The notes under the pieces: generated by a model | What the model was told of the DNA's origin: nothing | What the model saw: only the letters and a program-made list of their open reading frames with translations | Databases searched by the model: none | Program-made: the position numbers and the translations under genes | Assembly: GCA_008373095.1 (NCBI GenBank) | Contig: RQOP01000005.1 | Location: forward strand, 1-63,145 | DNA: 63,145 nt | Direction of reading: 5' to 3' | Origin: SAR202 cluster bacterium | GTDB lineage: Bacteria; Chloroflexota; Dehalococcoidia; Lucifugimonadales; UBA826 | Part shown: piece by piece, positions 1-63,145 of the stretch | How positions within the stretch are numbered: position 1 is the stretch's first letter | How the letters are laid out: each line of letters opens with the position of its first letter

Positions 1-42
1 ATAACCGATTGGTCGCAGGTTCGATCCCTGCCGGGCCCACCA
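1..42 (+). tRNA. tRNA 3' portion (anticodon loop to CCA), anticodon NAT with first base cut off; most likely tRNA-Ile2(CAT)
   Basis: AT-AA anticodon loop remnant, CCGAT anticodon stem strand, GGTC variable loop, GCAGG-TTCGATC-CCTGC T-arm, CGGGCCC acceptor strand, discriminator A39, encoded CCA 40-42. Pattern resembles bacterial Ile2 tRNAs (CATAACCG..GGTCG.AGGTTCGA). Confidence 0.9.
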
Positions 43-64
43 TAATAAAAGGAACGACTCTAAT

Positions 65-601
65 TTGCCTAAATTGATGCTATTCGGTCTTGTCGCAATA
101 TTTACTGCTATTTTTATAATGCAGTGGCCGGATTCCAAGCAACTGGAAGCTCACGGAAACATGAAATATATTCATCATTCCACTGCTGGTGAATTTGATT
201 TAAAGGTAAGTCTAATTCCTCACCAGCCGATCACAGGATCCGTTCATTTTCATGTTGAACCAACTCTGATCTCAAATCAAGAACCCGTCGAAACCGCCAT
301 CATTACAGTGGTCATTCGGCAAGGAGAAGAAGCTTTTCAGTCACGGGCTGTAAATTCTCCCTCTTCCCCAACAATATATGATGCTAACTTAACGTTTGAA
401 ACTTCTGGAGAGTGGGAAGTAGAAGTAAAAATTTCTACCAAACCAGACGTTGAAGATAAAACCAAATTTCAACTAAATGTTTTGGACGGCGGGAGTGCCA
501 CAAGTAACGCAGCAGGAATATTTTTCCTATTTGTCTTTCTAGTGCTCATAGTTGGTTCATTAACTCTGTACCTAAAGTACGGCAGAAAAGCAAAAACTTG
601 A
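65..601 (+). CDS. Exported YtkA/FixH-like Ig-fold protein with C-terminal membrane anchor
   Basis: TTG start after AAGGA RBS; N-terminal hydrophobic segment; YDANLTFETSGEWEVEVKI is YtkA-like; C-terminal TM followed by basic tail. Confidence 0.55.
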   Translation: MPKLMLFGLVAIFTAIFIMQWPDSKQLEAHGNMKYIHHSTAGEFDLKVSLIPHQPITGSVHFHVEPTLISNQEPVETAIITVVIRQGEEAFQSRAVNSPSSPTIYDANLTFETSGEWEVEVKISTKPDVEDKTKFQLNVLDGGSATSNAAGIFFLFVFLVLIVGSLTLYLKYGRKAKT

Positions 602-604
602 CAA

Positions 605-982
605 TTAGGGAGTTAAATCCTTTATGTCTTCCAGCCATTTCATTCCATCATCTTCTATAAAAGATGCCTGTACCAAATCCCCTAAGGTCATATGTTGCCT
701 CAAGTGAGATGGCGTAAATTTACCTAAATCTTTATTTACATTTAAATCGTATTCTTCCCCATCTGATGTAATTATCGTAATACGACTAACCTGGGTAAAA
801 GATTTTGATTGAAAATCAATAATTGAACCTGAAACGTGAAAAACAAACTGGCTATCATTAAGCTCTGAGGGTTCTCCACAAGATGCTAAAAGGGCAAACA
901 ATAGAAATATTTTTAAATAAATATTTGCGGCAAATAATTTATGCATCTTGGCACACTTTGAATTTATGCGGGCAAAAACCAA
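605..982 (-). CDS. Hypothetical lipoprotein (true start possibly ATG 946)
   Basis: Lipobox-like LLASC followed by a small beta-rich domain. Confidence 0.55.
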   Translation of the reverse strand: MVFARINSKCAKMHKLFAANIYLKIFLLFALLASCGEPSELNDSQFVFHVSGSIIDFQSKSFTQVSRITIITSDGEEYDLNVNKDLGKFTPSHLRQHMTLGDLVQASFIEDDGMKWLEDIKDLTP

Positions 983-1016
983 TCACTAAACAGGTTCGGC
1001 AAAATTGATACTCAAT

Positions 1017-1047
1017 TTAGATTGAACCTTTTGCAAGTTCAATCTAA
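1017..1047. promoter_or_regulatory. Perfect 11-bp inverted repeat in divergent intergenic region
   Basis: TTAGATTGAAC (1017-1027), 9-nt spacer, GTTCAATCTAA (1037-1047). Confidence 0.5.
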
Positions 1048-1144
1048 CATAAAATCTTATAAAGTTAGAACATAATTTTTATACAAATCTGAAAAATTTT
1101 ACTCTGTCGAAAGTCATTGGATATCTAAACCTGAGAAGTGCTTC

Positions 1145-3277
1145 ATGAATACAACAAATAAATTGGTATTCAGCTCCATCATCCTAGCATCTTTTTTATT
1201 TCTAACCCTTACCAGCGTTGCGCAAGTATTTGCAGATGAGGAATTGGACAATAGAGTTGTCATTTTGGGAATAGATATAAAGTCCATAAGTTCAAACCAA
1301 TATCATGCTGACCAGATAGATACAGTAATTGGTCTGATGTCGACCATTAATAAAGGCGATGACTTTTATTTCATGCCGATGGATGCACCGAACAACTATA
1401 TCGGTCCTTACCGAGCAGGTAATAACGATTTCGGAGAATTCACTGAACAAATTCGCCAAACAATTTCGAATTCTGAAAGTAACACCACTCTAGGAATAGA
1501 AGTTGATCAAACTCTCGGAGAGTCTTATGGACTTCTGGATATGGAAAGTGCTCCACCCGGTTCAGGGATCTACCTTATCAGTACCAACAATTACCCAAAC
1601 CAACAAGAATACATCAGCAATAGAATCGACCCAGTCTTAGACCTATTTTTTGGAAGACAATGGCATGTATCCAGTTTCTCACTATCGGGCATCCCTGGGT
1701 CGACTGCTCAAGTGTCTAAAACATTGGCAAGCTCTACTGGTGGAAACATATTTGAACTCAACAACATTTCCGGTCTCAAATTATTCACAGACCACCTGCT
1801 GTACAAAGACAACAGAGGCACATTGATTTCTTCAGGCGAAAAGAAACTCACCTTTAGCGATCTACTTATATCAGACATAGAGGTCCTGCCCGGTACTGAA
1901 TACGTAATGGCTTTATTCTTTCGAGATAATAATGCTGGCTCTTTAAGGTTAAAAAACCCTGACGGGTTGGAAGCATCCACAGGGGACAGGTCCTCCTCTA
2001 CAGTTGTTGAGACCCCGAATGCCGTGATCTGGATAATAAATGAACCAACCCCAGGCATATGGAATGTGGACGTAACCGGAATAAGTGGACAGGTGTCTTC
2101 CTGGTATTTGACATCAAACAAATATAATCTCAATTTCCAGGTACCCGAAGTTGTTCCTACTGACGAGGCAGCTACTATCTCAGCCTTCATAACAGAAGCC
2201 CAATCTCTCACATTGATGACTGATGGGGCCTCAATGACTGCAGAAGTTAAAACCCCATTAGACACATCTGTAATGTACAAACTCAAAGACGACGGAACTG
2301 ATGGTGATCTAGCATCTGGGGATGGTTATTATTCAGCTAATATTCCGGCACCTCTTGAAGAGGGAAAGTATGGAGTATCTGTCCAACTAAGCTGGCCAAA
2401 TATTAATTACAATCTTACTCGTGATTTCATATTCGAAGCCCAAGTTTTTCCATCAATTGAAATGATTCCACTCTACACGACAAATTTATTTGTAGGAGAG
2501 GAATACACTGTGGCCACTTTATACGTCAAAGTGAAGGATGCACCATACGCAGTTTTACCATCGTTGATAGCGCCCCAAGTCACGAATGATTCGCAATTTG
2601 ATGGGATTTTAAAAATTAACCCTCGTACCCCGGATGCGGATGGGAAAGCTTGGATGTATGATGTGATTTTTGCTCCAACGGAGCCAGGCCAGATTTCTAC
2701 TATCTTCAACATTCAATTGGATTATGCCGATAGAAGCTATTCAAGAGCAACAGATAACCTAGTCTTGGAGTCTAAGTTGATACCACAGGCACCGGCCCAA
2801 CGATATTCACCTCAGCCACCTCAGGCACCAACCGCCACGCCGGCCGATTCCAACAATTCTTCCGAAACAAATATACCATTGGGGCTTATTATTCCCGTAT
2901 CGATTGTAATTTTATTGATTGCTATAGTCGCCATATACAGAAATTCGTTGCCGAAGCCGTATGGCTTCATAAGTGACGAATCTGGAAATCAGGCGCTGAA
3001 TTTTAACAAATTACCCAATACAAACTTGTTTAAATCAATTTTTGCCCGCCATATTGTCACAGGCCCAGAAACTGGTTTGGAAGAATTTTCAGGATGCAAC
3101 TTCACTTTTGGAAAAGGCACCCTTTTGGTAACAGCCACAAGTGCTAGTCATACAATTAGAATAAATAACCACCCACTGGTCGGCTCAGCATACATATCAG
3201 ATGGAACATGGATCGGAGCAACGGGAAAACTGTTTCGATTTACCCTTGACCGTACATACCCGGATCAAATTTCTTAG
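1145..3277 (+). CDS. Membrane-anchored surface protein: degenerate vWA-like domain, choice-of-anchor-X-like module, Pro-rich linker, TM, cytoplasmic FHA-like tail
   Basis: Signal peptide; VVILGIDIKSISS (degenerate MIDAS); LKDDGTDGDLASGDGYYSA motif; PQAPAQRYSPQPPQAP linker; TM IPVSIVILLIAIVAIY; C-terminal IRINNHPL..ISDGTWIG. Confidence 0.6.
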   Translation: MNTTNKLVFSSIILASFLFLTLTSVAQVFADEELDNRVVILGIDIKSISSNQYHADQIDTVIGLMSTINKGDDFYFMPMDAPNNYIGPYRAGNNDFGEFTEQIRQTISNSESNTTLGIEVDQTLGESYGLLDMESAPPGSGIYLISTNNYPNQQEYISNRIDPVLDLFFGRQWHVSSFSLSGIPGSTAQVSKTLASSTGGNIFELNNISGLKLFTDHLLYKDNRGTLISSGEKKLTFSDLLISDIEVLPGTEYVMALFFRDNNAGSLRLKNPDGLEASTGDRSSSTVVETPNAVIWIINEPTPGIWNVDVTGISGQVSSWYLTSNKYNLNFQVPEVVPTDEAATISAFITEAQSLTLMTDGASMTAEVKTPLDTSVMYKLKDDGTDGDLASGDGYYSANIPAPLEEGKYGVSVQLSWPNINYNLTRDFIFEAQVFPSIEMIPLYTTNLFVGEEYTVATLYVKVKDAPYAVLPSLIAPQVTNDSQFDGILKINPRTPDADGKAWMYDVIFAPTEPGQISTIFNIQLDYADRSYSRATDNLVLESKLIPQAPAQRYSPQPPQAPTATPADSNNSSETNIPLGLIIPVSIVILLIAIVAIYRNSLPKPYGFISDESGNQALNFNKLPNTNLFKSIFARHIVTGPETGLEEFSGCNFTFGKGTLLVTATSASHTIRINNHPLVGSAYISDGTWIGATGKLFRFTLDRTYPDQIS

Positions 3278-3948
3278 TCCGATTTAATTGTAATTGTCTT
3301 TATGGCATCACCAGGCTTATTAGCAGTGCTTGGATCTCTTCGAGATATACTATTCACAACATCCATACCATTAATAACTTTTCCAAAAACTGAATGGCAT
3401 GAGTCCGATGAACAATCCTTAGGTTTATCACTGGAGTCAAATCCATCCAAAAATTCGGTGGGTGTAAATGTTATGAAAAATTGGCTTCCGTTAGTTCCTT
3501 TCCCGTTGATTAATCCTTTGTTTGCCATAGAAAGAACTCCAGCTGAGTCATGCCGTGCATCTACGTGCAACTCATTATCAAAATAGTATCCAGGGCTTCC
3601 GCTACCAGTACCAGAAGGATCCCCTCCCTGTGCCATAAAATTATCAATCACTCTATGAAAGGTAGTACTATCGTAATAACCTTCTCTGGCTAAAAATACG
3701 AAATTATTTACTGTTTTTGGTGCCAGTTTTTCATATAAATCAACAGTGAATTTATCTCCACTCTCCATTTCAAAAACAGCTGAAAAATCATTCGCTGAAT
3801 CGATAGAAAAAGGAGGAGGGCTATCGTATGTTTTGGATCTTGGTTCACCGGAACTATCGGTAGTAGTTTCACATGAAAGATAGATGAGAAAGAAAGCCAT
3901 CAGAACCAATAATGTAATTGGTGTTGCAATCGGTATCGAAAATCTCAT
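3274..3948 (-). CDS. Cyclophilin-type peptidyl-prolyl cis-trans isomerase with N-terminal membrane/lipoprotein anchor
   Basis: APKTVNNFVFLAREGYYDSTTFHRVIDNFMAQGGDP, GVLSMAN, GSQFFIT, HSVFGKV motifs. Confidence 0.95.
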   Translation of the reverse strand: MRFSIPIATPITLLVLMAFFLIYLSCETTTDSSGEPRSKTYDSPPPFSIDSANDFSAVFEMESGDKFTVDLYEKLAPKTVNNFVFLAREGYYDSTTFHRVIDNFMAQGGDPSGTGSGSPGYYFDNELHVDARHDSAGVLSMANKGLINGKGTNGSQFFITFTPTEFLDGFDSSDKPKDCSSDSCHSVFGKVINGMDVVNSISRRDPSTANKPGDAIKTITIKSD

Positions 3949-3972
3949 ATCAGATATTCCTTATCCTGTGAA

Positions 3973-4401
3973 TTAACCCGTTATATCTTTGATAGCTTTG
4001 ATGGCTATGTAATATCCGTATAGGCCAAACCCCGTAATCACACCTCTGCAAGAAGGGGCTATTTGGGAGGCATTCCCTCTAGCTGCAGGATTAGAAATGT
4101 GAACTTCTATTGTGGGGTACTCAACCTGAGAAATAGCTGCCGCCAAGGCAGGGTGTCCAGCTGAATATCCAGCAGGATTTATGATCGCAGCATCATATCC
4201 ATCCTCATGTGCCTGGTAAAATTTATTGATGACTTCACCTTCTATATTTGAATGGTAAATATCCACTTCAACGCCTAATTGATCAGCATATTTTTCTATT
4301 TGATTGCTGTAATCATCCATGGTGTCGCTACCAAAAATCTCCACTTGCGATTTCCCTCGCATATTTATACCAGCACCATGAACAACCAATACTTTAGTCA
4401 T
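3973..4401 (-). CDS. aroQ: Type II 3-dehydroquinate dehydratase-like protein, divergent active site
   Basis: SNIEGEVIN, INPAG, IEVHISN, GVITGFG match AroQ; lid loop reads HGAGINMRGKSQVEIFG instead of NGPNLNLLGxREPxxYG. Confidence 0.8.
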   Translation of the reverse strand: MTKVLVVHGAGINMRGKSQVEIFGSDTMDDYSNQIEKYADQLGVEVDIYHSNIEGEVINKFYQAHEDGYDAAIINPAGYSAGHPALAAAISQVEYPTIEVHISNPAARGNASQIAPSCRGVITGFGLYGYYIAIKAIKDITG

Positions 4402-4461
4402 CAATTTATCTCCGCATGAACTTTTATTTCACAGATTCAGAATTTTAGCATAGGAATAAAA

Positions 4462-6837
4462 TCAAATCTCAAGCGAGGACAAAGCAGCGTTTACAATGGT
4501 GGACACATCAGTACCATATTCCCTGTAAAGATCTTCCCTACTACCAGATTGGCCCCAATCATCAACCCCCAAAGATATTGTTCTACTCCCAATAGCGCCT
4601 CCCACCCAGGAAAGCGAATGAGGATGAGCATCTGCTAAGGTCAAAATCGGTGCTCCCGTAATATGACCGGGGAGAAGTGAAGCTATGTCCTCTGACAAAC
4701 CATACCCTTTCTCAACTGATTCTTTCACTAAATTTCTGTAGTGACGATACAACGGTCCAGGACCCGTCACATTAATAACATTCGCTTGCACGCCTTCATT
4801 AAAAAGAATATCACTTGCTTCACAAGCTTCAGGAATCATCGCCCCGACGCTGACAATATTTATGCCAGCACCATTTTCGCTCTGAAATGAACCTGATGTA
4901 CGGTCACGAAGACAATAAGCTCCTCTTAGAACCTGCAATCTTAATGATTCAAGTTGGACTGGGTCCGACGGTAACGCCAACAAATTCTGATCAACCGGTT
5001 TACTCGTCAGTCTCAGATATGTCGACTGACCTCTTTTCCTAATCTGGTGTAGAGCTGACAACATAATCCATTCTAATTCCTGACCAAAACAGGGCTCGTA
5101 GGCATCCAACTGAGGCATTTCAACTCCTATGGAAGCTGTCATCATAGATTGATGTGCTCCCCCTTCAGGGGCCAAACTTAAACCAGATGGAGTCCCTACC
5201 ACGATGAACTTGGCACCTGAATATACGCTATACACGAATGCATCTAAGCCTCGTCTAATAAAAGGATCATACAAAGTACCAATGGGAAACAGCATCTCTC
5301 CATTCATTTCATAAGAAAGGCCAAGTTGACCAAGCATCATAAACAAATTGTTTTCAGAAATACCTAGTTCAATGTGTTGTCCATTTCTTGATTCTTCCCA
5401 TTTCAAAGCTCGCACAATTTCTTCTTCTGGGAGGCTTTCATTTTCATTAAGTTTCCAAACGCCCACCCTGTTGATCCATCCTCCCAAATTCGTAGAGCTC
5501 GCGACATCGGGGCTGACGCTGACAATTCTCCTAGACAAATCCCCCAGGCTTCTAGACATATCGGTCAAAACTAACCCGAAAATTTGTTGGGTGGACATAT
5601 AACCTGAATATCGCCTACCGAAGTCCCACGGGATCTCTTCATTTGGTGGCGGGGTGACCACTTCAGGTCTATCTAATTTTTCGGCGGTTGCCTCAAGAAA
5701 TCTACTTTCATCCGACTCGTCATCAAACCCACCCCATATATTTTCTTTTTCAATAGTCAAATTTTTCCTGAGTTCCTCCATTTGACTATCAGATAATATG
5801 ACTGAATGGTTTTGTGGATCCCCTACCGAGGGAAGCCTATATCCTTTCAAGGTATATGCAAATACAACGCTAGGGGCATCTGTTTTGTCGGTCTCCTGAA
5901 AAGCGTTTCGAAGAGTGGAGAAATCATGCCCTCCCATATTATGAAACAGGCGATTCAATTCATCATCACCATAATTTGATATAAACCTCTTCATATCATC
6001 GGGATAGGCAGTATAGGTGGGGAGCCATGTCCGTAATTCTTCAACGTTAACTCTTAAGAGTCGTTGATAAACTTGGTTGCTCATATTGTCTATGGCCTCT
6101 CTTAGCATTTCCCCTTTTGGTAAAAGAAAGGCCTCTTCCAGCAAAGCTCCATATTTGGCCTCAACCACATGCCATCCATTGGCTACAAACATTTCTTTCC
6201 ATGCGCCAACTCTTATGCCTGGAATTACTCGATCAAGGCTCTGTCGATTCAGGTCAACAACCCATAATATCTCGGTGGCATCCTGCATAGCCGGTTCGGC
6301 AATAGCCTCCCACACTGACCCTTCATCTAATTCTGCATCCCCAACTATCGATATATATCTTCCATTCGGATGATCTCCATGGCTGTGAGAGTTATTGTAG
6401 GATCGAACAATTGAAGCAAAATTGGGAGCCACGGGCCCAAGACCTACAGATCCAGTGGAGAAATCAACAGCGTCCGGATCTTTTGTCCTACTAGGGTATG
6501 CTTGGAGACCATGGTGAGCCCTCAATTCAGTCAAATATGACGGATCTAAATTACCCAGAAGGTATTGAATAGCATGGAAAACAGGAGACCCATGCGGCTT
6601 TACAGAAATCCGGTCCTGGTTATTCATGAAATCAAAATACAAAGACGTCATCAATGTAACAATGGAGGCGCTAGAAGCTTGATGGCCACCGACTTTCGTA
6701 CCATCCGGATTTTTCCGAATATTATTGGCATGATGTACCAGTTGCATCGCAACCCATAGAACACGATCTTGTATCGTCTCCAAAAGTTGAATAGAAGGTT
6801 GGGCCTCAGTTTTAACTGAACCAGTATCAATTTCCAC
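4462..6837 (-). CDS. ThDP-dependent AceE-like (homodimeric pyruvate dehydrogenase E1/transketolase family) enzyme
   Basis: KVGGHQASSAS, STGSVGLG, GDAELDEG..LNRQSLD ThDP motif, HIELGISENN, EGGAHQS; GTG start with GAGGTGG RBS. Confidence 0.9.
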   Translation of the reverse strand: MEIDTGSVKTEAQPSIQLLETIQDRVLWVAMQLVHHANNIRKNPDGTKVGGHQASSASIVTLMTSLYFDFMNNQDRISVKPHGSPVFHAIQYLLGNLDPSYLTELRAHHGLQAYPSRTKDPDAVDFSTGSVGLGPVAPNFASIVRSYNNSHSHGDHPNGRYISIVGDAELDEGSVWEAIAEPAMQDATEILWVVDLNRQSLDRVIPGIRVGAWKEMFVANGWHVVEAKYGALLEEAFLLPKGEMLREAIDNMSNQVYQRLLRVNVEELRTWLPTYTAYPDDMKRFISNYGDDELNRLFHNMGGHDFSTLRNAFQETDKTDAPSVVFAYTLKGYRLPSVGDPQNHSVILSDSQMEELRKNLTIEKENIWGGFDDESDESRFLEATAEKLDRPEVVTPPPNEEIPWDFGRRYSGYMSTQQIFGLVLTDMSRSLGDLSRRIVSVSPDVASSTNLGGWINRVGVWKLNENESLPEEEIVRALKWEESRNGQHIELGISENNLFMMLGQLGLSYEMNGEMLFPIGTLYDPFIRRGLDAFVYSVYSGAKFIVVGTPSGLSLAPEGGAHQSMMTASIGVEMPQLDAYEPCFGQELEWIMLSALHQIRKRGQSTYLRLTSKPVDQNLLALPSDPVQLESLRLQVLRGAYCLRDRTSGSFQSENGAGINIVSVGAMIPEACEASDILFNEGVQANVINVTGPGPLYRHYRNLVKESVEKGYGLSEDIASLLPGHITGAPILTLADAHPHSLSWVGGAIGSRTISLGVDDWGQSGSREDLYREYGTDVSTIVNAALSSLEI

Positions 6838-6917
6838 TAATCACCACCTCGAAAATACCTCGAAAATGCTTCATCACAGAGTATAGCACTCACGATACAA
6901 TATAGTACCTATGGTAA

Positions 6918-7697
6918 TTATTTGATGTATCTGGCTATCCAATCCAAACCATCAACTGTAGAACCTGCTGGCACATATTCACATCCTATCCATCCTTGGT
7001 AGCCAAGACCGTCAATAAAATCGAATAAATATTCGTAATTTATTTCCCCTGTCCCTGGTTCATGTCTACCTGGATTATCCGCCAATTGCATATGGCTTAT
7101 TAAATGCAAATTTGACTCTATCGTCCGAGCTAAATCACCTTCGCTGATCTGCATGTGATATATATCGTGTTGTAAATAGAGATTGTCTGAGCTCACCAAA
7201 TTTATTAATTCTGTAGCTTGGTTTGTTCGATTTAAGAAAAATCCTGGGATATCTATTGTATTAATACTCTCTATAATGAGCTTCACTCCTGCCTCTTCCA
7301 TAATTGGCGCTGCATATCGGAGGTTGGCTATGAAAGTATCTTGGGCGGTTTGTTCCGATACTGATGCTGGCTTTATGCCCGCTAGACAATTCACCTGTGG
7401 ACAACCCAAAGCCGAAGCATATTCAGCCGCCAGCCCAACACCCTCTCTAAATTCATTGATTCTGTCTGGATGACAGGCAATTCCTCTTTCTCCTGCATTC
7501 CAATCACCGGCAGGAAGGTTGTGTAAGACTTGCAACAAATCATTTTCACCTAACAAGTTTACCAATTGCTCTTTAGAATAATCATAGGGAAACAAATACT
7601 CCACGGCCTTAAAGCCTGTGTCAGCAGCGGCCTTAAACCGCTCAGTAAAATCTACTTCATTGAACATCATGCTCAGGTTCGCTGCAAAATTTGGCAT
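6918..7697 (-). CDS. hyi: Hydroxypyruvate isomerase family
   Basis: FAANLSMMF, AVEYLFPY, IESIN..DIPGF, DIYHMQ, HMQLADNPGRHEPGTGEINY, WIGCEY. Confidence 0.9.
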   Translation of the reverse strand: MPNFAANLSMMFNEVDFTERFKAAADTGFKAVEYLFPYDYSKEQLVNLLGENDLLQVLHNLPAGDWNAGERGIACHPDRINEFREGVGLAAEYASALGCPQVNCLAGIKPASVSEQTAQDTFIANLRYAAPIMEEAGVKLIIESINTIDIPGFFLNRTNQATELINLVSSDNLYLQHDIYHMQISEGDLARTIESNLHLISHMQLADNPGRHEPGTGEINYEYLFDFIDGLGYQGWIGCEYVPAGSTVDGLDWIARYIK

Positions 7698-7803
7698 TTT
7701 TACTCCTTCCCCAATCTTTTTAGTTCCTAGATTGTATATCTGTTTTACAACATAAACACTATATAGCGATCCGCACTATAAACATCTTTAAAAGTATCAA
7801 CCA

Positions 7804-7812
7804 TGATAGAAT
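7804..7812 (+). promoter_or_regulatory. Extended -10 promoter of ssrA
   Basis: TG-A-TAGAAT 12 nt upstream of the mature tmRNA 5' end. Confidence 0.55.
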
Positions 7813-7824
7813 TCCTACCCACAT

Positions 7825-8173
7825 GGGGACGCGCGGATTCGACAGGGGATGTCACCGCGGGATTGCAGGTCGGGGCGCCTTCCTCCTCGTTAACAAGATG
7901 GCAAAAAAGTAACTGGCAATAAAGAGCTAGCACTAGCCGCTTAAGCGGCTACGTCCTTCACGTCCGATCCCCGAAGGTAGTGAAAGGGCGACAATAGACG
8001 GGGTGCAGTCAGTTAAATGCCGATATATCTGACTAAAGACAATCGGCTAGTCTGTTTCAAGCGCTAGCCGGTCGGGGCTTGAGCAGTCGAACTTAATGAT
8101 CGGATAAGCCTGTAGTATATCCCGGTCGGGGTGTCTTCTGGACGGGGAGTTCGACCCTCCCCCGTCTCCACCA
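7825..8173 (+). ncRNA. ssrA: tmRNA (one-piece)
   Basis: 5' GGGGACG pairs with 3' CGTCTCC-A-CCA including the G3:U alanine determinant; GGATTCGAC near the 5' end; TTCGA T-arm at 3' end; tag frame 7915-7944 GGC AAT AAA GAG CTA GCA CTA GCC GCT TAA = GNKELALAA* after TAACT. Confidence 0.97.
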
Positions 8174-8210
8174 TTTAAACCCAAAAAACAGTTAACCGAT
8201 TGCAACCAAG

Positions 8211-9638
8211 TTACAGCGGTGGCCGCTCAAGATGCCAACTCGTATTCTGCTGATATGCAAAAGCTACATTCATCACGGTAGATTCATCAAATGGTTTTCC
8301 TGCGATCTGTATTCCCAACGGTAACCTAGTATCACCTATCTTCGTAAAACCACAACCGACTGAAAGGGCCGGGCCACTAACCAAACTAAAAAACCCGCGA
8401 TATGATGCTTCCGTCAATGCTTGGATGGCTGCTTCCTTACTTTTGATACCGGGTTCCAAATTCATTACAGTAGCTGGTTCCGACGCACCAGGCATTGCTA
8501 ATACGTCATATTTATCAAGCGCATCCAAAGCCTGCTTACGAACCAAGGTGCGGATCTTTTGTGCCTTATAGTAAACCTGCGAAGGAATTAGCTCCCCGGT
8601 TGTAAACGCGACTCTTGTGTTGTGGTGAAAATCTTCCAAATTTTCACGCAACCATTCTGGGTGAAGACTAGATCTCTCAACCGCACTTATTATTCGGCTT
8701 GCAACACCTGCAATAGGCGCCAATGGTATTGATATTTCTTCTACTTTAGCCCCCAAACCTTCAAGTATTTCAACTGCATCCAAAACACCTTGTCTAACCG
8801 CATCTGTAACTCCCATTACCTTTGGATCTAGAAATTCTTTTACCAACCCAACTCTAATACCTTTTACATCCCCAGTTAGAGCAGACCTATAATCTGGAAC
8901 CGGCAAATCTTTCGTGTAATGATCATTCTCATCAAATCCTGCAATTGCACCAAGTGTTAGGGCGCAATCCTCTACTGTTCGTGAAATTGGACCTATTGTG
9001 TCCAAAGACCAAGATGCTCCATCAACCCCGTATCTACTCACCCTACCCCATGAAGGTCTGATTCCCACTAAACCACAATTAGCAGCAGGTCCGCGTACAG
9101 ATCCCCCAGTATCTTCCCCGAGAGAAGTGGCACACATGAAAGATGCAGTAGCCGCGCCTGAACCAGTGCTGGAAGTCCCTGGATTTCTGGTCAAGTCCCA
9201 CGGATTACGGGTTACGCCAAAAGCAGAAGTAATTGGGTCCCCCATAGCAAATTCCGTCATATTTAATTTACCAAGAATTATTGCCCCAGACCTTTTAAGA
9301 CCTTTGACTACCGTAGCGTCGAAATCAGGAACAAAGTCTTCCCTGATTTTTGAAGCGGAAGAGGTACGGGTTCCATTTGTGTATATTTGGTCTTTAACAC
9401 CAACCGGGACCCCATGCAAAGGGCCTTTAATTGACCCGGCAATAACATCAGCTTCTGATTGTCTGGCTGCGTCTAGTGCCTCGTCAGCCATCACTGTAAT
9501 AAAAGCATTCACTTTGTCATCAACTACCGCAATGCGATCCAGGTAGGCTCTTATAACCTCCACCGGTGAAATTTGTTTTTCTTTTATTTTGTCTGCAAGC
9601 TCTGCTGCAGACATGTATATCAATTCATTGCTGCTCAT
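8211..9638 (-). CDS. Amidase-signature family enzyme (GatA/AtzE-like)
   Basis: GVKDQI (Lys), PGTSSTGS, GEDTGGSVRGPA give the Ser-cisSer-Lys triad; LPLGIQIAGKPFDE. Confidence 0.92.
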   Translation of the reverse strand: MSSNELIYMSAAELADKIKEKQISPVEVIRAYLDRIAVVDDKVNAFITVMADEALDAARQSEADVIAGSIKGPLHGVPVGVKDQIYTNGTRTSSASKIREDFVPDFDATVVKGLKRSGAIILGKLNMTEFAMGDPITSAFGVTRNPWDLTRNPGTSSTGSGAATASFMCATSLGEDTGGSVRGPAANCGLVGIRPSWGRVSRYGVDGASWSLDTIGPISRTVEDCALTLGAIAGFDENDHYTKDLPVPDYRSALTGDVKGIRVGLVKEFLDPKVMGVTDAVRQGVLDAVEILEGLGAKVEEISIPLAPIAGVASRIISAVERSSLHPEWLRENLEDFHHNTRVAFTTGELIPSQVYYKAQKIRTLVRKQALDALDKYDVLAMPGASEPATVMNLEPGIKSKEAAIQALTEASYRGFFSLVSGPALSVGCGFTKIGDTRLPLGIQIAGKPFDESTVMNVAFAYQQNTSWHLERPPL

Positions 9639-9642
9639 AAAC

Positions 9643-9828
9643 TTAGTCCCTCTTGTTCAAAATAATCGGTAGCGGTTCAACAGAATTAATCCCTTCAGGG
9701 TTAATTTGTGCTATTGCTTCCAGCATTGCATTCAAGCTATGAGCTACATCTGTAATATCAGAATTTTTAATGTCTAGGTTTACTGACTTGGCCAGTGTAC
9801 GAATTTCGTCCTCATTCAATCCGGACAT
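9643..9828 (-). CDS. Small GatC/AtzG-like amidase partner
   Basis: 61 aa, GGAGG RBS, 4 nt upstream of the amidase; EIRTLAKSVNL..VAHSLNAMLEAIAQIN..SVEP is a GatC-like helical pattern. Confidence 0.7.
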   Translation of the reverse strand: MSGLNEDEIRTLAKSVNLDIKNSDITDVAHSLNAMLEAIAQINPEGINSVEPLPIILNKRD

Positions 9829-10007
9829 AACTAAACCTCCTTATAATTTTGCTGACTTTTCGAGGATTATAGAATAAACCATATCTATTTGGTCCTTATA
9901 TAATTGATTAGAACTCTCATTTGTATTTAAAGTACTACCTTCTTAGGAAGAAAAATCTTCTCATAGGGTTGAACCGTATTTGTATAAACCATGATGGTGT
10001 TTGAAAA

Positions 10008-11621
10008 TTGCAAAAAGTATCTGATGTAGACATATTAGTAATAGGTGGCGGGCCAGCTGGCAGCACTGCTGCTTCCATGGCAGCTAAATATGGTCTTTCA
10101 GTAAAGATTTGTGAAAAATCTAAATTCCCCAGGGAACACGTTGGTGAATCTTTGCTGCCAGCAAGCATCCCAATATTAGAAGAATTAGGGTTAGGGGAGA
10201 AAATTAAAAAAGCAGGATTCCTACCCAAATATGGGGCGACCATGGTTTGGGGTAGAGATAAAACACCATGGTCCTGGAGGTTTAGCGAAACAAATAAGCA
10301 AAATACTCACTCTTATCAAGTTTCAAGACCAATATTTGATGAAATACTGCTAAGGAGATCGGAGGAACTCGGCGTTTCGGTTGAAGAAGAGGCCACCATC
10401 GACAAAGTAAATTTAGAGGAATCAAATAGAGGCGCTTTTGTAACGAGCCTGAATAAAGGTCAATATTTTCAACCTGCTAATTTTATAATTGACGCTAGCG
10501 GCCAATCTGCTCTTATAGCTCGAAGTCTGAAAATTAGAGAATGGGATGAAAGCTTCCACAACCTGGCTGTTTACGGTTATTTTTCCGGAGCAACAAAACT
10601 CGAAACACCTGATGAAAACAACATATTCATTGAGTCCTATCAAAACGGTTGGGTCTGGAGCATACCCTTGGCAGACGGTACTACCAGTGTAGGGGTAGTC
10701 GTGGATTCTAAAAACGCCAGTACACAATTGCAAAAAACAGATCCAACGGCATACTTGTTGTCAGAATTATCCTTATCTCCAAAAACATCAGATATGCTCT
10801 TAAATTCCAATCTGACAACTAATGCCAAGGTGGTAAAAGACTGGTCTTACACCACATCCAAAATGGCTGGCAATGGTTGGGCTTTAGCAGGAGATGCCGC
10901 TTGCTTTATCGATCCTTTGTTTTCTTCTGGAGTTCACTTAGCAATGATGTCGGGGGTACTCTCCTCGGCATATGCCGTTACCTATCTAAAAGATAGGATC
11001 CTAGGGGAGGAAAGTGCGTCTGTATATGAAACGACATTCAGGCAAGAATATGATCATTTCCGGGACCTGGCATTGTTATTCTATTCTAGCAATAGAACGG
11101 TTGACTCTTATTTCTGGGAAGCTCGTCGATTATTCAAGGAAGAAAACTATTTTTCCGACAGAACATCTTTCATAAGGGCAGTGTCAGGTCAATCAGTTCG
11201 AGGTTATGAAAGGGTTGCCTTGGAAAGAGGTGAATTACCAAATGAATTTATGTCAGCTATAAACTTGCATAATGAAGAATCAGAAAAAAGGAATGCCCAT
11301 TTATTAAAAATTCAAAATTCAATACAAATGCAAGTTCCAACACTTTCGAATGAAGTCAAATTAGAAAAAAAACCTGTACTGTCAGAAGGGGAATTTCAAT
11401 GGGGAACAGTGATTACTACCCCATTCAGGAAAGAAGGAGTACCATGCAGCAATTTAGTAGCTAATCTGTTGATGAAAATAGATGGGAAGAAATCATTAAT
11501 TGATATCGTAGATGACCTATCACGGTCAGCCAGCGAATCTGCAAAAGAAAAACTTCTCAAATACAGCATAGATACGATAAGTATCCTTTATGTTGAGGGA
11601 GTTATAGATAACCTCAGTTAA
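10008..11621 (+). CDS. Flavin-dependent halogenase-like protein with C-terminal winged-helix/PqqD-like extension
   Basis: GGGPAG; FPREHVGESLL; FLPKYG (candidate catalytic Lys); GWVWSIP (WxWxIP); GDAACFIDPLFSSGVHLA. Confidence 0.82.
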   Translation: MQKVSDVDILVIGGGPAGSTAASMAAKYGLSVKICEKSKFPREHVGESLLPASIPILEELGLGEKIKKAGFLPKYGATMVWGRDKTPWSWRFSETNKQNTHSYQVSRPIFDEILLRRSEELGVSVEEEATIDKVNLEESNRGAFVTSLNKGQYFQPANFIIDASGQSALIARSLKIREWDESFHNLAVYGYFSGATKLETPDENNIFIESYQNGWVWSIPLADGTTSVGVVVDSKNASTQLQKTDPTAYLLSELSLSPKTSDMLLNSNLTTNAKVVKDWSYTTSKMAGNGWALAGDAACFIDPLFSSGVHLAMMSGVLSSAYAVTYLKDRILGEESASVYETTFRQEYDHFRDLALLFYSSNRTVDSYFWEARRLFKEENYFSDRTSFIRAVSGQSVRGYERVALERGELPNEFMSAINLHNEESEKRNAHLLKIQNSIQMQVPTLSNEVKLEKKPVLSEGEFQWGTVITTPFRKEGVPCSNLVANLLMKIDGKKSLIDIVDDLSRSASESAKEKLLKYSIDTISILYVEGVIDNLS

Positions 11622-11647
11622 CATTATAAAAAATTAAGGAGAAATTC

Positions 11648-12379
11648 ATGTTAGAAGACATTCAAGGAAAAGTGGCGTGGGTAACTGGTGCAGGAACAGG
11701 AATCGGTGAATCTGGTGCAATCAAACTAGCAGAAGCTGGATGCAAGGTAGTCCTTTCCGGTAGAAGACAAGACGTACTGGAGAATGTGGCGTCCAAAATT
11801 TCTGGGGAAGTATCTATACAACCTTTAGACGTTTCAGACAATGACGCTGTGGTATCTGTGGCGGAGGCAATTTTAAATGAGCATGGTCAGATTGACATTG
11901 GGGTATTCAGCGCAGGAATCAATGTACGGGAACGAAATTGGCCGGTAGTATCAATAGACGACTGGAATAAAGTTATCAACATAGATTTAAACGGAGCTTT
12001 TTACTGCTGCCAGGCAGTTTTGCCTTCGATGAGAAGTAATGGTGGAGGGCTCATTATTAACATTTCATCTATGGCCGCCAAAAGTGCAGGAGCCTTAACC
12101 GGGCCAGCCTACACTTCTGCCAAACATGCAATGAACGCAATGACGGCCAGTCTAATTGTTGAAGAAAGAAACAATGGAATCAGAGCAACAGCATTATGTC
12201 CAGGAGAAGTTGCAACTCCGATTTTGGAACAACGACCTGTACCTGTAAGTGCTGAAGATCAAGCTAGAATCCTTCAATCTGAAGACCTCGGTGAACTTAT
12301 ATTATTTTTGGCGAAGCAACCGCCACACGTAACAATAAATGAGGTTCTAATTAACCCTACATGGAATAGGTTCGGATAA
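11648..12379 (+). CDS. Short-chain dehydrogenase/reductase
   Basis: TGAGTGIG, YTSAK, CPGEVATP. Confidence 0.93.
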   Translation: MLEDIQGKVAWVTGAGTGIGESGAIKLAEAGCKVVLSGRRQDVLENVASKISGEVSIQPLDVSDNDAVVSVAEAILNEHGQIDIGVFSAGINVRERNWPVVSIDDWNKVINIDLNGAFYCCQAVLPSMRSNGGGLIINISSMAAKSAGALTGPAYTSAKHAMNAMTASLIVEERNNGIRATALCPGEVATPILEQRPVPVSAEDQARILQSEDLGELILFLAKQPPHVTINEVLINPTWNRFG

Positions 12380-12385
12380 AAAAAG

Positions 12386-12421
12386 TTAGGCTCTTCGTAC
12401 GATGCCGTTCGGAGAGCCTAA
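12386..12421. terminator. Probable bidirectional terminator between convergent genes
   Basis: TTAGGCTCT...AGAGCCTAA stem, A-tract on the left, T-rich on the right. Confidence 0.65.
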
Positions 12422-12431
12422 TAGCTTTATT

Positions 12432-13706
12432 TTAATCACCAGGGGCAGCAGCAATTTCATCAGACGTTTCGGGTTGTAGTTCCTCAAATTTTTTCCCTGT
12501 CTTAGGATCAACCTCAAAGGGGCTGTCTAGTCCAAGTTCATCTGCTATTTCTCTTACGGCCGGTAACACTTCCTCTCCCATTAGTCGAAGGCTTCTCATC
12601 TGATCATCATGAGTCATGGCACCATCACCATCCCAGAAAAACACTGAGCCTGGCCTGAGATATTCAAGAACATGTCGTATTTTAGGTATAACAGTTTTAG
12701 GGGTACCGGAAATAATTGTGTGATCCGACACTTGATCCTCAAATGATCTTGATAATTGTCCGCCCCTATTAGCAGTTGCAACTTGTGCAGTTGGGAGCGT
12801 TCTTCTACGCGATGTCATTCCTGGCAATTTATTTAGAGCAGGATTGGCAGTCCCCTCATTCCCTGCGTTGAATGGGTTGCTTGGGCCCTGGACAAACTTT
12901 CTGGCTACTTCCTCGGCGAGTTCTTCGGTCTCATCTACATGAACTTTCCACAAATATCCGAAATTCTGTGGCCCCGCCTCATAACCCTCTTCCCGGGCTG
13001 TCTCTTTATATACTTCAAAAGATTGTCGAGTTGGTTCTAACTGAGTGGCAAGCATTATGTAAGGTATTCGTTGTCTTGCTGCCCACATAACTGAATCTCT
13101 ACTAACTACCCCGGGAAGCATGATTGGAGGATGTGGCTTCTGGTACGGTTTCACCCAAGGATTAACATATCGGTACTGGTAGTGCTTCCCTTCCCATCTG
13201 AAAGGTCCCGGCTCAGTCCATGCCTTAACGATAAATTCGTGTGCTTCCTGGAATCTTTCCCAGTTATATGCTGGGGGTGAATTATGAGAAACACTTTCTC
13301 TAGCTGTACCGCGAACCCATCCAGAAACCAATCGGCCTTTAGAAATCATGTCGATGGTTGCTAGTTGCTCAACCAACCACAGGGGGTCATCCCAAATAGG
13401 AAGGACATTACCCAAAAGTACTATCTTTGCCTTATTCGTTATCCGAGCCAGGATGGAAGCCTCTACATTTACGGTGCTTCCCATACAGAACGGGCTACTA
13501 TGGTGTTCATTAAGCATCAACCCATCAAAGCCCATCTCTTCAGCGTATATTTTTTCATCTAAATATCTGTTATACAGGTCTGACCCAAGCATCGGATCGT
13601 AAATATCATTACTGACTGTTAAGTCCTTAATCGACTTTCCAGTAGCCCCAAAATATCCTGATTTCGGGTCTTGATATGGCCTCTCCGTAAAATGTCCGAT
13701 GAACAT
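12432..13706 (-). CDS. Luciferase-like (LLM) flavin-dependent oxidoreductase
   Basis: GFDGLMLNEHH, PLWLVEQLATIDMISKGRLVSGWVRG, PYQKPHPP. Confidence 0.92.
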   Translation of the reverse strand: MFIGHFTERPYQDPKSGYFGATGKSIKDLTVSNDIYDPMLGSDLYNRYLDEKIYAEEMGFDGLMLNEHHSSPFCMGSTVNVEASILARITNKAKIVLLGNVLPIWDDPLWLVEQLATIDMISKGRLVSGWVRGTARESVSHNSPPAYNWERFQEAHEFIVKAWTEPGPFRWEGKHYQYRYVNPWVKPYQKPHPPIMLPGVVSRDSVMWAARQRIPYIMLATQLEPTRQSFEVYKETAREEGYEAGPQNFGYLWKVHVDETEELAEEVARKFVQGPSNPFNAGNEGTANPALNKLPGMTSRRRTLPTAQVATANRGGQLSRSFEDQVSDHTIISGTPKTVIPKIRHVLEYLRPGSVFFWDGDGAMTHDDQMRSLRLMGEEVLPAVREIADELGLDSPFEVDPKTGKKFEELQPETSDEIAAAPGD

Positions 13707-13735
13707 ATGCTCCTCCCTATCTGTTTTATTTGCAG

Positions 13736-14533
13736 TTAACTAAGAAATTTCGTTATTGCCTTTAGAAAATCGTCTACTTTTTCTATTTCCGGTCTATGTC
13801 CACTTTGATCAATCAGGTTAAGTGATGATCCAGGTATTGATTCGTTATAGATCCTAAATGCATCAACGGGGACAATGGAATCCTGCTTACCAGCGATTAT
13901 TAAAGTCCGCAGGCCTTTTAACCTTCGTAGTAAATATGGCAATGTCTGGTTGTACATATAAGGTTTCCACGCCAATCGCGCAGATTGCTCCCTGCCAACT
14001 TCCCACAATTCCTCTTGCTCCGGCGAAGGTTCCTCTGGCCTTATCAGTGAATATTCCTCAACTGATTTAGGATTCAAAAAACTTTCTTCTAAAAAGTCAG
14101 GGGCCAAATTGAGAAAAATATCATAAATCTCCCCCTCCTCAGGTTTAACACCCATCGGGCCAACGAGAATAAGTTCTGAGAATTTTCCTGGATCCATAAC
14201 AGCCATTTCCGCAGCCAACCACCCGCCCATAGAAAACCCAATTAACTTAATGTTAGAAATATTCAAATCATCAATAACTTGAAGGTAAACCGCTGCTAGA
14301 TCACTCACCTTCATGGCCCATTCCAATCTATCTGACTCATCATAACCAGGATGACTGGGAGCCATTACCTTGTATTGTTCAGACAATTTCTGATGATATT
14401 TTCTCCACCCAGGAAACCCTAACTCTCCATGTAGAATCAACACCGGATCACCCGATCCTGATGTTCGCATTGTGAGTTTGCCTTCTGGTATAACTATTTC
14501 TTCTTCTGTATATGCGGAAGAATCTCCTGACAT
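13736..14533 (-). CDS. Alpha/beta hydrolase
   Basis: LILHG, GFSMGG nucleophile elbow, SGHRP. Confidence 0.92.
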   Translation of the reverse strand: MSGDSSAYTEEEIVIPEGKLTMRTSGSGDPVLILHGELGFPGWRKYHQKLSEQYKVMAPSHPGYDESDRLEWAMKVSDLAAVYLQVIDDLNISNIKLIGFSMGGWLAAEMAVMDPGKFSELILVGPMGVKPEEGEIYDIFLNLAPDFLEESFLNPKSVEEYSLIRPEEPSPEQEELWEVGREQSARLAWKPYMYNQTLPYLLRRLKGLRTLIIAGKQDSIVPVDAFRIYNESIPGSSLNLIDQSGHRPEIEKVDDFLKAITKFLS

Positions 14534-14696
14534 TCCATATTCCTCAAGTTAGTATTCATTAATATTACGTCTAATTGCGCGATTATAGCGGAAATCTTGG
14601 AAAAGTCAGAGTTTTGAGAATTTGTTGTATTATCCGGCATAGTTTTATACTGCCGGTAAATCAACTCATGTTAATGCAAGTTGGCGAGGTGTCTAA

Positions 14697-15791
14697 ATGT
14701 CTGGAATAAAATCCGGTATCTTCATTATGCCCTTCCATCCCCCAGACAAAAATTTATCGCAATGTCACGACGAAGATCTAGAGCTATTAATCGAGGCCGA
14801 TGAACTTGGCATTGATGAATTTTGGGTCGGAGAACACCACACATTGTCATGGGAACCAATTGTGAGCCCTGAGATGTTTATCGCAGCCGGGTTTAGGCAA
14901 ACAAAAAATATTAGGATAGGTCCAGCACCACTTCTTTTAAACTTCCATCACCCCGCACAAGTTGCAAACCGACTGTCATTTTTGGATCATTTTTCACACG
15001 GCAGGCTTAATATAGCGTTTGGCCATGGAGGCGCTCCTTCAGATTTTGAAATGTATGGGCTGGAAAGCTCAGAAATGCAAAAAATGTCCGAAGAATCAAT
15101 GCGTATCATTCTAGAAATGTGGGAAAAGGAACCTCCCTATGAAATATCAGGAAACTATTGGAATGTGGTTCTGAAAAGCCACGATGAAGATATCGGATAC
15201 GGCAGAATACAGAAACCTCTACAAAGCCCTCATCCTCCCATATCTGTTCCTGTAACCGGATACAATTCAAATTCTGCGAAGATAGCAGCAAAATATGGGT
15301 TTTCGCCTTTTAGTCATTCGATTACTTCTCTACCGGTGCTAAAAGACAACTGGAAAACTTATTCTGACTCCAGAAGTTCTCTTGCATTAGAAGCGAATCG
15401 TTCTGATTGGAAATTGGCACGCACTATATTCATAGCAGATACTGACGAAGAAGCCATCAAGAGAGCCAAAAGCAATAGTATATCTAAAGCATATAAGTAT
15501 CTTGCATCCGCCATCCAAAAAGGGCCAGGGCTTGCCATCATGAAATCAGATCCAGACCAACCAGACAGTGAAATAACTGAAGACTATCTGATAGATAACC
15601 TAGTTATAGCGGGATCAGTTGATACGGTAATTGACCGTTTACATGAGATTACGGAATTCCTTGGTCCGTTTGGAACCTTGATAAATATGTCATTTGACTG
15701 GATTGACGAAAGTGACAAAAAAAGTTGGTTAGAAAGCATGTCTCGGTATCAAAATGAAGTAATACCCAAACTCAGTTCGCAGCTTGAATAG
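14697..15791 (+). CDS. LLM flavin-dependent monooxygenase
   Basis: GIFIMPFHPP, EFWVGEHH, HHPAQVANRLSFLDHFSHGR, PLQSPHPP. Confidence 0.92.
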   Translation: MSGIKSGIFIMPFHPPDKNLSQCHDEDLELLIEADELGIDEFWVGEHHTLSWEPIVSPEMFIAAGFRQTKNIRIGPAPLLLNFHHPAQVANRLSFLDHFSHGRLNIAFGHGGAPSDFEMYGLESSEMQKMSEESMRIILEMWEKEPPYEISGNYWNVVLKSHDEDIGYGRIQKPLQSPHPPISVPVTGYNSNSAKIAAKYGFSPFSHSITSLPVLKDNWKTYSDSRSSLALEANRSDWKLARTIFIADTDEEAIKRAKSNSISKAYKYLASAIQKGPGLAIMKSDPDQPDSEITEDYLIDNLVIAGSVDTVIDRLHEITEFLGPFGTLINMSFDWIDESDKKSWLESMSRYQNEVIPKLSSQLE

Positions 15792-15814
15792 TTTGATGGC
15801 ATAGGGAGGTTACT

Positions 15815-16627
15815 ATGGCTAACAATTATAGGAAAAATCGCACAAAATCCGCCTTATTGAGTGGGGAAACAATCAAAGTACCAGAAATTAACAGGGTTTT
15901 TGACCCTACTGTAGTTGAAACCATTGCTTCAGTTGGGTATCAATGTGTCTGGATTGACATGGAACACAGTCACGCAGATTTCAAAGATCTTAGTACCCTT
16001 ATACTTGCAGCTCGTACTTGGGAAATAGATGTATTTGTAAGAATTCCCCATGGGCCTTATAACCAAGTAATAAAAACCCTGGAACTTGGTGCCTCTGGTT
16101 TAATATGGCCACACTGCAAAAGCAAAGAAGAAGCAGAAGCTTTCGTAGAAATGGCCAAATATCATCCAGAAGGTATGCGTGGTATGGGAGGAGGAAGAGA
16201 TTCCTTTTTTGGAAAAAGCGAAAAACCGGCATATTTCAACATCGCAAACGAAAACGTTTTGTTGGGTGTGATGATAGAAGACAAAGAAGGGGTAGAGGCC
16301 TCCGATGATATTGCGTCAGTGGATGGCATCGACCTACTGTTTGTTGGACCTGGTGACTTATCACAAAGTTATGGTGTCCACAGAGACCCGGGAGATCCAA
16401 TCTCTAAACCAGTTATTTTAGAGGCCTTCGAAAAGGTTGGAGCATCCTGCAAAAAACACGGCAAATTTATGGGCACCGCAGTTGATCCGGGGGAGTCTAT
16501 GAGCATGGCAGTATCCAGAGGCACCACTTGGCTAAACTGCTGCCACGATGTGACAGCCATCACCACTGGCTATGAATCCGCAATGCAACAAACAAATCAC
16601 ATTATCGAAAATACCAACCTACTTTAG
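15815..16627 (+). CDS. HpcH/HpaI aldolase family
   Basis: VWIDMEHS, FVRIP, PEGMRG, VMIEDKEGV, FVGPGDLS. Confidence 0.9.
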   Translation: MANNYRKNRTKSALLSGETIKVPEINRVFDPTVVETIASVGYQCVWIDMEHSHADFKDLSTLILAARTWEIDVFVRIPHGPYNQVIKTLELGASGLIWPHCKSKEEAEAFVEMAKYHPEGMRGMGGGRDSFFGKSEKPAYFNIANENVLLGVMIEDKEGVEASDDIASVDGIDLLFVGPGDLSQSYGVHRDPGDPISKPVILEAFEKVGASCKKHGKFMGTAVDPGESMSMAVSRGTTWLNCCHDVTAITTGYESAMQQTNHIIENTNLL

Positions 16628-17799
16628 GAAATATTAACTGAACCGCTATAGTCAGACTTAGCCTTATCTATCGCACGCATCCTGCCATCCATGAGAACGT
16701 CCACTCTATCTTTGGCCCATTGGTTTGAAACCTCCATACCGGCGACAGAACCCTGAAATTGCGGCATCACATATCTTGCTAGAAGTTCATAGCTGTGGAG
16801 TATACTTTCTCTAGGTGCCCAGTCAACAGTCTGAACTAGGAATCCTCCAAATCCACCGCTTTCTCTGGCCAAATTATTTATTCCCTCAATACAGTCGTCC
16901 GGCGTCCCAACTATCCAGAAACCATTATCAGACATCCAGTCAACGACCTGATCTCTGGGCCCATCAAAAACAGGTTTTCTGCCATTGGTGCCCTCGGTGT
17001 AGTCTCTCAAGAATCCTGCTGCTCCTTCCCTAGCCTGCTCACGAGCTTTCTCTCTAGTTTCAGCCAAATGCACGGGTACCACTAAACGCCAATCTTCCCT
17101 TTTTACTACTTGCCCATGTTTTTCAGCAGATTCTTCTGCTATATCCCATAATTTCCCATAGTCAGCCCGATCTGCCAGTGGATCTCTCGGCACTGTTATG
17201 GTTAAAACAGAAGCACCATGTTTACCAGCAAGCTGAACTCCAGAAGGTGACTGAATAGATGCTACAGCAATTGGCATATGAGGCTTTTGGTAAGGCCGAA
17301 GCTGCAACAAGGCCTCATTCAATTCAAACCAATCCGCCTTGTAGGTTATTGGTTCAAGTTCCGTAAAAAGTCTTAGGATAATTCCTAAGGCTTCATCCAT
17401 TTTCGCTCTTTGAGTAGTAGGATCTATACCCATCATATATGCGTCTGTTGGCAAAGCACCTGGACCTACCCCAAACATGACCCTTCCCCTTGTCATATGA
17501 TCCAGTTGAACCATTCTATTAGCGACCATAAACGGATGATGGTACGGCAAGCTTACAACCCCGGTTCCAAGATTTATATGCCTTGTTCTTTCTGCAGCCG
17601 CCGCTATAAACAACTCAGGAGAAGATATAGTTTCCCATCCGGCGCTATGATGTTCACCAATCCAAGCCTCGTCATATCCCAAAGTATCCAACCATTGAAT
17701 CAATTCCATATCTCTTTCCAATGCCAAGGTAGGATTTTCCCCGACCTTATGGAAGGGACCCAAGAAGATACCAAATTTCATTTTTTCAGGTAGATTCAT
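16624..17799 (-). CDS. LLM flavin-dependent monooxygenase (LimB-like)
   Basis: GIFLGPFH, AWIGEHHSAGWETISSPELFIAAA, LDHMTRGR, PYQKPH. Confidence 0.92.
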   Translation of the reverse strand: MNLPEKMKFGIFLGPFHKVGENPTLALERDMELIQWLDTLGYDEAWIGEHHSAGWETISSPELFIAAAAERTRHINLGTGVVSLPYHHPFMVANRMVQLDHMTRGRVMFGVGPGALPTDAYMMGIDPTTQRAKMDEALGIILRLFTELEPITYKADWFELNEALLQLRPYQKPHMPIAVASIQSPSGVQLAGKHGASVLTITVPRDPLADRADYGKLWDIAEESAEKHGQVVKREDWRLVVPVHLAETREKAREQAREGAAGFLRDYTEGTNGRKPVFDGPRDQVVDWMSDNGFWIVGTPDDCIEGINNLARESGGFGGFLVQTVDWAPRESILHSYELLARYVMPQFQGSVAGMEVSNQWAKDRVDVLMDGRMRAIDKAKSDYSGSVNIS

Positions 17800-17939
17800 T
17801 TTTCACAGTCCTCTGAATTCAATCAATCATAACGTTCCATATTATGAGATCATATGCGAGGATCTTGATCATGACAAATAGACAATAAACTGCCATAGCA
17901 AAGTCAACATGGCTTTTAGGTAACCTCAATAAATATATC

Positions 17940-19220
17940 TTGAAAATTAATCTCTTTTACGGTTGGAAGATCGCCTTCACGGCTTTGGTTGTGAACGCTG
18001 TGATATCTGCTCCTGCATACGGCGCTACAGGGCTTTGGATAGACTCCCTAGAGTCCGAATTTGGATGGAGCCGAACTCAATTGTCCATAGCCTTTTCATT
18101 GGGACAATTAGAAGGGAGCATTGCCGCCCCCATTGTCGGTTATCTGATTGATAAGATTGGAGGCAAGAAAGTGGCCTGTATGGGAGCAATGGTCTCCGCA
18201 ATTGGATTTCTATTGCTAAGTCAGACGGTCCCCGTCACTGAATCTAGGGAAAATTGGTTAGACCCAACCATATTTTATTTTTCCTACATAACGATAATGT
18301 TTGGGGTGACCTTAGGCGGCTGGATCCCAATGACGGTCATAATAAATAATTGGTTCTCAAAAAACAGAAGCCTGGCCATGTCCATAGGGTCTGTAGGATT
18401 CTCCGTTGGGACTTTTGCGATAGTTCCTCTTCTGGCCATACTCATTTCTTCAGACGATGTGGGTTGGCAAGCAACTGCCATCGGGCTGGCTATATTCTTT
18501 CCTCTTTTACTGGTACCGATTACCAAAATTATTAAGAACACTCCAGAAGAAATAGGAGAAGTCCCGGATGGCAAGGTAAGTCTCGGGCGTGTTGAAAATA
18601 AAGTTGGTGCTTCAATTCCTACAGAAGCAAACGATTTCACATTATCTGAAGCTCTCCGGGAAAAAGTTTTTTGGTATATTGCCATTGGACACGGTGCCTC
18701 TGCAATGCTCACATCAACTATGATGGTCCACCTTATATTAGCCTTCAAACACCAAGGAATTTCCCTCCAAACTGCTGCATTTATTTGGGGTATAGCTATG
18801 GGAATTGGGGGCGTTTCTCAAATACTGGGAGGATTTTTGGGCGACAGAACTCCAAAACATATAGCAGTCTGTATATTCGGATGTGTCCAGGCAATTGGTG
18901 TATCTATCGCAGTCTTGGTGACCAATCTATGGATGGCCATACTTTTTTCTATAGTCTATGGAATCGGGTTTGGGGCCCGAGCTCCTATAACAACGTCCAT
19001 GAGGGGCGATTATTTCGGTCGTAAAGCCTTTGGGAAAATTATGGGTGTGTCGGCTATGTCGATGATGTTAATGACAATGTTTGGCCCGATTTTCGCGGGT
19101 CGCTTATTTGATCTTCAGGGGGATTACAAAAGCGGGTTTTTGATACTAGCGCTGGTAGGGTTTATAGGAAGCCTTATATTTCTCTTAGCAAAAAAGCCGA
19201 CATCACCTGAAAAGGTGTAG
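17940..19220 (+). CDS. MFS transporter
   Basis: About 12 hydrophobic segments; GYLIDKIGGK and GFLGDRTPK motif-A repeats; DYFGRKAFG. Confidence 0.93.
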   Translation: MKINLFYGWKIAFTALVVNAVISAPAYGATGLWIDSLESEFGWSRTQLSIAFSLGQLEGSIAAPIVGYLIDKIGGKKVACMGAMVSAIGFLLLSQTVPVTESRENWLDPTIFYFSYITIMFGVTLGGWIPMTVIINNWFSKNRSLAMSIGSVGFSVGTFAIVPLLAILISSDDVGWQATAIGLAIFFPLLLVPITKIIKNTPEEIGEVPDGKVSLGRVENKVGASIPTEANDFTLSEALREKVFWYIAIGHGASAMLTSTMMVHLILAFKHQGISLQTAAFIWGIAMGIGGVSQILGGFLGDRTPKHIAVCIFGCVQAIGVSIAVLVTNLWMAILFSIVYGIGFGARAPITTSMRGDYFGRKAFGKIMGVSAMSMMLMTMFGPIFAGRLFDLQGDYKSGFLILALVGFIGSLIFLLAKKPTSPEKV

Positions 19221-19302
19221 GTGACTACACAACACACCGTAAGTTGTATTTTATTACATATTTATATATACTAAATGTATCAAAATACAAATGAGGTCAA
19301 TT

Positions 19303-20157
19303 ATGTTCAATAAGATACTACTTCCTGTTGATGGATCCGAAACTTCAAAAACTATCATTCCTTACTGCGGTAACTTGGCCCAAGAAAATGATGGTCACAT
19401 AACTTTATTTTTTGTAGAAACCGGAGATGTATCAAGTGAACCATTTTTGGATAGCGCCATAAACGAACTGCTTACCAGCGGGTTGAAAGCGGATAGCATT
19501 CGAGTCAGAGGAGCCGCCGCTGAACAAATCGTTTTCTACGCAGAAAACAACAACTACGACTTGATAGCCATGTCGACTCAAGGCCGAAATGGGATGAAAC
19601 GAGCTGTTATAGGCAGCGTAACTGAGGAGGTGATTAGGAATACTTCTCTTCCTGTCTTGACGGTAAATGGATCCAGAAACAATTCAGGAAATGGAATGAG
19701 AATTGGCAAAATTATTGTCCCATTAGATGGCTCTACACTTTCTGAGTCTGCTCTACCTTTTGCCATTTCGTTGGCATCGGAAATACCATCTGATCTTCTA
19801 ATCACCAATGTAATAAGTCCTACAAAAGTCATTGCAGGTGATCCAATACTGGATGGACTAGTAACTTTTGATGAGACTTCACATACCGTGAAAGCTAAGA
19901 AAATAGATTCGGATCAATACTTATTTGAAACTACCAACAAGCTGTCAGGCAATCCGGCTACCATCGAGTCAGAGGTATTAGAGGGTGAACCTTCGCAGGC
20001 AATAATGGCCTTAGTAGAACGGCACACAGACCCGTTGGTTATTTTGGCTTCCCATGGGAGAGCTGGCCTCAGCAGGTTAGTAATGGGTAGTGTGACTGAA
20101 ACCTTGATGAGAACATCAGATTTTCCCATTTTGGTCATCCCGGAAAAATCTGAATAG
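19303..20157 (+). CDS. Tandem-domain universal stress protein
   Basis: Two UspA domains: ILLPVDGS..AMSTQGRNG..IGSVTEEV and IIVPLDGS..ASHGRAG..MGSVTETL; GAGG RBS before ATG 19303. Confidence 0.93.
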   Translation: MFNKILLPVDGSETSKTIIPYCGNLAQENDGHITLFFVETGDVSSEPFLDSAINELLTSGLKADSIRVRGAAAEQIVFYAENNNYDLIAMSTQGRNGMKRAVIGSVTEEVIRNTSLPVLTVNGSRNNSGNGMRIGKIIVPLDGSTLSESALPFAISLASEIPSDLLITNVISPTKVIAGDPILDGLVTFDETSHTVKAKKIDSDQYLFETTNKLSGNPATIESEVLEGEPSQAIMALVERHTDPLVILASHGRAGLSRLVMGSVTETLMRTSDFPILVIPEKSE

Positions 20158-20168
20158 GAAATCGACCT

Positions 20169-20576
20169 ATGCAAACATTTATGCCTTACCCTGAATTCAA
20201 AAAAAGCGCAAAATGCTTAGACTTTAGGAGACTGGGAAAGCAAAGGGTGGAAGCTATGCAAGTGCACCGTATAGTGTCAGGTAAACGCACTGAGGGAGGG
20301 TGGATAAATCACCCTGCTGTCAGAATGTGGTGGGGTTACCAAGATGCATTAGCAGCCTACCATAACGCTATGTTGTATGAATGGATTTATCGCGGCTACA
20401 TAAATAACATGCCCAAAATACCGCACGCAGTCGACTATGTGATGCCAGAATTTATAGGTAATAAAAAATTTCACGATTCACACAAATCCAATTTGCTTAA
20501 CAAAGATTTTGATTACTACAAAAAGTTTGGCTGGTCAGTAGAGCGAGATATGCCGTATTACTGGCCAGTACAGTAA
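20169..20576 (+). CDS. Pyrimidine-dimer DNA glycosylase / T4 endonuclease V-like (MSMEG_6728 family)
   Basis: MQTFMPYPEF..SAKCLDFRRLGKQRVE, HPAVRMW.GY, FHDSHKSNLL.KD..YY, YYWP. Confidence 0.85.
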   Translation: MQTFMPYPEFKKSAKCLDFRRLGKQRVEAMQVHRIVSGKRTEGGWINHPAVRMWWGYQDALAAYHNAMLYEWIYRGYINNMPKIPHAVDYVMPEFIGNKKFHDSHKSNLLNKDFDYYKKFGWSVERDMPYYWPVQ

Positions 20577-20601
20577 ATCAGAGTAATTATTCGATTTTGA
20601 C

Positions 20602-21237
20602 CTAACTGACAAATTCGGAAGGAGATCCATCAAAAACAACCCTACCTCCCTGAAGGGAAATAATTTTGTCCGCATAATGCAAGGCCATATCTATGTCATG
20701 GGTTACGACTAATAAAGTCCTTCCTTCCAAAGAAACTTCTTTAAGCAAACTGTAGAACTCTTCTCTTGAATTTCTATCTACCGAGGACAATGGTTCATCC
20801 ATAATGATCATGTCCTTTTCCTGAGCAATAGCGAAAGCTAACCAAACACGTTGCTTTTCTCCTGCCGAAATATCGGAAAAATTGCGTTCCAACAGGCCTT
20901 CAAGGTGAAATTGTTCCGCCAATGCGTCGAGAATTTCTTGTCGAGAATCACTACCTTTATTATTTTTCTTTATGGCTACTGATATTACTTCCCCTACTGA
21001 AAGAAATGGAGGATCAGGCAAATTTTGCGGCAAATAAGAAATGTCTTTTGGGTCAACTGTGTCAACATTCCCAGAATTAACTTGCAAAATTTTCATGATT
21101 AGCTTGAGAACTGTAGTTTTACCCGACCCGTTGGGCCCAACCAGGCAATAAAAGGAATTAGGAGATATTTCAAATGAAACACCCTGCAATATCTTCAGAT
21201 GCTCAATTTCAACGACCGCATTGGACAAGGTAATCAC
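20602..21237 (-). CDS. ABC transporter ATPase (FepC/BtuD type)
   Basis: GPNGSGKT, ISAGEKQR, IMDEP, VTHD. Confidence 0.93.
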   Translation of the reverse strand: MITLSNAVVEIEHLKILQGVSFEISPNSFYCLVGPNGSGKTTVLKLIMKILQVNSGNVDTVDPKDISYLPQNLPDPPFLSVGEVISVAIKKNNKGSDSRQEILDALAEQFHLEGLLERNFSDISAGEKQRVWLAFAIAQEKDMIIMDEPLSSVDRNSREEFYSLLKEVSLEGRTLLVVTHDIDMALHYADKIISLQGGRVVFDGSPSEFVS

Positions 21238-22187
21238 TACTTATACCTCCAGGCCAAATACATCATAAGCGGAGCTCCCAACATCGTCGTTGCGAGCCCG
21301 ACTGGCAGTTCTATAGGAGCAAACAACAACCTTGCCACCTGGTCCGATAATAAGGTGAGTAGACCTCCAGTAAAAGCGGAAATAAGTATCAATGACACTG
21401 GAGAATTTCCTACAAATCGCCTACCGATATGTGGTGATATCAAGGCAACAAATCCAATAAGACCTCCCGCATATACGGAAGAGCCGGCTAAAGCAGCGGC
21501 AATGGACATTAAATAAATCCGAGTTTTTATTGGGTTTACTCCCAGTGATTTGGCAATATCATCTCCTAAAGTTATCGGCAACAACCTTGAAGAAAAAACA
21601 AGCGAGCCAGCCAAACAAGCAAATAATGAACAGGTTAGAAAATATATTAACTGCCAAGAACTGGCAGAAAAGGAACCAGCCACCAGACCAATCACCTGAG
21701 AGGGAAAAACTCTGCCATAAGAGATGACACTAGTCCCCAAAGAAACCATAAGGGCGCCTACGGCTATCCCCATGATAGCGAATTTCACAGGTGTTAAATT
21801 TCGATTAGAACTCAGTGCAGTAAGAAATAAAGCAACAATCAACGAGCTAGCCATAGCCCCAAGAAATACGCCGTATACCGGAATTGATATCAGGCCAACA
21901 GTAACAGCGGCCATAAATATCACTGCTCCCCCACCTATTCCAAAAAGATTAGGATCTCCTATTGGGCTCCTTGTCGATAGCTGGATTAAAACTCCTGATA
22001 GACCCAAAGAAGCCCCTACTAGGACACTTAATATCACACGGGGAATCCTTATCGACCACACTACCGTCGTCATTACCCCATCATCGGACCTCATCAGCCC
22101 ATTGTAAGTATCCTGAAAACTTAGATCTGAGGGGCCTGCAAAAACCCCTACGATCGCGAAAACAAACGTGGCTGCAACTACAGCCAC
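21237..22187 (-). CDS. FecCD/BtuC-type ABC permease
   Basis: IRIPRVIL, PIGDPNLFGI, AKSLGVN, IGFVALISPH, ELPVG..GAP. Confidence 0.93.
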   Translation of the reverse strand: MAVVAATFVFAIVGVFAGPSDLSFQDTYNGLMRSDDGVMTTVVWSIRIPRVILSVLVGASLGLSGVLIQLSTRSPIGDPNLFGIGGGAVIFMAAVTVGLISIPVYGVFLGAMASSLIVALFLTALSSNRNLTPVKFAIMGIAVGALMVSLGTSVISYGRVFPSQVIGLVAGSFSASSWQLIYFLTCSLFACLAGSLVFSSRLLPITLGDDIAKSLGVNPIKTRIYLMSIAAALAGSSVYAGGLIGFVALISPHIGRRFVGNSPVSLILISAFTGGLLTLLSDQVARLLFAPIELPVGLATTMLGAPLMMYLAWRYK

Positions 22188-22215
22188 GTATGGAAAAGAT
22201 TTTCTTACTAAAAGT

Positions 22216-23313
22216 TTACTCAGCAGACACAGCGTCCTTTAGAAATTCAACAGCCTCTACAATTCTAGGTCCTGGGGACTGTAAAAATAAAGCCACATCA
22301 GCCTCCACCACATTACCTGTTCGGATGGCAGTTAAACCTGCAAAAGGAGGGATTTGCTTAATCGATTCAGACAGTCTAGGAGCCGGTGCTGGTGCCGGTG
22401 TAATTGTTACCAACACATCTGGGTTGGCCATCAAAATAGCTTCTGTGGACATCAAAGCGAAACCAGGAAATGGCCCGGAATCTGGCAATCCAGCCGCCTT
22501 GTTATCCATGCCAAGAGTGGCAGCGATCAAACCTGTATAAGACTCTGGACGGGCTGCATACAAATTCCTATCTTGATCCGATATCAATAATAGAACAGCC
22601 CTGCTGTCGTCTGCCCCTATTGAATCAAGTCTACTTTGGATATCGTCAACTGCTTTTTCAGCGACGGATTCTTTACCAATAATTTTTCCGATCATGGAAA
22701 TGTTGCCGGTAACGTCCGAAACACTTTCTGCCTTCACAGCAACAACTTTCAATCCAGATTGGGCAAATATTGCAGCAAATCTAGCTTGGGTCAAAGCTTC
22801 TATGATGACAAGGTCTGGCTGATTACCTATTATGGTTTCCATTGATGGGTCATATGCACTTCCCACATCTGGCAAACTTTGAACTTCTACAGGGAAATTA
22901 GACGCCCTATCTCTCAAAATTGCTGTCCCTCCGGCTGCATACAGCATCTCTGTAGCTGTTGGACTTATTGATGCTATTTTCTCGGGTATATTTTCGAAGG
23001 TTACTTCTTGTCCGAGAGCATCGATTACCACCACTGCCTCTGCAGCTTCAGATTCTCTAGCTGGAGGTGCAGGGTTTGATACAGGACTGGCTGACATTGC
23101 TGACACCGGTGGAGCTGTAGGCTCAGGTGCAACAGTTGCAACTGCTGGCTTTGTAGGTTCAGGGGCTGCGGCTGGTGCGGGTGCTTTTGCAGGTTCAGAT
23201 GACACCGCCGGTGCGGGTGCTTCTTCTACCTTACTATCAGATTCCGAGCATGCTACAAAAATAAATAAAGATAAAGCAATCAAAGCAAGAGAGAAACGTG
23301 TGTAATTAAGCAA
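22216..23313 (-). CDS. Helical-backbone ABC substrate-binding lipoprotein, BtuF/YvrC-like (cobalamin or Fe-chelate), with Ala/Pro-rich linker
   Basis: Lipobox FVAC; about 60-aa A/P/E linker; ASISPTATEML, LPDVG..PSMETII..QPDLV; C-terminal SPGPRIVEAVEFL typical of BtuF-like proteins. Confidence 0.85.
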   Translation of the reverse strand: MLNYTRFSLALIALSLFIFVACSESDSKVEEAPAPAVSSEPAKAPAPAAAPEPTKPAVATVAPEPTAPPVSAMSASPVSNPAPPARESEAAEAVVVIDALGQEVTFENIPEKIASISPTATEMLYAAGGTAILRDRASNFPVEVQSLPDVGSAYDPSMETIIGNQPDLVIIEALTQARFAAIFAQSGLKVVAVKAESVSDVTGNISMIGKIIGKESVAEKAVDDIQSRLDSIGADDSRAVLLLISDQDRNLYAARPESYTGLIAATLGMDNKAAGLPDSGPFPGFALMSTEAILMANPDVLVTITPAPAPAPRLSESIKQIPPFAGLTAIRTGNVVEADVALFLQSPGPRIVEAVEFLKDAVSAE

Positions 23314-23465
23314 AACGGTGATATCTCCTATTCAAATGTCAATTTCATTATAGTATTACATTTTCAAATACTATTTCTTTGATTGTGCAGTGTTTGGGCA
23401 ATCAATTTTTCAATAAACATTATTTGCCTGTTGAATAAATAGCCCCCCCCACACACACAAAAAGG

Positions 23466-23675
23466 AGTCTCCTGGCCTTAGTCCCGCCAATTACTAAGTC
23501 CTAAATGCCCTGAAGTGGGGGCCGGCTAGTCTGAGCGGAAGGAGACCAGGAGACTAAAAGCTGCCAGACTCAAGGATTTCTTGATGATTAACTAAGGTTT
23601 GGTTTCAGCCGAGGAAAAGACTGTTGAGAAGCGGTTATAAGCTCCCAGGTTCCAATTTACCCTCAGAGTCTGGCA
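23466..23675 (-). ncRNA. Candidate tandem structured RNA (two domains closed by 10-bp perfect stems); class unknown
   Basis: TGCCAGACTC 23562-23571 / GAGTCTGGCA 23666-23675 and AGTCTCCTGG 23466-23475 / CCAGGAGACT 23546-23555; internal helices pair better on the minus strand (G-U pairs); each domain is followed by a U-tract on minus. Confidence 0.45.
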
Positions 23676-23685
23676 AGTTTTTTAT

Positions 23686-24888
23686 CTAATCTAGCATTCC
23701 CAAATCCCTGAATATGACTTGGGTACCTGTCAAATCAGACAGGTCTTCCATAGATAAAGCTGGCTTATTTAGCTCTTCCAGCGCAGGTAGCAACATGTGG
23801 GTTTTTACACCGTGGTCCCCTGCCAAAACTGGGTATTCATAAATTTGGCCTGTGAAATATTGCTGCGCAACCTTCGAGGTCATAAATCTAAGGAACTTCT
23901 CAGCATTTTCACGGTTTTTACCCGTGTTAACAATTCCTGCTCCAGAGACCATCACCAAGCTGCAGGGACCACCATCACTTAGGAATAAGTTTCTTGCATT
24001 AAATGTATCACCTGACTCAGAAATAAATCTGTGCAGATAATAGTGGTTTACTAGACCAATACTGATCTCTTCAGCTGCAGCAGCAGCTACCTGAGGTGTG
24101 TTCTTTGGGTATACTCCAACTTCATTGGCCATCATGTCTGTAAGCCACTGCAAAGTTTTCTCCTCACCCCACATAGATCTCATTCCTGTAACCATTGTCT
24201 GGAACGAGCTGTTTGATGGGGCCCAACCTAGCTTTCCTTTCCATTTTGGATCGGTCAATTCTTCACATGAACTTGGCAAATCGCTCAAAGTAGCGGTATG
24301 AACCAATACTCTAGCCCTACCTGATATTCCTACCCATGTAGCATCAGAAGGCTTTGCCCAGCCAGCAACAGATTCGGTTATGTCACCAGGCAGCGTGACC
24401 AACCTGCCTTCCGCTGATAGAAACCCAAGACCCCCTGGATCTTGAGCGTAATAGATATCAGCCGGGCTGTTATCACCCTCTTCCAAAATCATGGTAGCGA
24501 TCGGAAATGTTTTACCATATTTGGCATCTACATCAATTCCGGTAAGATCTTCAAACTCTTCGATAATAGATCCTATAAGACTCTCTTTTCGTCCTGAGTA
24601 AATTACCAACTTACCAGGATCAGCTTCCCGTTCTATGACAACTTCTTCAATAATAGTCTGGCCAGGAACCTCAACAGTCTTTACGACTTCTTTCTCAACC
24701 ACGACTTCTACAGGCACCTCTTTCACCACCTCTGTAGTAATAGTCTGTCCGGGAACCTCAACAGTCTTTACGACTTCCTTCTCAACCACGACTTCTACAG
24801 GCACCTCTTTCACTACCTCTGTAGTACAAGCAGCAAAAATCCCTGCAAGAGCAAATATGGCTATTGCCATTAAAACAACTCGATTCAT
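23686..24888 (-). CDS. Fe(III) ABC substrate-binding lipoprotein (FutA/FbpA-like) with duplicated Val/Glu/Lys-rich N-terminal repeat
   Basis: Lipobox FAAC; LVIYSGR, GISGRARV, KGKLGWAP.NSSFQ, LVNHYY (Tyr-Tyr iron ligands), AEKFLRFM, EYP. Confidence 0.88.
   Translation of the reverse strand: MNRVVLMAIAIFALAGIFAACTTEVVKEVPVEVVVEKEVVKTVEVPGQTITTEVVKEVPVEVVVEKEVVKTVEVPGQTIIEEVVIEREADPGKLVIYSGRKESLIGSIIEEFEDLTGIDVDAKYGKTFPIATMILEEGDNSPADIYYAQDPGGLGFLSAEGRLVTLPGDITESVAGWAKPSDATWVGISGRARVLVHTATLSDLPSSCEELTDPKWKGKLGWAPSNSSFQTMVTGMRSMWGEEKTLQWLTDMMANEVGVYPKNTPQVAAAAAEEISIGLVNHYYLHRFISESGDTFNARNLFLSDGGPCSLVMVSGAGIVNTGKNRENAEKFLRFMTSKVAQQYFTGQIYEYPVLAGDHGVKTHMLLPALEELNKPALSMEDLSDLTGTQVIFRDLGMLD
24651..24824. 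repeat. Two tandem 87-bp (29-codon) intragenic repeats
   Basis: 24651-24737 and 24738-24824 differ at 4 positions, all synonymous; unit TTEVVKEVPVEVVVEKEVVKTVEVPGQTI. Confidence 0.95.
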
Positions 24889-25005
24889 GACCAGTTTTTA
24901 CCTACCTTATCATTTTACAAAGAGCGCTAATAAAAGTTTGTATGTGCATAATGTTTAATTTACTAAGCATACCCTTTGTTTAATTATTAGTATGCACAAG
25001 AAAAT

Positions 25006-25035
25006 ATATTAAGCACCTAGATTAGGTGGTGTCAA
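25006..25035 (-). promoter_or_regulatory. Sigma70-type promoter of the Fe-SBP gene with palindromic operator in the spacer
   Basis: TTGACA (25035-25030), 18 nt, TAATAT (25011-25006); CACCTA-GAT-TAGGTG at 25014-25028. Confidence 0.6.
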
Positions 25036-25121
25036 GGGGTAATTAAATATTGCTTGTTGAACTTGAGATTTCCAATTGATCAACTAGAAACCTAATTCAA
25101 ATCCTATTGAACTTTAATTAA

Positions 25122-25583
25122 TCAAATATGGGCTAGAATGGCCTTATAATCTGGAATAATCCCAGGATGCTCACCCATCCAGCTATAAACCAGTATCCCG
25201 TCCTGACCTGCAATAAAGACCGCACGATTAGAGCTCCTGTAGTTGGGAAGACCAGCAAGGCCTGTAAAAGAAACTCCAAAAGCATCAATACAATCGAGAT
25301 TGTAATCGCTAATCAAGTCATAACTTATACCGTTCTGATTTGCCCAGGCATTCAATGCAAATGGGGAGTCAGCAGAAATCCCGACCACTTTAACGTTGGA
25401 ATGATTAAATTTATCCAACATATCGCCAATCTGACATAACTCATCAGTACAAACATCTGTAAAAGCACCAGGGAAAAAGGCAAATAGTGTTTTTGTTCCA
25501 ATAAATTCTTTCGAATTTCTTTCCTTATGATGACTGTCAAAAAAAGAGAATTCTGGAATCTTATTTCCTACTTGCAACGGCAT
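25122..25583 (-). CDS. Peroxiredoxin (AhpE/PrxQ-like)
   Basis: FPGAFTDVC (PxxxTxxC) with a second Cys five residues later; GISADS, LISD, NRAVFI. Confidence 0.9.
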   Translation of the reverse strand: MPLQVGNKIPEFSFFDSHHKERNSKEFIGTKTLFAFFPGAFTDVCTDELCQIGDMLDKFNHSNVKVVGISADSPFALNAWANQNGISYDLISDYNLDCIDAFGVSFTGLAGLPNYRSSNRAVFIAGQDGILVYSWMGEHPGIIPDYKAILAHI

Positions 25584-25623
25584 GCTAGATGACCTACCTC
25601 AGATATTTTTTCAAGTAATTTAA

Positions 25624-25953
25624 TTATAAAACGTTGTAATACCAAAGAATATATATATTAACTGCAGTACACAGGACACCGACCAAAACGGACAATCCAA
25701 TAGGCACCAAGCTATGGAAACCCCATTTGTTTGACATAGATGCCGATTGACAAACAAACAGAAATGTCGCGATCACCCCAAGACCCCACATTGACATTGC
25801 TACCCACAGTAGAATTTGCGTATTGGAGTGGAACCAAGAATGACCTTCTATAAGGTTATCTCTGTAATAAAAACTTGCGTGCAAAAAAATGGAAGACGCA
25901 ATAAAAGGAAAACAACCAATAAGACCTTTTGTAATTGATTTGTCTTTTACCAC
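25624..25953 (-). CDS. Hypothetical membrane protein
   Basis: 109-aa ORF with three hydrophobic segments; no recognised motif. Confidence 0.45.
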   Translation of the reverse strand: MVKDKSITKGLIGCFPFIASSIFLHASFYYRDNLIEGHSWFHSNTQILLWVAMSMWGLGVIATFLFVCQSASMSNKWGFHSLVPIGLSVLVGVLCTAVNIYILWYYNVL

Positions 25954-26093
25954 TTCTGCAGGAATATTTATCGCAGCACCTACTATTTTCTGTAAGTTTT
26001 TCTATTGTGAAGCCTACAAATTTCTGTCGTTTCTTTGGCTGTGTGTTACCTTTTACTGAGAAGACCCTATTTTCCCAGAAGAGTTATAAAAGT

Positions 26094-26669
26094 TTGAACT
26101 ATCTCATCATATCAGCCATTTGGGCGATCACATCTTATTTCATTGGAACCGTATCAATTGGAGATTGCATAGCTAAATTTAAAAAAGTAGATATTCGCTC
26201 ACGCGGCACAGGTAATCCCGGGGCTTCGAATATATATGCGGAAATCGGACCTGTATATGGAGTATCTGTCTTCTTTATTGATATCGCGAAAGGCTTAATC
26301 ATCACCCTCCCCGTTGTTTTGCTGGAATACCCAATCTGGATTGCAACTATTGGGATTATATTTTTCCTTCTCGGACATATGGTCATAAATCCATGGGGTA
26401 AACCTGGTGGTATTGGTATGGCTACTACCATGGGGGCAGGTATAGTTCTTCTTCCTATGGGAGCTTTAATAGCTGTTATCCCCGCCTTCCTGATACTAGT
26501 TATCACTAGGAGGCCATCCTATACAGGAGTTTTCGCATTTATTGCTACGATAATTGCTGGCTGGTTAGTCCATTTAGACCTTTTAGCAACCACCTCTGTA
26601 CTCATATTAGCTGGAGCAGTATTGGTTAAATTTCAATTCCAATATCGAGACCTAGAAACCCACAAATGA
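26094..26669 (+). CDS. plsY: Glycerol-3-phosphate acyltransferase PlsY family (start probably TTG 26094)
   Basis: DIRSRGTGNPGASN, IDIAKG, LGH..PW..GGIGMATTMG. Confidence 0.85.
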   Translation: MNYLIISAIWAITSYFIGTVSIGDCIAKFKKVDIRSRGTGNPGASNIYAEIGPVYGVSVFFIDIAKGLIITLPVVLLEYPIWIATIGIIFFLLGHMVINPWGKPGGIGMATTMGAGIVLLPMGALIAVIPAFLILVITRRPSYTGVFAFIATIIAGWLVHLDLLATTSVLILAGAVLVKFQFQYRDLETHK

Positions 26670-27104
26670 CACCAAAACCCAAATACTTATCACAAGCTTG
26701 GAAGTCCACAGAATAGTCCTAATCCAGTTAGTATTTACCAATTTTTCGGTATACATGATTTGATTTTCAGGAAATTCCAGCCGTTGGTGATAGGGGATTT
26801 GAAGAAATGCTGTGGAAACCCAAATCACACACACCAAAGTGGTATTGATTACCAAGAGCCCAACTGCAACATCCGGGATAAATACTAATAAGATCAAAGC
26901 AATACCTGCTTCAAGGGTCATAGCCAAGGCAACTAATGGTGTGATTTTTTTTACATGGCCGGAGTGGTATTTTTGAAAATCACCAGCATCTACATAGGAA
27001 AATAAAGGATAGGAAACTAACTGAATTAGCCATATTAGCCCAACCATAAAAGAAGAAACCACCAAATTAAGAATCACGGCGAATAAAAAAATTTGCTCTG
27101 GCAC
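26652..27104 (-). CDS. Conserved 4-TM membrane protein
   Basis: GLIWLIQLVSYPLF, H..ITPLV..MTLE, STAFLQIPYH, LVNTNWIRT.LW pattern; four TM segments. Confidence 0.7.
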   Translation of the reverse strand: MPEQIFLFAVILNLVVSSFMVGLIWLIQLVSYPLFSYVDAGDFQKYHSGHVKKITPLVALAMTLEAGIALILLVFIPDVAVGLLVINTTLVCVIWVSTAFLQIPYHQRLEFPENQIMYTEKLVNTNWIRTILWTSKLVISIWVLVSFVGF

Positions 27105-27180
27105 ATTCCTTCCTAAAACAATTGCAAAATAATTTCAAACGTCGATTTAATTTCGCTTAGGCACGTCTTTGATTTTCGAT

Positions 27181-28071
27181 TCATTTTGAAAATGACATTA
27201 AACTATTAACTGATGTCCCGAGCGCTTCAGCCAGTTTAAATAGTGCAGCCATAGTTAAATTTTGCTTACCGTTCTCTACCAAGCTTATATATGCTCTATC
27301 CACTCCTGCGAGGGTAGCTAATTCACCTTGATTTAGTCCCTTTGACCTTCGTATTTCCAAAACTTTCCCTCCAATTCCAGAAAGCATCTCCTGCAAGGAT
27401 AGATTTCCGGACCCAATCCCCATTGCCTCGTGTAAAACAGTTAGCCCTGTCGCAGAGTTATCAACGATTGCAGCGCCACCAACTTGATCATTAAACCCCT
27501 TAAAGGCCGGTCCTCCCAAGATAATGTACGGAGGGTTTTCTATGGACTCTATGATATTCACCGAGGACTCTACGCTAGGAATGTTAGTAGGAAGAACTAC
27601 TGACAAAGCAACTACATCCACCTCTATTTCTGATAGATATTTAGCAAGGTCTTCTCCCGGAGTATCAACCCCAATATATTCAACATCCCACCCGTCTAGA
27701 AAAAGCAGATTTGCAAACATTTTTGCGCCCATCCAGTGGTTTTCTCCCGAAGGAGAGGTCACAAGAGCACGGAGACCGTTATTAGATAGTCTCATGGAAT
27801 TTTCAACGACCATATTTATCAAGCTGTCAACGATTTGGCTGGCATGATGCTCATGAGCGATAGTAATCCTCCCTTCATGCCATAATTCCCCTATCTCTAC
27901 CATCGCTGGAGTGATTACTGAATTATAAATAGCCACTGGAGTGCAGTTGTATCTCAAAGCCTCATCTATGACAGCAACACTCCCCGTCCGATCCACAGCG
28001 GTCAAATTATTTAACAATCTACCCTTGAAACGATTTAGCAGAACGAAATCATCACTCTTACGACTCGTCAT
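27181..28071 (-). CDS. Cobalamin-binding (CarH/LitR photoreceptor-type) regulator with C-terminal XRE helix-turn-helix
   Basis: WHEGRITIAHEH = W-x9-EH; GENHWMG = ExHxxG; IGVDTP, VALSV, ILGG of the B12 Rossmann domain; C-terminal IRRSKGLNQGELATLAGVDRAYISLVENGKQN..LFKLAEALG = HTH_XRE. ATG 28071 overlaps the upstream stop. Confidence 0.9.
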   Translation of the reverse strand: MTSRKSDDFVLLNRFKGRLLNNLTAVDRTGSVAVIDEALRYNCTPVAIYNSVITPAMVEIGELWHEGRITIAHEHHASQIVDSLINMVVENSMRLSNNGLRALVTSPSGENHWMGAKMFANLLFLDGWDVEYIGVDTPGEDLAKYLSEIEVDVVALSVVLPTNIPSVESSVNIIESIENPPYIILGGPAFKGFNDQVGGAAIVDNSATGLTVLHEAMGIGSGNLSLQEMLSGIGGKVLEIRRSKGLNQGELATLAGVDRAYISLVENGKQNLTMAALFKLAEALGTSVNSLMSFSK

Positions 28072-29518
28072 ATTCACTACCCCCAAAACGCATTTGAATA
28101 ACTTTTCTTCTGTAGGAAAATATCCTTATCAACATATTTTTGATCAAATATTTGTGAACAACTCTTCCTATAACCCAACCAGGCACCCTGTAAAAAACTT
28201 TGTCTTCCATCCGACAATTTGAATCCCCGTCAGCCACGATGCGATGCTGATGCCACCAAAGACTATATGGTCCTTTTTTTTGGAAATCTATAAATACTTC
28301 ATCCGGTGACCACTTCACTATCTCCGTTCTCCACTTCATCGGAAGAATTCCAAGTTTGATTTTGTATTCAAATTCAGAGCCTTCAATTATCTCAGGTGGA
28401 GACTCTGTTATATGAAATCCCATCCATTTCGGAGTTGCCAATCCCAAATTAAGAGGAGAGGAAAAGAAGTTAAATGCAGCCTCAGAATTAACCGCAAGCC
28501 TCACGGAAGTTTCAATTCTATAGTCGGCCTGAGAAAGCTTCTTTGAATATTTCAGAGAAGTATCAAAGGTCTCTTTATTTGAATCGACTTTAACAACACT
28601 TACTTTTTCTGGTGTACATTCTTCAGTGAGAGCATTTTCCAGTTCGTCATACTTGAACTTGAAGTTCCTTTGTAGCAAAGCTTCTGGTAGAGCGTTCTGA
28701 CTGTTGGTTAGCACCTTCTCTCCCTCTGCAAAAACCAATTTCAAGCAGATGGAAGGTAATCCAATAACAATTTTTGCTCCCAATATCTTAGCCAAACAGT
28801 TAGAAAAAGGCTTACTCCTGACTGGATTGGGAGCAGTACAATTTAAGGGCCCTGATATACCATCATCGTTGATTGCGAGATCGATAATCCTCAAAAGATC
28901 AAAATAATGAATCCAAGGGACCCATTGGCGCCCATCTCCCACATAACTACCAATTCCCATCTCAAAAGGAAAAGACAACTGATTTAAAAATCCACTTTCT
29001 CTTCCAAGGACTACCCCCAGCCGCAACGTACAGACCCTAGTACCAAAATTTTGAGCCTCCAAAGCTGCCTTTTCCCAAGAATCACACAACTCGGAAAGGT
29101 AACCTTGGCCAATTCCGGACTCTTCAGTGATTTTTTCATCGCCTCTATCGCCATAGTAGCCAACAGCACTGGCTGAAATTAGAACAGCTGGTGGAAGTTC
29201 ACAGTTTTCCATAATCGAGACAAGTCGCTCTGTCACACCCACCCTACTGTCGTAAAATTCTCTCTTTTTTGAATCCGACCACCTCACTGGCGCCAAAGGG
29301 CGTCCAGTCAAATTAACAATGACATCTGCATCCTCAAAAGCACTTGCCAAGTCATCATCAGATTGTCCAAACGCGAGAATGCTGACACCTGCACCCAGTT
29401 GCTCTGCAGCCTTTTCAGGATTCCTCACGATAGCCGTCACAGCATGACCTTTACCTCGTAGAAATGAAACTAACTCACTTCCAATAAATCCCGTAGCACC
29501 CGCGATAATTACATTCAT
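28058..29518 (-). CDS. TIGR01777-family NAD-dependent epimerase fused to C-terminal SRPBCC/cyclase-like domain
   Basis: AGATGFIG, VNLTG, ISASAVGYYG, LRLGVVL, WVPWIH, NCTAP; C-terminal FFSSPLNL..TP, KWRTEI..FIDFQKKGPYSLWWHQH. Confidence 0.9.
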   Translation of the reverse strand: MNVIIAGATGFIGSELVSFLRGKGHAVTAIVRNPEKAAEQLGAGVSILAFGQSDDDLASAFEDADVIVNLTGRPLAPVRWSDSKKREFYDSRVGVTERLVSIMENCELPPAVLISASAVGYYGDRGDEKITEESGIGQGYLSELCDSWEKAALEAQNFGTRVCTLRLGVVLGRESGFLNQLSFPFEMGIGSYVGDGRQWVPWIHYFDLLRIIDLAINDDGISGPLNCTAPNPVRSKPFSNCLAKILGAKIVIGLPSICLKLVFAEGEKVLTNSQNALPEALLQRNFKFKYDELENALTEECTPEKVSVVKVDSNKETFDTSLKYSKKLSQADYRIETSVRLAVNSEAAFNFFSSPLNLGLATPKWMGFHITESPPEIIEGSEFEYKIKLGILPMKWRTEIVKWSPDEVFIDFQKKGPYSLWWHQHRIVADGDSNCRMEDKVFYRVPGWVIGRVVHKYLIKNMLIRIFSYRRKVIQMRFGGSEYDES

Positions 29519-29590
29519 CAGTGATAGGTTCCCTGAGCATCTCAATACACAAAACGTAAGAGTTACTTAATGCACTTTTTAAACTATTTC

Positions 29591-29619
29591 TTGTACTATA
29601 ACACAATAATGTGTATTAT
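29591..29619 (+). promoter_or_regulatory. Sigma70-type promoter of the lipid-modification operon
   Basis: TTGTAC, 17 nt, TATTAT; palindrome ATAAT-GTGT-ATTAT (29606-29619) overlaps the -10. Confidence 0.5.
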
Positions 29620-29658
29620 GGAACATGTGGTCTCAAAAAATTTAGGAGTCTCTTGAGT

Positions 29659-30183
29659 ATGACAAATGTCTTAGTATTTTTCCTCGTCAACCTAGTAGGG
29701 GGGGTTGCTGTTTTAGGTTCATACGTTGTCGGGCTTTACATTTATCCTGACTTCAGAAATGCCTTGTGGGGGGGAGTTGCGGGGAGTTGGAAATCCCTTT
29801 TCACTGTTTCTATGTTTTTCGCCGCAGCAGGATACCTAATATTCTGTTATTCAATGACAATTTCTGGCGCAGCGGATAAATCATCGTTTTTGGGTGGGCA
29901 CACTTTTTCCATACTTGCTGCATTTTTCTTGTTTTCGGCTTCAATCTGGATGCCAGCAACGCTGAAATATCTTGCGACCGACGATAATTTATGGTGGATA
30001 TTATCAGTTATTTCTCTATGGATCACTGCTGCTTCCTTGTGTTTGCTAACAGTGTCTTTTGGCCTATCTAACTACGATGGTATTGGAACATTACAATTTT
30101 CATTAACATTAGTGGGAATTATTTGGATAACATTCCATTGCCTTGTATTTGACGCCATTATCTGGGTGACCAAGTTCCATTAG
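29659..30183 (+). CDS. Hypothetical multi-pass membrane protein
   Basis: AGGAG RBS 10 nt before ATG 29659; five hydrophobic segments; LWGGV motif. Confidence 0.75.
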   Translation: MTNVLVFFLVNLVGGVAVLGSYVVGLYIYPDFRNALWGGVAGSWKSLFTVSMFFAAAGYLIFCYSMTISGAADKSSFLGGHTFSILAAFFLFSASIWMPATLKYLATDDNLWWILSVISLWITAASLCLLTVSFGLSNYDGIGTLQFSLTLVGIIWITFHCLVFDAIIWVTKFH

Positions 30184-30217
30184 AGGTAAAAAAACCAAAG
30201 GGGAATCAGGTGTAAAT

Positions 30218-31303
30218 ATGGATCCAACGTATAAGTCAAAGATGACAACCTATGTAAACGAGCAGATACCAAAATTAAAAACAGTAAATAATGACGACCT
30301 GGAGTCAATGTTTGAAAATTTCTCCCCTGACCAGATAGTTGAAACAAGTGGGCTTACCGCAGAAGAAGTCGTGGATTCATTTAGGCTGTCACTAATAACA
30401 GAATCACTTACCGAGCAATATTCAGAAACTTACAAATTGGGAGCCAAAATGTTTGGTGCCGAATGGCTCAATGATTATGTAGTTGGTTTTTGGGAACCAG
30501 ATGAAAATGGGCATGCAGACCCATTTAAAAACATACTCTTGGATTTCGGAGTGGATCAGAAAGTGATCACCGATGAAATAAATGAAGCGAAGCACACTAC
30601 AGATTATAAAATACATCATGAGGCGGGGTTCTCACCGATAGCTTTAACCACATATGGGATGATACAGGAGTGCATTACCGACTACTGGTATGAATTGCAA
30701 AGAGATTTTTTCCCAAAGTCCAGTAACACAAACAAAGTAATCAGCAAAGTCAAAGGCAGAGAAGCCCTCCACACGGTGCAGTTTAGAGATCTAACCGCAT
30801 TTCAACTAGAGGCGGACCCTTCCTTGCTGCCCGAAATCATCCATTCCACAATAAATTTTTCGATGCCCTCAAACCACATACCAGTTGTGCAGGACATAGA
30901 GGCCAAGACTCAAGAATGGTTACCTAAAATGGACGGAGATGTAACTGAATTATTGAGGCGCATAATATTTCATATAAACGGTTCTCTAAATGACAAAACC
31001 CGTCTAGGACAACTTCTTACAGAATACGCATCTGCCAGTGAGAGTAGATTTTTGTCTCTAGTTCCTAACCATGTTCTCTCTGGTGCGATATCACACGTCA
31101 AAGGTGGTTATGGGCTAGTTGGTGAAATAATTCTCGAACAACTTGGACTCACTGCTAGTGAGCCAGATATGCCTAAAGATTTTAATGAATCAATCCAATT
31201 CAAAATTAAGTCAATACTGAAGCGATGGGCCATTAAACGAATGGACTTGGAAGGATTACTGCATTCAAACAATCTAATAGCTTCCACACAACAAAATGAC
31301 TGA
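30218..31303 (+). CDS. Ferritin-like di-iron protein, acyl-ACP desaturase-like
   Basis: WEPDENGH, YGMIQECIT and GREALH align with the WTAEENRH / FQERAT / DEKRH ligand pattern of soluble desaturases. Confidence 0.7.
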   Translation: MDPTYKSKMTTYVNEQIPKLKTVNNDDLESMFENFSPDQIVETSGLTAEEVVDSFRLSLITESLTEQYSETYKLGAKMFGAEWLNDYVVGFWEPDENGHADPFKNILLDFGVDQKVITDEINEAKHTTDYKIHHEAGFSPIALTTYGMIQECITDYWYELQRDFFPKSSNTNKVISKVKGREALHTVQFRDLTAFQLEADPSLLPEIIHSTINFSMPSNHIPVVQDIEAKTQEWLPKMDGDVTELLRRIIFHINGSLNDKTRLGQLLTEYASASESRFLSLVPNHVLSGAISHVKGGYGLVGEIILEQLGLTASEPDMPKDFNESIQFKIKSILKRWAIKRMDLEGLLHSNNLIASTQQND

Positions 31304-32489
31304 ATTGACAGAAAGTCTAGGCAAAAGATTGTCTCCTCTAATTCTACCTAGATTTAGAGGAATTGGCGTTTTAGTTGAAACCCCCGACGGTGCAGTGCAC
31401 CGATTGGACAATCATGACCCAGAAAATGTTCACGCTATCACCATAAAAAAATGGAGTTTCTTCTATGACCTGCTAGTAGGATATGACCTCGGGTTTGCAG
31501 AGTCCTACATAAATGAAAAATGGGAATGCACTAACCTACCAGATCTTTTCAAGCATCTATCAAAATCAGCACCTGACAACGCTATATCTAGATTATCAAA
31601 ATATTTCCCTAAAAAAATTAAATCTAGAATCTGGCAACGAGTCAGGTCATCAAATACTATTAAATGGGCAAAAAGAAACATAGAAGAACATTACGATCTA
31701 AGCAATGAGTTTTTTAGCTCCTTTTTAGACCCGTCTATGACATATTCATCTGGAATATATGACTCCCCTGATGAAGACCTATCAGTAGCTCAAAACAGAA
31801 AATTAGAAACCTTACTTGAAAATAGCGCAATCAATGAGGGTGACCAGATATTAGATATCGGATGTGGTTGGGGAAGTTTAGTGTTTAAAGCAGCCTCTGA
31901 ATACAACTGCGGGGTTGCAGGGGTTACCTTATCCAGAAACCAATATAAATACACTTCAAGCCTTTTGAAGAACCACAAGCTTTCCAATAAGACAAAAATA
32001 ATGTTGATGGATTACAGGGAAATAGAAAATAAGTTTGACCATATTTTTTCTATTGAAATGCTTGAAGCCGTTGGGCACAAAGGAATAAATGAATTCTTCA
32101 AAAAATGTGCTCAGATTTTAAACAAAAATGGCACCATACAGGTGCAAGTAATTACTATTCCTGACGAACATTACGATTCATACAGAAAAAACTGTGACTT
32201 CATACAAAAATACATATTCCCCGGCGGTATGCTCCCTTCATTAGGAATAATCCAAAAATCTGCTCAAGAAAATGGTTTTGAAATATTAAAAATGAGGTCT
32301 CTGGGAAGCGATTATGTCAAAACCTTAAGAGCGTGGAGAAATAACTTATATTCGAATCGCCAAAATTGGAAGGACATTGGTTTTGACAATTCCGACTACA
32401 GAAAATTTGAATACTACTTCAGCTATTGTGAAGGTGGATTTGACTCAGGACATATAGACAACTACCAAATATCATTTAAGCGTCTTTAG
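31296..32489 (+). CDS. CFA-synthase-family SAM methyltransferase (UfaM-like)
   Basis: LGFAESYI, HYDLSNEFF, MTYSS, LDIGCGWGS, SIEMLEAVG, FIQKYIFPGG, YFSYCEGGF. Confidence 0.92.
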   Translation: MTELTESLGKRLSPLILPRFRGIGVLVETPDGAVHRLDNHDPENVHAITIKKWSFFYDLLVGYDLGFAESYINEKWECTNLPDLFKHLSKSAPDNAISRLSKYFPKKIKSRIWQRVRSSNTIKWAKRNIEEHYDLSNEFFSSFLDPSMTYSSGIYDSPDEDLSVAQNRKLETLLENSAINEGDQILDIGCGWGSLVFKAASEYNCGVAGVTLSRNQYKYTSSLLKNHKLSNKTKIMLMDYREIENKFDHIFSIEMLEAVGHKGINEFFKKCAQILNKNGTIQVQVITIPDEHYDSYRKNCDFIQKYIFPGGMLPSLGIIQKSAQENGFEILKMRSLGSDYVKTLRAWRNNLYSNRQNWKDIGFDNSDYRKFEYYFSYCEGGFDSGHIDNYQISFKRL

Positions 32490-32491
32490 TT

Positions 32492-33526
32492 ATGTGGTAC
32501 GAATCATTAGCTTACAGCGGATTAATACCAGACATTTTAATAAGAGCTCTCATCCGATACAAATTGGATAAATATGAAGAATACGTAGGAAATCTTTCTC
32601 CAAATTCAATACGCCAAATCAAAGATGAATTCATCACTATAGCCTCCCAGGGGCCGATAGCAATCGAAACACAAGCAGCCAATTCTCAACATTACGAATT
32701 CCCCACTACATTTTATTCTTCCATTCTTGGTCCCACACTAAAGTACAGTGGATCTATGTGGAATTCAGATGCAAATAATCTGGAAACAGCAGACTTAGAA
32801 ACCTTGAAAATCTACACTTCACGGGCGCAAATACAAAACGGACAATCAGTGCTCGATATCGGGTGCGGATGGGGATCATTGTCGTTGTATATTGGCAAAA
32901 CATTCAATGACTGCAAGGTGACAGCCTTAACAAACTCAACGACACAACAAGAATATTTAAATGCTCAGATACAAAAGCACAACCTGGTCAACGTAAGTGT
33001 TACCAAAATTAACATTAACGACTTTCAACCAGTCGATAAATACGACCGGGCTTTATCTATAGAAATGTTTGAACACACAAGAAACACAAAACTACTCATG
33101 GAAAAGATTAATGGTTGGTTGAACCATGAAGGAAAATTGTTTATACAAGTTTTCTCCCATTCCACGTACCCGCAGTTCTTTGACGACTATTCAGACTCTT
33201 GGATGTCACGCAATTTTTTCAGTGGGGGGATGATGCCATATTCCGGATTCCATCACGAAATTTCCAAGTGTTTAAACCTAGCAGAAATATGGGAAGAATC
33301 TGGTATTAACTACCATAGGACTTTGGAAGCATGGCTTAATAATTTGGATTCCTCAAAAAAAGAATTGGTTGGGTCATTGGAAATACCAGATCAATCCACC
33401 TCACCCAAATTAGCAATAAACAAGTTTCGCATATTTCTTCTGTTTTGCTCAGAATTATTCAACCATAATCAGGGTATGTCCTGGAAAATAATGAATTATC
33501 TTTTTACCAAACAGGAGACTCGCTAA
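32492..33526 (+). CDS. Second CFA/coclaurine-N-methyltransferase-like SAM methyltransferase
   Basis: AANSQHYE..FY..LG..LKYS, LDIGCGWGSL, SIEMFEH, WMSRNFFSGG. Confidence 0.88.
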   Translation: MWYESLAYSGLIPDILIRALIRYKLDKYEEYVGNLSPNSIRQIKDEFITIASQGPIAIETQAANSQHYEFPTTFYSSILGPTLKYSGSMWNSDANNLETADLETLKIYTSRAQIQNGQSVLDIGCGWGSLSLYIGKTFNDCKVTALTNSTTQQEYLNAQIQKHNLVNVSVTKININDFQPVDKYDRALSIEMFEHTRNTKLLMEKINGWLNHEGKLFIQVFSHSTYPQFFDDYSDSWMSRNFFSGGMMPYSGFHHEISKCLNLAEIWEESGINYHRTLEAWLNNLDSSKKELVGSLEIPDQSTSPKLAINKFRIFLLFCSELFNHNQGMSWKIMNYLFTKQETR

Positions 33527-33528
33527 AG

Positions 33529-34785
33529 TTGGAAATCGGCATTGTTGGCAGCGGTATTTCAGGTATATCTGCAGCTTACCACCTTCAAAACCAACATAAA
33601 ATCACTCTTTTTGAAAGAGAAGACAGTTTAGGAGGCCATACTAACAGCATCGCTGTCTCCGATGATGAGGGCCAATCCTTCAACATAGATACAGGATTCA
33701 TAGTATTCAATGACAGAAACTATAAACATTTTTCAAAATTCATAGAAGAATTGGAGGTACCTACAGTGGAGACAGACATGTCTTTCTCTTATACAGATTC
33801 TTCTAAATCCATTGGATACGCTGGAACTTCGAATGGCTTGTTTCCTACCGTTAAATCTTTCTTAAATCCGAGACATACATGGCGTCTGTGGAACATCTAT
33901 AAATACTCCAAATTATTAGACGCTAACTCCGATAAATTTAGTGACCGCAGTATCTCTATATATGATGCTTTGAAGGGATTCCAATGTCCTGATGATGTGA
34001 TTGACTCATACTTTACACCGATAGCATCCGCTATTTGGTCTTGCAATCAAAAAGATTCCCAAAAAATACCTGCCAACGCGTACGTAAATTTCTTTCAGAA
34101 TCACGGTTTATTATCCATATCAGAAAGACCTGCTTGGTTCACAATAAAAGGCGGTAGCAAACAATACCTGAAAAAATTTGAAGAAACCTTTAAGGGAAAT
34201 ATTAAAAAAAGGAACAAAGTAGTTTCTATTATTGAAAATTCCTCAAAAGTGGAGGTTCGTTGCCTAAACGAACCAGCTATTTCATTTGACGCAGTTATCT
34301 TAGCCACTCATGCAGATATCTCGGCGAAAATACATACCAATACTCCTGACTCCAAAATGGAGGTGCTGAATCAATATAAATATTCAGATAATTTTGCAGT
34401 TCTTCATAAGGATGTCACTTATATGCCCTCAAATGAAAAAGTGTGGGCTTCCTGGAACGTGAAGAGGCAAAATCAAGCAAACCAAATATCATCTTTTGAA
34501 GTCACTTACAATATGAATCGGCTGCAACGGCTTACATCAAAAACAAACTTTCTTGTCACACTAAACCCGACTCAGCCTCCAGACCCTAACATGACTTTAT
34601 ACTCTACGAAGTACACGCATCCAATTCTTTCTTTTGACTGTTCTGACAACGAAAAACATTTCGACATATTGAATTCAACAGGTAGGGTTTTCTTTTGTGG
34701 GGCATATTTAGGTTATGGCTTTCATGAAGATGGGTTCGTATCTGGCATGAAAGCAGCTCAATCAATCAACAAATTGCCAGGGTAA
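33529..34785 (+). CDS. FAD-dependent amine-oxidase-fold protein (UfaD/RSP_1091-like)
   Basis: GSGISG, GGHTN, IDTGFIVFNDRNY, WASWN, TYNMNRLQ, CGAYLGYGFHEDG. Confidence 0.9.
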   Translation: MEIGIVGSGISGISAAYHLQNQHKITLFEREDSLGGHTNSIAVSDDEGQSFNIDTGFIVFNDRNYKHFSKFIEELEVPTVETDMSFSYTDSSKSIGYAGTSNGLFPTVKSFLNPRHTWRLWNIYKYSKLLDANSDKFSDRSISIYDALKGFQCPDDVIDSYFTPIASAIWSCNQKDSQKIPANAYVNFFQNHGLLSISERPAWFTIKGGSKQYLKKFEETFKGNIKKRNKVVSIIENSSKVEVRCLNEPAISFDAVILATHADISAKIHTNTPDSKMEVLNQYKYSDNFAVLHKDVTYMPSNEKVWASWNVKRQNQANQISSFEVTYNMNRLQRLTSKTNFLVTLNPTQPPDPNMTLYSTKYTHPILSFDCSDNEKHFDILNSTGRVFFCGAYLGYGFHEDGFVSGMKAAQSINKLPG

Positions 34786-34789
34786 TAAA

Positions 34790-35596
34790 TTGAGATCCTA
34801 TATTGTGTCTGGAATTTTAGATCATCAAAGGTACGGTCCGTCTTCACATTCATTCAGATTTAAACACACCATGTTGATGTTAAACACTGACCACCTAGAA
34901 TCCCCAAAAAAGCTATGTTCACTTATTTCTATTGAGAAAACAGGTGTGTTATCGATCAATTTTAAAAATATGATCGATGCAACAAACAAACCTATCGGAG
35001 AAAAAATTCAACGTCTCTTTAAACTACAAGGCAATCAATCCAAATCTTCTAACTCTTTCGCAGTCACTACCCCTTCAGTTCTCGGATACAGCTTCAACCC
35101 AGCATCCTTCTACTTTGTAATAAATGATGAAGATAAGATAGAAAATTGTGCGGTAGAAGTTCATAACACTTTCAATGAATCACACCTTTATATATTAAAT
35201 TCACCTACAGCAGGTTCATCTAAATCAAGTAAATATACCCATGAAAAACAATTCCATGTGTCACCTTTTATAGGAAGGGAAGGCAATTATGAATTCGAAT
35301 TTGAATTAACAGCAACTTATCTGAAGATTAACATAACCCTTTTCCACAACAATCAGCCAATAATATCTACAAGATACCTCGGTGAATTGATACCTTTGAC
35401 CAGGAAAAATCTATTCTTGAACATTAGGCAATTGATATTTACTGTCCTACTAACAGAGTCCAGAATATTGAAACAAGCATATAAATTGCATTTTCGGAAA
35501 AAACTTCCTCTTTTCAATAAACCAATCCCCTTAGCTATGACAAAAATTGCTCTTTCTAGGGGTTTTATATCCAAACTGAAGATACCTTTCGTATGA
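34790..35596 (+). CDS. DUF1365 protein (UfaO/RSP_1090-like)
   Basis: H.RYGP..HSF, P.VLGYSFNPASFY, EVHNTF.E.H.Y, KQFHVSPF. Confidence 0.9.
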   Translation: MRSYIVSGILDHQRYGPSSHSFRFKHTMLMLNTDHLESPKKLCSLISIEKTGVLSINFKNMIDATNKPIGEKIQRLFKLQGNQSKSSNSFAVTTPSVLGYSFNPASFYFVINDEDKIENCAVEVHNTFNESHLYILNSPTAGSSKSSKYTHEKQFHVSPFIGREGNYEFEFELTATYLKINITLFHNNQPIISTRYLGELIPLTRKNLFLNIRQLIFTVLLTESRILKQAYKLHFRKKLPLFNKPIPLAMTKIALSRGFISKLKIPFV

Positions 35597-36354
35597 AAGT
35601 GAATCCAATTAAGTTAACTACTAAATACATTTTCGTATTTCTGATAGTTATTGGTTTAAGTTCCATATTTATCAAAACTGCATCGGCGCACATACCTTTC
35701 ATATCGAACGATAACCACAACAGTGCTCAAAGTCCCTTAGTTGTTTATGACATAGCTGTATCAAAGGTTATCTATCAAAAATTGACCGATGATTCACCAG
35801 AATCATGGATATCTTTCAAAGCCGATCAAGGCGAAGTTCTGTATTTCAATTTAGGAGTACCTCTTTTGGAAGAACTAAAAGATTTCAGACCCTCCATAGG
35901 ACTTCTAACCCCATCATCTCAAACGCTTTCTGTAAATTCCTTAAAAGAATCCGAGGTATTTCCGACACTTGATATTACCGACCCAAAAACCTTTTATGAA
36001 CCCTTCACAAAGACGAATTCTTGGACCTTTACGGAACACAAATTCGATATTCCAACAACTGGCAACTATTCCCTAGTCACCTACTCTCCCAAAAAACAAG
36101 TGGGAAAAGTCTGGGTTTCTATTGGTAAAGAAGAAAGATTTGGCCCTAGTGACTGGATCACTATCCCAGCCAAGATACCGGAAATCCGTAAATTCCATTC
36201 CTCAAACATAAAACCGTCAATAGATGAATCCCAAAATAGCAACGGCACAAGCTATTGGGTGTTCTTAACTGGTGGAATAGGCATATTTTGCCTAATGCTA
36301 TTTTTAATAAGAAGGTTTTTCATCAAGACTTTTCGTACCTTAAAGAAAAGTTAA
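35593..36354 (+). CDS. Exported hypothetical protein with C-terminal TM anchor
   Basis: Signal peptide ending ASA-HIP; FYEPFT motif; C-terminal TM. Confidence 0.75.
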   Translation: MKVNPIKLTTKYIFVFLIVIGLSSIFIKTASAHIPFISNDNHNSAQSPLVVYDIAVSKVIYQKLTDDSPESWISFKADQGEVLYFNLGVPLLEELKDFRPSIGLLTPSSQTLSVNSLKESEVFPTLDITDPKTFYEPFTKTNSWTFTEHKFDIPTTGNYSLVTYSPKKQVGKVWVSIGKEERFGPSDWITIPAKIPEIRKFHSSNIKPSIDESQNSNGTSYWVFLTGGIGIFCLMLFLIRRFFIKTFRTLKKS

Positions 36355-36494
36355 CCTTCACAGAATTTTTCTGAGCTACATACCTCCCCTTACTTGGCAA
36401 GCTTTTTCTATGAAAGCAGGCGAATATAAATTTCCCGATATTGCTCTTTAATACATGTACTGCTCGATTTTATTTGCTTTAGTACATTTTTTTG

Positions 36495-36524
36495 TTGACA
36501 AACGTGAACACAGGCTGATAATAT
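36495..36524 (+). promoter_or_regulatory. Strong sigma70-type promoter
   Basis: TTGACA, 18 nt, TAATAT with TGn extension; followed by palindrome TGTGTT-TC-AACACA (36524-36537). Confidence 0.65.
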
Positions 36525-36560
36525 GTGTTTCAACACAAATTAAATAAAGGAATGTGCTTT

Positions 36561-36713
36561 ATGAAACACTTAACAGATTGTAATCGCTGCGGTGGAAATC
36601 TGGTTCTTCTTCAAGATTATGAAGGGTTCTATATCCAATGCATTCTGTGCGGAAGAATAGCAAAAAAAAGAAGCACTTCTTACAAGAGCAAAGGAGGCGT
36701 ACGAGCTGCATAA
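36561..36713 (+). CDS. Small zinc-ribbon protein (50 aa)
   Basis: AAAGGA RBS; CNRCGG...CILCG. Confidence 0.7.
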   Translation: MKHLTDCNRCGGNLVLLQDYEGFYIQCILCGRIAKKRSTSYKSKGGVRAA

Positions 36714-36757
36714 TTTTTTATTTCGATCAATTTATCAAATTTACAAAAGGACAAGAT

Positions 36758-36979
36758 ATGAACAACAAAAACGAATCTAATTTAGGTGCATGGATAGATA
36801 TGGCAGAAGGCTTGTACGACTTTCTTAACCGCCGGAAAACAACTATCAACTACGACTTTAAGCAACTTTCCGTTTCTGTACCTCAAGGCACCGGCCCAGG
36901 ATCTGAAAAAGCGGAGTGGATGGTCTCCGGCATGATAAGTGTAAGCACAACAGAGAATGACGAAAATCAGACAGAATAG
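36758..36979 (+). CDS. Small conserved hypothetical protein (73 aa)
   Basis: AAGGA RBS; LYDFL.RRKTTINYDF..L.V.VP.GTGP..AEW.VSG pattern. Confidence 0.7.
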   Translation: MNNKNESNLGAWIDMAEGLYDFLNRRKTTINYDFKQLSVSVPQGTGPGSEKAEWMVSGMISVSTTENDENQTE

Positions 36980-36994
36980 GCGGTATTTAAAGTC

Positions 36995-37330
36995 ATGTGG
37001 TTTGATCTCAAAGGAAACTTAGAAGTCAGTGCTGGAGAATATATATTTGAAATTACCTGCGACCGTAGAGAAATTTATTTTAGGCTACCAAGTGAATTCA
37101 AGCCGAATTCAGTCGCAAATTTAAGTTGGGCCTCTTACAAGAATTTCATCAGGGAGGCAGCTGACAATTTCGCCAAACATAAACTCACTATCTATGTGTA
37201 CCAAGATGAAGACCTTCTAGTTGTTATTGGAGATAAAGCAAAATCATCATTCCTGCAGTCAATATTCGCAGGCACTAACGTGGAAATTAAAGAGAAGAGA
37301 AAAATAATTAAATTAATGAAGGATATGTAA
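36995..37330 (+). CDS. Hypothetical protein (111 aa)
   Basis: Co-directional, tightly packed ORF; its stop abuts the next start. Confidence 0.7.
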   Translation: MWFDLKGNLEVSAGEYIFEITCDRREIYFRLPSEFKPNSVANLSWASYKNFIREAADNFAKHKLTIYVYQDEDLLVVIGDKAKSSFLQSIFAGTNVEIKEKRKIIKLMKDM

Positions 37331-38434
37331 ATGAAATTCGAGTGGGGAATATTACAAAACGAAATAGATGATGGCCATGGAGGCGTGGCCTCTTTACTTA
37401 AGCGAATGGATTCCTCACTCAAGGGAGAAGGACTTCCACTCGAAGGGTTTGAGTTTCTCAATTCAGCCCAGGAAATGCTGCGTATCACTAGAGAAATTGA
37501 AGATGCGGCCCTTATGGCGGGCCCAGACTCCACGGTTTTCGTAGGTTTTCAAAATATAGATAAACTTCAGAATGAGTACGATAGATATCGAGATCTGATT
37601 TCCAATGGAGTTACTATTCACGCATTTGGTACAGGGGATTCAGATTCATGGGCTATGGATGCCTGTACGTCCTGGAATCCTTTGTCCAAATCAACCTCCA
37701 AGGTGGAAAACCAGTGGATGCTGGTTGCAAAAGACCCAACCCCAATAGCGTTTATAGGATGGGAAGTTTCAAGGGGAATATTTGGGGAAGGTAAATTATC
37801 AGACCCGGGCAAGCTATTTGAAGGCTTTGCCTCCTCTGATTCAAGAATAGTAGATAGTTTAATTCAGCATTTAGAAGCAACAAGAATCGAAAATTCCCAA
37901 AAAAATGACTCATCCTCAAAAAACCTCAAAGAGAAGACATCTCCCTACAGCAAAATAATGCTGGTTACTGAGGATAAATCAAATACAAGCGATGGAGGGA
38001 AAATACTCGGCTATGAAGACTCTCTGGTCAACTTTTGCCAGGAAAATGGAGCTGAAGCAATACTCTATGATATTTCAGCATGCTCTTACTTCGTTAAACC
38101 CGTTCCCGCTGAATCGGATAATTTATTGAAAAATGTAATTGACACGGAAACAGTAGAGAACCTAGGCCGGCTTAACCTCGCTGCACAAGGGAGAGTTTTT
38201 GAAAATGCCGGTTTGAAAACTTCTTATTTGTTACCGGAAAAAAATGGGTTTAAACATTTGATTGAAAGAGCTACCCAAGAAAAAATAGATCTTATAATCC
38301 TTGACGACTACTATAGTTCACCTAGACTGATGGATCGAATAGCGGGTAATTCCCTATCCAATATAGATCAGAGCGCTACTGTTGAGGTTATGCTTTATAA
38401 GGAATTGCAATCGCAGTCAATATCAGTAGCATGA
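37331..38434 (+). CDS. DICT sensory domain fused to USP-like C-terminal domain
   Basis: ITREIEDAA..VFVGFQNIDKL..EYDRY..L..GVTIHAFG..ENQWMLV..IAFIGWE (DICT pattern); C-terminal LIERATQEKIDLIIL (USP-like). Confidence 0.7.
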   Translation: MKFEWGILQNEIDDGHGGVASLLKRMDSSLKGEGLPLEGFEFLNSAQEMLRITREIEDAALMAGPDSTVFVGFQNIDKLQNEYDRYRDLISNGVTIHAFGTGDSDSWAMDACTSWNPLSKSTSKVENQWMLVAKDPTPIAFIGWEVSRGIFGEGKLSDPGKLFEGFASSDSRIVDSLIQHLEATRIENSQKNDSSSKNLKEKTSPYSKIMLVTEDKSNTSDGGKILGYEDSLVNFCQENGAEAILYDISACSYFVKPVPAESDNLLKNVIDTETVENLGRLNLAAQGRVFENAGLKTSYLLPEKNGFKHLIERATQEKIDLIILDDYYSSPRLMDRIAGNSLSNIDQSATVEVMLYKELQSQSISVA

Positions 38435-38454
38435 AAATATAGACACGTCTTCCT

Positions 38455-39888
38455 ATGAATATATTAATCGCAGGTGCCAGCGGATATGTAGGCACACTAC
38501 TAATAAAAAAGCTGTCAAATGAAAATCACAACATCTCATGTGTTTCTAGAAATCCTGAGATGATTGAGAGCAGGTTTCCTCAGTTGAACTTGAAAACTCA
38601 CAAAGGAGACCTGCTTTCTCTGAAAGAAAATCATAAAGCTTTCGATAACATCGATGTCGCCTACTATCTTGTACATTCTCTTAGTGCCGGTAAGGACTTC
38701 CCTCTCCAGGAACTTAAATGTGCAGAAAACTTTATCAAAGCAGCAAAAGCGGCCGGAATACCCAAAGTCATCTATCTAGGAGGATTGGCTAACGAGCAAT
38801 CTCAACTTTCCAGGCATTTAAAGAGCAGGCTTGAAGTGGGAGCAATGCTTAGATCCACAGAAGTAGTGTGTGTTGAACTTCAAGCTTCGGTGATAATCGG
38901 TTCTGGCAGTCTCTCATACGAAATAATGAAAAATTTAGTAGAAAGACTTCCAATTATGCTAACTCCTAAATGGGTCTCATCTCTGTCTCAGCCCATTTGG
39001 ATCGAAGATGCCCTTGAATATCTCACACAGTCAGCCACAGTGGAATTCAAAAGGAGTACTGTAATTCAAATAGGAGGACCAAACCAGGTTACTTACAAAC
39101 AATTAATGCAGATATATGCAAATCTGAGAAACCTAAAAAGAATCATGATATCCGTACCTGTGTTAACTCCAAACCTATCAAGCAAATGGCTAGGTTTAGT
39201 TACTCCAGTCTATGCAAGGGTCGGTAAAAAACTAATCGAAAGCTTGAAGAATGACAGCATAGTCACTAAACCAGTCGACAGAGATTTATTTAGCATAATT
39301 CCTTCTAGCATTGAGACTGCCATCGCAAACACTATGAAAGTCGAACAAGATGGCCCCAGTGAATCACGTTGGTACAATTCAGTTTCATCCTCCACTAAAG
39401 TAATAGATAAAGAAGATGACACGTCATATAGATACTTGTTAAGAGATGTAAGGGAAATTATAGTGGCCGTAGGACCCATGGAGGCCTTTAAACCAATAAA
39501 CCAAATCGGTGGCTCCAATGGATGGTACTATGCGAATTTTTTATGGAAAATAAGAGGGTGGATTGATTTACTAGCAGGGGGGGTTGGTATACGTCGAACA
39601 AGAGTAAATCAACACACCTATGTTATTGGCGATACCCTCGACTGGTGGAGAATTTCTGACCACATACCAAATGAACTCGTAATTCTAGATGCAGAAATGA
39701 AACTTCCTGGAAAAGCATGGCTCAAATTCGAAATCGTTCCATCCCAAAAAGGGAGCTTGATAAGGCAGACTGCGGGAATGGAAACAAATAACTTAATGGG
39801 CCTTTTATACTGGTACGGACTATTCCCACTGCATTCCATCATATTCAGAGGAATGCTCAACGCAATCGGGAAAAGAGCCTCAGCTTAG
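38455..39888 (+). CDS. NAD(P)-binding SDR/epimerase with DUF2867 (YbjT-like)
   Basis: AGASGYVG, YYLVHS, IYLGGL, HLKSRLEVG, IIGSGS.SYE, GG.NGWYY..LWKIRG..D..GG, AEMKLPG.AWL. Confidence 0.9.
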   Translation: MNILIAGASGYVGTLLIKKLSNENHNISCVSRNPEMIESRFPQLNLKTHKGDLLSLKENHKAFDNIDVAYYLVHSLSAGKDFPLQELKCAENFIKAAKAAGIPKVIYLGGLANEQSQLSRHLKSRLEVGAMLRSTEVVCVELQASVIIGSGSLSYEIMKNLVERLPIMLTPKWVSSLSQPIWIEDALEYLTQSATVEFKRSTVIQIGGPNQVTYKQLMQIYANLRNLKRIMISVPVLTPNLSSKWLGLVTPVYARVGKKLIESLKNDSIVTKPVDRDLFSIIPSSIETAIANTMKVEQDGPSESRWYNSVSSSTKVIDKEDDTSYRYLLRDVREIIVAVGPMEAFKPINQIGGSNGWYYANFLWKIRGWIDLLAGGVGIRRTRVNQHTYVIGDTLDWWRISDHIPNELVILDAEMKLPGKAWLKFEIVPSQKGSLIRQTAGMETNNLMGLLYWYGLFPLHSIIFRGMLNAIGKRASA

Positions 39889-39973
39889 GAAAAATTATTC
39901 ATGAAGGATTTTGATTATTTCGAAGATATAAACGACCTTCACAATAATGGGTTCCTATAAATCTGATGATGTC

Positions 39974-40378
39974 TTAGCTCAGTACGTCCTCTAAATCCCG
40001 CAACCTCAAACCTGTTGCTCGATAGAAACCTTTCTTCAAGTTTTCTCTGGCATGAGCAGAAGTGAGTGTTCTAATAGGGCCCGAAATTCTGACACAGGAT
40101 GCGTACGGTTGAACAGTCCCAGATCCTTTCTCAGGAACACTGGATAGCAGGGCCCTGTTCTTGATTCTGTACTTTACTTTAAATAGAGTCTTATCAAGGG
40201 ACCTAACCACTTCTTCCCTGTATTCTGGCCTAGGAATGGTAGCCAATGTCTTAATGGGCAAATAATGGGTCTTACCACACATTAGACATATAATTTCTTC
40301 CGAACGAGGTATCATCCGACCGCCACAATGAGCACAGTCAGCAGGATGTGAATTCGATTCAATATTTTCTTCTATCAA
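39974..40378 (-). CDS. Hypothetical protein with N-terminal zinc ribbon
   Basis: CAHCGG...CLMCG followed by a basic domain. Confidence 0.7.
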   Translation of the reverse strand: MIEENIESNSHPADCAHCGGRMIPRSEEIICLMCGKTHYLPIKTLATIPRPEYREEVVRSLDKTLFKVKYRIKNRALLSSVPEKGSGTVQPYASCVRISGPIRTLTSAHARENLKKGFYRATGLRLRDLEDVLS

Positions 40379-40523
40379 GGCAACTTCTCTATTGTTAAGA
40401 TATTTTAACTTTCGGTCAGATATGAATATATGTCAAATATGTTGTATTAAAATACAATTCAGCTTAATTTAGACACGTATTGAAAAACTGTCTCAACTCA
40501 TAAATGGGAGAGGTTGAAGATAA

Positions 40524-41588
40524 TTAACCAATTGCCTTTTTTACGGCTGAGAGTATTTCCTTAGGAACACGCTCAATGTAAGAGCTACTGCCTGAATCTG
40601 GTGTGGGAGGATTAGGGATGGGCTGTAACACGACATATTCAAAATCGATCTTTAATTCGTGGCATCCCTTTAATATTGAAACTATTTGATCGGTGATCTG
40701 AGATGCATTTCCTCTCAGACAAAAGTTATCAGCATGCTTTTCATCTAGAAAATCAACAACTTCCCCACTTTGGGTCAAGTCTGGGGCATGATGAAAATCG
40801 GGCCAAACTTTACCTTGTTTTTTAAGTAGTTCCGGATCTGGCCCATTCCATTCAAACCCAATATTGTTAAACAACATAGGGGAGTATTCATAATAACCCG
40901 CTGCCATAGATTTTCCCATCAAAAGTGACGCTTTATCATCTTCAAAAAATACGGTGTGAAATACTGCCCCAATCTTCACAGATTCCTCTCCCCTACCAGC
41001 CTTTATGGCTCCAGATCTTATCTTTTGCACCGACAATTCAATGTTTTTTAGGTTAGTCCCAACCCGTATAAAAACTCCATCAGCACAAGAACCTGCCATT
41101 TCCAAAGTCTTTGGGCCACCTGCAGCAAGCCATATTGGAACTTTTTGAGGGAATGGCAAAACTGCTGGTTGAATTGCTCCTACCTCTACAGGCATACCAC
41201 TCAACAAACCTTTCATCATGTGTACGCTGGATTCCAGCTCCTTTATTCGGGCTGGACGCAATCCGGCCAGCCTAACTGCAGTATCTCCAATTCCCATAGA
41301 TAGAATAGTCCTGTCCGGAGCCAGTTCAGCAACTGTCGCAATACTGGAAGCAGTTACCGAAGGATGCCGAGTCATTGGATTAGCCAGCAACGTACCTATC
41401 GTTATTTCAGATGTCATTTGCGCTGCCGCCGCTAACAGTACATAGGTATCGCGCCGGCGCAATTGGGAATCTGGAAGAAAAGCGCAGTCCCAACCTACAT
41501 CCTCTGCCCTCATAACATCCTTGGCAAAAGCAGATACGGAGCTTGTGTCATTTCTATTTAAACCAAATTTAGGAATGTGTATCCCCAT
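40524..41588 (-). CDS. LLM oxidoreductase, Mer-like (probably F420-dependent)
   Basis: FLPDSQ, ANPMTRHPSVTASSIATVAEL, GIGD, IWLAAGGPKTLEMAG..ADGV. Confidence 0.88.
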   Translation of the reverse strand: MGIHIPKFGLNRNDTSSVSAFAKDVMRAEDVGWDCAFLPDSQLRRRDTYVLLAAAAQMTSEITIGTLLANPMTRHPSVTASSIATVAELAPDRTILSMGIGDTAVRLAGLRPARIKELESSVHMMKGLLSGMPVEVGAIQPAVLPFPQKVPIWLAAGGPKTLEMAGSCADGVFIRVGTNLKNIELSVQKIRSGAIKAGRGEESVKIGAVFHTVFFEDDKASLLMGKSMAAGYYEYSPMLFNNIGFEWNGPDPELLKKQGKVWPDFHHAPDLTQSGEVVDFLDEKHADNFCLRGNASQITDQIVSILKGCHELKIDFEYVVLQPIPNPPTPDSGSSSYIERVPKEILSAVKKAIG

Positions 41589-41713
41589 TATTTCCCCCTC
41601 GGAATTTAAGCCTTACTCAGATTATAATGTCTGAAAATTAAATTACGTAAAATTCAGCATATGTCAGCAAAATTACGATACCTGACATTATCATGAGGGG
41701 TTGATTAAAAAAC

Positions 41714-42931
41714 GTGGCAAATTCTGATTTAGCCTTAACCGGTATAAAAGTTTTAGATATCAGCAGAGGGTTTTCGGGAGGGTATTGCACCAAGATATTG
41801 AGGGATCTAGGCGCAGAAGTTATCAAAGTAGAGATACCAAATTCTGGAGATACCTGTAGAACATTTGGACCTTTTCTTAATGATATACCTGACATAGAAA
41901 CGAGTGCGCCCTACCTATACCTTAATGCTGGGAAAAAAAGCATCACCCTTGACGTCACAAACCCTCAGGCTCGGGATACATTTCTGGCTTTGTGCAAAGG
42001 GTCAGATATTATCGTGGAAAATTTCAAGCCAGGATTTATGTCTCAAATTAATCTGGGATATGATGTTATCTCAGCCATTAATTCAAAAATAATACTGTGC
42101 TCACTGACTTATTTCGGGCAATTTGGACCTTACAGTCAATTCGAGGGTTCAGATATAGTCTCTTACGCAATGAGCGGGTATATGCATTTAACTGGTGACG
42201 AAGATAAAGAGCCCTTAAAGGCAGGAGGCCGGCAAGCAGAATATCAGTGTGGCCTCGCTGGTGCCATGTCCGTGCTGGCTGCGATTTTGACCAGAGCTTT
42301 GACCGGACTTGGTGATCACATTGACGTTTCAGCAACTGAGGCATTAACCAGCACTTTTGACGGAGTTGCGTACTTCCAAACATACGACCAAACGGGCTCT
42401 AATCCAATGAGGGCTGGAACCAGGCTCATAGCACGAGAACCGACGGGCGCTTACCCCTCGACACTCCTACCGTGTAAAGACGGGTGGGTGCATGTTCACT
42501 ATTCACCAAGCAATCCTGAAGGCATAGGTTTTCTTACAGGGAACGACCGACTCGCTGATGACGATGTGATGGCTCGAATGAGAGAACACGCCGACGAAAT
42601 TGATGAACTCCTAATCGAATGGCTCCGCGGTCACACAAGAGAAGAAGTCCAAACATTAGCACAGGAAGTACGAGTACCTTTCACCATGGTGCAATCGGTG
42701 GAAGAAACTCTATCAGATGAACAAAACCAACATCGAAACTTTTTCGTACCTATCGAACACGAAATAGCAGGTCAAATGACCTATCCCACATCTCCTTTCA
42801 GACTAAAGACTGCCGAATGGCAAGCTTTACCTGCGCCAATTCTCGGTCAAAACAATCACGAAATTTACGTTGAACAACTTCAATTGGATCCTGAAGAAAT
42901 CTCCAGAATGAAAAAAGGGGGGATTGTATAA
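41714..42931 (+). CDS. Class III CoA-transferase (CaiB/BaiF), catalytic Asp replaced by Glu
   Basis: LGAEVIKVE, LNAGKKSITL, ENFKPG; QAEY at the catalytic-Asp position. Confidence 0.92.
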   Translation: MANSDLALTGIKVLDISRGFSGGYCTKILRDLGAEVIKVEIPNSGDTCRTFGPFLNDIPDIETSAPYLYLNAGKKSITLDVTNPQARDTFLALCKGSDIIVENFKPGFMSQINLGYDVISAINSKIILCSLTYFGQFGPYSQFEGSDIVSYAMSGYMHLTGDEDKEPLKAGGRQAEYQCGLAGAMSVLAAILTRALTGLGDHIDVSATEALTSTFDGVAYFQTYDQTGSNPMRAGTRLIAREPTGAYPSTLLPCKDGWVHVHYSPSNPEGIGFLTGNDRLADDDVMARMREHADEIDELLIEWLRGHTREEVQTLAQEVRVPFTMVQSVEETLSDEQNQHRNFFVPIEHEIAGQMTYPTSPFRLKTAEWQALPAPILGQNNHEIYVEQLQLDPEEISRMKKGGIV

Positions 42932-44179
42932 ATGAGCACATCGACTCCTCTAACGAACATCAGAATAGCCGATCTTACCAACGTAATTGCCGGCCCTGTC
43001 GCCACCCGCGTATTAGGTCATTTGGGAGCAGAAATCATTAAAGTAGAACTACCTTGGGGAAGAGCCATAGGTAATATTGCAATGCATGGAGATAATGGAG
43101 ACTCCAGAGCTTACAACAAAGTAAAAACATTTAATGAGGTAAACCGAGCCAAAAAAAGCATAGCCATAGATCTTACTCATGAGACAGGCAAAAACCTGTT
43201 CAAAGAAATAGTAAGTGTGAGCGACATAGTAATCCAAAATTACAGCCCTCGAGTAATGGGGAATCTTGGACTTGCATATGAAAACCTCAGAAAAGTGAAA
43301 CCAGATATCATTATGGTGTCCATGCCAGCATTGGGATTGGAAGGTCCTTGGAGCAATTACATTTCATTTGGACCTGGTACTGATGCTTTGGGAGGCCTTT
43401 CATCGGTTACTGGCTATAAGAATGGGAGACCCCATAAACCCGGAAATTTTTACGCTGACCACAATTCAGGATTTCATGTCGCCACTGGGATCATGGCATC
43501 ACTTTTTCGCAAGTACCAAACCGGTGAAGGACAGCATTTAGAGATTGTGTTAAGAGAAGCCACAATGTCAGTGATCGGGGAGTATTTCATAGAATATCAA
43601 TTTCGGGGAAAAGAACCTGAAAGGCTAGGCAATGACCATCCAGTTTTTTTCCCTCATGGAATATTTGCATGTAAAGGGTCTGACAGTTGGATTGCGATAT
43701 CAATTGAATCAGAAAAGGAATGGCATTCGCTGTGCGAATTAATCGGAGCTACCGATTTAAAAAACGACTCGAGCCTAGTAAAAGTTGATTCAAGAAGGCT
43801 GATCAGTCAGAAAATAGAAGCCCAGATTACTAAATGGACAATGCAAAGAGACAATAAACAAGTGATGCACCTTATGCAAAACCAGGGTATACGCGCTGGA
43901 ATAGTAGCAAAAGCTTCCGATCTTCTTTCAGATGAACATGTTGCTGAAAGGGAATATTTGGATACAGTGGAACATCCTGATGCTGGAACTTACACAAGTC
44001 CCGGTTTGCCTTTCAAATTCTCGAGAGCCTCCACTAATCTTGGTGTAACGGCACCTATGTTTTCAGAGCACAGCCTGCATTTATTATCTGAATTACTTGC
44101 AAAGGACACAGAAACCATAAAATCACTAGTAGACCTTGGAACAACTCCACTTGAACCGATTGATAGGGTTTACACCTAG
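42932..44179 (+). CDS. Class III CoA-transferase, catalytic Asp present
   Basis: LGAEIIKVE, NRAKKS, QNYSP; FYADH. Confidence 0.93.
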   Translation: MSTSTPLTNIRIADLTNVIAGPVATRVLGHLGAEIIKVELPWGRAIGNIAMHGDNGDSRAYNKVKTFNEVNRAKKSIAIDLTHETGKNLFKEIVSVSDIVIQNYSPRVMGNLGLAYENLRKVKPDIIMVSMPALGLEGPWSNYISFGPGTDALGGLSSVTGYKNGRPHKPGNFYADHNSGFHVATGIMASLFRKYQTGEGQHLEIVLREATMSVIGEYFIEYQFRGKEPERLGNDHPVFFPHGIFACKGSDSWIAISIESEKEWHSLCELIGATDLKNDSSLVKVDSRRLISQKIEAQITKWTMQRDNKQVMHLMQNQGIRAGIVAKASDLLSDEHVAEREYLDTVEHPDAGTYTSPGLPFKFSRASTNLGVTAPMFSEHSLHLLSELLAKDTETIKSLVDLGTTPLEPIDRVYT

Positions 44180-44266
44180 ATTCGTAGGAATACCGACCGA
44201 GAAGCAGCCAAAATAGATACAATCGTTCATACTAGCTAAATCTCATCCAAAAAAGGGTCACACACT

Positions 44267-45040
44267 ATGTCTTTGATATTCGAGAAAAAAAACAAAATTG
44301 CCTATTTGACTATTAACAGACCAGAAGTCATGAATGCCATGGACCCAGAAACATATAGCCAACTCTCTGAAGCATGGATTGAAATCAGGGATGATCCAAA
44401 CATATGGTGCGCCATAATTACTGGTGCTGGAGATAAAGCATTCTCAGCTGGAGCTGATTTAAAAAAAACTATCCCAAGGGAACCTGAAAAATGGGAATTA
44501 TGGCAGACTCAAGACGAGCTGATACTCAATAGAGGTTTAGAAGTCTGGAAACCGGTTATAGCTGCTGTAAACGGATACTGCCTTGCAGGAGGCATGACAC
44601 TTTTGATGGCCACTGACATAAGAATCGCAACAGAAAATGCTTCATTTGGTCTCTCTGAGGTAAAAAGGGGAATTCTTCCGGGCAATGGAGGCACTCAAAG
44701 GACTGTAAGGCAACTTCCTTACCCGGTAGCAATGTGGCTCTTGTTAAGCGGAGAGCGATTGTCAGCACAAGAAGCCCTAGAATATGGGTTGATTAACGAA
44801 ATAGTGCCCTCATCCGAGCTCATGAGTGAAGCTGAAAAAAGAGCATCTGTAATATGCGAGAATGGGCCTTTGGCAGTCAGAGCAATAAAAGAACTCGCTG
44901 TTAAAAGCCAATATATGCAGCTGGAACAAGGGCTCCGCATGGAGGTCATGATGCAATCTCTTTTGAAAACCACGGAAGATGCTAAAGAAGGGCCAAAGGC
45001 TTTCGCAGAAAAAAGGAAGCCGTTATTTAAAGGGAAATAA
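44267..45040 (+). CDS. Enoyl-CoA hydratase/isomerase
   Basis: AFSAGADL, AVNGYCLAGG, EVKRGILPG.GGTQR. Confidence 0.95.
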   Translation: MSLIFEKKNKIAYLTINRPEVMNAMDPETYSQLSEAWIEIRDDPNIWCAIITGAGDKAFSAGADLKKTIPREPEKWELWQTQDELILNRGLEVWKPVIAAVNGYCLAGGMTLLMATDIRIATENASFGLSEVKRGILPGNGGTQRTVRQLPYPVAMWLLLSGERLSAQEALEYGLINEIVPSSELMSEAEKRASVICENGPLAVRAIKELAVKSQYMQLEQGLRMEVMMQSLLKTTEDAKEGPKAFAEKRKPLFKGK

Positions 45041-45065
45041 AAATACGTGAGGTAATAACCCAAAC

Positions 45066-46238
45066 ATGACAGAGCGATATGAATTACCAGAGGAATTAAG
45101 ACTTACAAAAAACTTAGTGAGAGATTTCAACAGAAATGAAATTATCCCTTTGGAACAGGAGATACCTCATGATTCCATCACCATTCCAGAAGAGAATTTT
45201 ACTGAGCTTTCACAGAAAACCAAAGAAATGGGTCTTTGGTGCCTTGGGGTACCTGAAGAGCATGGTGGAGCAGGTCTATCATTGTTCGCAAATGCGGTCA
45301 TCACAGAAGAAATGGTACAGCATGCCGCAGGCCTTTACTGTCCTGCATACGGAACAATGGGTGACGCCCCACCAGAAATAATATGGGCCGGCGACGAATA
45401 CCAGATAAAAAAATACGGGATTCCCACCGTGGAGCACAAGTTAAAAGGCTGGTTCGCAATAACAGAACCCAGTGGAGGTTCAGATCCTGCCAGAGCTATA
45501 CAAACCCACGCTAAAAGAGATGGTGATGATTGGATCATAAATGGAAGCAAAATCTACATTAGTGGGTCACCGTGGGGAGATTGGGGGATAGTATTTGCCC
45601 GGACAGACCCTGACAGCCGAAGAGGAATAACAGCTTTTATAGTTGAAAATGATTGGCCCGGACTCACAGTGGAACCTGTCCCGGTAATGAGGGCTTACTA
45701 CCCTGGACAACTGTTTTTTGATGACCTAAGAGTCCCGAGTGAAAATGTTCTCGGTGAAGTAGATGGCGGCTGGGATCTACTTGCCAACAAATTGCTGGCC
45801 AGAGCACGAATCCCATACTCAGCATCTAATCTTGGAGTCGCGGTTGCAGCCCATAACATGGCAGTGGAATATTCCAAAACAAGAGAAACATTTGGAGCCC
45901 CATTGGCCTCGCGGCAGGCAATACAGTGGATGTTAGTTGATAGTGAAATCGAGATAAGAGCATGCAGATGGCTGGTCTGGGAGGCTGCTTGGCAATTCGA
46001 TAATGGTGATGATTTTAGACAGGCCGCATCGGTAGCCAAAATACATTCAGCTGAAACTCTTGGCAATGTCGTTGACAGAGCGATTCAGGTCCATGGTGGT
46101 ATGGGTGTAACAGAATGGCTCCCTCTTGAAAGGTGGTACAGAGAGGCACGAATACGCAAGATTGGGGAAGGACCTACTGAGGTGCAAAAAATGGTTATCG
46201 CGAGGGAGCTTCTAAATCCCGGTGGTGTCCACGCGTAA
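45066..46238 (+). CDS. Acyl-CoA dehydrogenase
   Basis: AITEP.GGSD, INGSKIYIS, RETFGAPL, IQVHGGMG, IGEGPTEVQ. Confidence 0.95.
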   Translation: MTERYELPEELRLTKNLVRDFNRNEIIPLEQEIPHDSITIPEENFTELSQKTKEMGLWCLGVPEEHGGAGLSLFANAVITEEMVQHAAGLYCPAYGTMGDAPPEIIWAGDEYQIKKYGIPTVEHKLKGWFAITEPSGGSDPARAIQTHAKRDGDDWIINGSKIYISGSPWGDWGIVFARTDPDSRRGITAFIVENDWPGLTVEPVPVMRAYYPGQLFFDDLRVPSENVLGEVDGGWDLLANKLLARARIPYSASNLGVAVAAHNMAVEYSKTRETFGAPLASRQAIQWMLVDSEIEIRACRWLVWEAAWQFDNGDDFRQAASVAKIHSAETLGNVVDRAIQVHGGMGVTEWLPLERWYREARIRKIGEGPTEVQKMVIARELLNPGGVHA

Positions 46239-46671
46239 TATAGCATTGAACATCTTTTTTGACACTGACTACACAATACTTGGAGTTGACGGTTCCCTAA
46301 GACCTCACGTCGAGCAGTTATTTCAATACATAATCGATCGAAACCATAGGATCTACGTTTGGTCCGGGAATGGTATTCGCACCAAAGATATGGAAAAGCA
46401 TAACCTCACTGATTTCATCACCAACTTTTATGAAAAGCCCGTTCATGACTATTGGAACAATACCTCCAAATTACCAGAGAAAGATCGACCCAATATGGTG
46501 ATCGATGATAATTTGGAAATTGTGGCTATCTTAGGAGGTATCTGGGTAAACCAATACTATTTCCCAAACAAAAACGATGCGGAAATGCTAAAAGTGCAGG
46601 AAATAATAGTAGAAGTGGAATCATCGGGAAGTTCTGATGATCCTCGTTTCCGAAAACTGAAATTTATCTAA
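46222..46671 (+). CDS. Small HAD-superfamily protein
   Basis: FFDTDYT (DxDxT), VWSG, KP, VIDD = HAD motifs I-IV. Confidence 0.7.
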   Translation: MVSTRNIALNIFFDTDYTILGVDGSLRPHVEQLFQYIIDRNHRIYVWSGNGIRTKDMEKHNLTDFITNFYEKPVHDYWNNTSKLPEKDRPNMVIDDNLEIVAILGGIWVNQYYFPNKNDAEMLKVQEIIVEVESSGSSDDPRFRKLKFI

Positions 46672-46871
46672 ATATTACCCTGACAAAGACACGAGTGTCT
46701 TACGATACTATTTCGATTAATTTAAACATTATCCAACCAGCTAAGGACATCAGACTAATAAGGAACAAAGACAACCCGATCATATAGATGTATTTTTTCA
46801 ATTTATAAAGCCAGCTTCCTTCTTAGAATCTACGAAGTTCAAATATGGAACCCAAAATTAAATCAGTTCCC

Positions 46872-47816
46872 TTATCTAAAAGAAGACATCACTTCTTCAG
46901 ATAACCAATCCATTTTCTCCAAAGAGGAATTTAAATCAGAGGATCTGGTATCTAAAACGATATGGCTAACCCCCAAATTCTCATACTCTTCTATATCTGA
47001 GATGATTTGCTCTGGATTACCTGAAAACCGTCGTCTTCTACCTCCAAATGAATTTTCCTTGTCGTACACAGGGGCCTTCAACACGATAGAAATTTCAGAC
47101 CTATCCCGGCCAATTTGTTCACAATATGTCTCCATGTACGAGATTTCGGTACTCATCTCAGCAGGTTCCAAAGGTGAAGCTGGATTGGCACCTACAGGAT
47201 GCCAAGCGTCAGCCATTTTAACTACGCGTCGAATAGCTGCCCTACTCTGCCCTCCAACCCAAATAGGAGGACCCGGAGTCTGTATTGGCTTTGGGGCAAA
47301 TTGAAGAGGTTTAAAAGAATAGAATTCCCCATTGTAGGAGGGTTCTTCTTTCGTCCATAGTTCTTTGAAGATAGCTATGTATTCGTCAGTAACTTTTCCT
47401 CGTCGATTAAATGGAGCTGTATCCAAAGATTCAAATTCCTCTGACAGCCAACCCACCCCAACTCCTACCACCAATCTACCTCCTGAGAGAACGTCAATGG
47501 TAGCAAGCATTTTTGCCGTCAAAACAGGGTTCCTGTGAGGAACAATCATCACGCTCGTTACAAGTTTGGCAGTATTTGTAACTCCGGCCAAAAATGCTAG
47601 CTCTGTAATCATTTCAAGATGTTCACCAGAACTATCCCACGGAACTTCAGTTCCGACAGAATATGGATACTGCGATTCAGGGTTTATAGGAGCTATAACA
47701 TGATCACCAGCCACCATTGAATCGAAACCAATATCTTCAGCATGGGAAGCTATTTTTAATATTGGCTCGCGTTGAGCAAGGGGACCATGAGTCGGTAAAT
47801 AAAATCCAAATTCCAT
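46872..47816 (-). CDS. LLM oxidoreductase, Rv2161c-like (probably F420-dependent)
   Basis: AGDHVI.P..YPY, PHRNPVLTAKMLATIDVLSGGR..GVGVGW..EEF, PPIWVGG. Confidence 0.92.
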   Translation of the reverse strand: MEFGFYLPTHGPLAQREPILKIASHAEDIGFDSMVAGDHVIAPINPESQYPYSVGTEVPWDSSGEHLEMITELAFLAGVTNTAKLVTSVMIVPHRNPVLTAKMLATIDVLSGGRLVVGVGVGWLSEEFESLDTAPFNRRGKVTDEYIAIFKELWTKEEPSYNGEFYSFKPLQFAPKPIQTPGPPIWVGGQSRAAIRRVVKMADAWHPVGANPASPLEPAEMSTEISYMETYCEQIGRDRSEISIVLKAPVYDKENSFGGRRRRFSGNPEQIISDIEEYENLGVSHIVLDTRSSDLNSSLEKMDWLSEEVMSSFR

Positions 47817-47837
47817 TTTAGTTCCTTTCAAAATATC

Positions 47838-48620
47838 TTATTCAGGTAAGTTTGTTTTCAAAAAACCGTGAACCAATTCATTGAAAAATTCTGGTTGCTC
47901 ATAATAAATAGAATGCCCGGATCGTTCCACCATCACGAACTCTGAATGCGGAATTAGCGATGAAGCTATCTCGATAGTCTTCGGATGCACTAATTTATCT
48001 TCTTGCCCAACCATAAATAGCGTTGGTATACCTAGTTCACTAAATCTTTCATCCGTAGAACCATTGTGGTTCGGTCTCGGAGCTAGAAAATCAGGACCGT
48101 GTCTTGGATTCATTCTCATAATCTGTCTATACAACAAAGACCTTTCAGGAAATCTTTCTGAAAAATCGGGTGATAGTGCCTTAATCGCACCCTCTGGTAA
48201 AAATGGAGGAGATGCTTTGTGTTTTTTTCGCACTTCCCTCGATTCTTCATTATCAGACCCACCATTTGTGCCAGAAAAAACCAAAGCTGTCACCCGTTTT
48301 GGGTTTCTTAAAGAAAATACTGCTGCAGTTCGGCCACCCATTGAATGAGCCACAATCGCTGCCTTATCTATAGCAAGATGATCGAGAAGCCCTTCCAAAT
48401 CATCTGCAAAAGCTGTTCTTCCTTTGGGTACCGCTTCATCCGGCGTCCTTCCGAAGGTCCTATGGTCAAAAATCACACATTTATAGAACTCCGAAAAATA
48501 TGGTATCTGCTGCCACCATGATATGTGGTTTCCGCCAGAACCATGCGCAAATACGACAGGGGTCCCTTCCCCATGAACCTCGTAATACATGGACACACCG
48601 TTTACGTCTGCGAATGCCAT
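47838..48620 (-). CDS. Alpha/beta hydrolase
   Basis: FAHGSGG, AHSMGG, SGHSIYYE. Confidence 0.92.
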   Translation of the reverse strand: MAFADVNGVSMYYEVHGEGTPVVFAHGSGGNHISWWQQIPYFSEFYKCVIFDHRTFGRTPDEAVPKGRTAFADDLEGLLDHLAIDKAAIVAHSMGGRTAAVFSLRNPKRVTALVFSGTNGGSDNEESREVRKKHKASPPFLPEGAIKALSPDFSERFPERSLLYRQIMRMNPRHGPDFLAPRPNHNGSTDERFSELGIPTLFMVGQEDKLVHPKTIEIASSLIPHSEFVMVERSGHSIYYEQPEFFNELVHGFLKTNLPE

Positions 48621-48646
48621 TATTCTCCTTTACATATACCAGACAA

Positions 48647-49405
48647 CTATTCCCTCACCCCTGTCACTCCGCCATCAATAACTAATTCTATTCCTGTAAC
48701 AAATGAGGATTCGTCGGAAGCAAGATATAAAACGCCGTAGGCAACGTCAATCGATTGTCCAATGCGACCAAGAGGTATAGAGCCAACTCTAGATTCCGGG
48801 TCAGTTGAGTGAGTCACAGATCTAATCATGTCAGTGTTTATGGGACCAGGATGAACAGAATTACATCTTATGTTGTCGGATGCAAAACGCCCTGCTGTCG
48901 ATTTTGTGAGGACCCTAACTGCTCCTTTGGATGCTGCATATGCAGGAGAAGACAAAGGTCTGCCTACTATGCCAGCTATGGAGGAGATATTAACTATAGA
49001 GCCTCCCCCAGCCCTTTGCATTGCTGGGATGACATACCTAGTGCCCAAGAAAACGCCCTTGGAATTAATCTCCATAGTTCTATCCCAATCCTCGGAAGAC
49101 ACTTCCAAGTAGTCTTGAGGTAAGGCAATTCCTGCGTTATTCACAAGTATGTCTAATTTGCCATATTCAGATTCGGCAAATTCTATAGCTTTTTCCCAAT
49201 CTGAATCATTTGTCACATCCAGATGGACATATCTAACATTGCCACCGGATTCTGTAACTTCCTTCTCAACTTCCGAGCCCAATTGATCCAATACATCCCC
49301 AAATATTACCTGTGCACCTTCGGATGCAAAAAGGCTAACTTCTTCTGCTCCTTGACCTTTAGCACCTCCGGAAATAAGAGCTACTTTCCCTTCAAGTCTT
49401 TTCAT
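48647..49405 (-). CDS. SDR, cyclopentanol/hydroxysteroid dehydrogenase-like
   Basis: SGGAKGQG, LVNNAGI, NISSIAG, YAASKG, NSVHPG; GAGGAGG RBS. Confidence 0.93.
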   Translation of the reverse strand: MKRLEGKVALISGGAKGQGAEEVSLFASEGAQVIFGDVLDQLGSEVEKEVTESGGNVRYVHLDVTNDSDWEKAIEFAESEYGKLDILVNNAGIALPQDYLEVSSEDWDRTMEINSKGVFLGTRYVIPAMQRAGGGSIVNISSIAGIVGRPLSSPAYAASKGAVRVLTKSTAGRFASDNIRCNSVHPGPINTDMIRSVTHSTDPESRVGSIPLGRIGQSIDVAYGVLYLASDESSFVTGIELVIDGGVTGVRE

Positions 49406-49427
49406 TGTTAACCTCCTCAAAAGCCCT

Positions 49428-50267
49428 TTATAAGGCTTTCCATTTCATAACGTTATTATCTATGTGAACTCTTCCAAAATGTTCATCTGGATGAAAGTGC
49501 CCCGCTGCAATAATCATGTCCTGGGAGATTGACCTATCGATTAAATCTAATCGACTTTTTTCGCTGGCTGTTTTATCAACATCCACTCCAGCAGACCAAG
49601 ATGGTTCACTAATTTGGACTTTACTATGAATCGCATCTCCCACAATAGCTGCTTTCTCCCCCCCAGAACTCAATATGAAAGACATATGACCTGGAGTATG
49701 TCCTGGGGTCAAAAGCGAAGTGATTTCATCAGTAACGTTAAACCCATCACCAAAAAGATCCATCAATGACAGAGATTCCAATGGAATCACATTTTCACTA
49801 ACCCACGGAGCATTAATCAGATTCTCAGGCCGAGTGAAATAGTCCCAATCCAACGAAGGAACCAAGTACCTTGCATTCGGAAAGTAAGGAATCGGTGGGT
49901 CTGAGGATAGGTCCAAATTCCAGCCCACATGATCGATATGCAGATGACTATGAACCACTATATCTATATCTCCGGGCATAATACCCGTCCTAATGAGATC
50001 GTTTAATAAATCTCCTTTTTGGTTCCCTCGAGTTGGATGGGGTCCCGGACCAATTCCCGTGTCCACCAAAACTATCTTTCCATTAGATCTCACTATGAAA
50101 CTGCCATAGTAAAGTTGGACTAATCCCTTATCCAACACCTCGTCTTTATATGGATCCCACAGGGCAATGTCCACATCAGGGAAAAAATCATCAGGAGATC
50201 TTGGTGGAGGTACCATGTCCATAAGAGATATAACCTCTAAATTGCCGATCTGTAATTTTTCTTGCAT
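49428..50267 (-). CDS. MBL-fold hydrolase (lactonase-like)
   Basis: LVDTG.G, HSHLHIDHVG, TPGHTPGH, GDAIH, AGHF. Confidence 0.92.
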   Translation of the reverse strand: MQEKLQIGNLEVISLMDMVPPPRSPDDFFPDVDIALWDPYKDEVLDKGLVQLYYGSFIVRSNGKIVLVDTGIGPGPHPTRGNQKGDLLNDLIRTGIMPGDIDIVVHSHLHIDHVGWNLDLSSDPPIPYFPNARYLVPSLDWDYFTRPENLINAPWVSENVIPLESLSLMDLFGDGFNVTDEITSLLTPGHTPGHMSFILSSGGEKAAIVGDAIHSKVQISEPSWSAGVDVDKTASEKSRLDLIDRSISQDMIIAAGHFHPDEHFGRVHIDNNVMKWKAL

Positions 50268-50392
50268 TTACTTCCCCCATGATTAATTTGCCAAAAATCA
50301 TTATCAGGTTTCAGCCTGTTACACTCACTTCGACATTGTATTCCTTTTTTACAAGGTTTTATTTGAAACAATAAAAGAGAGAGGTAACAGAA

Positions 50393-51307
50393 ATGGAAAA
50401 AATTAAAATTGGATTCATCGGCCTAGGGAACATGGGAGGAGGAATGTCATTAAATATAGCCAGAGCAGGCTATGAAATGGTAGTTCATGATATTGACCGA
50501 GAAGCAGCCACACCCCTTCTCGAATTGGGTGCAGAATGGGCAGAGACACCAAAGCAGCTGGCTGAATCTGTTGATGTGATTTTTACCTCGCTTCCAGGAC
50601 CACCAGAAGTAACCTCAGTATCTACTGGAGTCGATGGATTGATAGAAGGCGTGTCCAAAGACTCAATTTGGATTGATCTCAGTACAAGTTCGCCTACATT
50701 AATTAGAGAATTATCAAAAAAATTTGAAGACCACGGGGCCACTGTTTTAGACGCCCCCGTTAGTGGTGGAGTTAAAGGAGCTCAAACAGGTAAATTGGCA
50801 ATAATGGTCGGTGGAAACGAAAGCATATTTAATCAGGTAAAACCAATTCTAGATTCTTTTGGCGACAAGGTGAGTTATACGGGTTCCATAGGGTCCGGCA
50901 GCATATGCAAGCTTATGCACAATACCATCGGCTATGGCATGCAAATGATCATATCTGAATGTTTGACTCTCGGAGTTAAAGCAGGAGTAAAACCAGAAGA
51001 ACTCGTGGAATGTATAAAAAACGGAAGTGTAGGGAGAGGTAACTTACTTAATGTCACATTACCAGACACATATCTGCAAGGTAAATTCGACCCCCCTAAT
51101 TTTGCCCTCAAATTAGCGAGAAAAGATGTCTCTTTGGCCCTTGAACTTGGTCGCGAATATGATGTTCCGATGGAGGCGGCAAGTCATGCTTACAATGAAC
51201 TGACTGCTGCGATGAACAGAGGATGGGAAAACAAAGATTCTAGGATCAGCCTGCTCCTCCAAGAAGAAAGAGCAGGTAATATTGAGGTTAGAGTGGACAA
51301 CTCATAG
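50393..51307 (+). CDS. 3-hydroxyisobutyrate / 2-hydroxy-3-oxopropionate dehydrogenase family
   Basis: GFIGLGNMG, DAPVSGG, CKLMHN, LKLARKD. Confidence 0.93.
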   Translation: MEKIKIGFIGLGNMGGGMSLNIARAGYEMVVHDIDREAATPLLELGAEWAETPKQLAESVDVIFTSLPGPPEVTSVSTGVDGLIEGVSKDSIWIDLSTSSPTLIRELSKKFEDHGATVLDAPVSGGVKGAQTGKLAIMVGGNESIFNQVKPILDSFGDKVSYTGSIGSGSICKLMHNTIGYGMQMIISECLTLGVKAGVKPEELVECIKNGSVGRGNLLNVTLPDTYLQGKFDPPNFALKLARKDVSLALELGREYDVPMEAASHAYNELTAAMNRGWENKDSRISLLLQEERAGNIEVRVDNS

Positions 51308-51326
51308 TCTACTCAAGGAGTAATCC

Positions 51327-52514
51327 TTAATCTCCCGGCACCATTTCAGCAACAGATCCTTTAAAGGCTGGCATAACTTCTTCTGAAAATCGTTCTAGCT
51401 GTTCAACTATTACAGATTTTGGTGTGCCAACTGGATGGCTAACGCTAACTCTATTCAACCCGGGATATTTTTTCTCTAATGCTTTCAATTGCTCAATAAT
51501 TAAATCTGGAGGTCCAGCCAATACGCCGCCTGCCTCCACAGCATCCGCTATTGTTGGTAATCCAGCCTTGAGTGCTGTTTCAGGGTCGCCCATAGCAGTA
51601 ATCTGATCATCACTTAAAGCTTTCACTAGTCGGAGAGGGCCAAACATTTTTAGATTTTCTTCGTAAAAATTACCGACTTCTTTCATGGCTTGCTCTTTTG
51701 TATCCGCAATATGAAAATGAAATCCTATTGCCAAATTCTCTCCAAGTTCCGTATCCACCCCTATCCTGGAATAAGCATCCCTAAATCCCTCTACAGCTTT
51801 ATCCATAGCCCCTCCTTCAGAACTTCCTCCTCCTATAATTCCACTCATGCCATGCTTTGCCATGAAATCTAATCCACGGGGTGTGGCACTTTGAATAGGT
51901 TGCCAGCATTCAACAGGTCGATTTACCGGCCTCGGCACCAATGTGATTTCTTTTAACTCATACCCTCTGTAAGGAACCTCGGGCGGTATGGTGTAGTAGG
52001 AACCTTTGTGGGAAAAGGAATCTTTATTAAAGGCTTCAAATATTATATCGACCTGCTCTTCAAACAAGTCTCTGTTGGCCGGTTGATCTAGAAGAGGAGA
52101 ACCAAAGGTTTCAACTTCTCTAGTGTGGTATCCCCTACCAACACCAAACACTACCCTGCCCCCAGTCAGCACGTCAGCAGTGGCATAATCTTCCGCGAGT
52201 CTCAGAGGATGCCACATAGGGGCAATATTGAACCCGCAACCCAATCTAACATTCTTCGTTAAATGTGCCAGATGTAAGGCCATCATGAGAACATTTGGTA
52301 GACACTCGTAGCCTTCAGGTTGAAAATGATGTTCAGCCATCCAAAAGGTGTCATACCCACACCGATCCATAGTTTGAGCTATCTCTGTAGCCTTATCAAA
52401 GGCTGACACAAGATATTCGTTGCCAAAGATCCGATCGTTCACTGGGGTACCGGCATACCCAACATTCTCCAAATCTACATGGCCGGCATAAAGACTATCG
52501 AAATTAGTAATCAT
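51327..52514 (-). CDS. LLM flavin-dependent oxidoreductase
   Basis: FWMAEHHFQ, WHPLRLAEDYATAD..GGR..GVGRGY. Confidence 0.92.
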   Translation of the reverse strand: MITNFDSLYAGHVDLENVGYAGTPVNDRIFGNEYLVSAFDKATEIAQTMDRCGYDTFWMAEHHFQPEGYECLPNVLMMALHLAHLTKNVRLGCGFNIAPMWHPLRLAEDYATADVLTGGRVVFGVGRGYHTREVETFGSPLLDQPANRDLFEEQVDIIFEAFNKDSFSHKGSYYTIPPEVPYRGYELKEITLVPRPVNRPVECWQPIQSATPRGLDFMAKHGMSGIIGGGSSEGGAMDKAVEGFRDAYSRIGVDTELGENLAIGFHFHIADTKEQAMKEVGNFYEENLKMFGPLRLVKALSDDQITAMGDPETALKAGLPTIADAVEAGGVLAGPPDLIIEQLKALEKKYPGLNRVSVSHPVGTPKSVIVEQLERFSEEVMPAFKGSVAEMVPGD

Positions 52515-52693
52515 TTTGCCCCTCCTTGATGCTTTAAAAAATCAACTTAGATTTTGGCGAATAATAACAGAGAACCAGTTGTACTATTTCAATCATAAAA
52601 AAAGTCCCAAAAAGCCTTTTATGAGATCCAAAACCAAAAAAAAAGAGAAACTGAAGTAAAATGTCGCCCATTACCAAAAAATAAGGTACTCAT

Positions 52694-55600
52694 ATGACGC
52701 TAAAAAAAATACTTATAGCTAATCGCGGGGAAATTGCAATCCGAATTGCAAGAGCCGCCTCAGACATGAATATTACGACTGTCTCTATCTATTCCGAAGA
52801 TGATGCTTCATCGCTTCACGTTCAATCAACGGATGAATCTTTTGGATTAAATGGGGAAGGGGTAGCCGCATATCTAGATATAGAACAGGTAGTGGGAATA
52901 GCTAAAAAATCTGGTGCAGACTCAATCCATCCTGGATACGGATTTCTTGCAGAGAACCCCGGATTTGCAAAAAGATGCCAAGAAGAAGGAATCGTTTTCA
53001 TAGGGCCAAGTGTGGCAATACTGGAGCTCTTTGGAGATAAAGGAAAAGCTAGATTAGCTGCAGCAAAGTCAAACGTACCAACACCAGCCGGACTCGAAGG
53101 TCCGATCACGCTTGAATCTGCAAAAAAATTTTTTGGGAACCTTGAAGAAGGTAGCGGTATGATGCTTAAAGCCATAGCAGGCGGGGGAGGAAGAGGAACT
53201 AGAGCGATTAAGAATCCATCTGAAGTAGAAAGATTATTTAAGCGATGCCAATCTGAAGCAAAAAGAAGTTTTGGAAATGGTGACTTATATGCCGAACAAC
53301 TTATAGAAAATGCTAGGCATATCGAAGTTCAGATAATTGGTGATAATTTTGGCAATGTGACGCATCTCTGGGAAAGAGAGTGCAGCATACAACGCCGCTA
53401 TCAAAAGTTGGTGGAAATTGCCCCTGCACCTTTTATCACGCAAAGTCTTCGTGACCAAATTATCGAGTCAGCTATCACCCTTGCCGTTGACGTCGGATAT
53501 TGTAATTTAGGCACCTTCGAATTTTTGGCTTACCAAAGTCGTGGATCTGAATACGACTCGTTTGTGTTCATTGAAGGAAATGCCAGGTTGCAAGTCGAAC
53601 ACACGGTTACCGAAGAAATAACAGGAATAGATATCGTGCAGTCTCAAATCCGATTGGCCGATGGATCTACCTTAAGTGATATAGGACTTGATCCCGACAA
53701 TCCTCCCTCAGTGAGAGGATACGCGATACAAAACAGAATTAACTGCGAAACGATATCTAACACAGGTCAAATAAAACCCTCCACGGGAAAAATTACTAAA
53801 TATGGTGCACCCGGTGGGCTAGGGATAAGAACTGACGGATTTGGCTATACAGGCTATGAAACCACAATGGCTTTTGATTCTCTTATTGCGAAACTCATAT
53901 GCCATTCAAATTCCGACAATTTCCTTGATGCTGTAAATCGATCAAAAAGAGCACTATCAGAGTTCGACATAGAAGGAGTTGAAACCAATATCGAATTTCA
54001 TTTGAACCTTCTGTCTCACCCTGAATTTATATCCGGAAATATAAATACCCTTTTCCTTGATGATAACTTGGCTGAACTAATGCCAGACGAATCATCGTCT
54101 AATGGAAAAGGCAACAACAGTCAACCACTCAAAACAGATGAGGGATTTGCAGGAGCCAATCTAAAAACGAAGGATCCGTTAGCTCTGTTTGATTACGATC
54201 AACAAGTAAAATCTACTCAACAAGAATCAGAAACTGAACTAACAGCACCACAAGGGCCAGATGGCACAGTAAATGTGGTCGCACCTATACAAGGAACCGT
54301 CATAAGCATAGATGTTGATCTGGGACAAGAAGTAACAAAAGGTCAACAATTACTAGTCATGGAAGCCATGAAGATGGAACACATGGTCACTAGTAACATC
54401 AGCGGAATAATTAGAGGTATAACAATAAGTGAGGGCGATACAATTCGGGAAAATTACCCTCTTTTCCATATAGAAGAATCTGACGTATCTGTATCTTCCA
54501 AGGACCTCAACCAAGAATTGGACCCAGATTATATTAGGTCTGATTTGCAAGAACTAAATGAAAGACGATCCCACATATTTGATGAAAATAGGCCCAGTGC
54601 TGTTGACAGACGTCGAAGCAAAGGGCAGCGAACGGCTAGAGAAAACATAGCCGACCTTTGTGATCCCGATAGTTTTGTAGAATTCGGCTCCCTTGCGGTG
54701 GCAGCTCAACGACTAAGAAGGGATGAAGATTGGCTCCGAATAAACACCCCTGCAGACGGGCTAATATGCGGGGTAGGGACAGTTAACGGCCAAATGTTTA
54801 CAGAAAAAGATTCTAGGTGTCTGGCAGTATCCTATGACTACACCGTCTTCGCAGGAACGCAAGGTAACAGAAACCACTATAAACAAGATAGGGTGTATGA
54901 GCTCGCACACAGATTTAGATTACCAGTGGTGCTGTTCGGAGAAGGTGGAGGAGGTCGTCCGGGGGATACCGATAAAATGGGAGGTATTGGAATGGATACC
55001 ACCACTTTCACGACTTGGTCCAGATTAAGCGGACTTGTTCCAATGGTAGGAGTCGTCTCCGGGCGCTGCTTTGCAGGAAATACCGCCCTAGTCGCATGTT
55101 GTGACGTTATTATCGCTGCGGAAGACACCACTATAGCTATGGGAGGGCCGGCGATGATAGAAGGCGGAGGTCTAGGCGTCTATACACCTGAAGAAGTAGG
55201 ACCTCTGTCCTTTCAGGTACCTAACGGGGTTGTTGATATTCTCGTTAAAGATGAAGCCGAAGGGGTAGAAGTAGCAAAAAAATATATCTCTTATTTTCAA
55301 GGTGCTACTGAAGAATGGGAAGAAAATGATCAACGAGTTCTTAGACACTCAGTTCCTGAAAATAGAAAAAGAATCTATGACATGAGATCTATTATAGAAA
55401 CCATCGCAGACAAAGATTCAGTTTTAGAAATACGAAAAGATTTTGGTATAGGGATCTTCACCGCCTTAATAAGGATTGAGGGAAAGCCAATGGGGTTGAT
55501 CGCGAATAATCCTCATCATTTGGCAGGAGCGATCGATAGTGATGCCTCTGACAAGGCTGCTAGATTTCTTCAACTCTGCGACGCATTCGATTTGCCCATC

Positions 55601-56089
55601 GTAAGCCTTATGGATTGCCCCGGCTTAATGGTGGGACCTGAAGTAGAAAAGACTGCCCTAGTTAGACATTGCGGACGATTATTCAACACGGGAGCTAATT
55701 TAACGGTTCCCATGTTTGGTGTGATAGTCAGAAAAGCATATGGCCTCGGAGTGCAAGCTATGTGCGGTGGAGGGTCACTAGTACCCTTCTTTACAGTAGC
55801 ATGGCCTACCGCCGAGTTTGCGGGAATGAATATCGAAGGGGCTGTAAAACTAGGCTATCGAAAAGAATTAGAAGCAATTGAGGACCCCGAGGAACGCATC
55901 AAAGAATACGAAGGGATGGTCGAGAAAAGTTATGAGAGAGCCAAAGCGGTAAACGCTGGAAGTTACTTTGGGATAGATGACGTCATAGATCCTGCAGACA
56001 CTCGAAAATGGCTCGTTGCTGGTTTAAAAAGTTTACCGCCAACTCCCCCTAGAACAGAAAAAAAACGTCAATACATAGATACTTGGTAG
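52694..56089 (+). CDS. Single-chain biotin-dependent acyl-CoA carboxylase (BC-BCCP-CT)
   Basis: ANRGEIA, HPGYGFLAEN, RLQVEH (BC); EAMKMEH (biotinyl Lys); DYTVFAGTQG, GGGGRPGD, RKAYG (CT). Confidence 0.95.
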   Translation: MTLKKILIANRGEIAIRIARAASDMNITTVSIYSEDDASSLHVQSTDESFGLNGEGVAAYLDIEQVVGIAKKSGADSIHPGYGFLAENPGFAKRCQEEGIVFIGPSVAILELFGDKGKARLAAAKSNVPTPAGLEGPITLESAKKFFGNLEEGSGMMLKAIAGGGGRGTRAIKNPSEVERLFKRCQSEAKRSFGNGDLYAEQLIENARHIEVQIIGDNFGNVTHLWERECSIQRRYQKLVEIAPAPFITQSLRDQIIESAITLAVDVGYCNLGTFEFLAYQSRGSEYDSFVFIEGNARLQVEHTVTEEITGIDIVQSQIRLADGSTLSDIGLDPDNPPSVRGYAIQNRINCETISNTGQIKPSTGKITKYGAPGGLGIRTDGFGYTGYETTMAFDSLIAKLICHSNSDNFLDAVNRSKRALSEFDIEGVETNIEFHLNLLSHPEFISGNINTLFLDDNLAELMPDESSSNGKGNNSQPLKTDEGFAGANLKTKDPLALFDYDQQVKSTQQESETELTAPQGPDGTVNVVAPIQGTVISIDVDLGQEVTKGQQLLVMEAMKMEHMVTSNISGIIRGITISEGDTIRENYPLFHIEESDVSVSSKDLNQELDPDYIRSDLQELNERRSHIFDENRPSAVDRRRSKGQRTARENIADLCDPDSFVEFGSLAVAAQRLRRDEDWLRINTPADGLICGVGTVNGQMFTEKDSRCLAVSYDYTVFAGTQGNRNHYKQDRVYELAHRFRLPVVLFGEGGGGRPGDTDKMGGIGMDTTTFTTWSRLSGLVPMVGVVSGRCFAGNTALVACCDVIIAAEDTTIAMGGPAMIEGGGLGVYTPEEVGPLSFQVPNGVVDILVKDEAEGVEVAKKYISYFQGATEEWEENDQRVLRHSVPENRKRIYDMRSIIETIADKDSVLEIRKDFGIGIFTALIRIEGKPMGLIANNPHHLAGAIDSDASDKAARFLQLCDAFDLPIVSLMDCPGLMVGPEVEKTALVRHCGRLFNTGANLTVPMFGVIVRKAYGLGVQAMCGGGSLVPFFTVAWPTAEFAGMNIEGAVKLGYRKELEAIEDPEERIKEYEGMVEKSYERAKAVNAGSYFGIDDVIDPADTRKWLVAGLKSLPPTPPRTEKKRQYIDTW

Positions 56090-56096
56090 ACCAAAC

Positions 56097-57356
56097 TTGC
56101 CTACTGAAAGCCAAAACCCTGTTCATGCCCAAGTTCTTGAAGGGGTAAAAATAATCGACCTGACTGGTCCGTCTGGTTTCTATTGCACCAAATTACTAGC
56201 AGATTTAGGCGCGGACGTAATTCGAATTGAAACCGAATCAACTGCTGAACTTGAAACTTTCGCACCTTTCTATCGAGGTAAGAAAGATATAGATAGCAGT
56301 TTATATCGATGGCATTTCCATACCAATAAACGTAGTGTTGAATTGGATCTAGCTTCGCAGCAGGGTAAAGATACATTTCTTCATCTGTTGGAAGTGGCCG
56401 ATGTATTAATAACAACGGAACCACAAAATATAGCTAATGAAACTGTAATTAAGAAAGCTGAAATACGAACCAGGTACCCACAACTTATACATACTGTGAT
56501 TAGGGCTTTCTCATCCAGAAGTGCTTACTCAGAATACAAAGCCACAGATATTGTGGCATTGGCGATGAGTGGACTTATGGCAATTACAGGTTTCCCAGAA
56601 GACCCACCCAATCAGATGGGTGGAGAGCAGGCCTATCACATGGTTTCTATGCATGCTGCCACAGGAACACTGGTTGCCTTGTTAGACCGTGATTTGACGG
56701 GAAAAGGGAAAGACATTGAAGTATCCATGCAAGAATGTACCTCAATGGCTACTCTTCAAACAGCAAATCTTAATTACTACATCTGGCAAAACCTAAACCG
56801 TCAACGAACCGGATTGAATCATCCATTTTCTGTCCCAACAGCTGATGAAACCCTTCCGGCCTACCCAAAAACTTTATACAAATGCCTGGATGGATGGGTA
56901 TCTTATGCGGCACATTTGGCGCCTCCGGGAGCGTGGGAAAGATTCTTGCAATGGCTAGAAGATCATGACAGCCAACAAGATTTAAGAGATCCCAAATATT
57001 TGGATCCAGAAATAAGACAAAAAAACCAGAATCATATAAATGAGGTCATGGCTGGGCATTGTTCAAAATTAAAAGCTCAGGAACTCTATCACTCAGCTCA
57101 AAGCTACCGGCTTCTTTGTGTCCCTGTACAAAATGCTGCAGACCTTATTGCAGACAAACAGCTTGAGGAAAGACATTTTTTTAAGAATGTAAAACATGAT
57201 GATGGCTCAGAAGATTTCATTTATCCAGGAGCACCTTATAAGTTGTCAGAAACGCCTTGGGATATTAAAAATAATTCCCCGAAGATAGGACAACATACTA
57301 AAGAAGTTTTGGATGAATGGCTCAACCCTGCAAATGCAAAGGCGAGCTATGAATAA
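56097..57356 (+). CDS. Class III CoA-transferase, catalytic Asp replaced by Tyr
   Basis: LGADVIRIE, NKRSVEL; GEQAYH at the catalytic-Asp position. Confidence 0.9.
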   Translation: MPTESQNPVHAQVLEGVKIIDLTGPSGFYCTKLLADLGADVIRIETESTAELETFAPFYRGKKDIDSSLYRWHFHTNKRSVELDLASQQGKDTFLHLLEVADVLITTEPQNIANETVIKKAEIRTRYPQLIHTVIRAFSSRSAYSEYKATDIVALAMSGLMAITGFPEDPPNQMGGEQAYHMVSMHAATGTLVALLDRDLTGKGKDIEVSMQECTSMATLQTANLNYYIWQNLNRQRTGLNHPFSVPTADETLPAYPKTLYKCLDGWVSYAAHLAPPGAWERFLQWLEDHDSQQDLRDPKYLDPEIRQKNQNHINEVMAGHCSKLKAQELYHSAQSYRLLCVPVQNAADLIADKQLEERHFFKNVKHDDGSEDFIYPGAPYKLSETPWDIKNNSPKIGQHTKEVLDEWLNPANAKASYE

Positions 57357-58569
57357 CCCTCGTTTACCGTTATCAAATATAAGGATCGCAGATTTTGGAT
57401 GGATGATAGCTGGCCCCCTAGCGACTAGAGTATTTGCCAATTTTGGAGCTGAAGTTATCAGAATCGAGTCTGGTTCCAGGATAGACGAAATAAGAGTTGT
57501 CGGAGCAAGACCGGAAGGAATTGAAAGCCCAAACGTTGCCGGAGTGTTTAACGATATTAATACGTCAAAGTTAAGCATGACTTTAGATTTAAATACTGAC
57601 GAAGGTCTTTCATTAGCCAAAAACGTAATCGAAATAAGCGACGTTGTAACTAATAATTTCAGGGGCGATAGAATGGGAAAATGGGGATTAGATTATGACA
57701 ATCTGAAAAAAATAAAACCCGACATAATTGCTCTCAGTATGCCAATGATGGGAAGTGACGGGCCCCATCAGGACTACGGAGGTAATGGTATAAATATTAT
57801 AGCTGGGGCAGGAATTAGCAGCATAACTGGTTATCCAGACAAAGCGCCAGTTGGCACAGGATCTTTGTACCCAGACTTTAGTGGTAACCCGAATCATGCA
57901 TCTATAGCCCTATTAGCTGCTATCAGGTACAGAAACAGAACAGGTAAAGGCCAATTTATAGACCTTGCCCAATATGAATCCACCGTATCTCTGCTAGGGA
58001 CCAGCATCCTCGAATACACAGCTAACGGTAAATTACCCGATCGACCAGGAAACAGATCGCAAAATATGGCCCCTCATAACGTTTATCGTTGCAAAGGCAT
58101 GGATCGTTGGTGTGCCATAGCAGTTAGCACTGAAGAAGAGTGGCAAAACTTAAAAAAAGTTCTGGGCGAGCTAGAGTGGATGAATCAACCTAAATTCGCA
58201 AACTTTAATCAGCGCAAAGCAAATGAAGAAGAATTGGACGAAGGCATTAGTAATTGGACTTCGAATAAAGATGCATACGAGGTAATGAACCTACTACAAT
58301 CCCACGGTGTACCCGCCGGCGTAGTACAAGATACTGAAGACTTACTTAAACGGGATAAAAGTTTCACTGACACACACGTTATCGATATGCCACACCCAGA
58401 AATCGACTCAATGAAGGTTCATGGTGAGACGATTTCCATGTCTGGTGTCACTCCCAAAGTTGATAGGGCCCCGCTACTAGGAGAGCACACTGAATACATT
58501 TTAGGGGACCTTTTAGGAGTAGCTGAATCAAAAATAGATAACTTATATGTTTCGGAAGTACTTAAATGA
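57349..58569 (+). CDS. Class III CoA-transferase, catalytic Asp present
   Basis: FGAEVIRIES, NNFR, LYPDF; ATG 57349 overlaps the upstream stop. Confidence 0.92.
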   Translation: MNNPRLPLSNIRIADFGWMIAGPLATRVFANFGAEVIRIESGSRIDEIRVVGARPEGIESPNVAGVFNDINTSKLSMTLDLNTDEGLSLAKNVIEISDVVTNNFRGDRMGKWGLDYDNLKKIKPDIIALSMPMMGSDGPHQDYGGNGINIIAGAGISSITGYPDKAPVGTGSLYPDFSGNPNHASIALLAAIRYRNRTGKGQFIDLAQYESTVSLLGTSILEYTANGKLPDRPGNRSQNMAPHNVYRCKGMDRWCAIAVSTEEEWQNLKKVLGELEWMNQPKFANFNQRKANEEELDEGISNWTSNKDAYEVMNLLQSHGVPAGVVQDTEDLLKRDKSFTDTHVIDMPHPEIDSMKVHGETISMSGVTPKVDRAPLLGEHTEYILGDLLGVAESKIDNLYVSEVLK

Positions 58570-58583
58570 ATAAGGAGATACTG

Positions 58584-59372
58584 ATGGGAAACAAACTGGA
58601 AGGCGATGTAGCTATAGTGACAGGCGGAAACAGCGGGATAGGCGAAGCAACTGCCCACCTGTTTGCAAAAGAGGGAGCGAAGGTTGCGATCTTAGCTAGA
58701 AGAGAGAAAGAAGGAAAAGAAGTGGAATCTGCTATAAAAGCTTCCGGTGGAGAAGCCACATTTTTTCAATGCGACGTAGCGGAAAGAGGCCAAGTAGATG
58801 AAGTAGTCGAAAATGTTGTAGCAACATACGGAAAAATAAGTGTTCTCTTTAACAATGCAGGAGGTGGTGATAAAGGTAACTTCCCAGACGAAACAGATGA
58901 AGGCTGGGACAGGGTTATTGCGGTAAATTTGAATGGGACATTCTACGTCTGTCGTGCTGCATGGTCCCATTTGATCGAATCAGGAAACGGGCGAATCGTA
59001 AACATGTCGTCACTAGCAGCTCAAAGAGGGTTTAGTAAAAACATGTACGACCTGGTAGGCCGCGGGCCTTCATCCTCCTATTACGCCGCAAAAGCAGGTG
59101 TTGATGCATTTACCCGATATGCAGCTGGTATGGGTGGCCAACACAACATTAGAGTAAATGGCGTAAGACCTGGCCAAATCATAACTCCTTTGACCGATGT
59201 CGGTGGTGGAAATCATTCCCTCAAAGGAGCCTTCGATTTTATCCAAATATTAGAAGGTGCAGGTTACCCCGATGACGTAGCCAATACTGTTTTATTCCTA
59301 GTATCAAACGATTCCAGATTTATCACAGGAGAAATAATAAATGTTGACGGAGGTATGCCTGGAAAACTTTAA
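58584..59372 (+). CDS. Short-chain dehydrogenase/reductase
   Basis: TGGNSGIG, FNNAG, YYAAKAG; AAGGAG RBS before ATG 58584. Confidence 0.93.
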   Translation: MGNKLEGDVAIVTGGNSGIGEATAHLFAKEGAKVAILARREKEGKEVESAIKASGGEATFFQCDVAERGQVDEVVENVVATYGKISVLFNNAGGGDKGNFPDETDEGWDRVIAVNLNGTFYVCRAAWSHLIESGNGRIVNMSSLAAQRGFSKNMYDLVGRGPSSSYYAAKAGVDAFTRYAAGMGGQHNIRVNGVRPGQIITPLTDVGGGNHSLKGAFDFIQILEGAGYPDDVANTVLFLVSNDSRFITGEIINVDGGMPGKL

Positions 59373-59462
59373 TTTCGTCAAACAAGTATTGTTTCTATGA
59401 ACCATCTATGTGTAGTAGGATGCGAGAATAAGAGCATTTAGAACTTACCAAAATAGTGGTAT

Positions 59463-60650
59463 ATGCAGTACACATTTACAGAAAAAGAAGAAGATTTTAG
59501 AAGTGAATTACTGGAGTTTTTAGGTAAAGAATTGCCTGAAGACTGGAATTCTTTATCACCAGAAAGTCATTTTTCTAAGGAAAATTTACCGTTCACCAAA
59601 TCCATGGCCAAAAAGCTGGCAAAAAAGGGTTGGTTGACCATGGCATGGCCTGAAGAATACGGGGGTCAGGGTCGCTCAATAATGGAGCAATTGATATACC
59701 GGGAAGAGATGACTTATCAGGATGTTCCGGGAACAGACCTAGGGACAGGTGCTATTAGCTGGGTCGGACCTACCTTGATGATTGCCGGTACCCATGAACA
59801 AAGAAAGGAACATCTCCCTCCTATTGGAAATGGCGATGCCTATTGGTGCACTCTTTATAGTGAGCCTGGGTCAGGATCAGATTTGGCCTCACTCCAGACA
59901 CAAGCTCAAAAAGATGGTGACGACTACATAATCAATGGCTCAAAAATATGGACTAGCTCCGCTCATATCGCAGACTTTGGATGGCTAGCGGCAAGAACTA
60001 ATCCTGAAGCTCCAAAACACAGGGGTATTAGTTTATTCATGGTGGATATGAAATCACCTGGAGTTACGGTAAGGCCAATATACAACATGGCCGGCTCTCA
60101 TGAATTCAATGAGGTTTTCTTTGAAGATGTCAGAATACCTTCCAAAAACCTAGTTGGAGAAGAAAATCGCGGTTGGTACACACTTGCTGTGGCTTTAGAC
60201 TTCGAAAGATCGGGAGTTGGGTATTCAGCCAATGCAAGAAGAATACTCGAATCTCTGACAGTCTATGTAAAGTCAGCACATAAAAATGGCAAACCGCTTT
60301 CTGAAAATCAATTAGTTCGAAATAGACTTGCTGAAAGACATATTGAAACAGAAGTTTCAAGATCTATGTCATATAAGGTCGCTTGGATGCAGAGCAACGG
60401 TATGGTCCCAAATGCCGAGGCTTCCATGTCTAAACTATTTGGAACTGAGTTGGTACAAAGAGTAGCAAATACGGCAATGAACATAATAGATATGAAAGGC
60501 CTTTTATCACACGAATCAGATCTATCGCCCTTGGAAGGGGCCGTCCAGAAAATGTATTTGAGCTCTTTTTCATCCACAATAGCTGCCGGTACTTCAGAAA
60601 TCCAAAGAAACATCATTGCAGATAGAGGTTTAGGTTTACCCAGGGCTTAG
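59463..60650 (+). CDS. Acyl-CoA dehydrogenase
   Basis: WPEEYGG, YSEPGSGSDLASL, INGSKIWTS, FNEVFFEDV, IAAGTSEIQRNII. Confidence 0.95.
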   Translation: MQYTFTEKEEDFRSELLEFLGKELPEDWNSLSPESHFSKENLPFTKSMAKKLAKKGWLTMAWPEEYGGQGRSIMEQLIYREEMTYQDVPGTDLGTGAISWVGPTLMIAGTHEQRKEHLPPIGNGDAYWCTLYSEPGSGSDLASLQTQAQKDGDDYIINGSKIWTSSAHIADFGWLAARTNPEAPKHRGISLFMVDMKSPGVTVRPIYNMAGSHEFNEVFFEDVRIPSKNLVGEENRGWYTLAVALDFERSGVGYSANARRILESLTVYVKSAHKNGKPLSENQLVRNRLAERHIETEVSRSMSYKVAWMQSNGMVPNAEASMSKLFGTELVQRVANTAMNIIDMKGLLSHESDLSPLEGAVQKMYLSSFSSTIAAGTSEIQRNIIADRGLGLPRA

Positions 60651-60669
60651 TTAGATATCTAAATCACAT

Positions 60670-61947
60670 ATGGTGGTCTCCGACGAAATGGAATCTTTGT
60701 GTTCTCCAACTCAAGAAAGGCTTCTGCCTTATACCATTTTGGATCTAACCGAAGGCGGCCATAATATTTGCGGTCGGCTCTTGGGAGATATGGGAGCGGA
60801 AGTCATCAAAATAGAGCCTCCTGGTGGCAGTCAAACCCGTCTCCGGGGACCGTTTACAAAAGATTCAGAGGGTAAGCTCAGAAGCCTATATTGGGCATCA
60901 TATAACTCCAACAAAAAAGGAATTTCCCTTTCACTTGATACCGATGAAGGAAGGCAAATATTTCTTAAGTTGGTAAACAAAAGTGATGCAATATTAGAAT
61001 CGTTTCAGCCTGGATATCTTGATTCATTAAATTTAGGATTTGAAACGCTCTCAAAAACAAATCCCCAATTAGTGCATACATCGATGACGCCTTTTGGCTC
61101 AACCGGACCATATGCTGGTTTCATATCCACGGATTTAATAACCAGTTCAATGGGTGGAATGCCTTTTGTAAGTGGTGACGAGGATCGTCCACCAGTAAGA
61201 ATAAGCTTTCCACAGGCCGAATTAGTTGCTGGATCTCAAGCTTTTGGAGCAACAGTAGCTGCCTTAAGGCACAGTAGAAACAGTAAAACTGGACAACATG
61301 TAGATGTATCGGAGCAAATAGCGGTGATGTGGACTTTAATGAACGCCACGCCATTTCCTCAATTACACGGCACCGATGTAACCAGGGCGGGGGCATTCAG
61401 AAAAAGAGGTCCTATAGATGCAAGACATGTATTTAGATGTGCTGATGGATATGTAAGTATGAATGCGCAGGCCAAAACACTTGATGGATTTATTGCGTGG
61501 ATGTCAGAAGAAATTGAGATCGAAAAAGAGATCCTAGGTTTCGATATTGGTAAATGGGATCTTAGACCCGATAGTGACCCGAATGGTAAAGAAGCCTCTG
61601 AGTTTAAAAAAGTTGAAAAAGCTATAGAAGATTTTCTTTTAATAAAAACAAAAACAGAAATTTTTGAAAGGGCCCTGTCTGCAGGGCTTTTGGTGGCACC
61701 TTGTAATACCGTCGAGGATATTAGGAAAAGTCCCCAATTAGAAGCAAGATCATTTTGGATTGATATTTATCATCCGGAATTTGGTAAGGATATAACCCAT
61801 CTAGGACCCTATATGAAGATGTCCGAAACTCCTCTAAAGGTTTACTCTCCCTCCCCTAGTGTTGGATCTGATAATGAAGAAATATTCAAAAGTCTTGGCA
61901 TAGGTAAATCGGAAATTGAAGCGTTAAGGAAAGGAGGGACTGTATAG
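60670..61947 (+). CDS. Class III CoA-transferase, catalytic Asp replaced by Glu
   Basis: MGAEVIKIEPPGG, NSNKKG, ESFQPG; FPQAEL at the catalytic-Asp position. Confidence 0.92.
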   Translation: MVVSDEMESLCSPTQERLLPYTILDLTEGGHNICGRLLGDMGAEVIKIEPPGGSQTRLRGPFTKDSEGKLRSLYWASYNSNKKGISLSLDTDEGRQIFLKLVNKSDAILESFQPGYLDSLNLGFETLSKTNPQLVHTSMTPFGSTGPYAGFISTDLITSSMGGMPFVSGDEDRPPVRISFPQAELVAGSQAFGATVAALRHSRNSKTGQHVDVSEQIAVMWTLMNATPFPQLHGTDVTRAGAFRKRGPIDARHVFRCADGYVSMNAQAKTLDGFIAWMSEEIEIEKEILGFDIGKWDLRPDSDPNGKEASEFKKVEKAIEDFLLIKTKTEIFERALSAGLLVAPCNTVEDIRKSPQLEARSFWIDIYHPEFGKDITHLGPYMKMSETPLKVYSPSPSVGSDNEEIFKSLGIGKSEIEALRKGGTV

Positions 61948-63145
61948 TGCAAAACAACAACACAGAACTTCTTTTTAACGGTCTAAAAGTTTTAGATTTT
62001 ACATGGGTTGGTGTCGGCCCAATCACGACAAAATACTTTGCAGACCACGGGGCAGATGTAATAAAAATAGAATCTGCAAGCAGACCTGATGTATTAAGGG
62101 GCGCACCTCCGTTTAAGGACGCAATACCAGGCATAAATAGAAGTCAATTTAGTGGGAATTACAATTCAAGTAAAAGGAGTTTAGGGGTCAATTTATCAAT
62201 TCCGGAATCCTTAGACTTAGTAAAAGATATCATAGCTAAATGGGAACCCGATGTGATAGCAGAAAGTTTCACACCGCGGGTTATGAAATCGTTGGGTCTC
62301 GACTATCTTTCTGTTAAAAAAATAGCCCCAGATGTCATTTATTTTAGTACCTGTCTAATGGGTCAATATGGACCACATAACAATTACGCAGGATTTGGGC
62401 AACTAGCCGGGGCAATGGCTGGATTTTACGAAATCACGGGGTGGCCTGATAGAGGGCCTGCTGGACCTTATGGGGCATATTCGGACTTCCTCAACCCTCC
62501 CGTAGCTTTTGGGTCTATAGTGGCAGCACTTGATTACCGGGATCGTTACGGAAAAGGACAACATATTGACCTTTCACAGTATGAGGGAGCGATGCACTTT
62601 CTAGCTCCACATATCATGAAATACAACGAGGACGGCTTCATTCTGGGTAGGATGGGAAACGAGGATGAAGAGATGTCGCCGCATGGGATATTTCAGTGTC
62701 TAGATAAGAAAAGGGGTCTCACCGACACAGAGGAATCATGGGTTGCAATAGCCATAGAATCTGAATCCCAATGGGCAGAATTTTCAAAAGTTTTAGATTT
62801 GCCAGATGAGATATCTAACCAAAGTTTGTCAGAGAGGAAATTAAACAAACCTCAAATAGACAATTTAATCTCGAACTGGACTGCACAAAATGATGCTGGA
62901 CAAATTATGAATTTGCTACAAAGCCACGAAATTCCATGTGGCATGGTACAAAGTCAGTCTGATATGTGGGAGGACCCTCAACTCAAGCACGCAGACTTTT
63001 TTCAATGGCTTGAACACTCAGAAGTTGGTCCGATGCCATACGACGGACTGCAGTTCACACTGTCAAAAACGCCAGGGAGTCTAACACGAGCCCAGGCCAT
63101 GATTGGCGAACACAATTTGGAAATCCTTGATGAAATTCTTTCTAT
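61947..63145 (+). CDS. Class III CoA-transferase, catalytic Asp present (runs off the window; absent from the ORF track)
   Basis: GTG 61947 overlaps the upstream TAG; hand translation gives LKVLDFTWVGVGPITTKYFADHGADVIKIES..NSSKRS..ESFTP..GAYSDF. Confidence 0.92.
   Translation, partial: MQNNNTELLFNGLKVLDFTWVGVGPITTKYFADHGADVIKIESASRPDVLRGAPPFKDAIPGINRSQFSGNYNSSKRSLGVNLSIPESLDLVKDIIAKWEPDVIAESFTPRVMKSLGLDYLSVKKIAPDVIYFSTCLMGQYGPHNNYAGFGQLAGAMAGFYEITGWPDRGPAGPYGAYSDFLNPPVAFGSIVAALDYRDRYGKGQHIDLSQYEGAMHFLAPHIMKYNEDGFILGRMGNEDEEMSPHGIFQCLDKKRGLTDTEESWVAIAIESESQWAEFSKVLDLPDEISNQSLSERKLNKPQIDNLISNWTAQNDAGQIMNLLQSHEIPCGMVQSQSDMWEDPQLKHADFFQWLEHSEVGPMPYDGLQFTLSKTPGSLTRAQAMIGEHNLEILDEILS

Follow-up and report, generated by a model that had tools for sequence, protein, structure and literature searches.

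Which genes does the B12-binding regulator of a surface-ocean SAR202 bacterium command, and does it answer to light? The locus lies within a contig stretch of 63,145 nucleotides, analysed whole and called the window here. A preliminary description had read positions 19303-39888 as an island, self-contained in that it would take up B12, use it to sense light, remodel membrane lipids and repair DNA. The genes that it listed are present, most of them above curated Pfam/NCBIfam cut-offs (Table 1), and its guess of a SAR202 host holds: at 81-88% identity for the regulator, Dehalococcoidia/SAR202 MAGs come closest among named relatives. Interpretation of the island as a CarH/LitR-type photoprotection circuit with an unusual DNA-binding domain is partly supported. 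With a probability of roughly 60%, we propose that the 296-aa B12-XRE protein is an AdoCbl-dependent light-sensing repressor of five transcription units, whose XRE domains recognize TGTAT-N4-ATACA-type palindromes. As the preliminary description had supposed, no published account of a comparable system in Chloroflexota was found.

Table 1. Genes and putative operators of the locus (positions in the window).
Feature	Position	Strand	Remarks
Paired operators TGTATTTTATTACA + TGTATCAAAATACA	19245-19289		31 nt apart; end 2 nt 5' of USP start codon
Tandem Usp gene	19291-20157	+	Above curated Pfam/NCBIfam cut-offs
Pyrimidine-dimer DNA glycosylase, Pyr_excise/MSMEG_6728 family	20169-20576	+	Above curated Pfam/NCBIfam cut-offs
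FecCD/HmuTUV/BtuCDF-class ABC importer	20602-23313	-	ABC ATPase, FecCD permease, Peripla_BP_2 above curated cut-offs
Thiol peroxidase, AhpC/Bcp type (AhpC/Redoxin)	25122-25583	-	Above curated cut-offs; no operator here
PlsY	25935-26669		Above curated cut-offs
h150	26652-27104	-	~4-5 predicted membrane segments (hydropathy); 3' of regulator, same strand
B12-XRE regulator, 296 aa	27181-28071	-	Four-helix bundle + Rossmann B12 module + C-terminal XRE HTH
TIGR01777 (YfcH-like SDR) fused to SRPBCC-like C-terminal domain	28058-29545	-	First gene of regulator's operon
Paired operators TGTACTATAACACA + TGTATTATGGAACA	29592-29625		20 nt apart; each over -10 box of one of two back-to-back promoters
mem174, 174-aa hydrophobic protein	29659-30183	+	First gene of lipid operon
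h361	30218-31303	+	Orphan family; predicted ferritin-like di-metal protein, akin to soluble acyl-ACP desaturases
CMAS (UfaM-like), second CMAS-like methyltransferase, Amino_oxidase (UfaD-like), DUF1365 (UfaO-like), h253	31296-36354	+	Pfam matches for first four (31296-35596), above curated cut-offs
Operators TTTGCTTTAGTACA + TGTGTTTCAACACA	36473-36537		51 nt apart; flank promoter TTGACA-16-GATAAT
Cassette: 50-aa Zn-ribbon, ~73-aa protein, h111, DICT protein, SDR-DUF2867	36561-39888	+	
DICT protein	37331-38434	+	DICT above curated cut-off
SDR with DUF2867	38455-39888	+	Above curated cut-offs
h134, 134 aa	39974-40378	-	N-terminal CxxCGG...CxxCG zinc ribbon
Operator TGTATTAAAATACA	40443-40456		7 nt 5' of conserved TTGACA; h134 promoter

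The B12-binding XRE regulator is borne out by matches to Pfam B12-binding_2, B12-binding and HTH_3 above curated cut-offs, with the CarH-type B12 module first and the XRE helix-turn-helix at the C terminus. Its B12 module matches PDB entry 5C8A (E 3e-14), and W64-H65, E74-H75 and H112 align to W131-H132, E141-H142 and H177 of TtCarH. All CarH photoreceptor signature residues are found, W64, E74 and H112 being invariant among 26 homologues. The combination of W-x9-EH with a His after the Trp separates light-responsive CBDs from enzymatic ones (PMC11796333). We infer that the protein binds B12, responds to light and acts as a repressor. The genome encodes a PduO-type adenosyltransferase, and tblastn with CobT, CobS and CobU of a relative found no homologues in it; B12 is probably scavenged by the host.

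The regulator gene is divergent to a ufaM/ufaD/ufaO-type operon, in agreement with the furan-fatty-acid-type operon of the preliminary description. Its CMAS, CMAS-like, Amino_oxidase and DUF1365 proteins score 286, 130, 92 and 178 bits in Pfam; h253 carries a signal peptide and a C-terminal membrane anchor, and the order from CMAS to h253 is kept in related loci (L002, L008-L014, L018 and L085). In Rhodobacter, furan fatty acids are made by UfaD and UfaO as part of the singlet-oxygen regulon (PMC7380195); a furan lipid may be the product here too. At the head of the operon, mem174 is without a Pfam match; tblastn detected an orthologue in L002 only, plus a 46-aa fragment in the congener G094. 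In L085 and L083 its divergent position is taken by a 179-181-aa gene, also lacking a Pfam match, and most loci show reversed N-terminal coding sequence there. The h361 family is seen in SAR202/Dehalococcoidia only, with a Pfam domain in none of 45 clusters. Residues E62, E96xxH99, E151 and E182xxH185 are invariant in 30 sequences, and the top Foldseek matches of the predicted model (pLDDT 78) are stearoyl-ACP desaturases (TM 0.45-0.5, E 0.02), suggesting that h361 is a di-iron, acyl-ACP-desaturase-like protein.

On the opposite strand, the stop of the TIGR01777 gene overlaps the regulator start by 14 nt. The TIGR01777 assignment stands (301 bits, cut-off 207), and that of its SRPBCC partner in part: this portion has no direct Pfam match, and the last 187 aa of the protein share 33% identity (E 4e-27) with a stand-alone one whose own match to Polyketide_cyc is weak and below the cut-off. 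The membrane protein h150, kept at the equivalent position in eight loci (L002-L004, L006-L010), is possibly the third gene of this operon.

The palindrome TGTAT-N4-ATACA (loosely TGT-N8-ACA) occurs at the promoters of five transcription units, and the pair spacings of 20, 31 and 51 bp correspond to roughly 2, 3 and 5 helical turns. Between the regulator and lipid operons, the spacing of TGTACTATAACACA and TGTATTATGGAACA is kept in five loci (L001, L002, L005, L007 and L008), and the operator arms co-vary in L009-L018 (TGTGT/ACACA, GTGT/ACAC, CATGTA/TACATG). Of the two, the operator closest to TIGR01777 overlies an extended -10 box, TGnTATAAT, and promoter function alone therefore explains part of its conservation. 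Autoregulation of the B12-XRE gene is probable. At h134, located just outside the island of the preliminary description, the palindrome and its TTGACA are kept in L001, L002, L003 and L005 despite diverged flanks, a phylogenetic footprint over five genomes, and the left arm is mutated in G094, a genome without the regulator. With a matrix trained solely on sites of other genomes and scanned across the 1.95-Mb genome, the island operators ranked 1, 2, 3, 6, 26 and 38: TGTACTATAACACA and TGTATTATGGAACA held ranks 1 and 2, TGTATTAAAATACA rank 3, and TGTATTTTATTACA and TGTATCAAAATACA ranks 6 and 26. Six of the 13 best intergenic matches in the whole genome fall inside the island; with two orthologous sites excluded, 4 of 11 do so, in 1.2% of intergenic space (binomial P 7e-6). 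Over the genome as a whole, perfect TGTAT-N4-ATACA sites show no enrichment (5 observed versus 2-5 in shuffles); the operator signal is one of clustering and conservation, not of genome-wide abundance.

This absence of enrichment fits a reading in which regulation is confined to the divergent promoter pair of the regulator itself, and the look-alike palindromes of the USP, Zn-ribbon and h134 units are AT-rich promoter features or sites of another factor. The matrix training sites overlap a -10 box, the operator at 36473 upstream of the Zn-ribbon promoter is weak, and in four other loci (L020, L024, L029 and L034) the cassette genes adjoin paralogous B12-XRE genes of their own. Such a restriction is nevertheless unlikely in view of the significant clustering of the additional sites, the h134 footprint, the perfect 5-nt arms of the USP and h134 operators around a centre that is not TATAAT, and the single B12-XRE gene of the genome. 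It is also at odds with the joint representation of the units in RNA. Contig depth, although a poor measure of expression, peaks precisely on the five operator-bearing units in seven of eight metatranscriptomes, and RNA contig ends adjoin the predicted promoters: contigs end at 29544-29567 at TIGR01777 and begin at 29645-29705 at mem174, at 19290 at the USP unit and at 36545-36568 at the Zn-ribbon cassette. The cassette has the greatest RNA depth of the region; depth is high over the USP/glycosylase unit in X26, X29, X30 and X33 and low over the lipid enzymes from CMAS1 to h253 in seven of eight metatranscriptomes, and h134 RNA is present in X25, X26 and X28.

A DNA-damage regulon, with the palindromes serving as SOS (LexA) boxes in this lineage, is a highly improbable reading of the island. 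The motif superficially resembles CTGT-N8-ACAG, a UV glycosylase is among the targets and, on contig C76, a DinB-like polymerase is preceded by a similar site, TGTGTAATCATACA. Against this, the lexA and recA promoters of the genome have no TGT-N8-ACA site and share GAACAT-N2-GTAY boxes, a Cheo-box-like motif; the flanks of the island sites are T/A instead of C/G, and lipid-modification genes are not SOS targets.

Two of the predicted target units vary between strains. The USP and glycosylase genes (19291-20576) form a cassette that is absent from L001 and L002 and skipped in one X28 RNA contig; in L018, Pyr_excise is placed within the lipid operon. The Zn-ribbon/DICT/DUF2867 cassette is absent from L001, L002 and the X28 strain (joint 36362>39946), and its 50-aa Zn-ribbon ORF is paralogous to h134. 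DICT is the sole domain matched in the DICT protein, so the proposed DICT-USP fusion retains its first half and loses its second, the C-terminal 227 aa being without any match.

More than a chance grouping, the core arrangement is found again in upwards of 12 loci, with regulators 39-88% identical. In L061, the regulator faces SRPBCC, UfaD-like, UfaO-like, SDR, SRPBCC, DCC1, photolyase and DUF2867-SDR genes; in L082, it faces DUF2867-SDR and heliorhodopsin genes and is followed by a TudS-DUF1722 gene. Among 151 genomes of the order, 15 have both regulator and DUF1365, 8 the regulator only, 11 DUF1365 only and 117 neither (odds ratio 20), and the regulator occurs in 10 of 12 photolyase genomes versus 13 of 139 others (odds ratio 48), in tests that ignore kinship among the genomes. 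Regulator and DUF1365 lie on separate contigs in several of them. In the SAR202 genome itself, no operator site was found upstream of the photolyase gene. These neighbours bear on whether the B12-XRE protein might be a ligand-dependent repressor that senses cobalamin supply in the dark and couples B12 status to expression. B12-binding domains also serve without photochemistry in corrinoid proteins, to which the regulator has weak NCBIfam matches, and a family member in L081 adjoins cobT, cobS and cobU. We regard cobalamin sensing as quite unlikely, given the signature of light-responsive CBDs, the photoprotective targets and neighbours (photolyase, heliorhodopsin, ufa genes, UV glycosylase), the strong association with photolyase and the lack of an operator at the sole candidate corrinoid importer.

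The full reading of the preliminary description takes the whole 20 kb, with this importer, the solute-binding protein (SBP6), AhpC and PlsY, as one self-contained system for B12 import, light sensing and response. Synteny of importer, SBP6 and AhpC with the core holds in L002 and L008 and partly in L007, the importer is reduced to a 35-aa remnant in G094 along with island loss, and two RNA runs show moderate representation of its PBP gene. Moreover, late B12 assembly genes are apparently missing from the genome, which must therefore import corrinoids. However, the binding protein, named BtuF-like before, reaches 40 bits against a BtuF cut-off of 234, and among solved structures it is closest to hemin-binding HmuT (7e-12), then to BtuF (5e-7), placing it no nearer BtuF than heme/siderophore binders. 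No cobalamin riboswitch was found at the importer even at E<=10, and in the genome matrix scan the promoters of importer, SBP6, AhpC and PlsY were all free of operators. L001 retains regulator and lipid operon without the importer. In G094, the regulator is absent, DUF2867, h361, mem174 and the ABC ATPase persist as fragments only, TIGR01777 is split across two reading frames and the operators are eroded; this loss has spared PlsY, SBP6 and a peroxiredoxin. The importer is not assigned to the regulon and cannot be tied to B12 or to the B12-XRE switch; the proposed import step is not supported, and a single system embracing the whole island is distinctly unlikely, the shared operator uniting five units but not these four. 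SBP6, previously taken for an iron-binding protein, is a generic SBP_bac_6/1/11/8 protein whose best NCBIfam matches are phosphonate/thiamine-type, far below cut-off. In L085/L012, AhpC closes the lipid operon; in L009/L010, it lies between h361 and TIGR01777 genes, on the lipid-operon strand.

For the light-sensing repressor that we favour, a CarH-like cycle can be envisaged. In the dark, the AdoCbl-loaded regulator would oligomerize via its CarH-type module, as CarH forms tetramers, and the C-terminal XRE domains would bind the mostly paired palindromes, which sit on the -10 box/transcription start or adjoin the -35 box of five promoters. Light would cleave the Co-C bond, whereupon His65 could take the upper axial position (cf. 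His132 in Thermus CarH), the oligomer would disassemble and the promoters would open. The predicted regulon comprises (1) USP and pyrimidine-dimer glycosylase; (2) TIGR01777-SRPBCC, regulator and possibly h150; (3) membrane protein, di-iron h361 and ufaM/ufaD/ufaO-type lipid genes; (4) the Zn-ribbon/DICT/DUF2867 cassette; and (5) the Zn-ribbon protein h134.

CarH/class I LitR proteins of Thermus thermophilus, Myxococcus xanthus, Bacillus megaterium and Streptomyces are AdoCbl-dependent photoreceptor repressors. They share with the SAR202 regulator the four-helix bundle and Rossmann B12 module, W-x9-EH, the His after Trp and the lower axial His, as well as adjoining photoprotection genes, operators overlapping promoters and probable autoregulation. 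The domain order is reversed, with a C-terminal XRE/HTH_3 domain in place of the N-terminal MerR winged helix of CarH. CarH operators are tandem direct repeats, whereas those of SAR202 are paired inverted repeats; CarH targets carotenoid genes, whereas the predicted SAR202 targets are lipid, UV-repair and stress genes. Database mining with SignatureFinder reported light-responsive CBDs fused to HTH domains at the N or C terminus, as a general statement with a similarity network; the proteins tested were MerR-type or photocobilins, and no XRE class, operator, regulon or Chloroflexota/SAR202 context was defined (PMC11796333).

As noted in the preliminary description, related families belong to proteobacterial light and singlet-oxygen regulons (PMC9758184 for LitR, PMC7380195 for Rhodobacter). 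In Pseudomonas putida and P. mendocina, the class II LitR proteins PplR/PmlR adjoin a light-induced cluster of phrB, SDR, FAD oxidoreductase, ufaM and hypothetical genes, equivalent families being induced 25-33-fold (PMC9758184). These families are also present in the SAR202 genome and L061; unlike the SAR202 regulator, PplR/PmlR are MerR-type proteins of another phylum that have no functional B12 module and need a LOV partner. The Rhodobacter sphaeroides sigmaE-ChrR regulon holds UfaM, UfaD (RSP1091) and UfaO (RSP1090) (PMC7380195). Both organisms cluster a CFA-synthase-like methylase, an amine-oxidase-like desaturase and a DUF1365 oxygenase with a tie to photo-oxidative stress, yet R. sphaeroides relies for control on an ECF sigma/anti-sigma pair that responds to singlet oxygen, as opposed to the photoreceptor repressor proposed for SAR202. 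Relative to the R. sphaeroides ufa genes, the SAR202 operon additionally contains a second CMAS-like gene, the putative di-iron acyl-ACP-desaturase-like protein, a membrane protein and h253.

Read from the ATG at 28071, the B12-XRE regulator comprises 296 aa, the length of its closest homologues, and contains the segments GELW64H65EGRITIAHE74H75 and SGENH112WMG. In a phmmer alignment with Thermus CarH (5C8A, E 3e-14), W64-H65, E74-H75 and H112 coincide with W131-H132, E141-H142 and H177. The protein has both the W-x9-EH motif that marks the four-helix bundle of CarH/LitR class I (W64...E74-H75) and the lower axial His in the E/DxHxxG motif of the Rossmann domain (H112 in GENHWMG). W64, E74 and H112 do not vary across 26 homologues, the most distant at 31% identity, and at least 90% of these keep H75. 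The His adjoining the Trp is likewise present (W64-H65), and this position varies between Q, K, L, A and S in distant family members. In TtCarH, the His beside the Trp, H132, forms the bis-His adduct after photolysis.

The DNA-binding part of the regulator differs from that of CarH. Pfam detects no MerR domain, and hence not the N-terminal winged helix of CarH/LitR class I; an HTH_3 domain (49.8 bits versus a cut-off of 23) is located at residues 244-293, C-terminal to the B12 module, and the architecture is thus reversed. Solved relatives of this domain include C.AhdI, SinR and HipB, and its above-cut-off score together with palindromic sites (see below) identifies the protein as an XRE transcription factor. 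As the DNA-binding domain is not that of CarH/LitR, the regulator would work like CarH yet stand outside the family as defined. A general statement that light-type cobalamin-binding domains can carry an HTH domain at the N or the C terminus (PMC11796333) is the sole mention of such a fusion in the searchable literature, which describes no XRE class, operator or Chloroflexota context.

The regulator family forms about 120 clusters at 90% identity, almost all from Dehalococcoidia/SAR202, and 172 genome stretches encode a relative. The preliminary assignment of the stretch itself to SAR202 agrees with its closest named relatives, which are Dehalococcoidia/SAR202 MAGs, and more than 20 marine metagenomes, collected in over ten studies, contain near-identical DNA. 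Its genome encodes only two B12-binding domains and a PduO-type adenosyltransferase. Homologues of the CobT, CobS and CobU of a relative were not found in it by tblastn, in keeping with corrinoid scavenging; euphotic SAR202 have been reported to lack cobalamin synthesis (PMC11245477). At another locus, L081, a relative of the regulator lies beside cobT, cobS and cobU.

Two 14-mers at back-to-back promoters (see table) lie in the 113 nt that separate the TIGR01777 gene from the membrane-protein gene. The pair recurs with the same 20-nt spacing at five further loci (L001, L002, L005, L007 and L008), and in more distant loci the two arms change together (TGTGT...ACACA, GTGT...ACAC, CATGTA...TACATG). 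An extended -10 box coincides with the operator closest to the TIGR01777 gene, and this box by itself accounts for part of the conservation of that operator. Additional operators were located at the USP, Zn-ribbon/DICT and h134 genes (h134, like h150, h253 and h361, is a protein designated by its length in aa). The h134 site is a footprint, as the palindrome and the TTGACA are kept in five genomes while the flanks diverge.

Perfect TGTAT-N4-ATACA is not enriched genome-wide (5 observed versus 2-5 in shuffles), and we therefore relied on clustering and on a matrix trained only on TIGR01777-promoter sites from other genomes. In a scan of the whole genome (1.95 Mb, 94% complete), the island sites rank 1, 2, 3, 6, 26 and 38, and most other top matches fall inside ORFs. 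Six of the 13 intergenic matches lie in the island; when the two orthologous sites are left out, 4 of 11 remain in 1.2% of the intergenic space (P 7e-6). The scan placed no operator upstream of the importer, SBP6, AhpC or PlsY genes, and the genome's own photolyase promoter (contig C98) has no site. LexA boxes were considered as another identity for the palindromes and rejected: the lexA and recA promoters are devoid of the palindrome and carry a different motif, GAACAT-N2-GTAY, and the island palindromes are therefore not SOS boxes. This motif, found as CGAACATTAGTAC and AGAACATATGTAT on contigs C104 (~3400-3460) and C44 (~48800-48860), is a candidate SOS box of this SAR202 lineage.

Features of the island and its surroundings, with positions in the window
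Feature	Position	Strand	Family, source or remark
tmRNA gene	7825-8173	+	Rfam RF00023, 166.6 bits
USP operator pair	19245 and 19276		31 nt apart; just upstream of USP start
Tandem USP	within 19.3-39.9 kb		Pfam/NCBIfam
T4-endoV-type pyrimidine-dimer glycosylase			MSMEG_6728 family; Pfam/NCBIfam
ABC ATPase, FecCD permease, class-III binding protein (importer)	20602-23313		Pfam/NCBIfam
Generic solute-binding protein (SBP6)			Pfam/NCBIfam
AhpC/Bcp peroxiredoxin			Pfam/NCBIfam
PlsY			Pfam/NCBIfam
B12-XRE regulator	27181-28071	-	B12-binding_2, B12-binding, HTH_3; Pfam/NCBIfam
TIGR01777 SDR with C-terminal extension			Pfam/NCBIfam
Operator TGTACTATAACACA	29592		overlaps -10 element of one of two back-to-back promoters
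Operator TGTATTATGGAACA	29612		overlaps -10 element of the other back-to-back promoter
Membrane protein (174 aa)	29659-30183		
Two CMAS-type methyltransferases, amine-oxidase-type flavoprotein, DUF1365 protein	31296-35596		Pfam/NCBIfam
Zn-ribbon/DICT operator pair	36473 and 36524		51 nt apart; either side of strong promoter TTGACA-16-GATAAT
50-aa Zn-ribbon	36561-36713		probably one of two small genes within the listed 113-aa ORF
~73-aa protein	36758-36979		conserved beside paralogous regulators in L024, L029, L034
DICT protein			Pfam/NCBIfam
SDR with DUF2867			Pfam/NCBIfam
h134 operator	40443		single site, 7 nt upstream of conserved TTGACA

Most entries of the gene list drawn up for 19.3-39.9 kb are matched by Pfam and NCBIfam, but some labels had to be changed. 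SBP6, initially named an Fe-SBP, is a generic solute-binding protein by family models. Of the presumed DICT-USP fusion, the DICT half alone is detectable (30 bits versus a cut-off of 23.8, residues 44-132, Pfam); no USP domain was found in the C-terminal half, and residues 141-367 are without a match in Pfam (E<=5) or among PDB sequences. TIGR01777-SRPBCC keeps its first part, and the SRPBCC part amounts to 33% identity to a stand-alone protein that is itself a weak, sub-cut-off Polyketide_cyc match. Pfam at E<=5 gave nothing useful for the other hypothetical proteins of the region. The 113-aa ORF listed at 36638 (region 36525-36979) is probably made up of two small genes read in different frames. 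A zinc ribbon, CxxCGG...CxxCG, is common to h134 and the 50-aa ORF at 36561. The tmRNA is the sole Rfam family in the window at gathering score.

Conserved neighbourhoods were delineated by tblastn of the window's proteins on 80 loci together with pre-computed annotation. The core consists of one arm with h253, DUF1365, Amino_oxidase, CMAS2, CMAS1, h361 and the membrane protein, and a divergent arm with TIGR01777-SRPBCC and B12-XRE, followed by (h150) and a convergent PlsY. More than 12 loci share this arrangement, with regulators of only 39-88% identity. The listed genes outside the core shift position yet stay attached across loci: AhpC closes the lipid operon in L085/L012, and on the lipid-operon strand between the h361 and TIGR01777 genes lies AhpC in L009/L010 and the UV glycosylase in L018. 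The small protein of the Zn-ribbon cassette, DICT and DUF2867 are found beside paralogous B12-XRE genes in L024, L029 and L034; in L020, DICT and DUF2867 are the only genes of this cassette beside such a paralogue. In L061 (SAR202 OSU_TB62), the operon facing the regulator encodes SRPBCC, UfaD-like, UfaO-like, SDR, SRPBCC, DCC1, photolyase and DUF2867-SDR proteins. In the distant Dehalococcoidia/Chloroflexota locus L082 (4435-7852), B12-XRE faces a 51-aa ORF, a DUF2867-SDR and a heliorhodopsin, with the palindrome TGTTG-N8-CAACA in the divergent region and a gene for TudS-DUF1722, a RudS-like tRNA s4U desulfidase, after B12-XRE.

Among 151 genomes sampled from the order, the regulator is present in 23, DUF1365 in 26 and both in 15 (odds ratio 20, P 1e-8), and 10 of the 12 genomes with a photolyase have the regulator (odds ratio 48, P 5e-8), statistics that ignore phylogeny in both cases. 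The regulator is also encoded in three of the four rhodopsin-bearing genomes. In G094, a genome of the same genus, no regulator, DUF1365 or photolyase is detected anywhere, and the locus (L091, G094:C43:24000-38000) contains no lipid operon, USP/glycosylase or DICT cassette. The island flanks are 4.7 kb apart, compared with 22 kb, and enclose h134 and short fragments of the DUF2867, h361, membrane-protein and ABC-ATPase genes. The TIGR01777 gene is split over two frames, the palindromes of its promoter are gone, and TGT has become CGT in the h134 operator. On the basis of these remnants and decayed sites, we conclude that regulator, operators and the rest of the island disappeared as one block. 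G094 also keeps PlsY, h109, a different peroxiredoxin and SBP6. Within the species, two cassettes vary, USP with glycosylase (~19227-20479) and Zn-ribbon to DUF2867 (36363-39945); each carries its own operator pair, and both are absent from L001/L002 and skipped in the RNA contigs of metatranscriptome X28.

Of eight marine metatranscriptomes, one (X31) has almost no coverage; in the other seven, contig depth peaks at USP-glycosylase, TIGR01777, the membrane protein with h361, and Zn-ribbon to DICT; h134 is represented in X25, X26 and X28 of the four runs examined there. The RNA contig ends at 19290, 29544-29567, 29645-29705 and 36545-36568 adjoin predicted promoters. Depth is near zero for SBP6, AhpC and PlsY and mostly so for the importer. 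Contig depth is a crude measure and shows co-representation of units, not light induction. Past h361 (31303-36354), RNA depth drops sharply, and the CMAS, amine-oxidase and DUF1365 genes are almost absent from the RNA in seven of the eight datasets, despite belonging to the same apparent operon. As the lipid enzymes proper (31.6-36.3 kb) have hardly any RNA representation, transcription or mRNA stability falls past h361.

The best-supported model is that of a CarH-like, AdoCbl-dependent repressor that light would release and that has its XRE domains on paired palindromes. The operator spacings of 20, 31 and 51 bp approximate integral numbers of helical turns, a geometry that a dimer of dimers would match. 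More broadly, we tentatively propose that B12-XRE represents a distinct class of AdoCbl photoreceptor-repressors and acts as the principal light switch of transcription in marine Dehalococcoidia/SAR202, a reading to which we assign a probability of roughly 0.4. The paired palindromes would be bound by a dimer of XRE dimers joined through the dark-state B12 module, and the modular regulon would grow by operator-carrying cassettes and be dropped whole by lineages that leave the light. The genes of the island parallel the LitR cluster that light induces in Pseudomonas, with phrB, an SDR, an FAD oxidoreductase and ufaM (PMC9758184), and the Rhodobacter sigmaE regulon with UfaD and UfaO (PMC7380195). 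As to control of the SigmaE-ChrR type, no sigma or ChrR domain was found in the genes from 16.6 to 42.9 kb. The only report on SAR202 diel transcription that we found is a diel study in which the group showed no periodicity (PMC6769238).

The island as the single system first outlined at 19303-39888 is upheld in part: the regulon core is credible and reaches 40456, slightly past that interval, whereas its B12-import limb is not supported. The binding protein of the importer, previously called BtuFCD-like, scores 40 bits against a BtuF cut-off of 234; PGF-anchored, F420-0 and IsdE models score better, all below their cut-offs, and the best PDB relatives are hemin-binding HmuT proteins. A cobalamin riboswitch is common, albeit not universal, in the leader of BtuFCD importers. 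Rfam identified none in the window at gathering score or in the 372-nt leader of the binding protein at E<=10, and no operator is present at the importer. The structured region 23466-23675 (minus strand) has no Rfam match even at E<=10. Downstream of the SBP6 stop, its distal part forms a hairpin with a 10-bp stem (AGTCTCCTGG/CCAGGAGACT) and then a U-tract, and the region therefore looks like a terminator and less like a riboswitch. RNA contigs extend across this region in X25, X29 and X30.

The lipid operon corresponds at the family level to a furan-fatty-acid cluster, with adjacent matches to CMAS (286 bits), Amino_oxidase (92) and DUF1365 (178) in Pfam, that is, a SAM-dependent CFA-synthase-like methylase, an amine-oxidase-like FAD desaturase and a DUF1365 protein (UfaM/UfaD/UfaO types). 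The h361 family comprises 45 clusters, none with a Pfam domain and, where the source is named, all apparently from SAR202/Dehalococcoidia; neither Pfam at E<=5 nor a PDB profile search gave a match. Residues E62, E96xxH99, E151 and E182xxH185 are invariant. An AF2 model built on 10 sequences was too poor for use (pLDDT 47), whereas one from 30 sequences reached pLDDT 78 and retrieved stearoyl-ACP desaturases at the top, then R2-like ligand-binding oxidases, as weak Foldseek matches (TM 0.45-0.5, E 0.02). Soluble acyl-ACP desaturases have two E...ExxH di-iron motifs on a ferritin-like helical bundle, to which these residues may correspond, and h361 could perhaps provide or alter the unsaturated acyl chain used by the CMAS enzymes.

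SAR202 is among the most abundant bacterial groups of the ocean and is usually viewed as a dark-ocean heterotroph. The predicted switch, a 296-aa protein with 14-bp operators and five target promoters, would offer a handle on how surface SAR202 cope with sunlight and, once defined, help to explain how deep lineages shed this capacity. It would also give B12 photoreceptors a second DNA-binding scaffold, XRE, together with palindromic operators, a feature of interest to green-light optogenetics. Among the targets, representation is highest for TIGR01777-SRPBCC, the SAR202-only, putative di-iron protein h361, and the Zn-ribbon and DICT proteins; these strongly expressed proteins are candidates for new photoprotective biochemistry and, if B12-XRE is indeed the light switch, would define photoprotective or signalling chemistry beyond furan lipids.

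Two intergenic matches of the genome scan lie on other contigs. The operator-like palindrome TGTGTAATCATACA at C76:33825 precedes a DinB-like Y-family polymerase gene by ~120 nt and may mark a further member of the regulon or have arisen by chance. The operator-like site TGTGTTATAACTCA at C91:26924 is located ~50 nt upstream of an alpha/beta-hydrolase gene and 3.5 kb from the genome's only other B12-binding-domain gene (C91:23035-23364).

Follow-up and report, generated by a model that had tools for sequence, protein, structure and literature searches.

A two-domain structured RNA was located on the minus strand at positions 23676-23466 of the window (the whole 63,145-nt stretch of DNA that was analysed), directly behind a gene for an extracellular solute-binding protein (SBP). 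The element is a genuine folded RNA, beyond chance, and compensatory changes keep its helices. By its position in the sequence it is the structured 3'UTR of the SBP mRNA, tied to the SBP gene whatever gene lies downstream, and the RNA is probably either a small regulatory RNA or an mRNA stabiliser. In the reading preferred here, to which we give about an even chance on the basis of sequence and predicted folding, this 3'UTR with its terminator would plausibly yield a ~225-nt, Hfq-independent, trans-acting sRNA.

Structure of the RNA element

The source genome of the window is a SAR202 genome (G000; 1.95 Mb, 42% G+C, 94%-complete). The original prediction had a tandem structured RNA starting on the minus strand 10 nt past the SBP stop, and this start was confirmed by the sequence: the stop codon UAG is at 23688-23686 and the 10-bp stem of domain 1 runs from 23675. 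All features of the element are given on the minus strand. The stop codon and the first helix are joined by a single-stranded, A-rich linker (23677-23685, AUAAAAAAC; GUAGAAAAA[C/U] in relatives), which is kept in all homologues. The closing stem of domain 1, UGCCAGACUC/GAGUCUGGCA, was found as 10 perfect pairs, or 11 with a terminal U-G (23676-23666 with 23571-23561), so that the perfect 10-bp stem which had been described is present with one U-G pair in addition. In the fold and in the cross-clade helix table, this closing helix (P1) consists of the 5' strand UUGCCAGACUC (23666-23676) and the 3' strand GAGUCUGGCAG (23561-23571). Past a 1-nt bulge it is prolonged by P1b, in which GAGGGU (23659-23664) is paired with AUCCUU (23572-23577). 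The helix P2 is formed by UUGG (23652-23655) and CCAA (23599-23602), and the region from 23599 to 23655 encloses two hairpins, P3 (23641-23647 with 23625-23632) and P4 (AGUC-UUUUCCUC-GGCU, 23607-23622), the latter carrying an 8-nt C/U-rich loop (23611-23618) that is kept in all homologues. The sub-helices listed in the original prediction, UUGG/CCAA, UGGGAGC..GCUUCUCA and (C)AGUC..GGCU(G), were all present.

Domain 2 (23466-23555) is a 90-nt rod with the closing stem AGUCUCCUGG/CCAGGAGACU, as had been predicted. Its basal helix, S1, pairs 23543-23555 with 23466-23478, and its apical stem GCCC/GGGC (23519-23522 with 23507-23510) displays the C-rich motif CCCCACUUCA (23511-23520), the first two C of which are part of the apical stem in the G000 fold. 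The U-tracts that had been noted at both domain ends were also found, as a run of 4 U 3' of domain 1 and a run of 5 U 3' of domain 2. Both domains appeared in the MFE fold of the G000 element obtained by RNAfold, with an energy of -81.5 kcal/mol and a z of -3.5 that none of 200 shuffles equalled. The plus strand of the element folded nearly equally in G000 (z = -3.2), so the strand call rests on the comparative G-U data described below.

Homologues of the element were found in one species of the same genus and in about ten metagenome contigs. The sole BLAST homologue among 60 relatives and 29 family genomes was that of G006, the genome of the same genus, with 78% identity. The exact scan of metagenome contigs with a 21-nt conserved word gave three further loci (L031-L033), and contigs coding for close SBP homologues gave L034, L037, L042 and L044-L047 together with the partial L043. 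L036 was left out as a probable chimeric contig with a clade B 5' half and a clade A 3' half. The architecture seen in the window is that of clade A, which comprises G000, L031, L042, G006, L045-47, L032 and L033. Clade B (L034, L037 and L044) is without P2 and P3 and has wholly different closing-helix sequences, with the core kept. In clade C, with SBPs 77-79% identical, two long rods were present past the stop codon and were not alignable. When the 401 genomes of the order were scanned with R1, a 52-nt core covariance model, G000 and G006 gave one match apiece and the others none, and no significant match was obtained in the spacers of other genera or in clade C. Since R1 matched just 2 of the 401 order genomes, the RNA family is narrow. 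The word YCUCAAY recurs in spacers of other genera and was judged not significant.

Covariation of the helices

The helices of the different clades were aligned by hand, because the MAFFT alignments were structurally out of register, and were then tested in Python. For P1, 96% of the cells were paired compared with 73% in shuffles, a value reached by 0 of 2000 shuffles, and 8 of its 11 pairs are altered on both sides between clade A and clade B. The 5' strand of P1 in clade B is ACCCGGAUUCC, ACUCGGAUCUC or ACUCGGAC, and the 3' strand has changed to match it every time. Likewise, S1 was 100% paired versus 77% in shuffles, with 9 of 11 pairs altered on both sides and none of 2000 shuffles matching it. 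P1b was paired in 40 of 40 cells over eight sequences, one of its positions being occupied by G-C, G-U or A-U (L032, L045), and was not significant alone, 89 of 2000 shuffles reaching its pairing. Only changes from G-U to G-C or A-U were seen in P3 and P4, and in the P4 stem just U-G to C-G. The helix P2, found in clade A only, retained its pairing in L032 with the CCAA partner displaced 3 nt upstream. Clade A alone was 98.7% paired and showed no double-sided covariation; the greater part of the compensatory evidence derives from a single deep divergence, that of clades A and B.

The comparison also bore on the alternative pairings in domain 1. The segment GAGGGU had been assigned two mutually exclusive partners, ACCUU or AUCCUU, both of which are possible. 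In L032, P1b reads GAGAGU/ACUCUU, a compensatory change that supports the 3'-proximal AUCCUU as the partner of GAGGGU; the ACCUU pairing is unsupported and is weakened by the same change.

The helix tables contained 43 G-U cells versus at most 1-2 A-C cells. As the 43 G-U pairs would be A-C mismatches on the other strand, the RNA is read on the gene strand, in agreement with the earlier statement that G-U pairs favour the minus strand. The same data bear on the explanation that the element acts at the DNA level, as a repeat, a recombination site or a palindrome, or is a chance fold. The perfect 10-bp inverted repeats in G000 and the nearly equal fold of the plus strand would be expected from such an element, but a repeat of the MITE or REP type was excluded, one copy being found in G000 by genome search, blastn-short and the core model, and both the G-U pairs and the compensatory changes that preserve pairing argue against a palindrome in DNA or a coincidence. 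This explanation is almost certainly wrong. A coding function was also rejected: of ORFs with at least 20 codons, just two marginal ones touch the element, one of 26 aa on the gene strand and one of 21 aa on the opposite strand, and the homologues are separated by 1-2-nt indels that put them out of frame.

The Rfam search of the whole window at the gathering threshold returned only a tmRNA elsewhere. Nothing relevant was obtained with Rfam when the spacer was scanned at E <= 10, when seven homologous loci were scanned at E <= 1, or in a relaxed scan of 16 + 7 related loci, and the earlier statement that the element matches no known RNA family held. The original prediction was to be given up if homologues or covariation were lacking, if dispersed copies existed or if a known Rfam family was hit. 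Homologues were found, P1 and S1 covary between the two clades, the element occurs once in its genome and Rfam gave no match; therefore none of these grounds applies. The RNA family is previously uncatalogued and lineage-restricted, and the genome of the window is that of a marine SAR202-type Chloroflexota bacterium.

Position behind the SBP gene

The gene upstream of the element (23686-24888, minus strand) was identified by ORF and Pfam as a lipoprotein-type extracellular SBP gene (SBP_bac_6/1/11/8). Its homologues are named iron(III) ABC transporter SBP in the sources, and the NCBIfam matches were below the curated cut-offs. Downstream, ORF, Pfam and NCBIfam analyses gave an operon on the minus strand (20602-23313) consisting of a Peripla_BP_2 binding protein as first gene (22216-23313), a FecCD permease (21237-22187) and an ABC ATPase (20602-21237). 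The spacer of 145 nt between the RNA and this operon (23314-23458, minus strand) lies outside the RNA and contains a (GU)4G8 tract and an AT-rich region. On the minus strand of this spacer a palindrome, TAGTATT-N9-AATACTA (23351-23373), overlaps a TATAAT sequence (23347-23352), and the SD AGGAGA of the Peripla_BP_2 gene was read from the sequence at 23324-23329. The palindrome and the SD are conserved in clade A loci. Judged by their sequence, the palindrome and TATAAT are the probable promoter and operator of the downstream operon itself; the palindrome/-10 box was not called by a simple promoter scan, which found no promoter-like site on the gene strand in 22900-24100.

The junction at the SBP stop codon, GAUUA[A/G]-[A/G]UA(G)AAAAA-P1, was the same in all loci. 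The downstream gene varied: in L034 and L044 a Zn-ribbon-like ORF of 137-147 aa (no Pfam match) is present instead of Peripla_BP_2, and a 99%-identical copy of this ORF sits upstream of the SBP gene in L045. One and the same SBP protein, P0121, is followed by a clade B RNA in L044 and by a clade A RNA in L045-47. G000 and G006 have one SBP copy each. The constant upstream SBP gene, the variable downstream gene and the separate palindrome/-10 box together argue for a 3'UTR element and not a leader.

These observations bear on the explanation that the element is a riboswitch or attenuator, in which domain 1 would bind a metal, cobalamin or another ligand as an aptamer and domain 2 would be the terminator platform that governs whether transcription reads on into the transporter genes downstream. 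An aptamer-like junction, a covarying P1, conserved unpaired nucleotides, a terminator immediately after them and adjoining genes for transporter components would all suit a riboswitch. However, the conserved gene is the upstream one, the gene downstream is not constant (L034, L044), and about 150 nt with their own palindrome and -10 box separate the element from the next gene. Nor was any conserved, mutually exclusive pairing between domains 1 and 2 found: the pairing that had been proposed between the 3' end of domain 2 and domain 1, GAGUCUGG/CCAGGAGACUC, exists in G000-type sequences only, the domain-2 stems being different in G006, L032, L033 and clade B. The absence of P2 and P3 from clade B shows that these two helices are dispensable, and the conserved apical loop of domain 2 would be unusual for an expression platform. 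As regards an aptamer core, P1 covaries and the loops are conserved, while no tertiary contact or pseudoknot was supported. The spacer had no Rfam riboswitch match at E <= 10. The B12-box-like 10-mer that had pointed to cobalamin was likewise not borne out, as no cobalamin-riboswitch match was obtained even at E <= 10 and the helix strand in which the 10-mer lies is replaced in relatives. A riboswitch is thus very unlikely. What remains of the original prediction is the new structured RNA; its cis-regulatory metal or cobalamin switch is not supported, given the tie to the upstream SBP gene and the varying downstream gene, and its small-RNA reading remains live.

The 3' end of the element was then compared among the homologues. 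All nine homologues that extend this far have 4-5 U in a row (UUUAU in L037), with the stem no more than 1-3 nt away. In G000, CCUUUUU comes directly after the 13-bp basal helix of domain 2, the putative terminator tail UUUUU (23459-23463, minus strand) being 2 nt past the domain-2 stem. Because a U-run is present 3' of domain 2 in every homologue, domain 2 resembles an intrinsic terminator, and its form (G+C-rich stem, U-tract and location at the gene 3' end) looks like that of a Rho-independent one. A simple scanner missed this predicted terminator because its loop limit is 3-8 nt.

A location directly past the stop codon and a terminator-like domain 2 are also what would be expected if the element were purely a cis-acting 3' end. 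In that case domain 2 would terminate transcription, both domains would block 3'-5' exonucleases and give the abundant SBP mRNA a long half-life, and the invariant loops would be sites for decay or stability factors or be kept for folding, with no trans function. The SBP-to-Peripla_BP_2 order is retained in nine family genomes from six genera. Their spacers are unrelated in sequence; that of G017 measures 36 nt and the other eight 237-792 nt. The SBP orthologues in most other genera that keep the gene order, together with clade C, mostly have long spacers, and wherever such a spacer was folded or inspected in detail, unrelated helices that fold strongly were found before the next gene; a structured 3' end therefore looks general for this SBP gene. 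Barrier hairpins need no set sequence, yet three single-stranded segments of the element are nearly invariant, so that a purely cis role would account for the helices and not for the invariant loops. We regard the purely cis explanation as possible, at a chance clearly short of even.

Conserved loops and possible function

Three C/U-rich segments that are predicted to be unpaired were nearly invariant, namely UUUCCUC in the P4 loop, ACCUUAGUUAAUCA, and CCCCACUUCA in the apical loop of domain 2. Between G000 and G006, all 26 nt of the mostly unpaired stretch AACCAAACCUUAGUUAAUCAUCAAGA (23579-23604) and the 20 nt of GAGUCUGGCAGCUUUUAGUC are identical, compared with 67.5% identity at 4-fold synonymous sites in the SBP gene. 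In clades A and B alike, the sequences kept were AGYC-WUUUCCUC-GGCU in P4, the core (A)CCU(U)AGUUAAUCA of the 23579-23604 stretch, and CCCCACUU(C/U)A in the domain-2 apical loop; the motif CCCCACUUCA was retained in all nine aligned domain-2 sequences. In six homologues, the probability of being unpaired was 0.67-1.0 in the conserved blocks (0.81-1.00 in the P4 loop, 0.67-0.79 in the 23579-23604 stretch and 0.79-1.00 in the domain-2 motif) compared with a mean of 0.36-0.44 over the whole RNA. The pattern is one of variable, covarying helices that present invariant C/U-rich single strands.

Conserved motifs in single-stranded or loop settings on variable helices are also what a protein-binding regulatory 3'UTR would show, in which the loops would be recognised by an RNA-binding protein, such as a dedicated regulator or a moonlighting enzyme that responds to iron, and the stability or translation of the SBP mRNA would be tuned in this way. 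A CUUAGU(A/U)AAU-like word occurs in the 5'UTR, domain 1 and domain 2 of G000, which speaks for this explanation. This word is, however, not conserved in G006 or L045, no IRE-like CAGUG loop was found, and the locus offers no candidate for the binding protein. We consider protein binding of this kind quite unlikely.

Pairing of the 3'UTR with its own mRNA was considered as well and rejected. An icaR-like interaction with the 5'UTR and SD of the same mRNA would use an AUGAU/AAGGU match that is present in G000 and absent from L045 and L034. A 13-nt match to tandem repeats in the SBP coding sequence (24670-24682 and 24757-24769) was not conserved. The genome-wide complementarity scans for targets gave chance-level matches only, and the scan of the three loops against start regions of possible trans targets gave noise only.

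The features known from 3'UTR-derived sRNAs were compared with those of the element. It lies in a 3'UTR and shares the predicted terminator of the parent mRNA. Judged by the alignments and pairing probabilities, it also has predicted single-stranded seed segments that are better conserved than neutral sites. It cannot share their reliance on Hfq and RNase E, since both are absent from G000: Hfq (PF17209) and RNase E/G (PF10150) were not found in the 94%-complete genome. RNase Y and RNase J are present in G000 with scores above the curated cut-offs. With no Hfq or RNase E, but with RNase Y and J, any sRNA here would take a Firmicute-like route.

Discussion

In this study, an RNA that had been noticed between two binding-protein genes was assigned to the 3' end of the upstream SBP mRNA. 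In hosts with RNase Y and J, a cut in an A/U-rich strand upstream of a strong helix leaves a fragment that is protected at both ends. The A-rich linker, P1 and domain 2 match this layout, which makes a stable ~225-nt RNA plausible. In the proposed mechanism, transcription of the SBP gene would end at domain 2, and domains 1 and 2 would shield the 3' end of the mRNA from exonucleases. The linker at 23677-23685 is a candidate entry site for RNase Y, a cut at which would free the ~225-nt RNA. P1 would guard the 5' end of the freed RNA against RNase J, the terminator would guard its 3' end, and the RNA would build up whenever the SBP gene is expressed. Its C/U-rich, anti-Shine-Dalgarno-like loops would pair with G-rich ribosome-binding regions of other mRNAs without Hfq, a mode of action known from 3'UTR-derived sRNAs and from the C-rich sRNAs of Firmicutes. 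A more specific proposal, that the RNA is co-induced with the SBP at low iron and silences mRNAs of iron-rich proteins as a 3'UTR-borne functional analogue of RyhB or FsrA, appears unlikely. Less likely than this is that domain 1 is a new sensor responding to a ligand or a protein.

The C-rich, Hfq-independent sRNAs of Firmicutes, RoxS/RsaE and FsrA, use C-rich loops or single strands to pair with G-rich Shine-Dalgarno regions; they are independent genes with their own regulated promoters, and their hosts use RNase Y and J, not RNase E. The SAR202 RNA resembles them in its exposed, conserved C-rich motifs and its RNase Y/J host. It differs from them in having no evident promoter and no sequence or Rfam similarity.

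A closer counterpart in genomic position is SroC of Salmonella and E. coli, which is processed out of the gltIJKL ABC-transporter mRNA within the part coding for the SBP, gltI, and has its 3' end at a terminator between gltI and gltJ (PMC4474525). Both RNAs come from the tail of an SBP gene that heads transporter genes, both have a 3' end set by a Rho-independent terminator (predicted for the present RNA), and both are by-products of an mRNA, as we infer here. However, SroC is a shorter RNA that begins within the coding sequence, depends on both RNase E and Hfq, and acts as a sponge of GcvB, whereas the SAR202 RNA is ~225 nt long with two large domains, has no sequence similarity to SroC, and belongs to a genome without RNase E/G and Hfq. 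OppZ and CarZ of Vibrio cholerae are 3'UTR-derived autoregulatory sRNAs, OppZ coming from the opp ABC-transporter operon (PMC7398697). Like OppZ, the element is a 3'UTR RNA of a transporter gene that shares the terminator of its mRNA, and its output would track the expression of the parent gene. Unlike it, the element is without conserved complementarity to its own mRNA, while OppZ lies behind the last gene of its operon and pairs with oppB of the same mRNA. The 3'UTR-derived sRNAs have been reviewed (PMC9438474, PMC7821165).

The G+C-rich stem and U-run of domain 2 at a gene end are shared with the terminators and 3' stabiliser hairpins found after SBP genes. Domain 2 is, however, a branched rod of 90 nt whose apical loop is conserved, and a conserved 116-nt multi-helix domain comes before it; this differs from a plain terminator and far exceeds what termination requires. 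With cobalamin (RF00174) and metal (NiCo, Mn) riboswitches the element has only its context in common, that is, metal/cofactor-type transporter genes and a multi-helix domain followed by a terminator; their covariance models gave no match even at E <= 10.

The SAR202 Chloroflexota are uncultured bacteria of the dark ocean, where they rank among the most abundant lineages, and a full-text literature search returned nothing relevant on small RNAs in this group. The element provides a SAR202 candidate with comparative support: its helices covary, its exposed loops are invariant, and it is always joined to an SBP gene. If it serves only as stabiliser and terminator, it would be an ordinary though elaborate mRNA 3' end, and the riboswitch reading is corrected in either case. 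If it does act in trans, riboregulation by 3'UTR-derived RNAs would reach a new phylum, where it would be tied to the uptake of a nutrient, probably iron.

Putative promoters of the SBP and Peripla_BP_2 genes

A sigma-70-like promoter with a good match (TTGACA-18-TAATAT, positions 25035-25006, minus strand) was found for the SBP gene. The promoter and 5'UTR region covered window positions 24940-25035 of the minus strand, and the 5'UTR of about 110 nt carried repeated GTGCATAC / GTATGC(AC) boxes, which were also present in L045 and L034, metagenome contigs of clades A and B. This boxed 5'UTR is a candidate for an operator, or for a structured leader, of the SBP gene itself.

In the spacer between the terminator and the Peripla_BP_2 gene, a (GU)4 G8 tract (23443-23458, minus strand) was located directly 3' of the terminator U-run. 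The G-run varied in length between near-identical strains, being G8 in the window, GGGGGGTGGG in L031 and G7 in L042, and the tract may be prone to slippage or a hotspot of assembly error. Further downstream, the palindrome TAGTATT-N9-AATACTA and an overlapping TATAAT box (23347-23373, minus strand) were identified about 35-60 nt 5' of the Peripla_BP_2 start. The palindrome was also kept in the congeneric genome G006 and in the clade A contigs L033 and L046, and its counterpart in L032 was AATATTG-N7-CAATGTT. These elements likely represent the operator and -10 element of a separately regulated promoter, which is conceivably metal-responsive. In the Peripla_BP_2 orthologues of G006 (L011) and of genome G021 (L015), the N-terminal lipoprotein linkers were extended repeats rich in His, Asp and Glu (HDEHEKHDEHEK…), a composition that suggests metal binding, while the linker of the orthologue in G000, the genome of the window, was Pro/Ala-rich instead.

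SBP coding repeats and possible module rearrangement

In the N-terminal linker of the SBP, a unit of 87 nt (29 aa) was repeated in tandem (…EVVKEVPVEVVVEKEVVKTVEVPGQTI…). Every repeat unit included 13 nt (24670-24682 and 24757-24769, minus strand) with perfect complementarity to CUCAACAGUCUUU in domain 1. This match was conserved in neither L045 nor L034, and for this reason the pairing was regarded as probably due to chance.

A conserved Zn-ribbon-like protein of 137-152 aa (CxxC…CxxC), with no Pfam match, was encoded 3' of the SBP-RNA unit in the clade B contig L044 (1585-1998), 5' of it in L045 (183-641) and at both sides in L034 (120-563 and 2287-2370); a homologue with 60% identity lay 16 kb away in G000 (window 39980-40351). 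These differing positions point to rearrangement or tandem duplication of the SBP-RNA module between strains. In contig L036 (1601-1810), the 5' half of domain 1 was of clade B and the 3' half of clade A (G006-type), and P1 was left unpaired by this junction. Most likely, L036 arose by chimeric assembly of metagenome reads through the conserved core, or it is possibly a natural recombinant.

The locus in other lineages

The spacers 3' of the orthologous SBP gene in other genera (L018/L019, genomes G028/G027; L013/L016, G015/G022; L014/L015, G014/G021) were strongly structured and of unrelated sequence. A 24-bp perfect stem enclosed about 100 nt in G028, classical terminators were found in G015, G022 and G013, and a small Zn-ribbon ORF (MTAYCLKCKSK…) occurred in G014 and G021.

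Genes for RNase Y and RNase J were encoded in G000 (C79:1388-2890; C36:12388-13680), and Hfq and RNase E/G were not detected in its whole genome; therefore, the RNA decay toolkit of this SAR202 lineage is Firmicute-like. In the clade C contigs L038, L039 and L041, a ferrochelatase gene was located directly 5' of the SBP gene, whereas AhpC/TSA occupied this position in G000. The neighbouring ferrochelatase gene is consistent with a link of the SBP locus to iron or haem.

Follow-up and report, generated by a model that had tools for sequence, protein, structure and literature searches.

A predicted cobalamin-dependent light-responsive repressor with a C-terminal XRE domain in marine SAR202 Chloroflexota

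Introduction

SAR202 is a dominant uncultured lineage of the ocean. In a contig of a SAR202 cluster bacterium, one gene encodes a cobalamin-binding module of the kind found in B12-based photoreceptors, followed at its C-terminus by a helix-turn-helix (HTH) domain of the XRE type. To our knowledge, all experimentally studied B12 photoreceptor transcription factors carry an N-terminal MerR domain instead. The locus raises the question whether the cobalamin light switch can operate with another DNA-binding domain at the opposite end of the protein, and which genes such a regulator would control. The original prediction for this gene read it as a CarH-type sensor with reversed domain order and as a distinct class of light-switchable transcription factor. 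We analysed the gene, here named CBD-XRE, in a window of 63,145 nucleotides (contig RQOP01000005.1) together with its relatives. The results support this interpretation, with cobalamin binding, light response and DNA binding being predictions drawn from sequence, and we regard it as probable that CBD-XRE is an adenosylcobalamin (AdoCbl)-dependent, light-released and autoregulated local repressor of two divergent operons.

Domain architecture and cofactor motifs

The gene and its domains are located as follows.

27181-28071, minus strand: CBD-XRE gene, comprising a four-helix bundle, a Rossmann B12-binding domain, a linker and a C-terminal XRE HTH (Pfam and AlphaFold2 model)
27814-28020, minus strand: B12-binding_2 four-helix bundle, residues 18-86, containing G61xxW64, His65 and E74H75 (Pfam, regular expression)
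27484-27771, minus strand: Rossmann-type B12-binding domain, residues 101-196, containing G109-E-N-H112-xx-G115, G134xxxP138, S157xV and G186G187 (Pfam, regular expression)
27208-27357, minus strand: HTH_3 (XRE/Cro-C1 type) DNA-binding domain, residues 239-288 (Pfam)

The open reading frame encodes 296 amino acids and starts with the ATG at 28071, the same methionine with which homologues begin. All three proposed domains exceeded the Pfam gathering scores, with 52.7 bits for B12-binding_2 (E 5e-14), 55.5 bits for B12-binding (E 6e-15) and 49.8 bits, against a gathering score of 23, for HTH_3 (E 3.5e-13). Both cofactor signatures that had been noted for this gene were recovered in full by regular expressions on the translation: Wx9EH as W64-HEGRITIAH-E74H75 (27847-27882), with His65 adjoining W64, and ExHxxG as E110-N-H112-WM-G115 (27727-27744). 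The latter is part of a complete classical motif, E110xH112xxG115-x41-S157xV159-x26-G186G187. Wx9EH and ExHx2Gx41SxV/Tx22-27GG are the motifs by which the Elías-Arnanz group defines CarH homologues (PMC8156234). Also complete is the four-element signature of light-responsive cobalamin-binding domains, GxxW, EH, GxxH and GxxxP (SignatureFinder; Yu et al. 2024, PMC11796333), which is present as G61ELW64, E74H75, G109ENH112 and G134VDTP138.

An AlphaFold2 model built on an alignment of 38 sequences reached a mean pLDDT of 91.5. It consists of the four-helix bundle, the Rossmann domain, a linker of lower confidence around residues 218-226 and a five-helix HTH domain. Together with the Pfam score, the latter places the C-terminus in the XRE/Cro-C1 (HTH_3) family.

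Relationship to known protein families

The best matches of the sensor domain among sequences in the PDB were the photocobilin 8j2w (5e-15), TtCarH (3e-14), CtMerR (8jbs) and LitR (3whp), followed with weaker support by a methyltransferase corrinoid protein (6e-10) and methionine synthase MetH (1e-6). Likewise, Foldseek ranked photocobilins (8j2w) first, then CtMerR (8jbs; target-normalised TM 0.83) and the TtCarH sensor domains (5c8a/8c31; 0.80), with MetH behind; CBD-XRE and the TtCarH sensor domain share about 26% sequence identity. The top NCBIfam model was CarH, covering only model positions 86-264, which represent the cobalamin-binding part. As all three rankings favour them, proven photoreceptor domains are the group to which the sensor half is closest, both in sequence and in predicted fold. 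CtMerR, SasPcob and AbDPcob (SignatureFinder-validated; photocobilins), which are top matches by sequence and fold, share the four-element signature with CBD-XRE; CBD-XRE lacks the biliverdin-binding globin domain of the photocobilins and has no enzyme output.

CarH and class I LitR of Myxococcus, Thermus, Bacillus and Streptomyces are AdoCbl photoreceptor repressors of the MerR family. They have in common with CBD-XRE the two-subdomain cobalamin-binding domain, Wx9EH, the His beside the Trp and ExHx2Gx41SxVx26GG, as well as similar kinds of photoprotective target genes and, as far as predicted, a logic of repression in the dark and release in the light. While their MerR winged helix is N-terminal, CBD-XRE has its XRE/HTH_3 domain at the C-terminus, and a Pfam search of the protein returned no MerR-family match, leaving HTH_3 at residues 239-288 as the sole DNA-binding domain. 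CBD-XRE is thus not a member of the CarH/LitR family, because it has no MerR domain and its domain order is reversed; its score with the CarH equivalog model (81.3 bits) also falls below the cut-off of 400.

Two further assignments were rejected. The scores for methyltransferase corrinoid proteins of the MtbC/MtaC type (41.7 bits against 215 for pyl_corrinoid, 37.5 against 350 for MtbC) are far below threshold, and no methyltransferase genes fitting such a role were found nearby. Stand-alone cobalamin-binding proteins such as AerR use the domain in light-dependent gene control, as proposed here for CBD-XRE; however, AerR has no DNA-binding domain and works through CrtJ, whereas CBD-XRE has its own C-terminal HTH_3.

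The closest solved relatives of the HTH domain, with E values from 2e-8 to 1e-4, are restriction-modification controller proteins such as C.AhdI (2e-8) and C.BclI. These proteins, C.Esp1396I and other XRE/Cro-C1 repressors act on palindromic operators that overlie promoters. Controller proteins are single-domain proteins of about 80 amino acids without a sensor, whereas the HTH of CBD-XRE is the output of a cofactor-binding sensor of 220 amino acids.

Distribution, conservation and novelty of the family

More than 110 clusters at 90% identity share the same three Pfam domains in a word-indexed search. They stem from SAR202, Dehalococcoidia and Chloroflexi metagenome-assembled genomes (MAGs) and are named in their sources only as 'helix-turn-helix domain-containing protein' or 'methanogenic corrinoid protein MtbC1/DNA-binding XRE family transcriptional regulator'. 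When 1.84 billion representatives were searched with a profile, 2,715 clusters at 50% identity passed E <= 1e-30. Nearly all of the top 150 were full-length matches of about 290-330 amino acids, so that the family comprises at least 150 clusters at this level of identity. The scan of species-representative genomes yielded 172 relatives, most of them from Dehalococcoidia or SAR202, with other bins labelled Bdellovibrionota, delta-proteobacterium, Fraserbacteria, Latescibacterota and Bipolaricaulia. All 172 carrier genomes are MAGs or single-cell genomes. The CBD-XRE family is therefore large and uncultured.

Throughout the alignment of 38 relatives (30-88% identity), no substitution occurs at W64, E74, H112 or P138, and at least 90% of the sequences retain H75. 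The helix-3 motif of the HTH, DRAYISLVENGKQN, and the recognition helix DRxYIS..E.G.QN are near-invariant in the family. Among 144 full-length representatives of the 50% clusters, 122 keep Wx9EH and 101 the strict form [ED]xHxxG. His65, which varies in the 38-sequence alignment, is present in 49 of the 144, and a bis-His step may consequently not be general.

Searches of the literature for a CarH or B12 photoreceptor with an XRE or HTH_3 domain found no paper that characterises this fusion, nor any experimental study of a family member. Yu et al. 2024 mention in general terms that light-responsive domains can carry a fused HTH domain at either end; they tested MerR-type and photocobilin proteins only and no HTH_3 fusion (PMC11796333). 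What had been proposed as a distinct class thus stands as a distinct, uncharacterised architecture, although not as one unseen before, since this mining study mentions such fusions generically.

Operon structure and transcription

The genetic elements around CBD-XRE are the following.

28058-29518, minus strand: first operon gene, a TIGR01777/YfcH-type SDR (Epimerase + DUF1731) with a C-terminal extension that has no assigned family
26652-27104, minus strand: third operon gene, a 150-amino-acid membrane protein without a family match
29659-36354, plus strand: divergent operon of seven genes, presumed to be co-regulated
29519-29658: divergent control region of 140 nt between the two operons
29591-29620: 30-nt block conserved in relatives
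29609-29626: candidate operator, an imperfect palindrome ATGTGT-ATTATG-GAACAT centred on the plus-strand -10 box

CBD-XRE is the second gene of a minus-strand operon (26652-29518), between the SDR and the membrane protein. The overlap of 14 nt with the upstream gene, on which translational coupling had been suggested, is real, as the SDR gene ends at 28058 and the ATG of CBD-XRE lies at 28071. Near-identical copies of the locus occur in many marine metagenomes, and at least 20 metatranscriptomes contain it. When contigs of four RNA runs were placed on the region, two of them (27828-28178 and 27799-28287) bridged the junction between SDR and regulator, and contig X27 (26704-28016) bridged the junction between regulator and membrane-protein gene, which supports co-transcription and the earlier assignment of the gene to an operon. 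RNA contigs also cover the divergent operon. The stretch 29587-29630, which spans the conserved block, was crossed by no contig of the four RNA runs. This gap argues that the signal derives from RNA and that the block is an untranscribed promoter-operator core. At 29586 and 29631, where contigs end, the two predicted promoters would be expected to start transcription, bearing in mind that the end of a contig is not the same as a mapped 5' end.

The divergent operon encodes, in this order, a membrane protein of 175 amino acids, a 361-amino-acid protein of unknown function, two CMAS/UfaM-like methyltransferases, an amine-oxidase-type flavoprotein, a DUF1365 protein and a 253-amino-acid protein of unknown function. 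The first two had no Pfam or NCBIfam match. By its gene content, the operon is of the furan-fatty-acid/singlet-oxygen type, and it is presumably co-regulated with the CBD-XRE operon. In Pseudomonas, LitR controls genes for an SDR, an FAD oxidoreductase, the furan-fatty-acid synthase UfaM, hypothetical proteins and photolyase (PMC9758184); the UfaM-like methyltransferases, flavoprotein, DUF1365 protein and SDR of the window are of the types that LitR controls there.

Just downstream of the regulator operon lie a BCP/PrxQ-type thiol peroxidase gene (25122-25583, minus strand) and a PlsY-like acyltransferase gene (25935-26669, plus strand), both of which are also kept in the SAR202 relatives L001 and L002. 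Beyond the divergent operon, the window contains genes for a DICT-domain protein (37331-38434) and an SDR+DUF2867 protein (38455-39888).

Gene neighbourhood and co-occurrence with photolyase

Open reading frames were called in 84 fetched loci (L numbers) and their products clustered, with neighbours counted over 79 loci. The arrangement of SDR and regulator opposite methyltransferase, flavoprotein and DUF1365 genes recurs in some 18 SAR202 loci with identities as low as 39%, and CMAS, amine-oxidase and DUF1365 genes are still found near a regulator of 35% identity in a bin labelled Fraserbacteria (L021). The 150-amino-acid membrane protein gene is conserved downstream of the regulator in 9 loci. 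Neighbours of photo-oxidative type were present in 35 of the 79 loci. In distant clades, they include a photolyase near the regulator (L026, L032, L037, L065) or divergent from it (L046), and heliorhodopsin with a DUF1722/YbgA-type gene in L004. An ERG4/DUF1295-like reductase lies near the regulator in twelve loci. Also in distant clades, DICT-USP genes accompany CBD-XRE in L024, L026, L032 and L037, and SDR+DUF2867 genes, which likewise count among the photo-oxidative neighbours, do so in eight loci (L004, L024, L026, L032, L037, L045, L065, L073). This suggests a wider light-response gene set.

Co-occurrence was analysed in 151 evenly drawn genomes of the same order. CBD-XRE was present in 23 of them, which represent 17 of the 88 genera, and no genome had more than one copy. 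The gene occurred in 10 of the 12 genomes with a photolyase above the cut-off compared to 13 of the 139 photolyase-negative genomes (Fisher 5e-8) and in 15 of 26 DUF1365-positive genomes (1e-8); these p-values overstate the case, since the tests ignore shared ancestry. The ten genomes with both photolyase and CBD-XRE fall in seven genera. One genome of the same genus as the host (G094, 93% complete) has neither CBD-XRE nor photolyase nor DUF1365. Gain and loss of the light-response set seem to affect all of its genes together.

Other clades show different surroundings. In ten loci on Dehalococcoidia chromosomes (L003, L027-L029, L031, L034, L039, L041, L042, L044), cobT and cobS, sometimes with cobU, directly follow CBD-XRE, with a DUF378 gene in divergent orientation. 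Here, salvage of the cobalamin lower ligand may be linked to the B12-binding regulator. This clade counts against our preferred reading insofar as it suits the sensing of B12 status as well as that of light: CBD-XRE could be a light-independent sensor for which cobalamin is a co-repressor or inducer, and hence a protein counterpart of the cobalamin riboswitch. In line with this, such a riboswitch was not detected in the window, as Rfam gave no match at the gathering threshold or at E <= 1, including the leader 23466-23675. However, none of the target genes in the window is connected with B12 metabolism, CBD-XRE and photolyase tend to occur together, and the protein carries the Wx9EH cap and the full light-responsive signature, both of which are missing from light-insensitive cobalamin-binding domains (PMC8156234, PMC11796333). 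Moreover, in a cell exposed to sunlight, AdoCbl held by the protein would be photolabile anyway. We therefore consider a pure B12-status sensor unlikely and retain a light-released repressor as the preferred reading.

A connection of the Peripla_BP_2-FecCD-ABC transporter operon (20602-23313, minus strand) to B12 supply through a riboswitch was also rejected; with no Rfam match even at E <= 1, the leader is not a recognisable cobalamin riboswitch.

In 15 loci (L035, L036, L038, L040, L043, L047, L051, L053, L056, L057, L059-L061, L063, L068), CBD-XRE is followed by an AcrB-type RND transporter of about 1035 amino acids and, in some, then by an RNase III-like gene. In freshwater bins labelled Bdellovibrionota or delta-proteobacterium (L058, L066, L072, L074-L076, L079, L082-L084), CBD-XRE is divergent from the gene for a membrane protein with a DnaJ domain, and cmoB and apaG lie downstream.

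Control region and candidate operator

The DNA that had been proposed as target, 29519-29658, proved to be a true intergenic region, delimited by the ATG of the SDR gene at 29518 and that of the divergent membrane-protein gene at 29659. Within it, the block 29591-29620 is nearly identical in a relative with 49% identity and can be recognised throughout the clade. Two overlapping promoters that face each other can be read in it: a predicted plus-strand promoter with the -35 box TTGTAC (29591-29596), a spacer of 17 nt and the -10 box TATTAT (29614-29619), and a predicted minus-strand promoter with the extended -10 element TGT-TATAGT (29603-29595).

The candidate operator lies in AT-rich promoter DNA, where short palindromes are common. 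Perfect palindromes occupy the corresponding position in relatives, with ATGTGT-TATGAT-ACACAT for L013/L014 and CATGTA-CTATAA-TACATG for L020/L023. In other clades the element is 20 bp long: the perfect ATGTTG-N8-CAACAT in the GC-rich L004, TGTTG-TCAANACT-CAACA in L069, L071 and L073, and ATGTTGTATATTNATAACAT in the cobT clade. Exact ATGT-N12-ACAT was found in 12 of 74 distinct upstream regions compared to 0.5 expected from shuffles, a count that is inflated by relatedness. The spacings N9 and N10 are also enriched upstream of family members, and other spacings are not. Spacing differs by clade, with N10 in the window and N12 elsewhere, despite the near-invariant recognition helix. Several loci of the cobT and RND-pump clades apparently have a second similar site about 31 bp away. 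Two dimers of controller proteins bind adjacent sites cooperatively, and such binding would resemble these paired sites. The freshwater bins have a different conserved upstream element, which is ATCACGTGAT-like and lies beside TGGTATCC.

A weight matrix of the 30-nt block found its sole match in the 1.95-Mb genome at this locus (score 38; next 14.9; shuffle maxima 16-19). As there is no second site, CBD-XRE looks like a local regulator. A wider regulon was rejected and nothing beyond the two divergent operons can be claimed, because the matrix finds only the local site and the core ATGT-N10/12-ACAT occurs at chance frequency genome-wide (about 33 occurrences). Neither the matrix nor the palindrome core gave a convincing operator-like site before the photolyase gene of the host genome.

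A possible second operator, TTGT-N8-ACAA (29591-29606), was left tentative, as its spacing varies in relatives and it overlaps promoter hexamers. The TGTAC repeats in the control region resemble the Pseudomonas LitR operator TGTACA-N12-GGTATA. We treat this likeness as coincidental, since the CarH direct-repeat pattern nAnnTnnACAn does not fit the region and the DNA-binding domain differs. While the CarH operator consists of tandem 11-bp direct repeats, that predicted for CBD-XRE is an inverted repeat.

The position of the palindrome also bears on the direction of regulation. CBD-XRE could instead be a light-dependent activator or anti-repressor, with the light or the dark form recruiting RNA polymerase or titrating another factor in the manner of AerR and CrtJ; some XRE-family controller proteins, the closest solved relatives of the HTH, indeed both activate and repress. 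Yet the conserved palindrome sits on a -10 box and between promoter elements and thereby occupies a repressor position, and CBD-XRE, unlike AerR, has a DNA-binding domain of its own. This possibility is accordingly quite improbable, and repression is the direction we propose.

Proposed mechanism and implications

The host genome (1.95 Mb, 94% complete) encodes one photolyase (contig C98), one further B12-binding protein and a PduO-type adenosyltransferase, and can thus make AdoCbl. Architecture, motifs, predicted fold, co-transcription, the conserved control block and the conserved light-related gene context are observations; for cofactor binding, photochemistry, oligomeric switch, operator and direction of regulation, we infer the following course. 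In the dark, AdoCbl would be held between the four-helix bundle, with W64, E74 and H75 as cap, and the Rossmann domain, with H112 as lower ligand. Bound AdoCbl would promote oligomerisation and thereby place two or four HTH domains on one or more palindromic sites inside 29591-29626. The bound protein would cover the -10 boxes of the face-to-face promoters and keep both the SDR-regulator-membrane operon and the furan-fatty-acid-type operon off. Near-UV to green light would then cleave the Co-C bond, after which His65 may become the upper ligand in a bis-His state. Breakup of the oligomer would lower the affinity for DNA and switch both operons on. Autoregulation would supply new protein, and reloading with AdoCbl from the PduO-type adenosyltransferase would restore repression in the dark.

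The least probable alternative is a B12-independent regulator similar to CarA, in which the fold is an oligomerisation or partner module and light is perceived by a different sensor such as the DICT protein (37331-38434) or a singlet-oxygen pathway: CarA and class II LitR have lost B12 dependence (PMC8156234, PMC9758184) and a DICT-USP gene recurs near family members, but CarA has no Wx9EH and class II LitR no Rossmann domain, whereas CBD-XRE keeps all cofactor-contacting motifs, most of them invariant across the 38 relatives.

On balance, and with more reservation than for the single locus, we incline to regard CBD-XRE proteins as a widespread, uncharacterised class of one-component AdoCbl photoreceptor repressors. 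They would transfer the CarH logic of a light-broken oligomer to an XRE domain whose binding sites are palindromes such as ATGTTG-N8-CAACAT, in many cases paired. In the marine SAR202 Chloroflexota, which are abundant, they would act as the main switch by which light induces the photoprotection of lipids; sister clades may tie cobalamin salvage or efflux to light. If this is true, the light switch built on cobalamin would prove transferable to other DNA-binding scaffolds and to another order of domains. Optogenetics would gain a compact repressor that responds to green light and has a palindromic operator, and there would be a first handle on light sensing and membrane protection in SAR202. 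The matter concerns photobiology, optogenetics and marine microbial ecology. The interest is tempered in that the modularity of the sensor domain is already accepted and the fusion type is listed, albeit untested, in the mining study.

Apart from these genes, the window contains a tmRNA gene at 7825-8173 on the plus strand (Rfam RF00023, 166.6 bits).

Follow-up and report, generated by a model that had tools for sequence, protein, structure and literature searches.

We consider it probable that the five genes at 30218-35596 on the forward strand of the window, the whole analysed stretch of 63,145 nucleotides, constitute a self-contained operon for furan fatty acids that are methylated, and probably dimethylated, and that this operon is specific to marine SAR202/Dehalococcoidia. 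According to the ORF list the genes overlap or abut in the order X-MT1-MT2-AO-DUF1365 (Table 1), with an 8-bp overlap at the first core junction and gaps of 2, 2 and 4 bp at the following ones. The first-pass annotation of this DNA had proposed five such genes, coding for a desaturase-like, a UfaM-like, a second methyltransferase, a UfaD-like and a UfaO/DUF1365 protein. This arrangement was confirmed by ORF coordinates and family matches, the last four families were all matched in Pfam, and the overall interpretation as a furan-fatty-acid-type operon is supported, with every checkable element of it holding. The operon is not headed by the desaturase-like gene, as had been stated, because the membrane-protein gene (29611/29659-30183) precedes X. 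The transcription unit thus exceeds the five genes by this gene before X and by a further gene after DUF1365.

Table 1 Features of the SAR202 operon and its upstream region (positions in the window)
Feature	Position	Strand	Description
Regulator	27181-28086	-	B12-binding_2 + B12-binding + C-terminal XRE (HTH_3), from Pfam
SDR	28058-29545	-	YfcH/ThyD-like (Epimerase + DUF1731), C-terminal extension of about 185 aa; divergent from the operon
Motif pair	29592-29605 = TGTACTATAACACA; 29610-29625 = TGTGTATTATGGAACA		conserved, partly palindromic
Membrane-protein gene	29659-30183	+	first gene of the operon; polytopic membrane protein
X	30218-31303	+	361 aa; divergent soluble di-iron (ferritin-like) homologue of acyl-ACP desaturases; predicted to make a cis double bond
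MT1	31296-32489	+	397 aa; full-length CMAS-family SAM methyltransferase, UfaM-like or Cfa-like; PF02353, 286 bits
MT2	32492-33526	+	344 aa; short divergent CMAS-family methyltransferase, predicted furan-ring methylase; PF02353, 130 bits
AO	33529-34785	+	418 aa; amine-oxidase-type FAD protein, UfaD-like acyl-chain desaturase; PF01593 + PF13450
DUF1365 protein	34790-35596	+	268 aa; predicted UfaO-like O2-dependent furan-ring former; PF07103, 178 bits (cut-off 25)
Last operon gene	35593-36354	+	253 aa; predicted signal peptide, extracytoplasmic beta-sandwich and C-terminal membrane anchor

In the proposed pathway X would use O2 and a reductant to convert a saturated C16/C18 acyl chain to its cis-unsaturated form, as homology and context suggest. 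MT1 would place a SAM-derived methyl group on the resulting double bond in the phospholipid, giving a methyl-branched trans-olefin, which the UfaD-like flavoprotein AO may convert to a conjugated methyl-diene. Insertion of O2-derived oxygen by the UfaO-like DUF1365 protein would close the furan ring, and its methylation by the FufM/CNMT-like MT2 would lead to the dimethyl form. Experimental proof of the steps from MT1 onwards comes from alpha-proteobacterial enzymes only (Lemke 2020, PMC7380195); their assignment in SAR202 is based on family membership, with orthology at the family level, and on conserved gene linkage. The operon joins all four enzyme types of this pathway with X, therefore saturated fatty acids probably suffice as starting material, and SAR202 can probably build furan fatty acids from them. 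If this is true, furan fatty acids, which are antioxidant membrane lipids, are made in a lineage without other evident double-bond route.

The linkage of the five core genes exceeds chance. The X clade provides 33 species-level loci, six of them truncated at contig ends. In 26 of the 27 informative SAR202 loci X, MT1, MT2, AO and DUF1365 were found together; the lone exception has enough flank. Protein identities among the syntenic loci are only 36-65%. Furthermore, X and DUF1365 co-occur in the 41 related genomes (14/1/3/23, Fisher p = 2.6e-7).

The best PDB matches of MT1 are CFA synthases (about 165 bits), and by sequence it is indistinguishable from a cyclopropane or methylene synthase. 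At the position of H266 in the bicarbonate site of E. coli Cfa, MT1 carries Gln, as do all MT1-type proteins. MT2 is 33% identical to MT1. It is closest to CNMT, with 196 bits for 6gkv, while E. coli Cfa 6bqc reached 87 bits. According to PMC10940516, FufM shares 38% identity with At4g33110/LIME1, a protein that carries the annotation putative CNMT (PMC3388832). By this chain of similarities, and not by direct comparison with FufM, MT2 would fall into the coclaurine-N-methyltransferase (CNMT)/LIME/FufM-like subgroup, and for this reason the predicted product is a dimethyl furan fatty acid. AO (Amino_oxidase 92 bits, NAD_binding_8 57 bits) adjoins DUF1365 in every locus, and the DUF1365 gene is single-copy in the genome. 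Furan formation is the only established function of the AO and DUF1365 pair, and ufaD and ufaO are likewise adjacent in R. sphaeroides and R. palustris (PMC7380195).

Four enzyme families are common to the SAR202 operon and to UfaM-UfaD-UfaO-FufM of Cereibacter (Rhodobacter) sphaeroides and Rhodopseudomonas palustris (PMC7380195). In contrast to these systems, the four genes lie in one operon in SAR202, whereas fufM of R. palustris is separate (RPA0924) and ufaM of R. sphaeroides is unlinked. The order is MT-MT-D-O instead of D-O-M in the alpha-proteobacterial ufa genes. SAR202 adds the soluble di-iron desaturase, the membrane protein and the anchored extracytoplasmic protein, and a B12/XRE protein takes the place of sigmaE-ChrR as regulator next to the genes. 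Unlike the ufa hosts, the host is a monoderm Chloroflexota without FabA route.

It is unlikely that the cluster, or at least X and MT1, produces mid-chain methyl-branched acids (10-methyl/10-methylene C16/C18), which are typical Dehalococcoidia lipids. X would then be a delta-9 desaturase and MT1 a BfaB/TmpB-like enzyme, reduction of the methylene group would fall to a flavoprotein or the neighbouring SDR, and MT2 and DUF1365 would have other roles. In BfaAB/TmpAB (Machida 2017, PMC5660069; Blitzblau 2021, PMC7791843) a cis-monounsaturated chain is likewise methylated by a CMAS-family enzyme, and the products are typical fatty acids of cultured Dehalococcoidia: 10-methyl C16:0/C18:0 dominate in JH545, the sole cultured SAR202, and are also present in D. 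mccartyi and Tepidiforma. No furan acids were reported for JH545; the MIDI method was used, and this would probably not name them. The conservation of a YfcH-type SDR beside the operon also fits such a product, as does a desaturase-like and CMAS pair (X'-CMAS') without AO or DUF1365, which is conserved and widespread in a sister clade of other Dehalococcoidia. However, the redox partner in SAR202 is an AO-type flavoprotein with DUF1365 and not a BfaA- or TmpA-type reductase. BfaA is described as FAD oxidase and TmpA as geranylgeranyl-reductase-like, with a DUF1365 partner described for neither, and a conserved bicarbonate site, at which MT1 deviates, was a criterion in choosing the BfaB candidates (PMC7791843). 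The established role of the AO and DUF1365 pair also speaks for furans, and the presence of the cluster in only about 15 of the 41 related genomes, with decay in some of them, is unlike a core membrane-lipid pathway.

The furan pathway begins with X, for which no sequence match was found in Pfam, NCBIfam or PDB; it fails the PF03405 threshold. Nevertheless, the X profile search reaches proteins that pass PF03405, and hhalign against bona fide PF03405 proteins gave 99.3% (E 3e-20). The six di-iron ligands E62, E96, H99, E151, E182 and H185 (E...ExxH...E...ExxH) are all invariant in the X family, and neither the sister clade nor bona fide PF03405 proteins deviate at them. The AF2 model is all-helical (pLDDT 84). 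X shares the six-ligand motif with PF03405 members such as plant delta-9 stearoyl-ACP desaturase and mycobacterial DesA1/DesA2, with nearly equal motif spacing (34/55/31 for X, 34/53/40 for bona fide members), but the identity is only about 14-19%. These comparisons make X a distant homologue of the soluble acyl-ACP desaturases. The complete invariant ligand set together with this homology bears out the annotation as desaturase-like protein with a di-iron site. With 99 clusters out of 1.84 billion representatives the X clade is small, and by source names all of them come from Dehalococcoidia.

The same annotation had suggested that the ferritin-like enzyme supplies the unsaturated precursor and makes the module self-sufficient. 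Three lines of evidence back this. FabA/FabZ was found in none of the 41 genomes searched in the order, and PF00487 membrane desaturases occur in only four of them and not in the genome of the window. The sister clade couples the desaturase-like enzyme with CMAS', of which MT1 is an ortholog; hence the product of X-type enzymes is most simply read as CMAS substrate. Finally, on an unrelated contig (L055) a membrane desaturase non-homologous to X is located with AO, DUF1365, MT1-like and MT2-like genes.

These findings also weigh on the rather improbable explanation that X is a later-acting di-iron oxidase or hydroxylase (for oxygenation, a second desaturation or head-group chemistry) and that the olefin comes from elsewhere, e.g. 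by scavenging. A late role would agree with the failure of X at the PF03405 threshold and with the Foldseek results, in which aldehyde-deformylating oxygenase-like proteins, VlmB, R2lox and UndA were also returned. It would agree, too, with two relatives in which X is internally deleted (G002) or absent (G016) while MT1-MT2-AO-DUF1365 is intact. X is dispensable for retention of the remaining operon in these relatives; thus, either X can be spared or these operons are in decay. Against a late role, desaturases are the closest relatives of X in sequence and structure, plant acyl-ACP desaturases being on top in Foldseek, although weak (E 0.015, TM about 0.43). The coupling with CMAS alone in the sister clade, the membrane desaturase in the slot of X on the unrelated contig and the lack of another unsaturated-fatty-acid route in the 41 genomes searched for FabA/FabZ and PF00487 favour X as source of the double bond. 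An ordinary cyclopropane-fatty-acid or stress-lipid locus with neighbouring genes outside one pathway would suit the best solved relatives of MT1, but is highly improbable given the synteny at such low identity, the overlapping stops and starts, the junction-spanning RNA contigs and the Gln of all MT1-type proteins in place of Cfa His266.

Transcription of the furan operon would start from a promoter ahead of the small membrane-protein gene. The longest ORF of this gene begins with GTG at 29611, but homologues align from the ATG at 29659, with AGGAG 10 nt upstream. In at least 16 loci it immediately precedes X, and its product gave no Pfam match. The start of the last gene and the DUF1365 stop overlap by 4 bp, and the gene is kept downstream in at least 13 loci. 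In the alignment of its protein H33 and H202 are invariant, and an invariant His follows directly after the predicted cleavage site. With its AF2 model (pLDDT 79) Foldseek returned generic beta-sandwich domains only, plus weakly the copper proteins CorA/MopE.

The regulator gene adjoins the cluster in at least 13 loci, and the SDR gene (TIGR01777, 301 bits) is found upstream in at least 13 loci. Among the best PDB matches of the regulator is the light-sensing domain of CarH (5c8a, 8c31). With the CarH/LitR repressors, which are adenosylcobalamin photoreceptors, it shares the B12-binding_2 and B12-binding module, the motifs W..EH and ExHxxG (here E-N-H-W-M-G) and the position beside a photoprotection-type operon. 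The domain order is reversed: the DNA-binding domain is an XRE HTH at the C-terminus, whereas that of CarH/LitR is an N-terminal MerR. The regulator is thus a candidate adenosylcobalamin light sensor for control of the divergent promoters. In each of the 13 relatives inspected the corresponding intergenic region contains the motif TGTAYTATARCACA, and the motif pair at 29592-29625 is a candidate operator overlapping the extended -10 of the operon promoter. Control of the operon would probably be exerted by the regulator via this palindromic motif, which would place furan-lipid synthesis under the influence of light or photo-oxidative stress.

Source names bear out the attribution to SAR202, which belongs to the Chloroflexota and is abundant in the ocean. 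Of the words sampled from the stretch, 94% or more were found in each of 20 marine metagenome runs, which come from at least 11 labelled studies. The stretch is also covered by marine metatranscriptome contigs, including the SDR gene. These contigs continue from the membrane-protein gene into X and cross the X-MT1 and MT1-MT2 junctions as well. The RNA contigs of the operon start at about 29695-29705, just downstream of the motif pair.

Seven tightly packed open reading frames on the forward strand were found across 29.6-36.4 kb of the window (see table). Five overlapping or abutting genes at 30218-35596 had been described in the first-pass annotation as a furan-fatty-acid-type operon, headed by a di-iron desaturase-like gene and self-sufficient in the unsaturated precursor. 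This run of genes was borne out. Between these five genes there is either an 8-bp overlap or a gap of 2-4 bp, and behind the desaturase-like gene (X) Pfam assigned two CMAS methylases (MT1 and MT2), an Amino_oxidase-type flavoprotein (AO) and a DUF1365 protein. The five-gene core is flanked by two conserved genes, a membrane-protein gene in front and a gene for a 253-aa protein behind. The probable start codon of the membrane-protein gene is ATG 29659, with AGGAG 10 nt upstream. The genome (1.95 Mb, 94% complete) has one copy of each of the seven genes, and MT1 and MT2, with a mutual identity of 33%, are its sole CMAS proteins. For X, the 190-aa protein and the 253-aa protein no match was detected in NCBIfam or in Pfam, in the latter even to E 10.

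Features of the operon and its surroundings (positions in the window)
Feature	Position	Strand	Description
Peroxiredoxin	25122-25583	-	AhpC/TSA
PlsY	25935-26669	+	glycerol-3-phosphate acyltransferase
B12/XRE regulator	27181-28086	-	Pfam B12-binding_2 and B12-binding, 53 and 56 bits
SDR	28058-29545	-	YfcH/ThyD-like
Intergenic motif, copy 1	29592-29605
Intergenic motif, copy 2	29610-29625
Membrane-protein gene	29611-30183	+	190 aa ORF
X	30218-31303	+	361 aa ORF
MT1	31296-32489	+	397 aa; Pfam CMAS 286 bits
MT2	32492-33526	+	344 aa; Pfam CMAS 130 bits
AO	33529-34785	+	418 aa; Pfam Amino_oxidase/NAD_binding_8, PF01593 92 bits
DUF1365 protein	34790-35596	+	268 aa; PF07103 178 bits, cut-off 25
Last operon gene	35593-36354	+	253 aa; signal peptide, beta-sandwich, C-terminal anchor
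Promoter-like site	about 36495-36524		TTGACA-16-GATAAT
Small ORF	probably 36758-36979		about 73 aa; no Pfam match
DICT-domain protein	37331-38434
NmrA-like + DUF2867 protein	38455-39888

In the 253-aa protein a His directly after the predicted cleavage site (between EA and H-[IV]-P) is invariant, likewise H202. The former appears reminiscent of N-terminal-His metal sites. A fold search with the predicted structure gave generic beta-sandwich matches and weak matches to the copper proteins CorA/MopE.

In the pathway described by Lemke et al. (2020; PMC7380195), UfaM methylates cis-vaccenate on the phospholipid, UfaD (RSP1091) produces the methyl-diene, UfaO (RSP1090, DUF1365) closes the furan using O2 and FufM adds a second methyl group. 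Compared with this Ufa/Fuf pathway, the four families are united in a single operon in the window, together with a dedicated putative desaturase. The match of MT1, MT2, AO and the DUF1365 protein to the characterised enzymes is one at family level; no NCBIfam model (release 20) named for UfaM, UfaD, UfaO or FufM was matched by the window proteins. With the families of the pathway in one operon and an intact di-iron site in X, the interpretation as a furan fatty acid operon was supported with refinements. The cluster is read as a variant of the known pathway, with a predicted product and a predicted role of X.

Homologues of X with 42-94% identity were found in SAR202/Dehalococcoidia metagenomes only and are annotated as hypothetical. 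Neither as a single sequence nor as a profile did X yield a meaningful match in Pfam (to E 10), NCBIfam or PDB. X lies below the gathering threshold of PF03405 (FA_desaturase_2), and a PF03405 search of the window's own genome returned nothing at E <= 1. The homology surfaced only via an exhaustive profile search, hhalign and a fold search. Just 99 clusters were obtained by the profile search among 1.84 billion representatives, the more distant of which pass the PF03405 threshold with 24-52 bits. Alignment of the X clade with these bona fide PF03405 proteins by hhalign gave a probability of 99.3% (E 3e-20) over 285 columns. The AlphaFold (AF2) model of X is all-helical (pLDDT 84, pTM 0.86). 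Its best nine Foldseek matches in PDB are plant acyl-ACP desaturases, all of them weak (E 0.015-0.16, TM about 0.4-0.46), followed by ADO-like, VlmB and R2lox proteins. The residues E62, D95-E96-x-G-H99, E151 and E182-A-L-H185 show no variation across 20 X-clade sequences and form the E...ExxH...E...ExxH signature of ferritin-like di-iron enzymes. All six ligands likewise stay unchanged in a wider set of 25 sequences, in which the X clade is joined by a sister clade and by five proteins above the PF03405 threshold; this agrees with the di-iron character claimed for the first protein. From the invariant ligands and the profile and hhalign results, together with the weak fold matches, X can be placed in the soluble acyl-ACP desaturase superfamily as a highly diverged protein whose metal site is intact by sequence, though by the Pfam criterion it stays outside the family. 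We infer desaturase activity for this protein.

MT1 is a full-length CMAS protein, a family from whose sequences the product type is not predictable; its nearest solved structures are cyclopropane fatty acid synthases (about 165 bits). In all MT1-type proteins examined, here including the sister-clade partners and an enzyme of the proteobacterial-style cluster L055 treated below, E239 and Y317 of E. coli Cfa are kept, H266 of the bicarbonate site is replaced by Gln and H240 by Ala. The Gln and Ala sites are a hint, no more, that MT1 may not be a classical cyclopropane synthase. MT2 scored 196 bits versus plant coclaurine N-methyltransferase and 87 bits versus E. coli Cfa. For R. palustris FufM, identities of 26% to UfaM (PMC7380195) and of 37.9% to Arabidopsis At4g33110/LIME1 (PMC10940516) were published, the latter being annotated as putative coclaurine N-methyltransferase (PMC3388832). 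By this transitive link, via the coclaurine N-methyltransferase similarity and the published identities, MT2 would fall within the subgroup to which FufM reportedly belongs, so that ring methylation and a dimethyl furan fatty acid are predicted.

The origin of the double bond was investigated in 41 genomes of the order. A FabA/FabZ-type hot-dog dehydratase (PF07977) was found in none of them, with the same search being positive in 9 of 14 control genomes. Membrane desaturases of PF00487 occur in 4 of the 41 and are absent from the window's genome. The PF07977 and PF00487 searches brought no other route to a cis double bond to light. Two FabF-like synthases were detected, and the surroundings of their genes hold neither a fab cluster nor an alternative dehydratase. 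FabF-like synthases are present in the order in spite of the missing FabA/FabZ matches.

A further arrangement was found on a 14.5-kb contig (L055, G003:C20) of a same-genus SAR202 MAG (56% complete). This proteobacterial-style furan-acid cluster comprises DUF1295, a response regulator, a histidine kinase, a PF00487 desaturase, AO, DUF1365, an MT1-like CMAS protein, DUF2878, an MT2-like CMAS protein and a lipocalin. Its GC content is 46% versus about 41% in the lineage and it may therefore be contamination; the contig probably represents binning contamination or transfer. A non-homologous desaturase thus occupies the slot of X in this cluster. Together with the desaturase-like and CMAS pair of the sister clade, this supports the view that X provides the olefin required by the CMAS enzyme. 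The idea of a module self-sufficient in its unsaturated precursor gained support from this pair, from the L055 desaturase and, in the 41 genomes, from the absence of FabA/FabZ and the rarity of PF00487 proteins.

The distribution of the cluster was examined in one genome per species with two peptide patterns from the close alignment of X, a scan which may pass over genomes of the sister clade, the cultured Lucifugimonas among them; it returned 43 loci, every one of them from Dehalococcoidia/SAR202. Of the 33 loci of the X clade (42-95% identity), 26 have the complete set of X, MT1, MT2, AO and DUF1365, and in all 26 the AO and DUF1365 genes are neighbours, as they are in the window with a spacing of 4 bp. 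Of the other loci, six end at contig edges and one (L040) has X without its four partner genes in spite of ample flank. In L042-L044, three loci in which X and MT1-MT2-AO-DUF1365 are convergent, the two still lie side by side. The sister clade (28-34% identity), some members of which carry the NCBI name 'acyl-ACP desaturase', shows the gene followed by one MT1-like CMAS gene only in 8 of 12 loci; otherwise it stands alone. An assembly artefact was rejected as the origin of the cluster, since it occurs in 20 or more metagenome runs and in 26 species-level genomes.

Among the 41 genomes an intact X was found in 15, DUF1365 in 17 and both in 14 (Fisher p = 2.6e-7). X fragments interrupted by stops were detected in G004 and short remnants in G001 and G007. 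This pattern marks the cassette as accessory, with loss under way in some lineages. In G002, of the same genus, X carries a clean internal deletion (L056, 11700-12000), so that some 24 codons at its start, as far as the KTVN motif, and some 35 at its end survive; MT1, MT2, AO, DUF1365 and the 253-aa gene are intact, and the rest of the operon shows 75-88% identity. G016 (L057) has no X, and its membrane-protein gene directly precedes MT1. These two genomes count against an obligatory role of X.

The main rival explanation is a function of the cluster in 10-methyl fatty acid synthesis. 10-Methyl C16:0/C18:0 were reported as major fatty acids of the only cultured SAR202 and also for other Dehalococcoidia; this reading therefore stays the main rival. 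The cultured SAR202 was analysed by MIDI, a method which, we infer, would not name furan acids. Against the 10-methyl reading stands the redox gene of the cluster, which is of the Amino_oxidase/NAD_binding_8 type and followed by DUF1365, whereas the reductases used by the known 10-methyl pathways, the FAD oxidase BfaA and the geranylgeranyl-reductase-like TmpA, are described as other families (PMC7791843). On these family descriptions, AO as methylene reductase of a 10-methyl pathway was rejected as primary reading. For the desaturase-like and CMAS pair of the sister clade, 10-methyl synthesis is the most attractive candidate function. If true, this pair would be a route to the 10-methyl fatty acids characteristic of Dehalococcoidia and a candidate genetic basis for their use as biomarkers of this class. 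Furan fatty acids were reported from Dehalococcoides cultures by White et al. (2005), as cited in PMC2930330. No paper linking furan-acid genes to SAR202 was found in the literature searched.

Upstream of the operon, on the other strand, genes for a YfcH/ThyD-like SDR and for a B12-binding_2, B12-binding and XRE-HTH protein were found. The sensor module of this B12/XRE regulator has CarH chains among its top PDB matches and keeps the W..EH motif ELWHEGRITIAHEH and the ExHxxG motif ENHWMG. CarH-type regulators have an N-terminal MerR-type DNA-binding domain; in contrast, the regulator of the window has a C-terminal HTH_3 (XRE) domain at residues 244-293. At its C-terminus the SDR is extended by about 185 residues without family match, and its gene overlaps that of the regulator by 29 bp. 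The conserved, partly palindromic motif TGTAYTATARCACA is present in two copies in the intergenic region of the window and in one or two copies in 13 relatives, and it overlaps an extended -10-like sequence. Metatranscriptome contigs of several studies start near 29695-29705 and cross the junctions from the membrane-protein gene to X, from X to MT1 and from MT1 to MT2. Their depth, a poor measure of expression with possible DNA carry-over, declines downstream along the operon and shows a gap in the intergenic region.

Behind the operon a near-consensus promoter-like site precedes a small ORF, which is kept in several SAR202 loci with 54-75% identity and has by far the highest metatranscriptome contig depth of the region (259-1182). 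Given this strong promoter-like site and the separately highly represented small ORF, the operon ends at about 36354.

New are the clade-specific, predicted soluble di-iron desaturase, the complete one-operon layout with a FufM-type methylase and the context of a B12/XRE regulator in an abundant, light-sensitive ocean lineage. Tentatively, and with considerable doubt, the locus may be read as a self-contained SAR202 cassette, possibly light-switched, for the conversion of saturated acyl chains to dimethyl furan fatty acids. Its parts would be a photoreceptor-like B12/XRE regulator, a membrane protein, a clade-specific di-iron desaturase, UfaM-, FufM-, UfaD- and UfaO-like enzymes and an anchored extracytoplasmic His-protein, with the sister pair as 10-methyl route. 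Testable predictions are a dimethyl furan fatty acid as lipid product, a new subfamily of soluble di-iron desaturases, so far from Dehalococcoidia only, and a possible B12-dependent light switch protecting the membrane. Furan fatty acids scavenge radicals and singlet oxygen. SAR202 are globally abundant, and their only cultured members are killed by light. To our knowledge, bacterial furan fatty acid biosynthesis is established in two alpha-proteobacteria only, the microbial origin of the F-acids accumulating in fish is poorly known and the lipids of SAR202 are almost unstudied. If true, the cassette would make a very abundant ocean lineage a primary source of F-acids in marine food webs, and would point to a means by which the light-sensitive SAR202 withstand the euphotic zone.

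Further genes were observed on both sides. After the small ORF, genes for a DICT-domain protein and an NmrA-like + DUF2867 protein follow, whose synteny with the cluster extends to several relatives (L016, L019-L021, L027). Beyond the B12/XRE regulator, a peroxiredoxin gene and the acyltransferase gene plsY are located, i.e. an oxidative-stress gene and a phospholipid-synthesis gene beside the lipid-modification operon.
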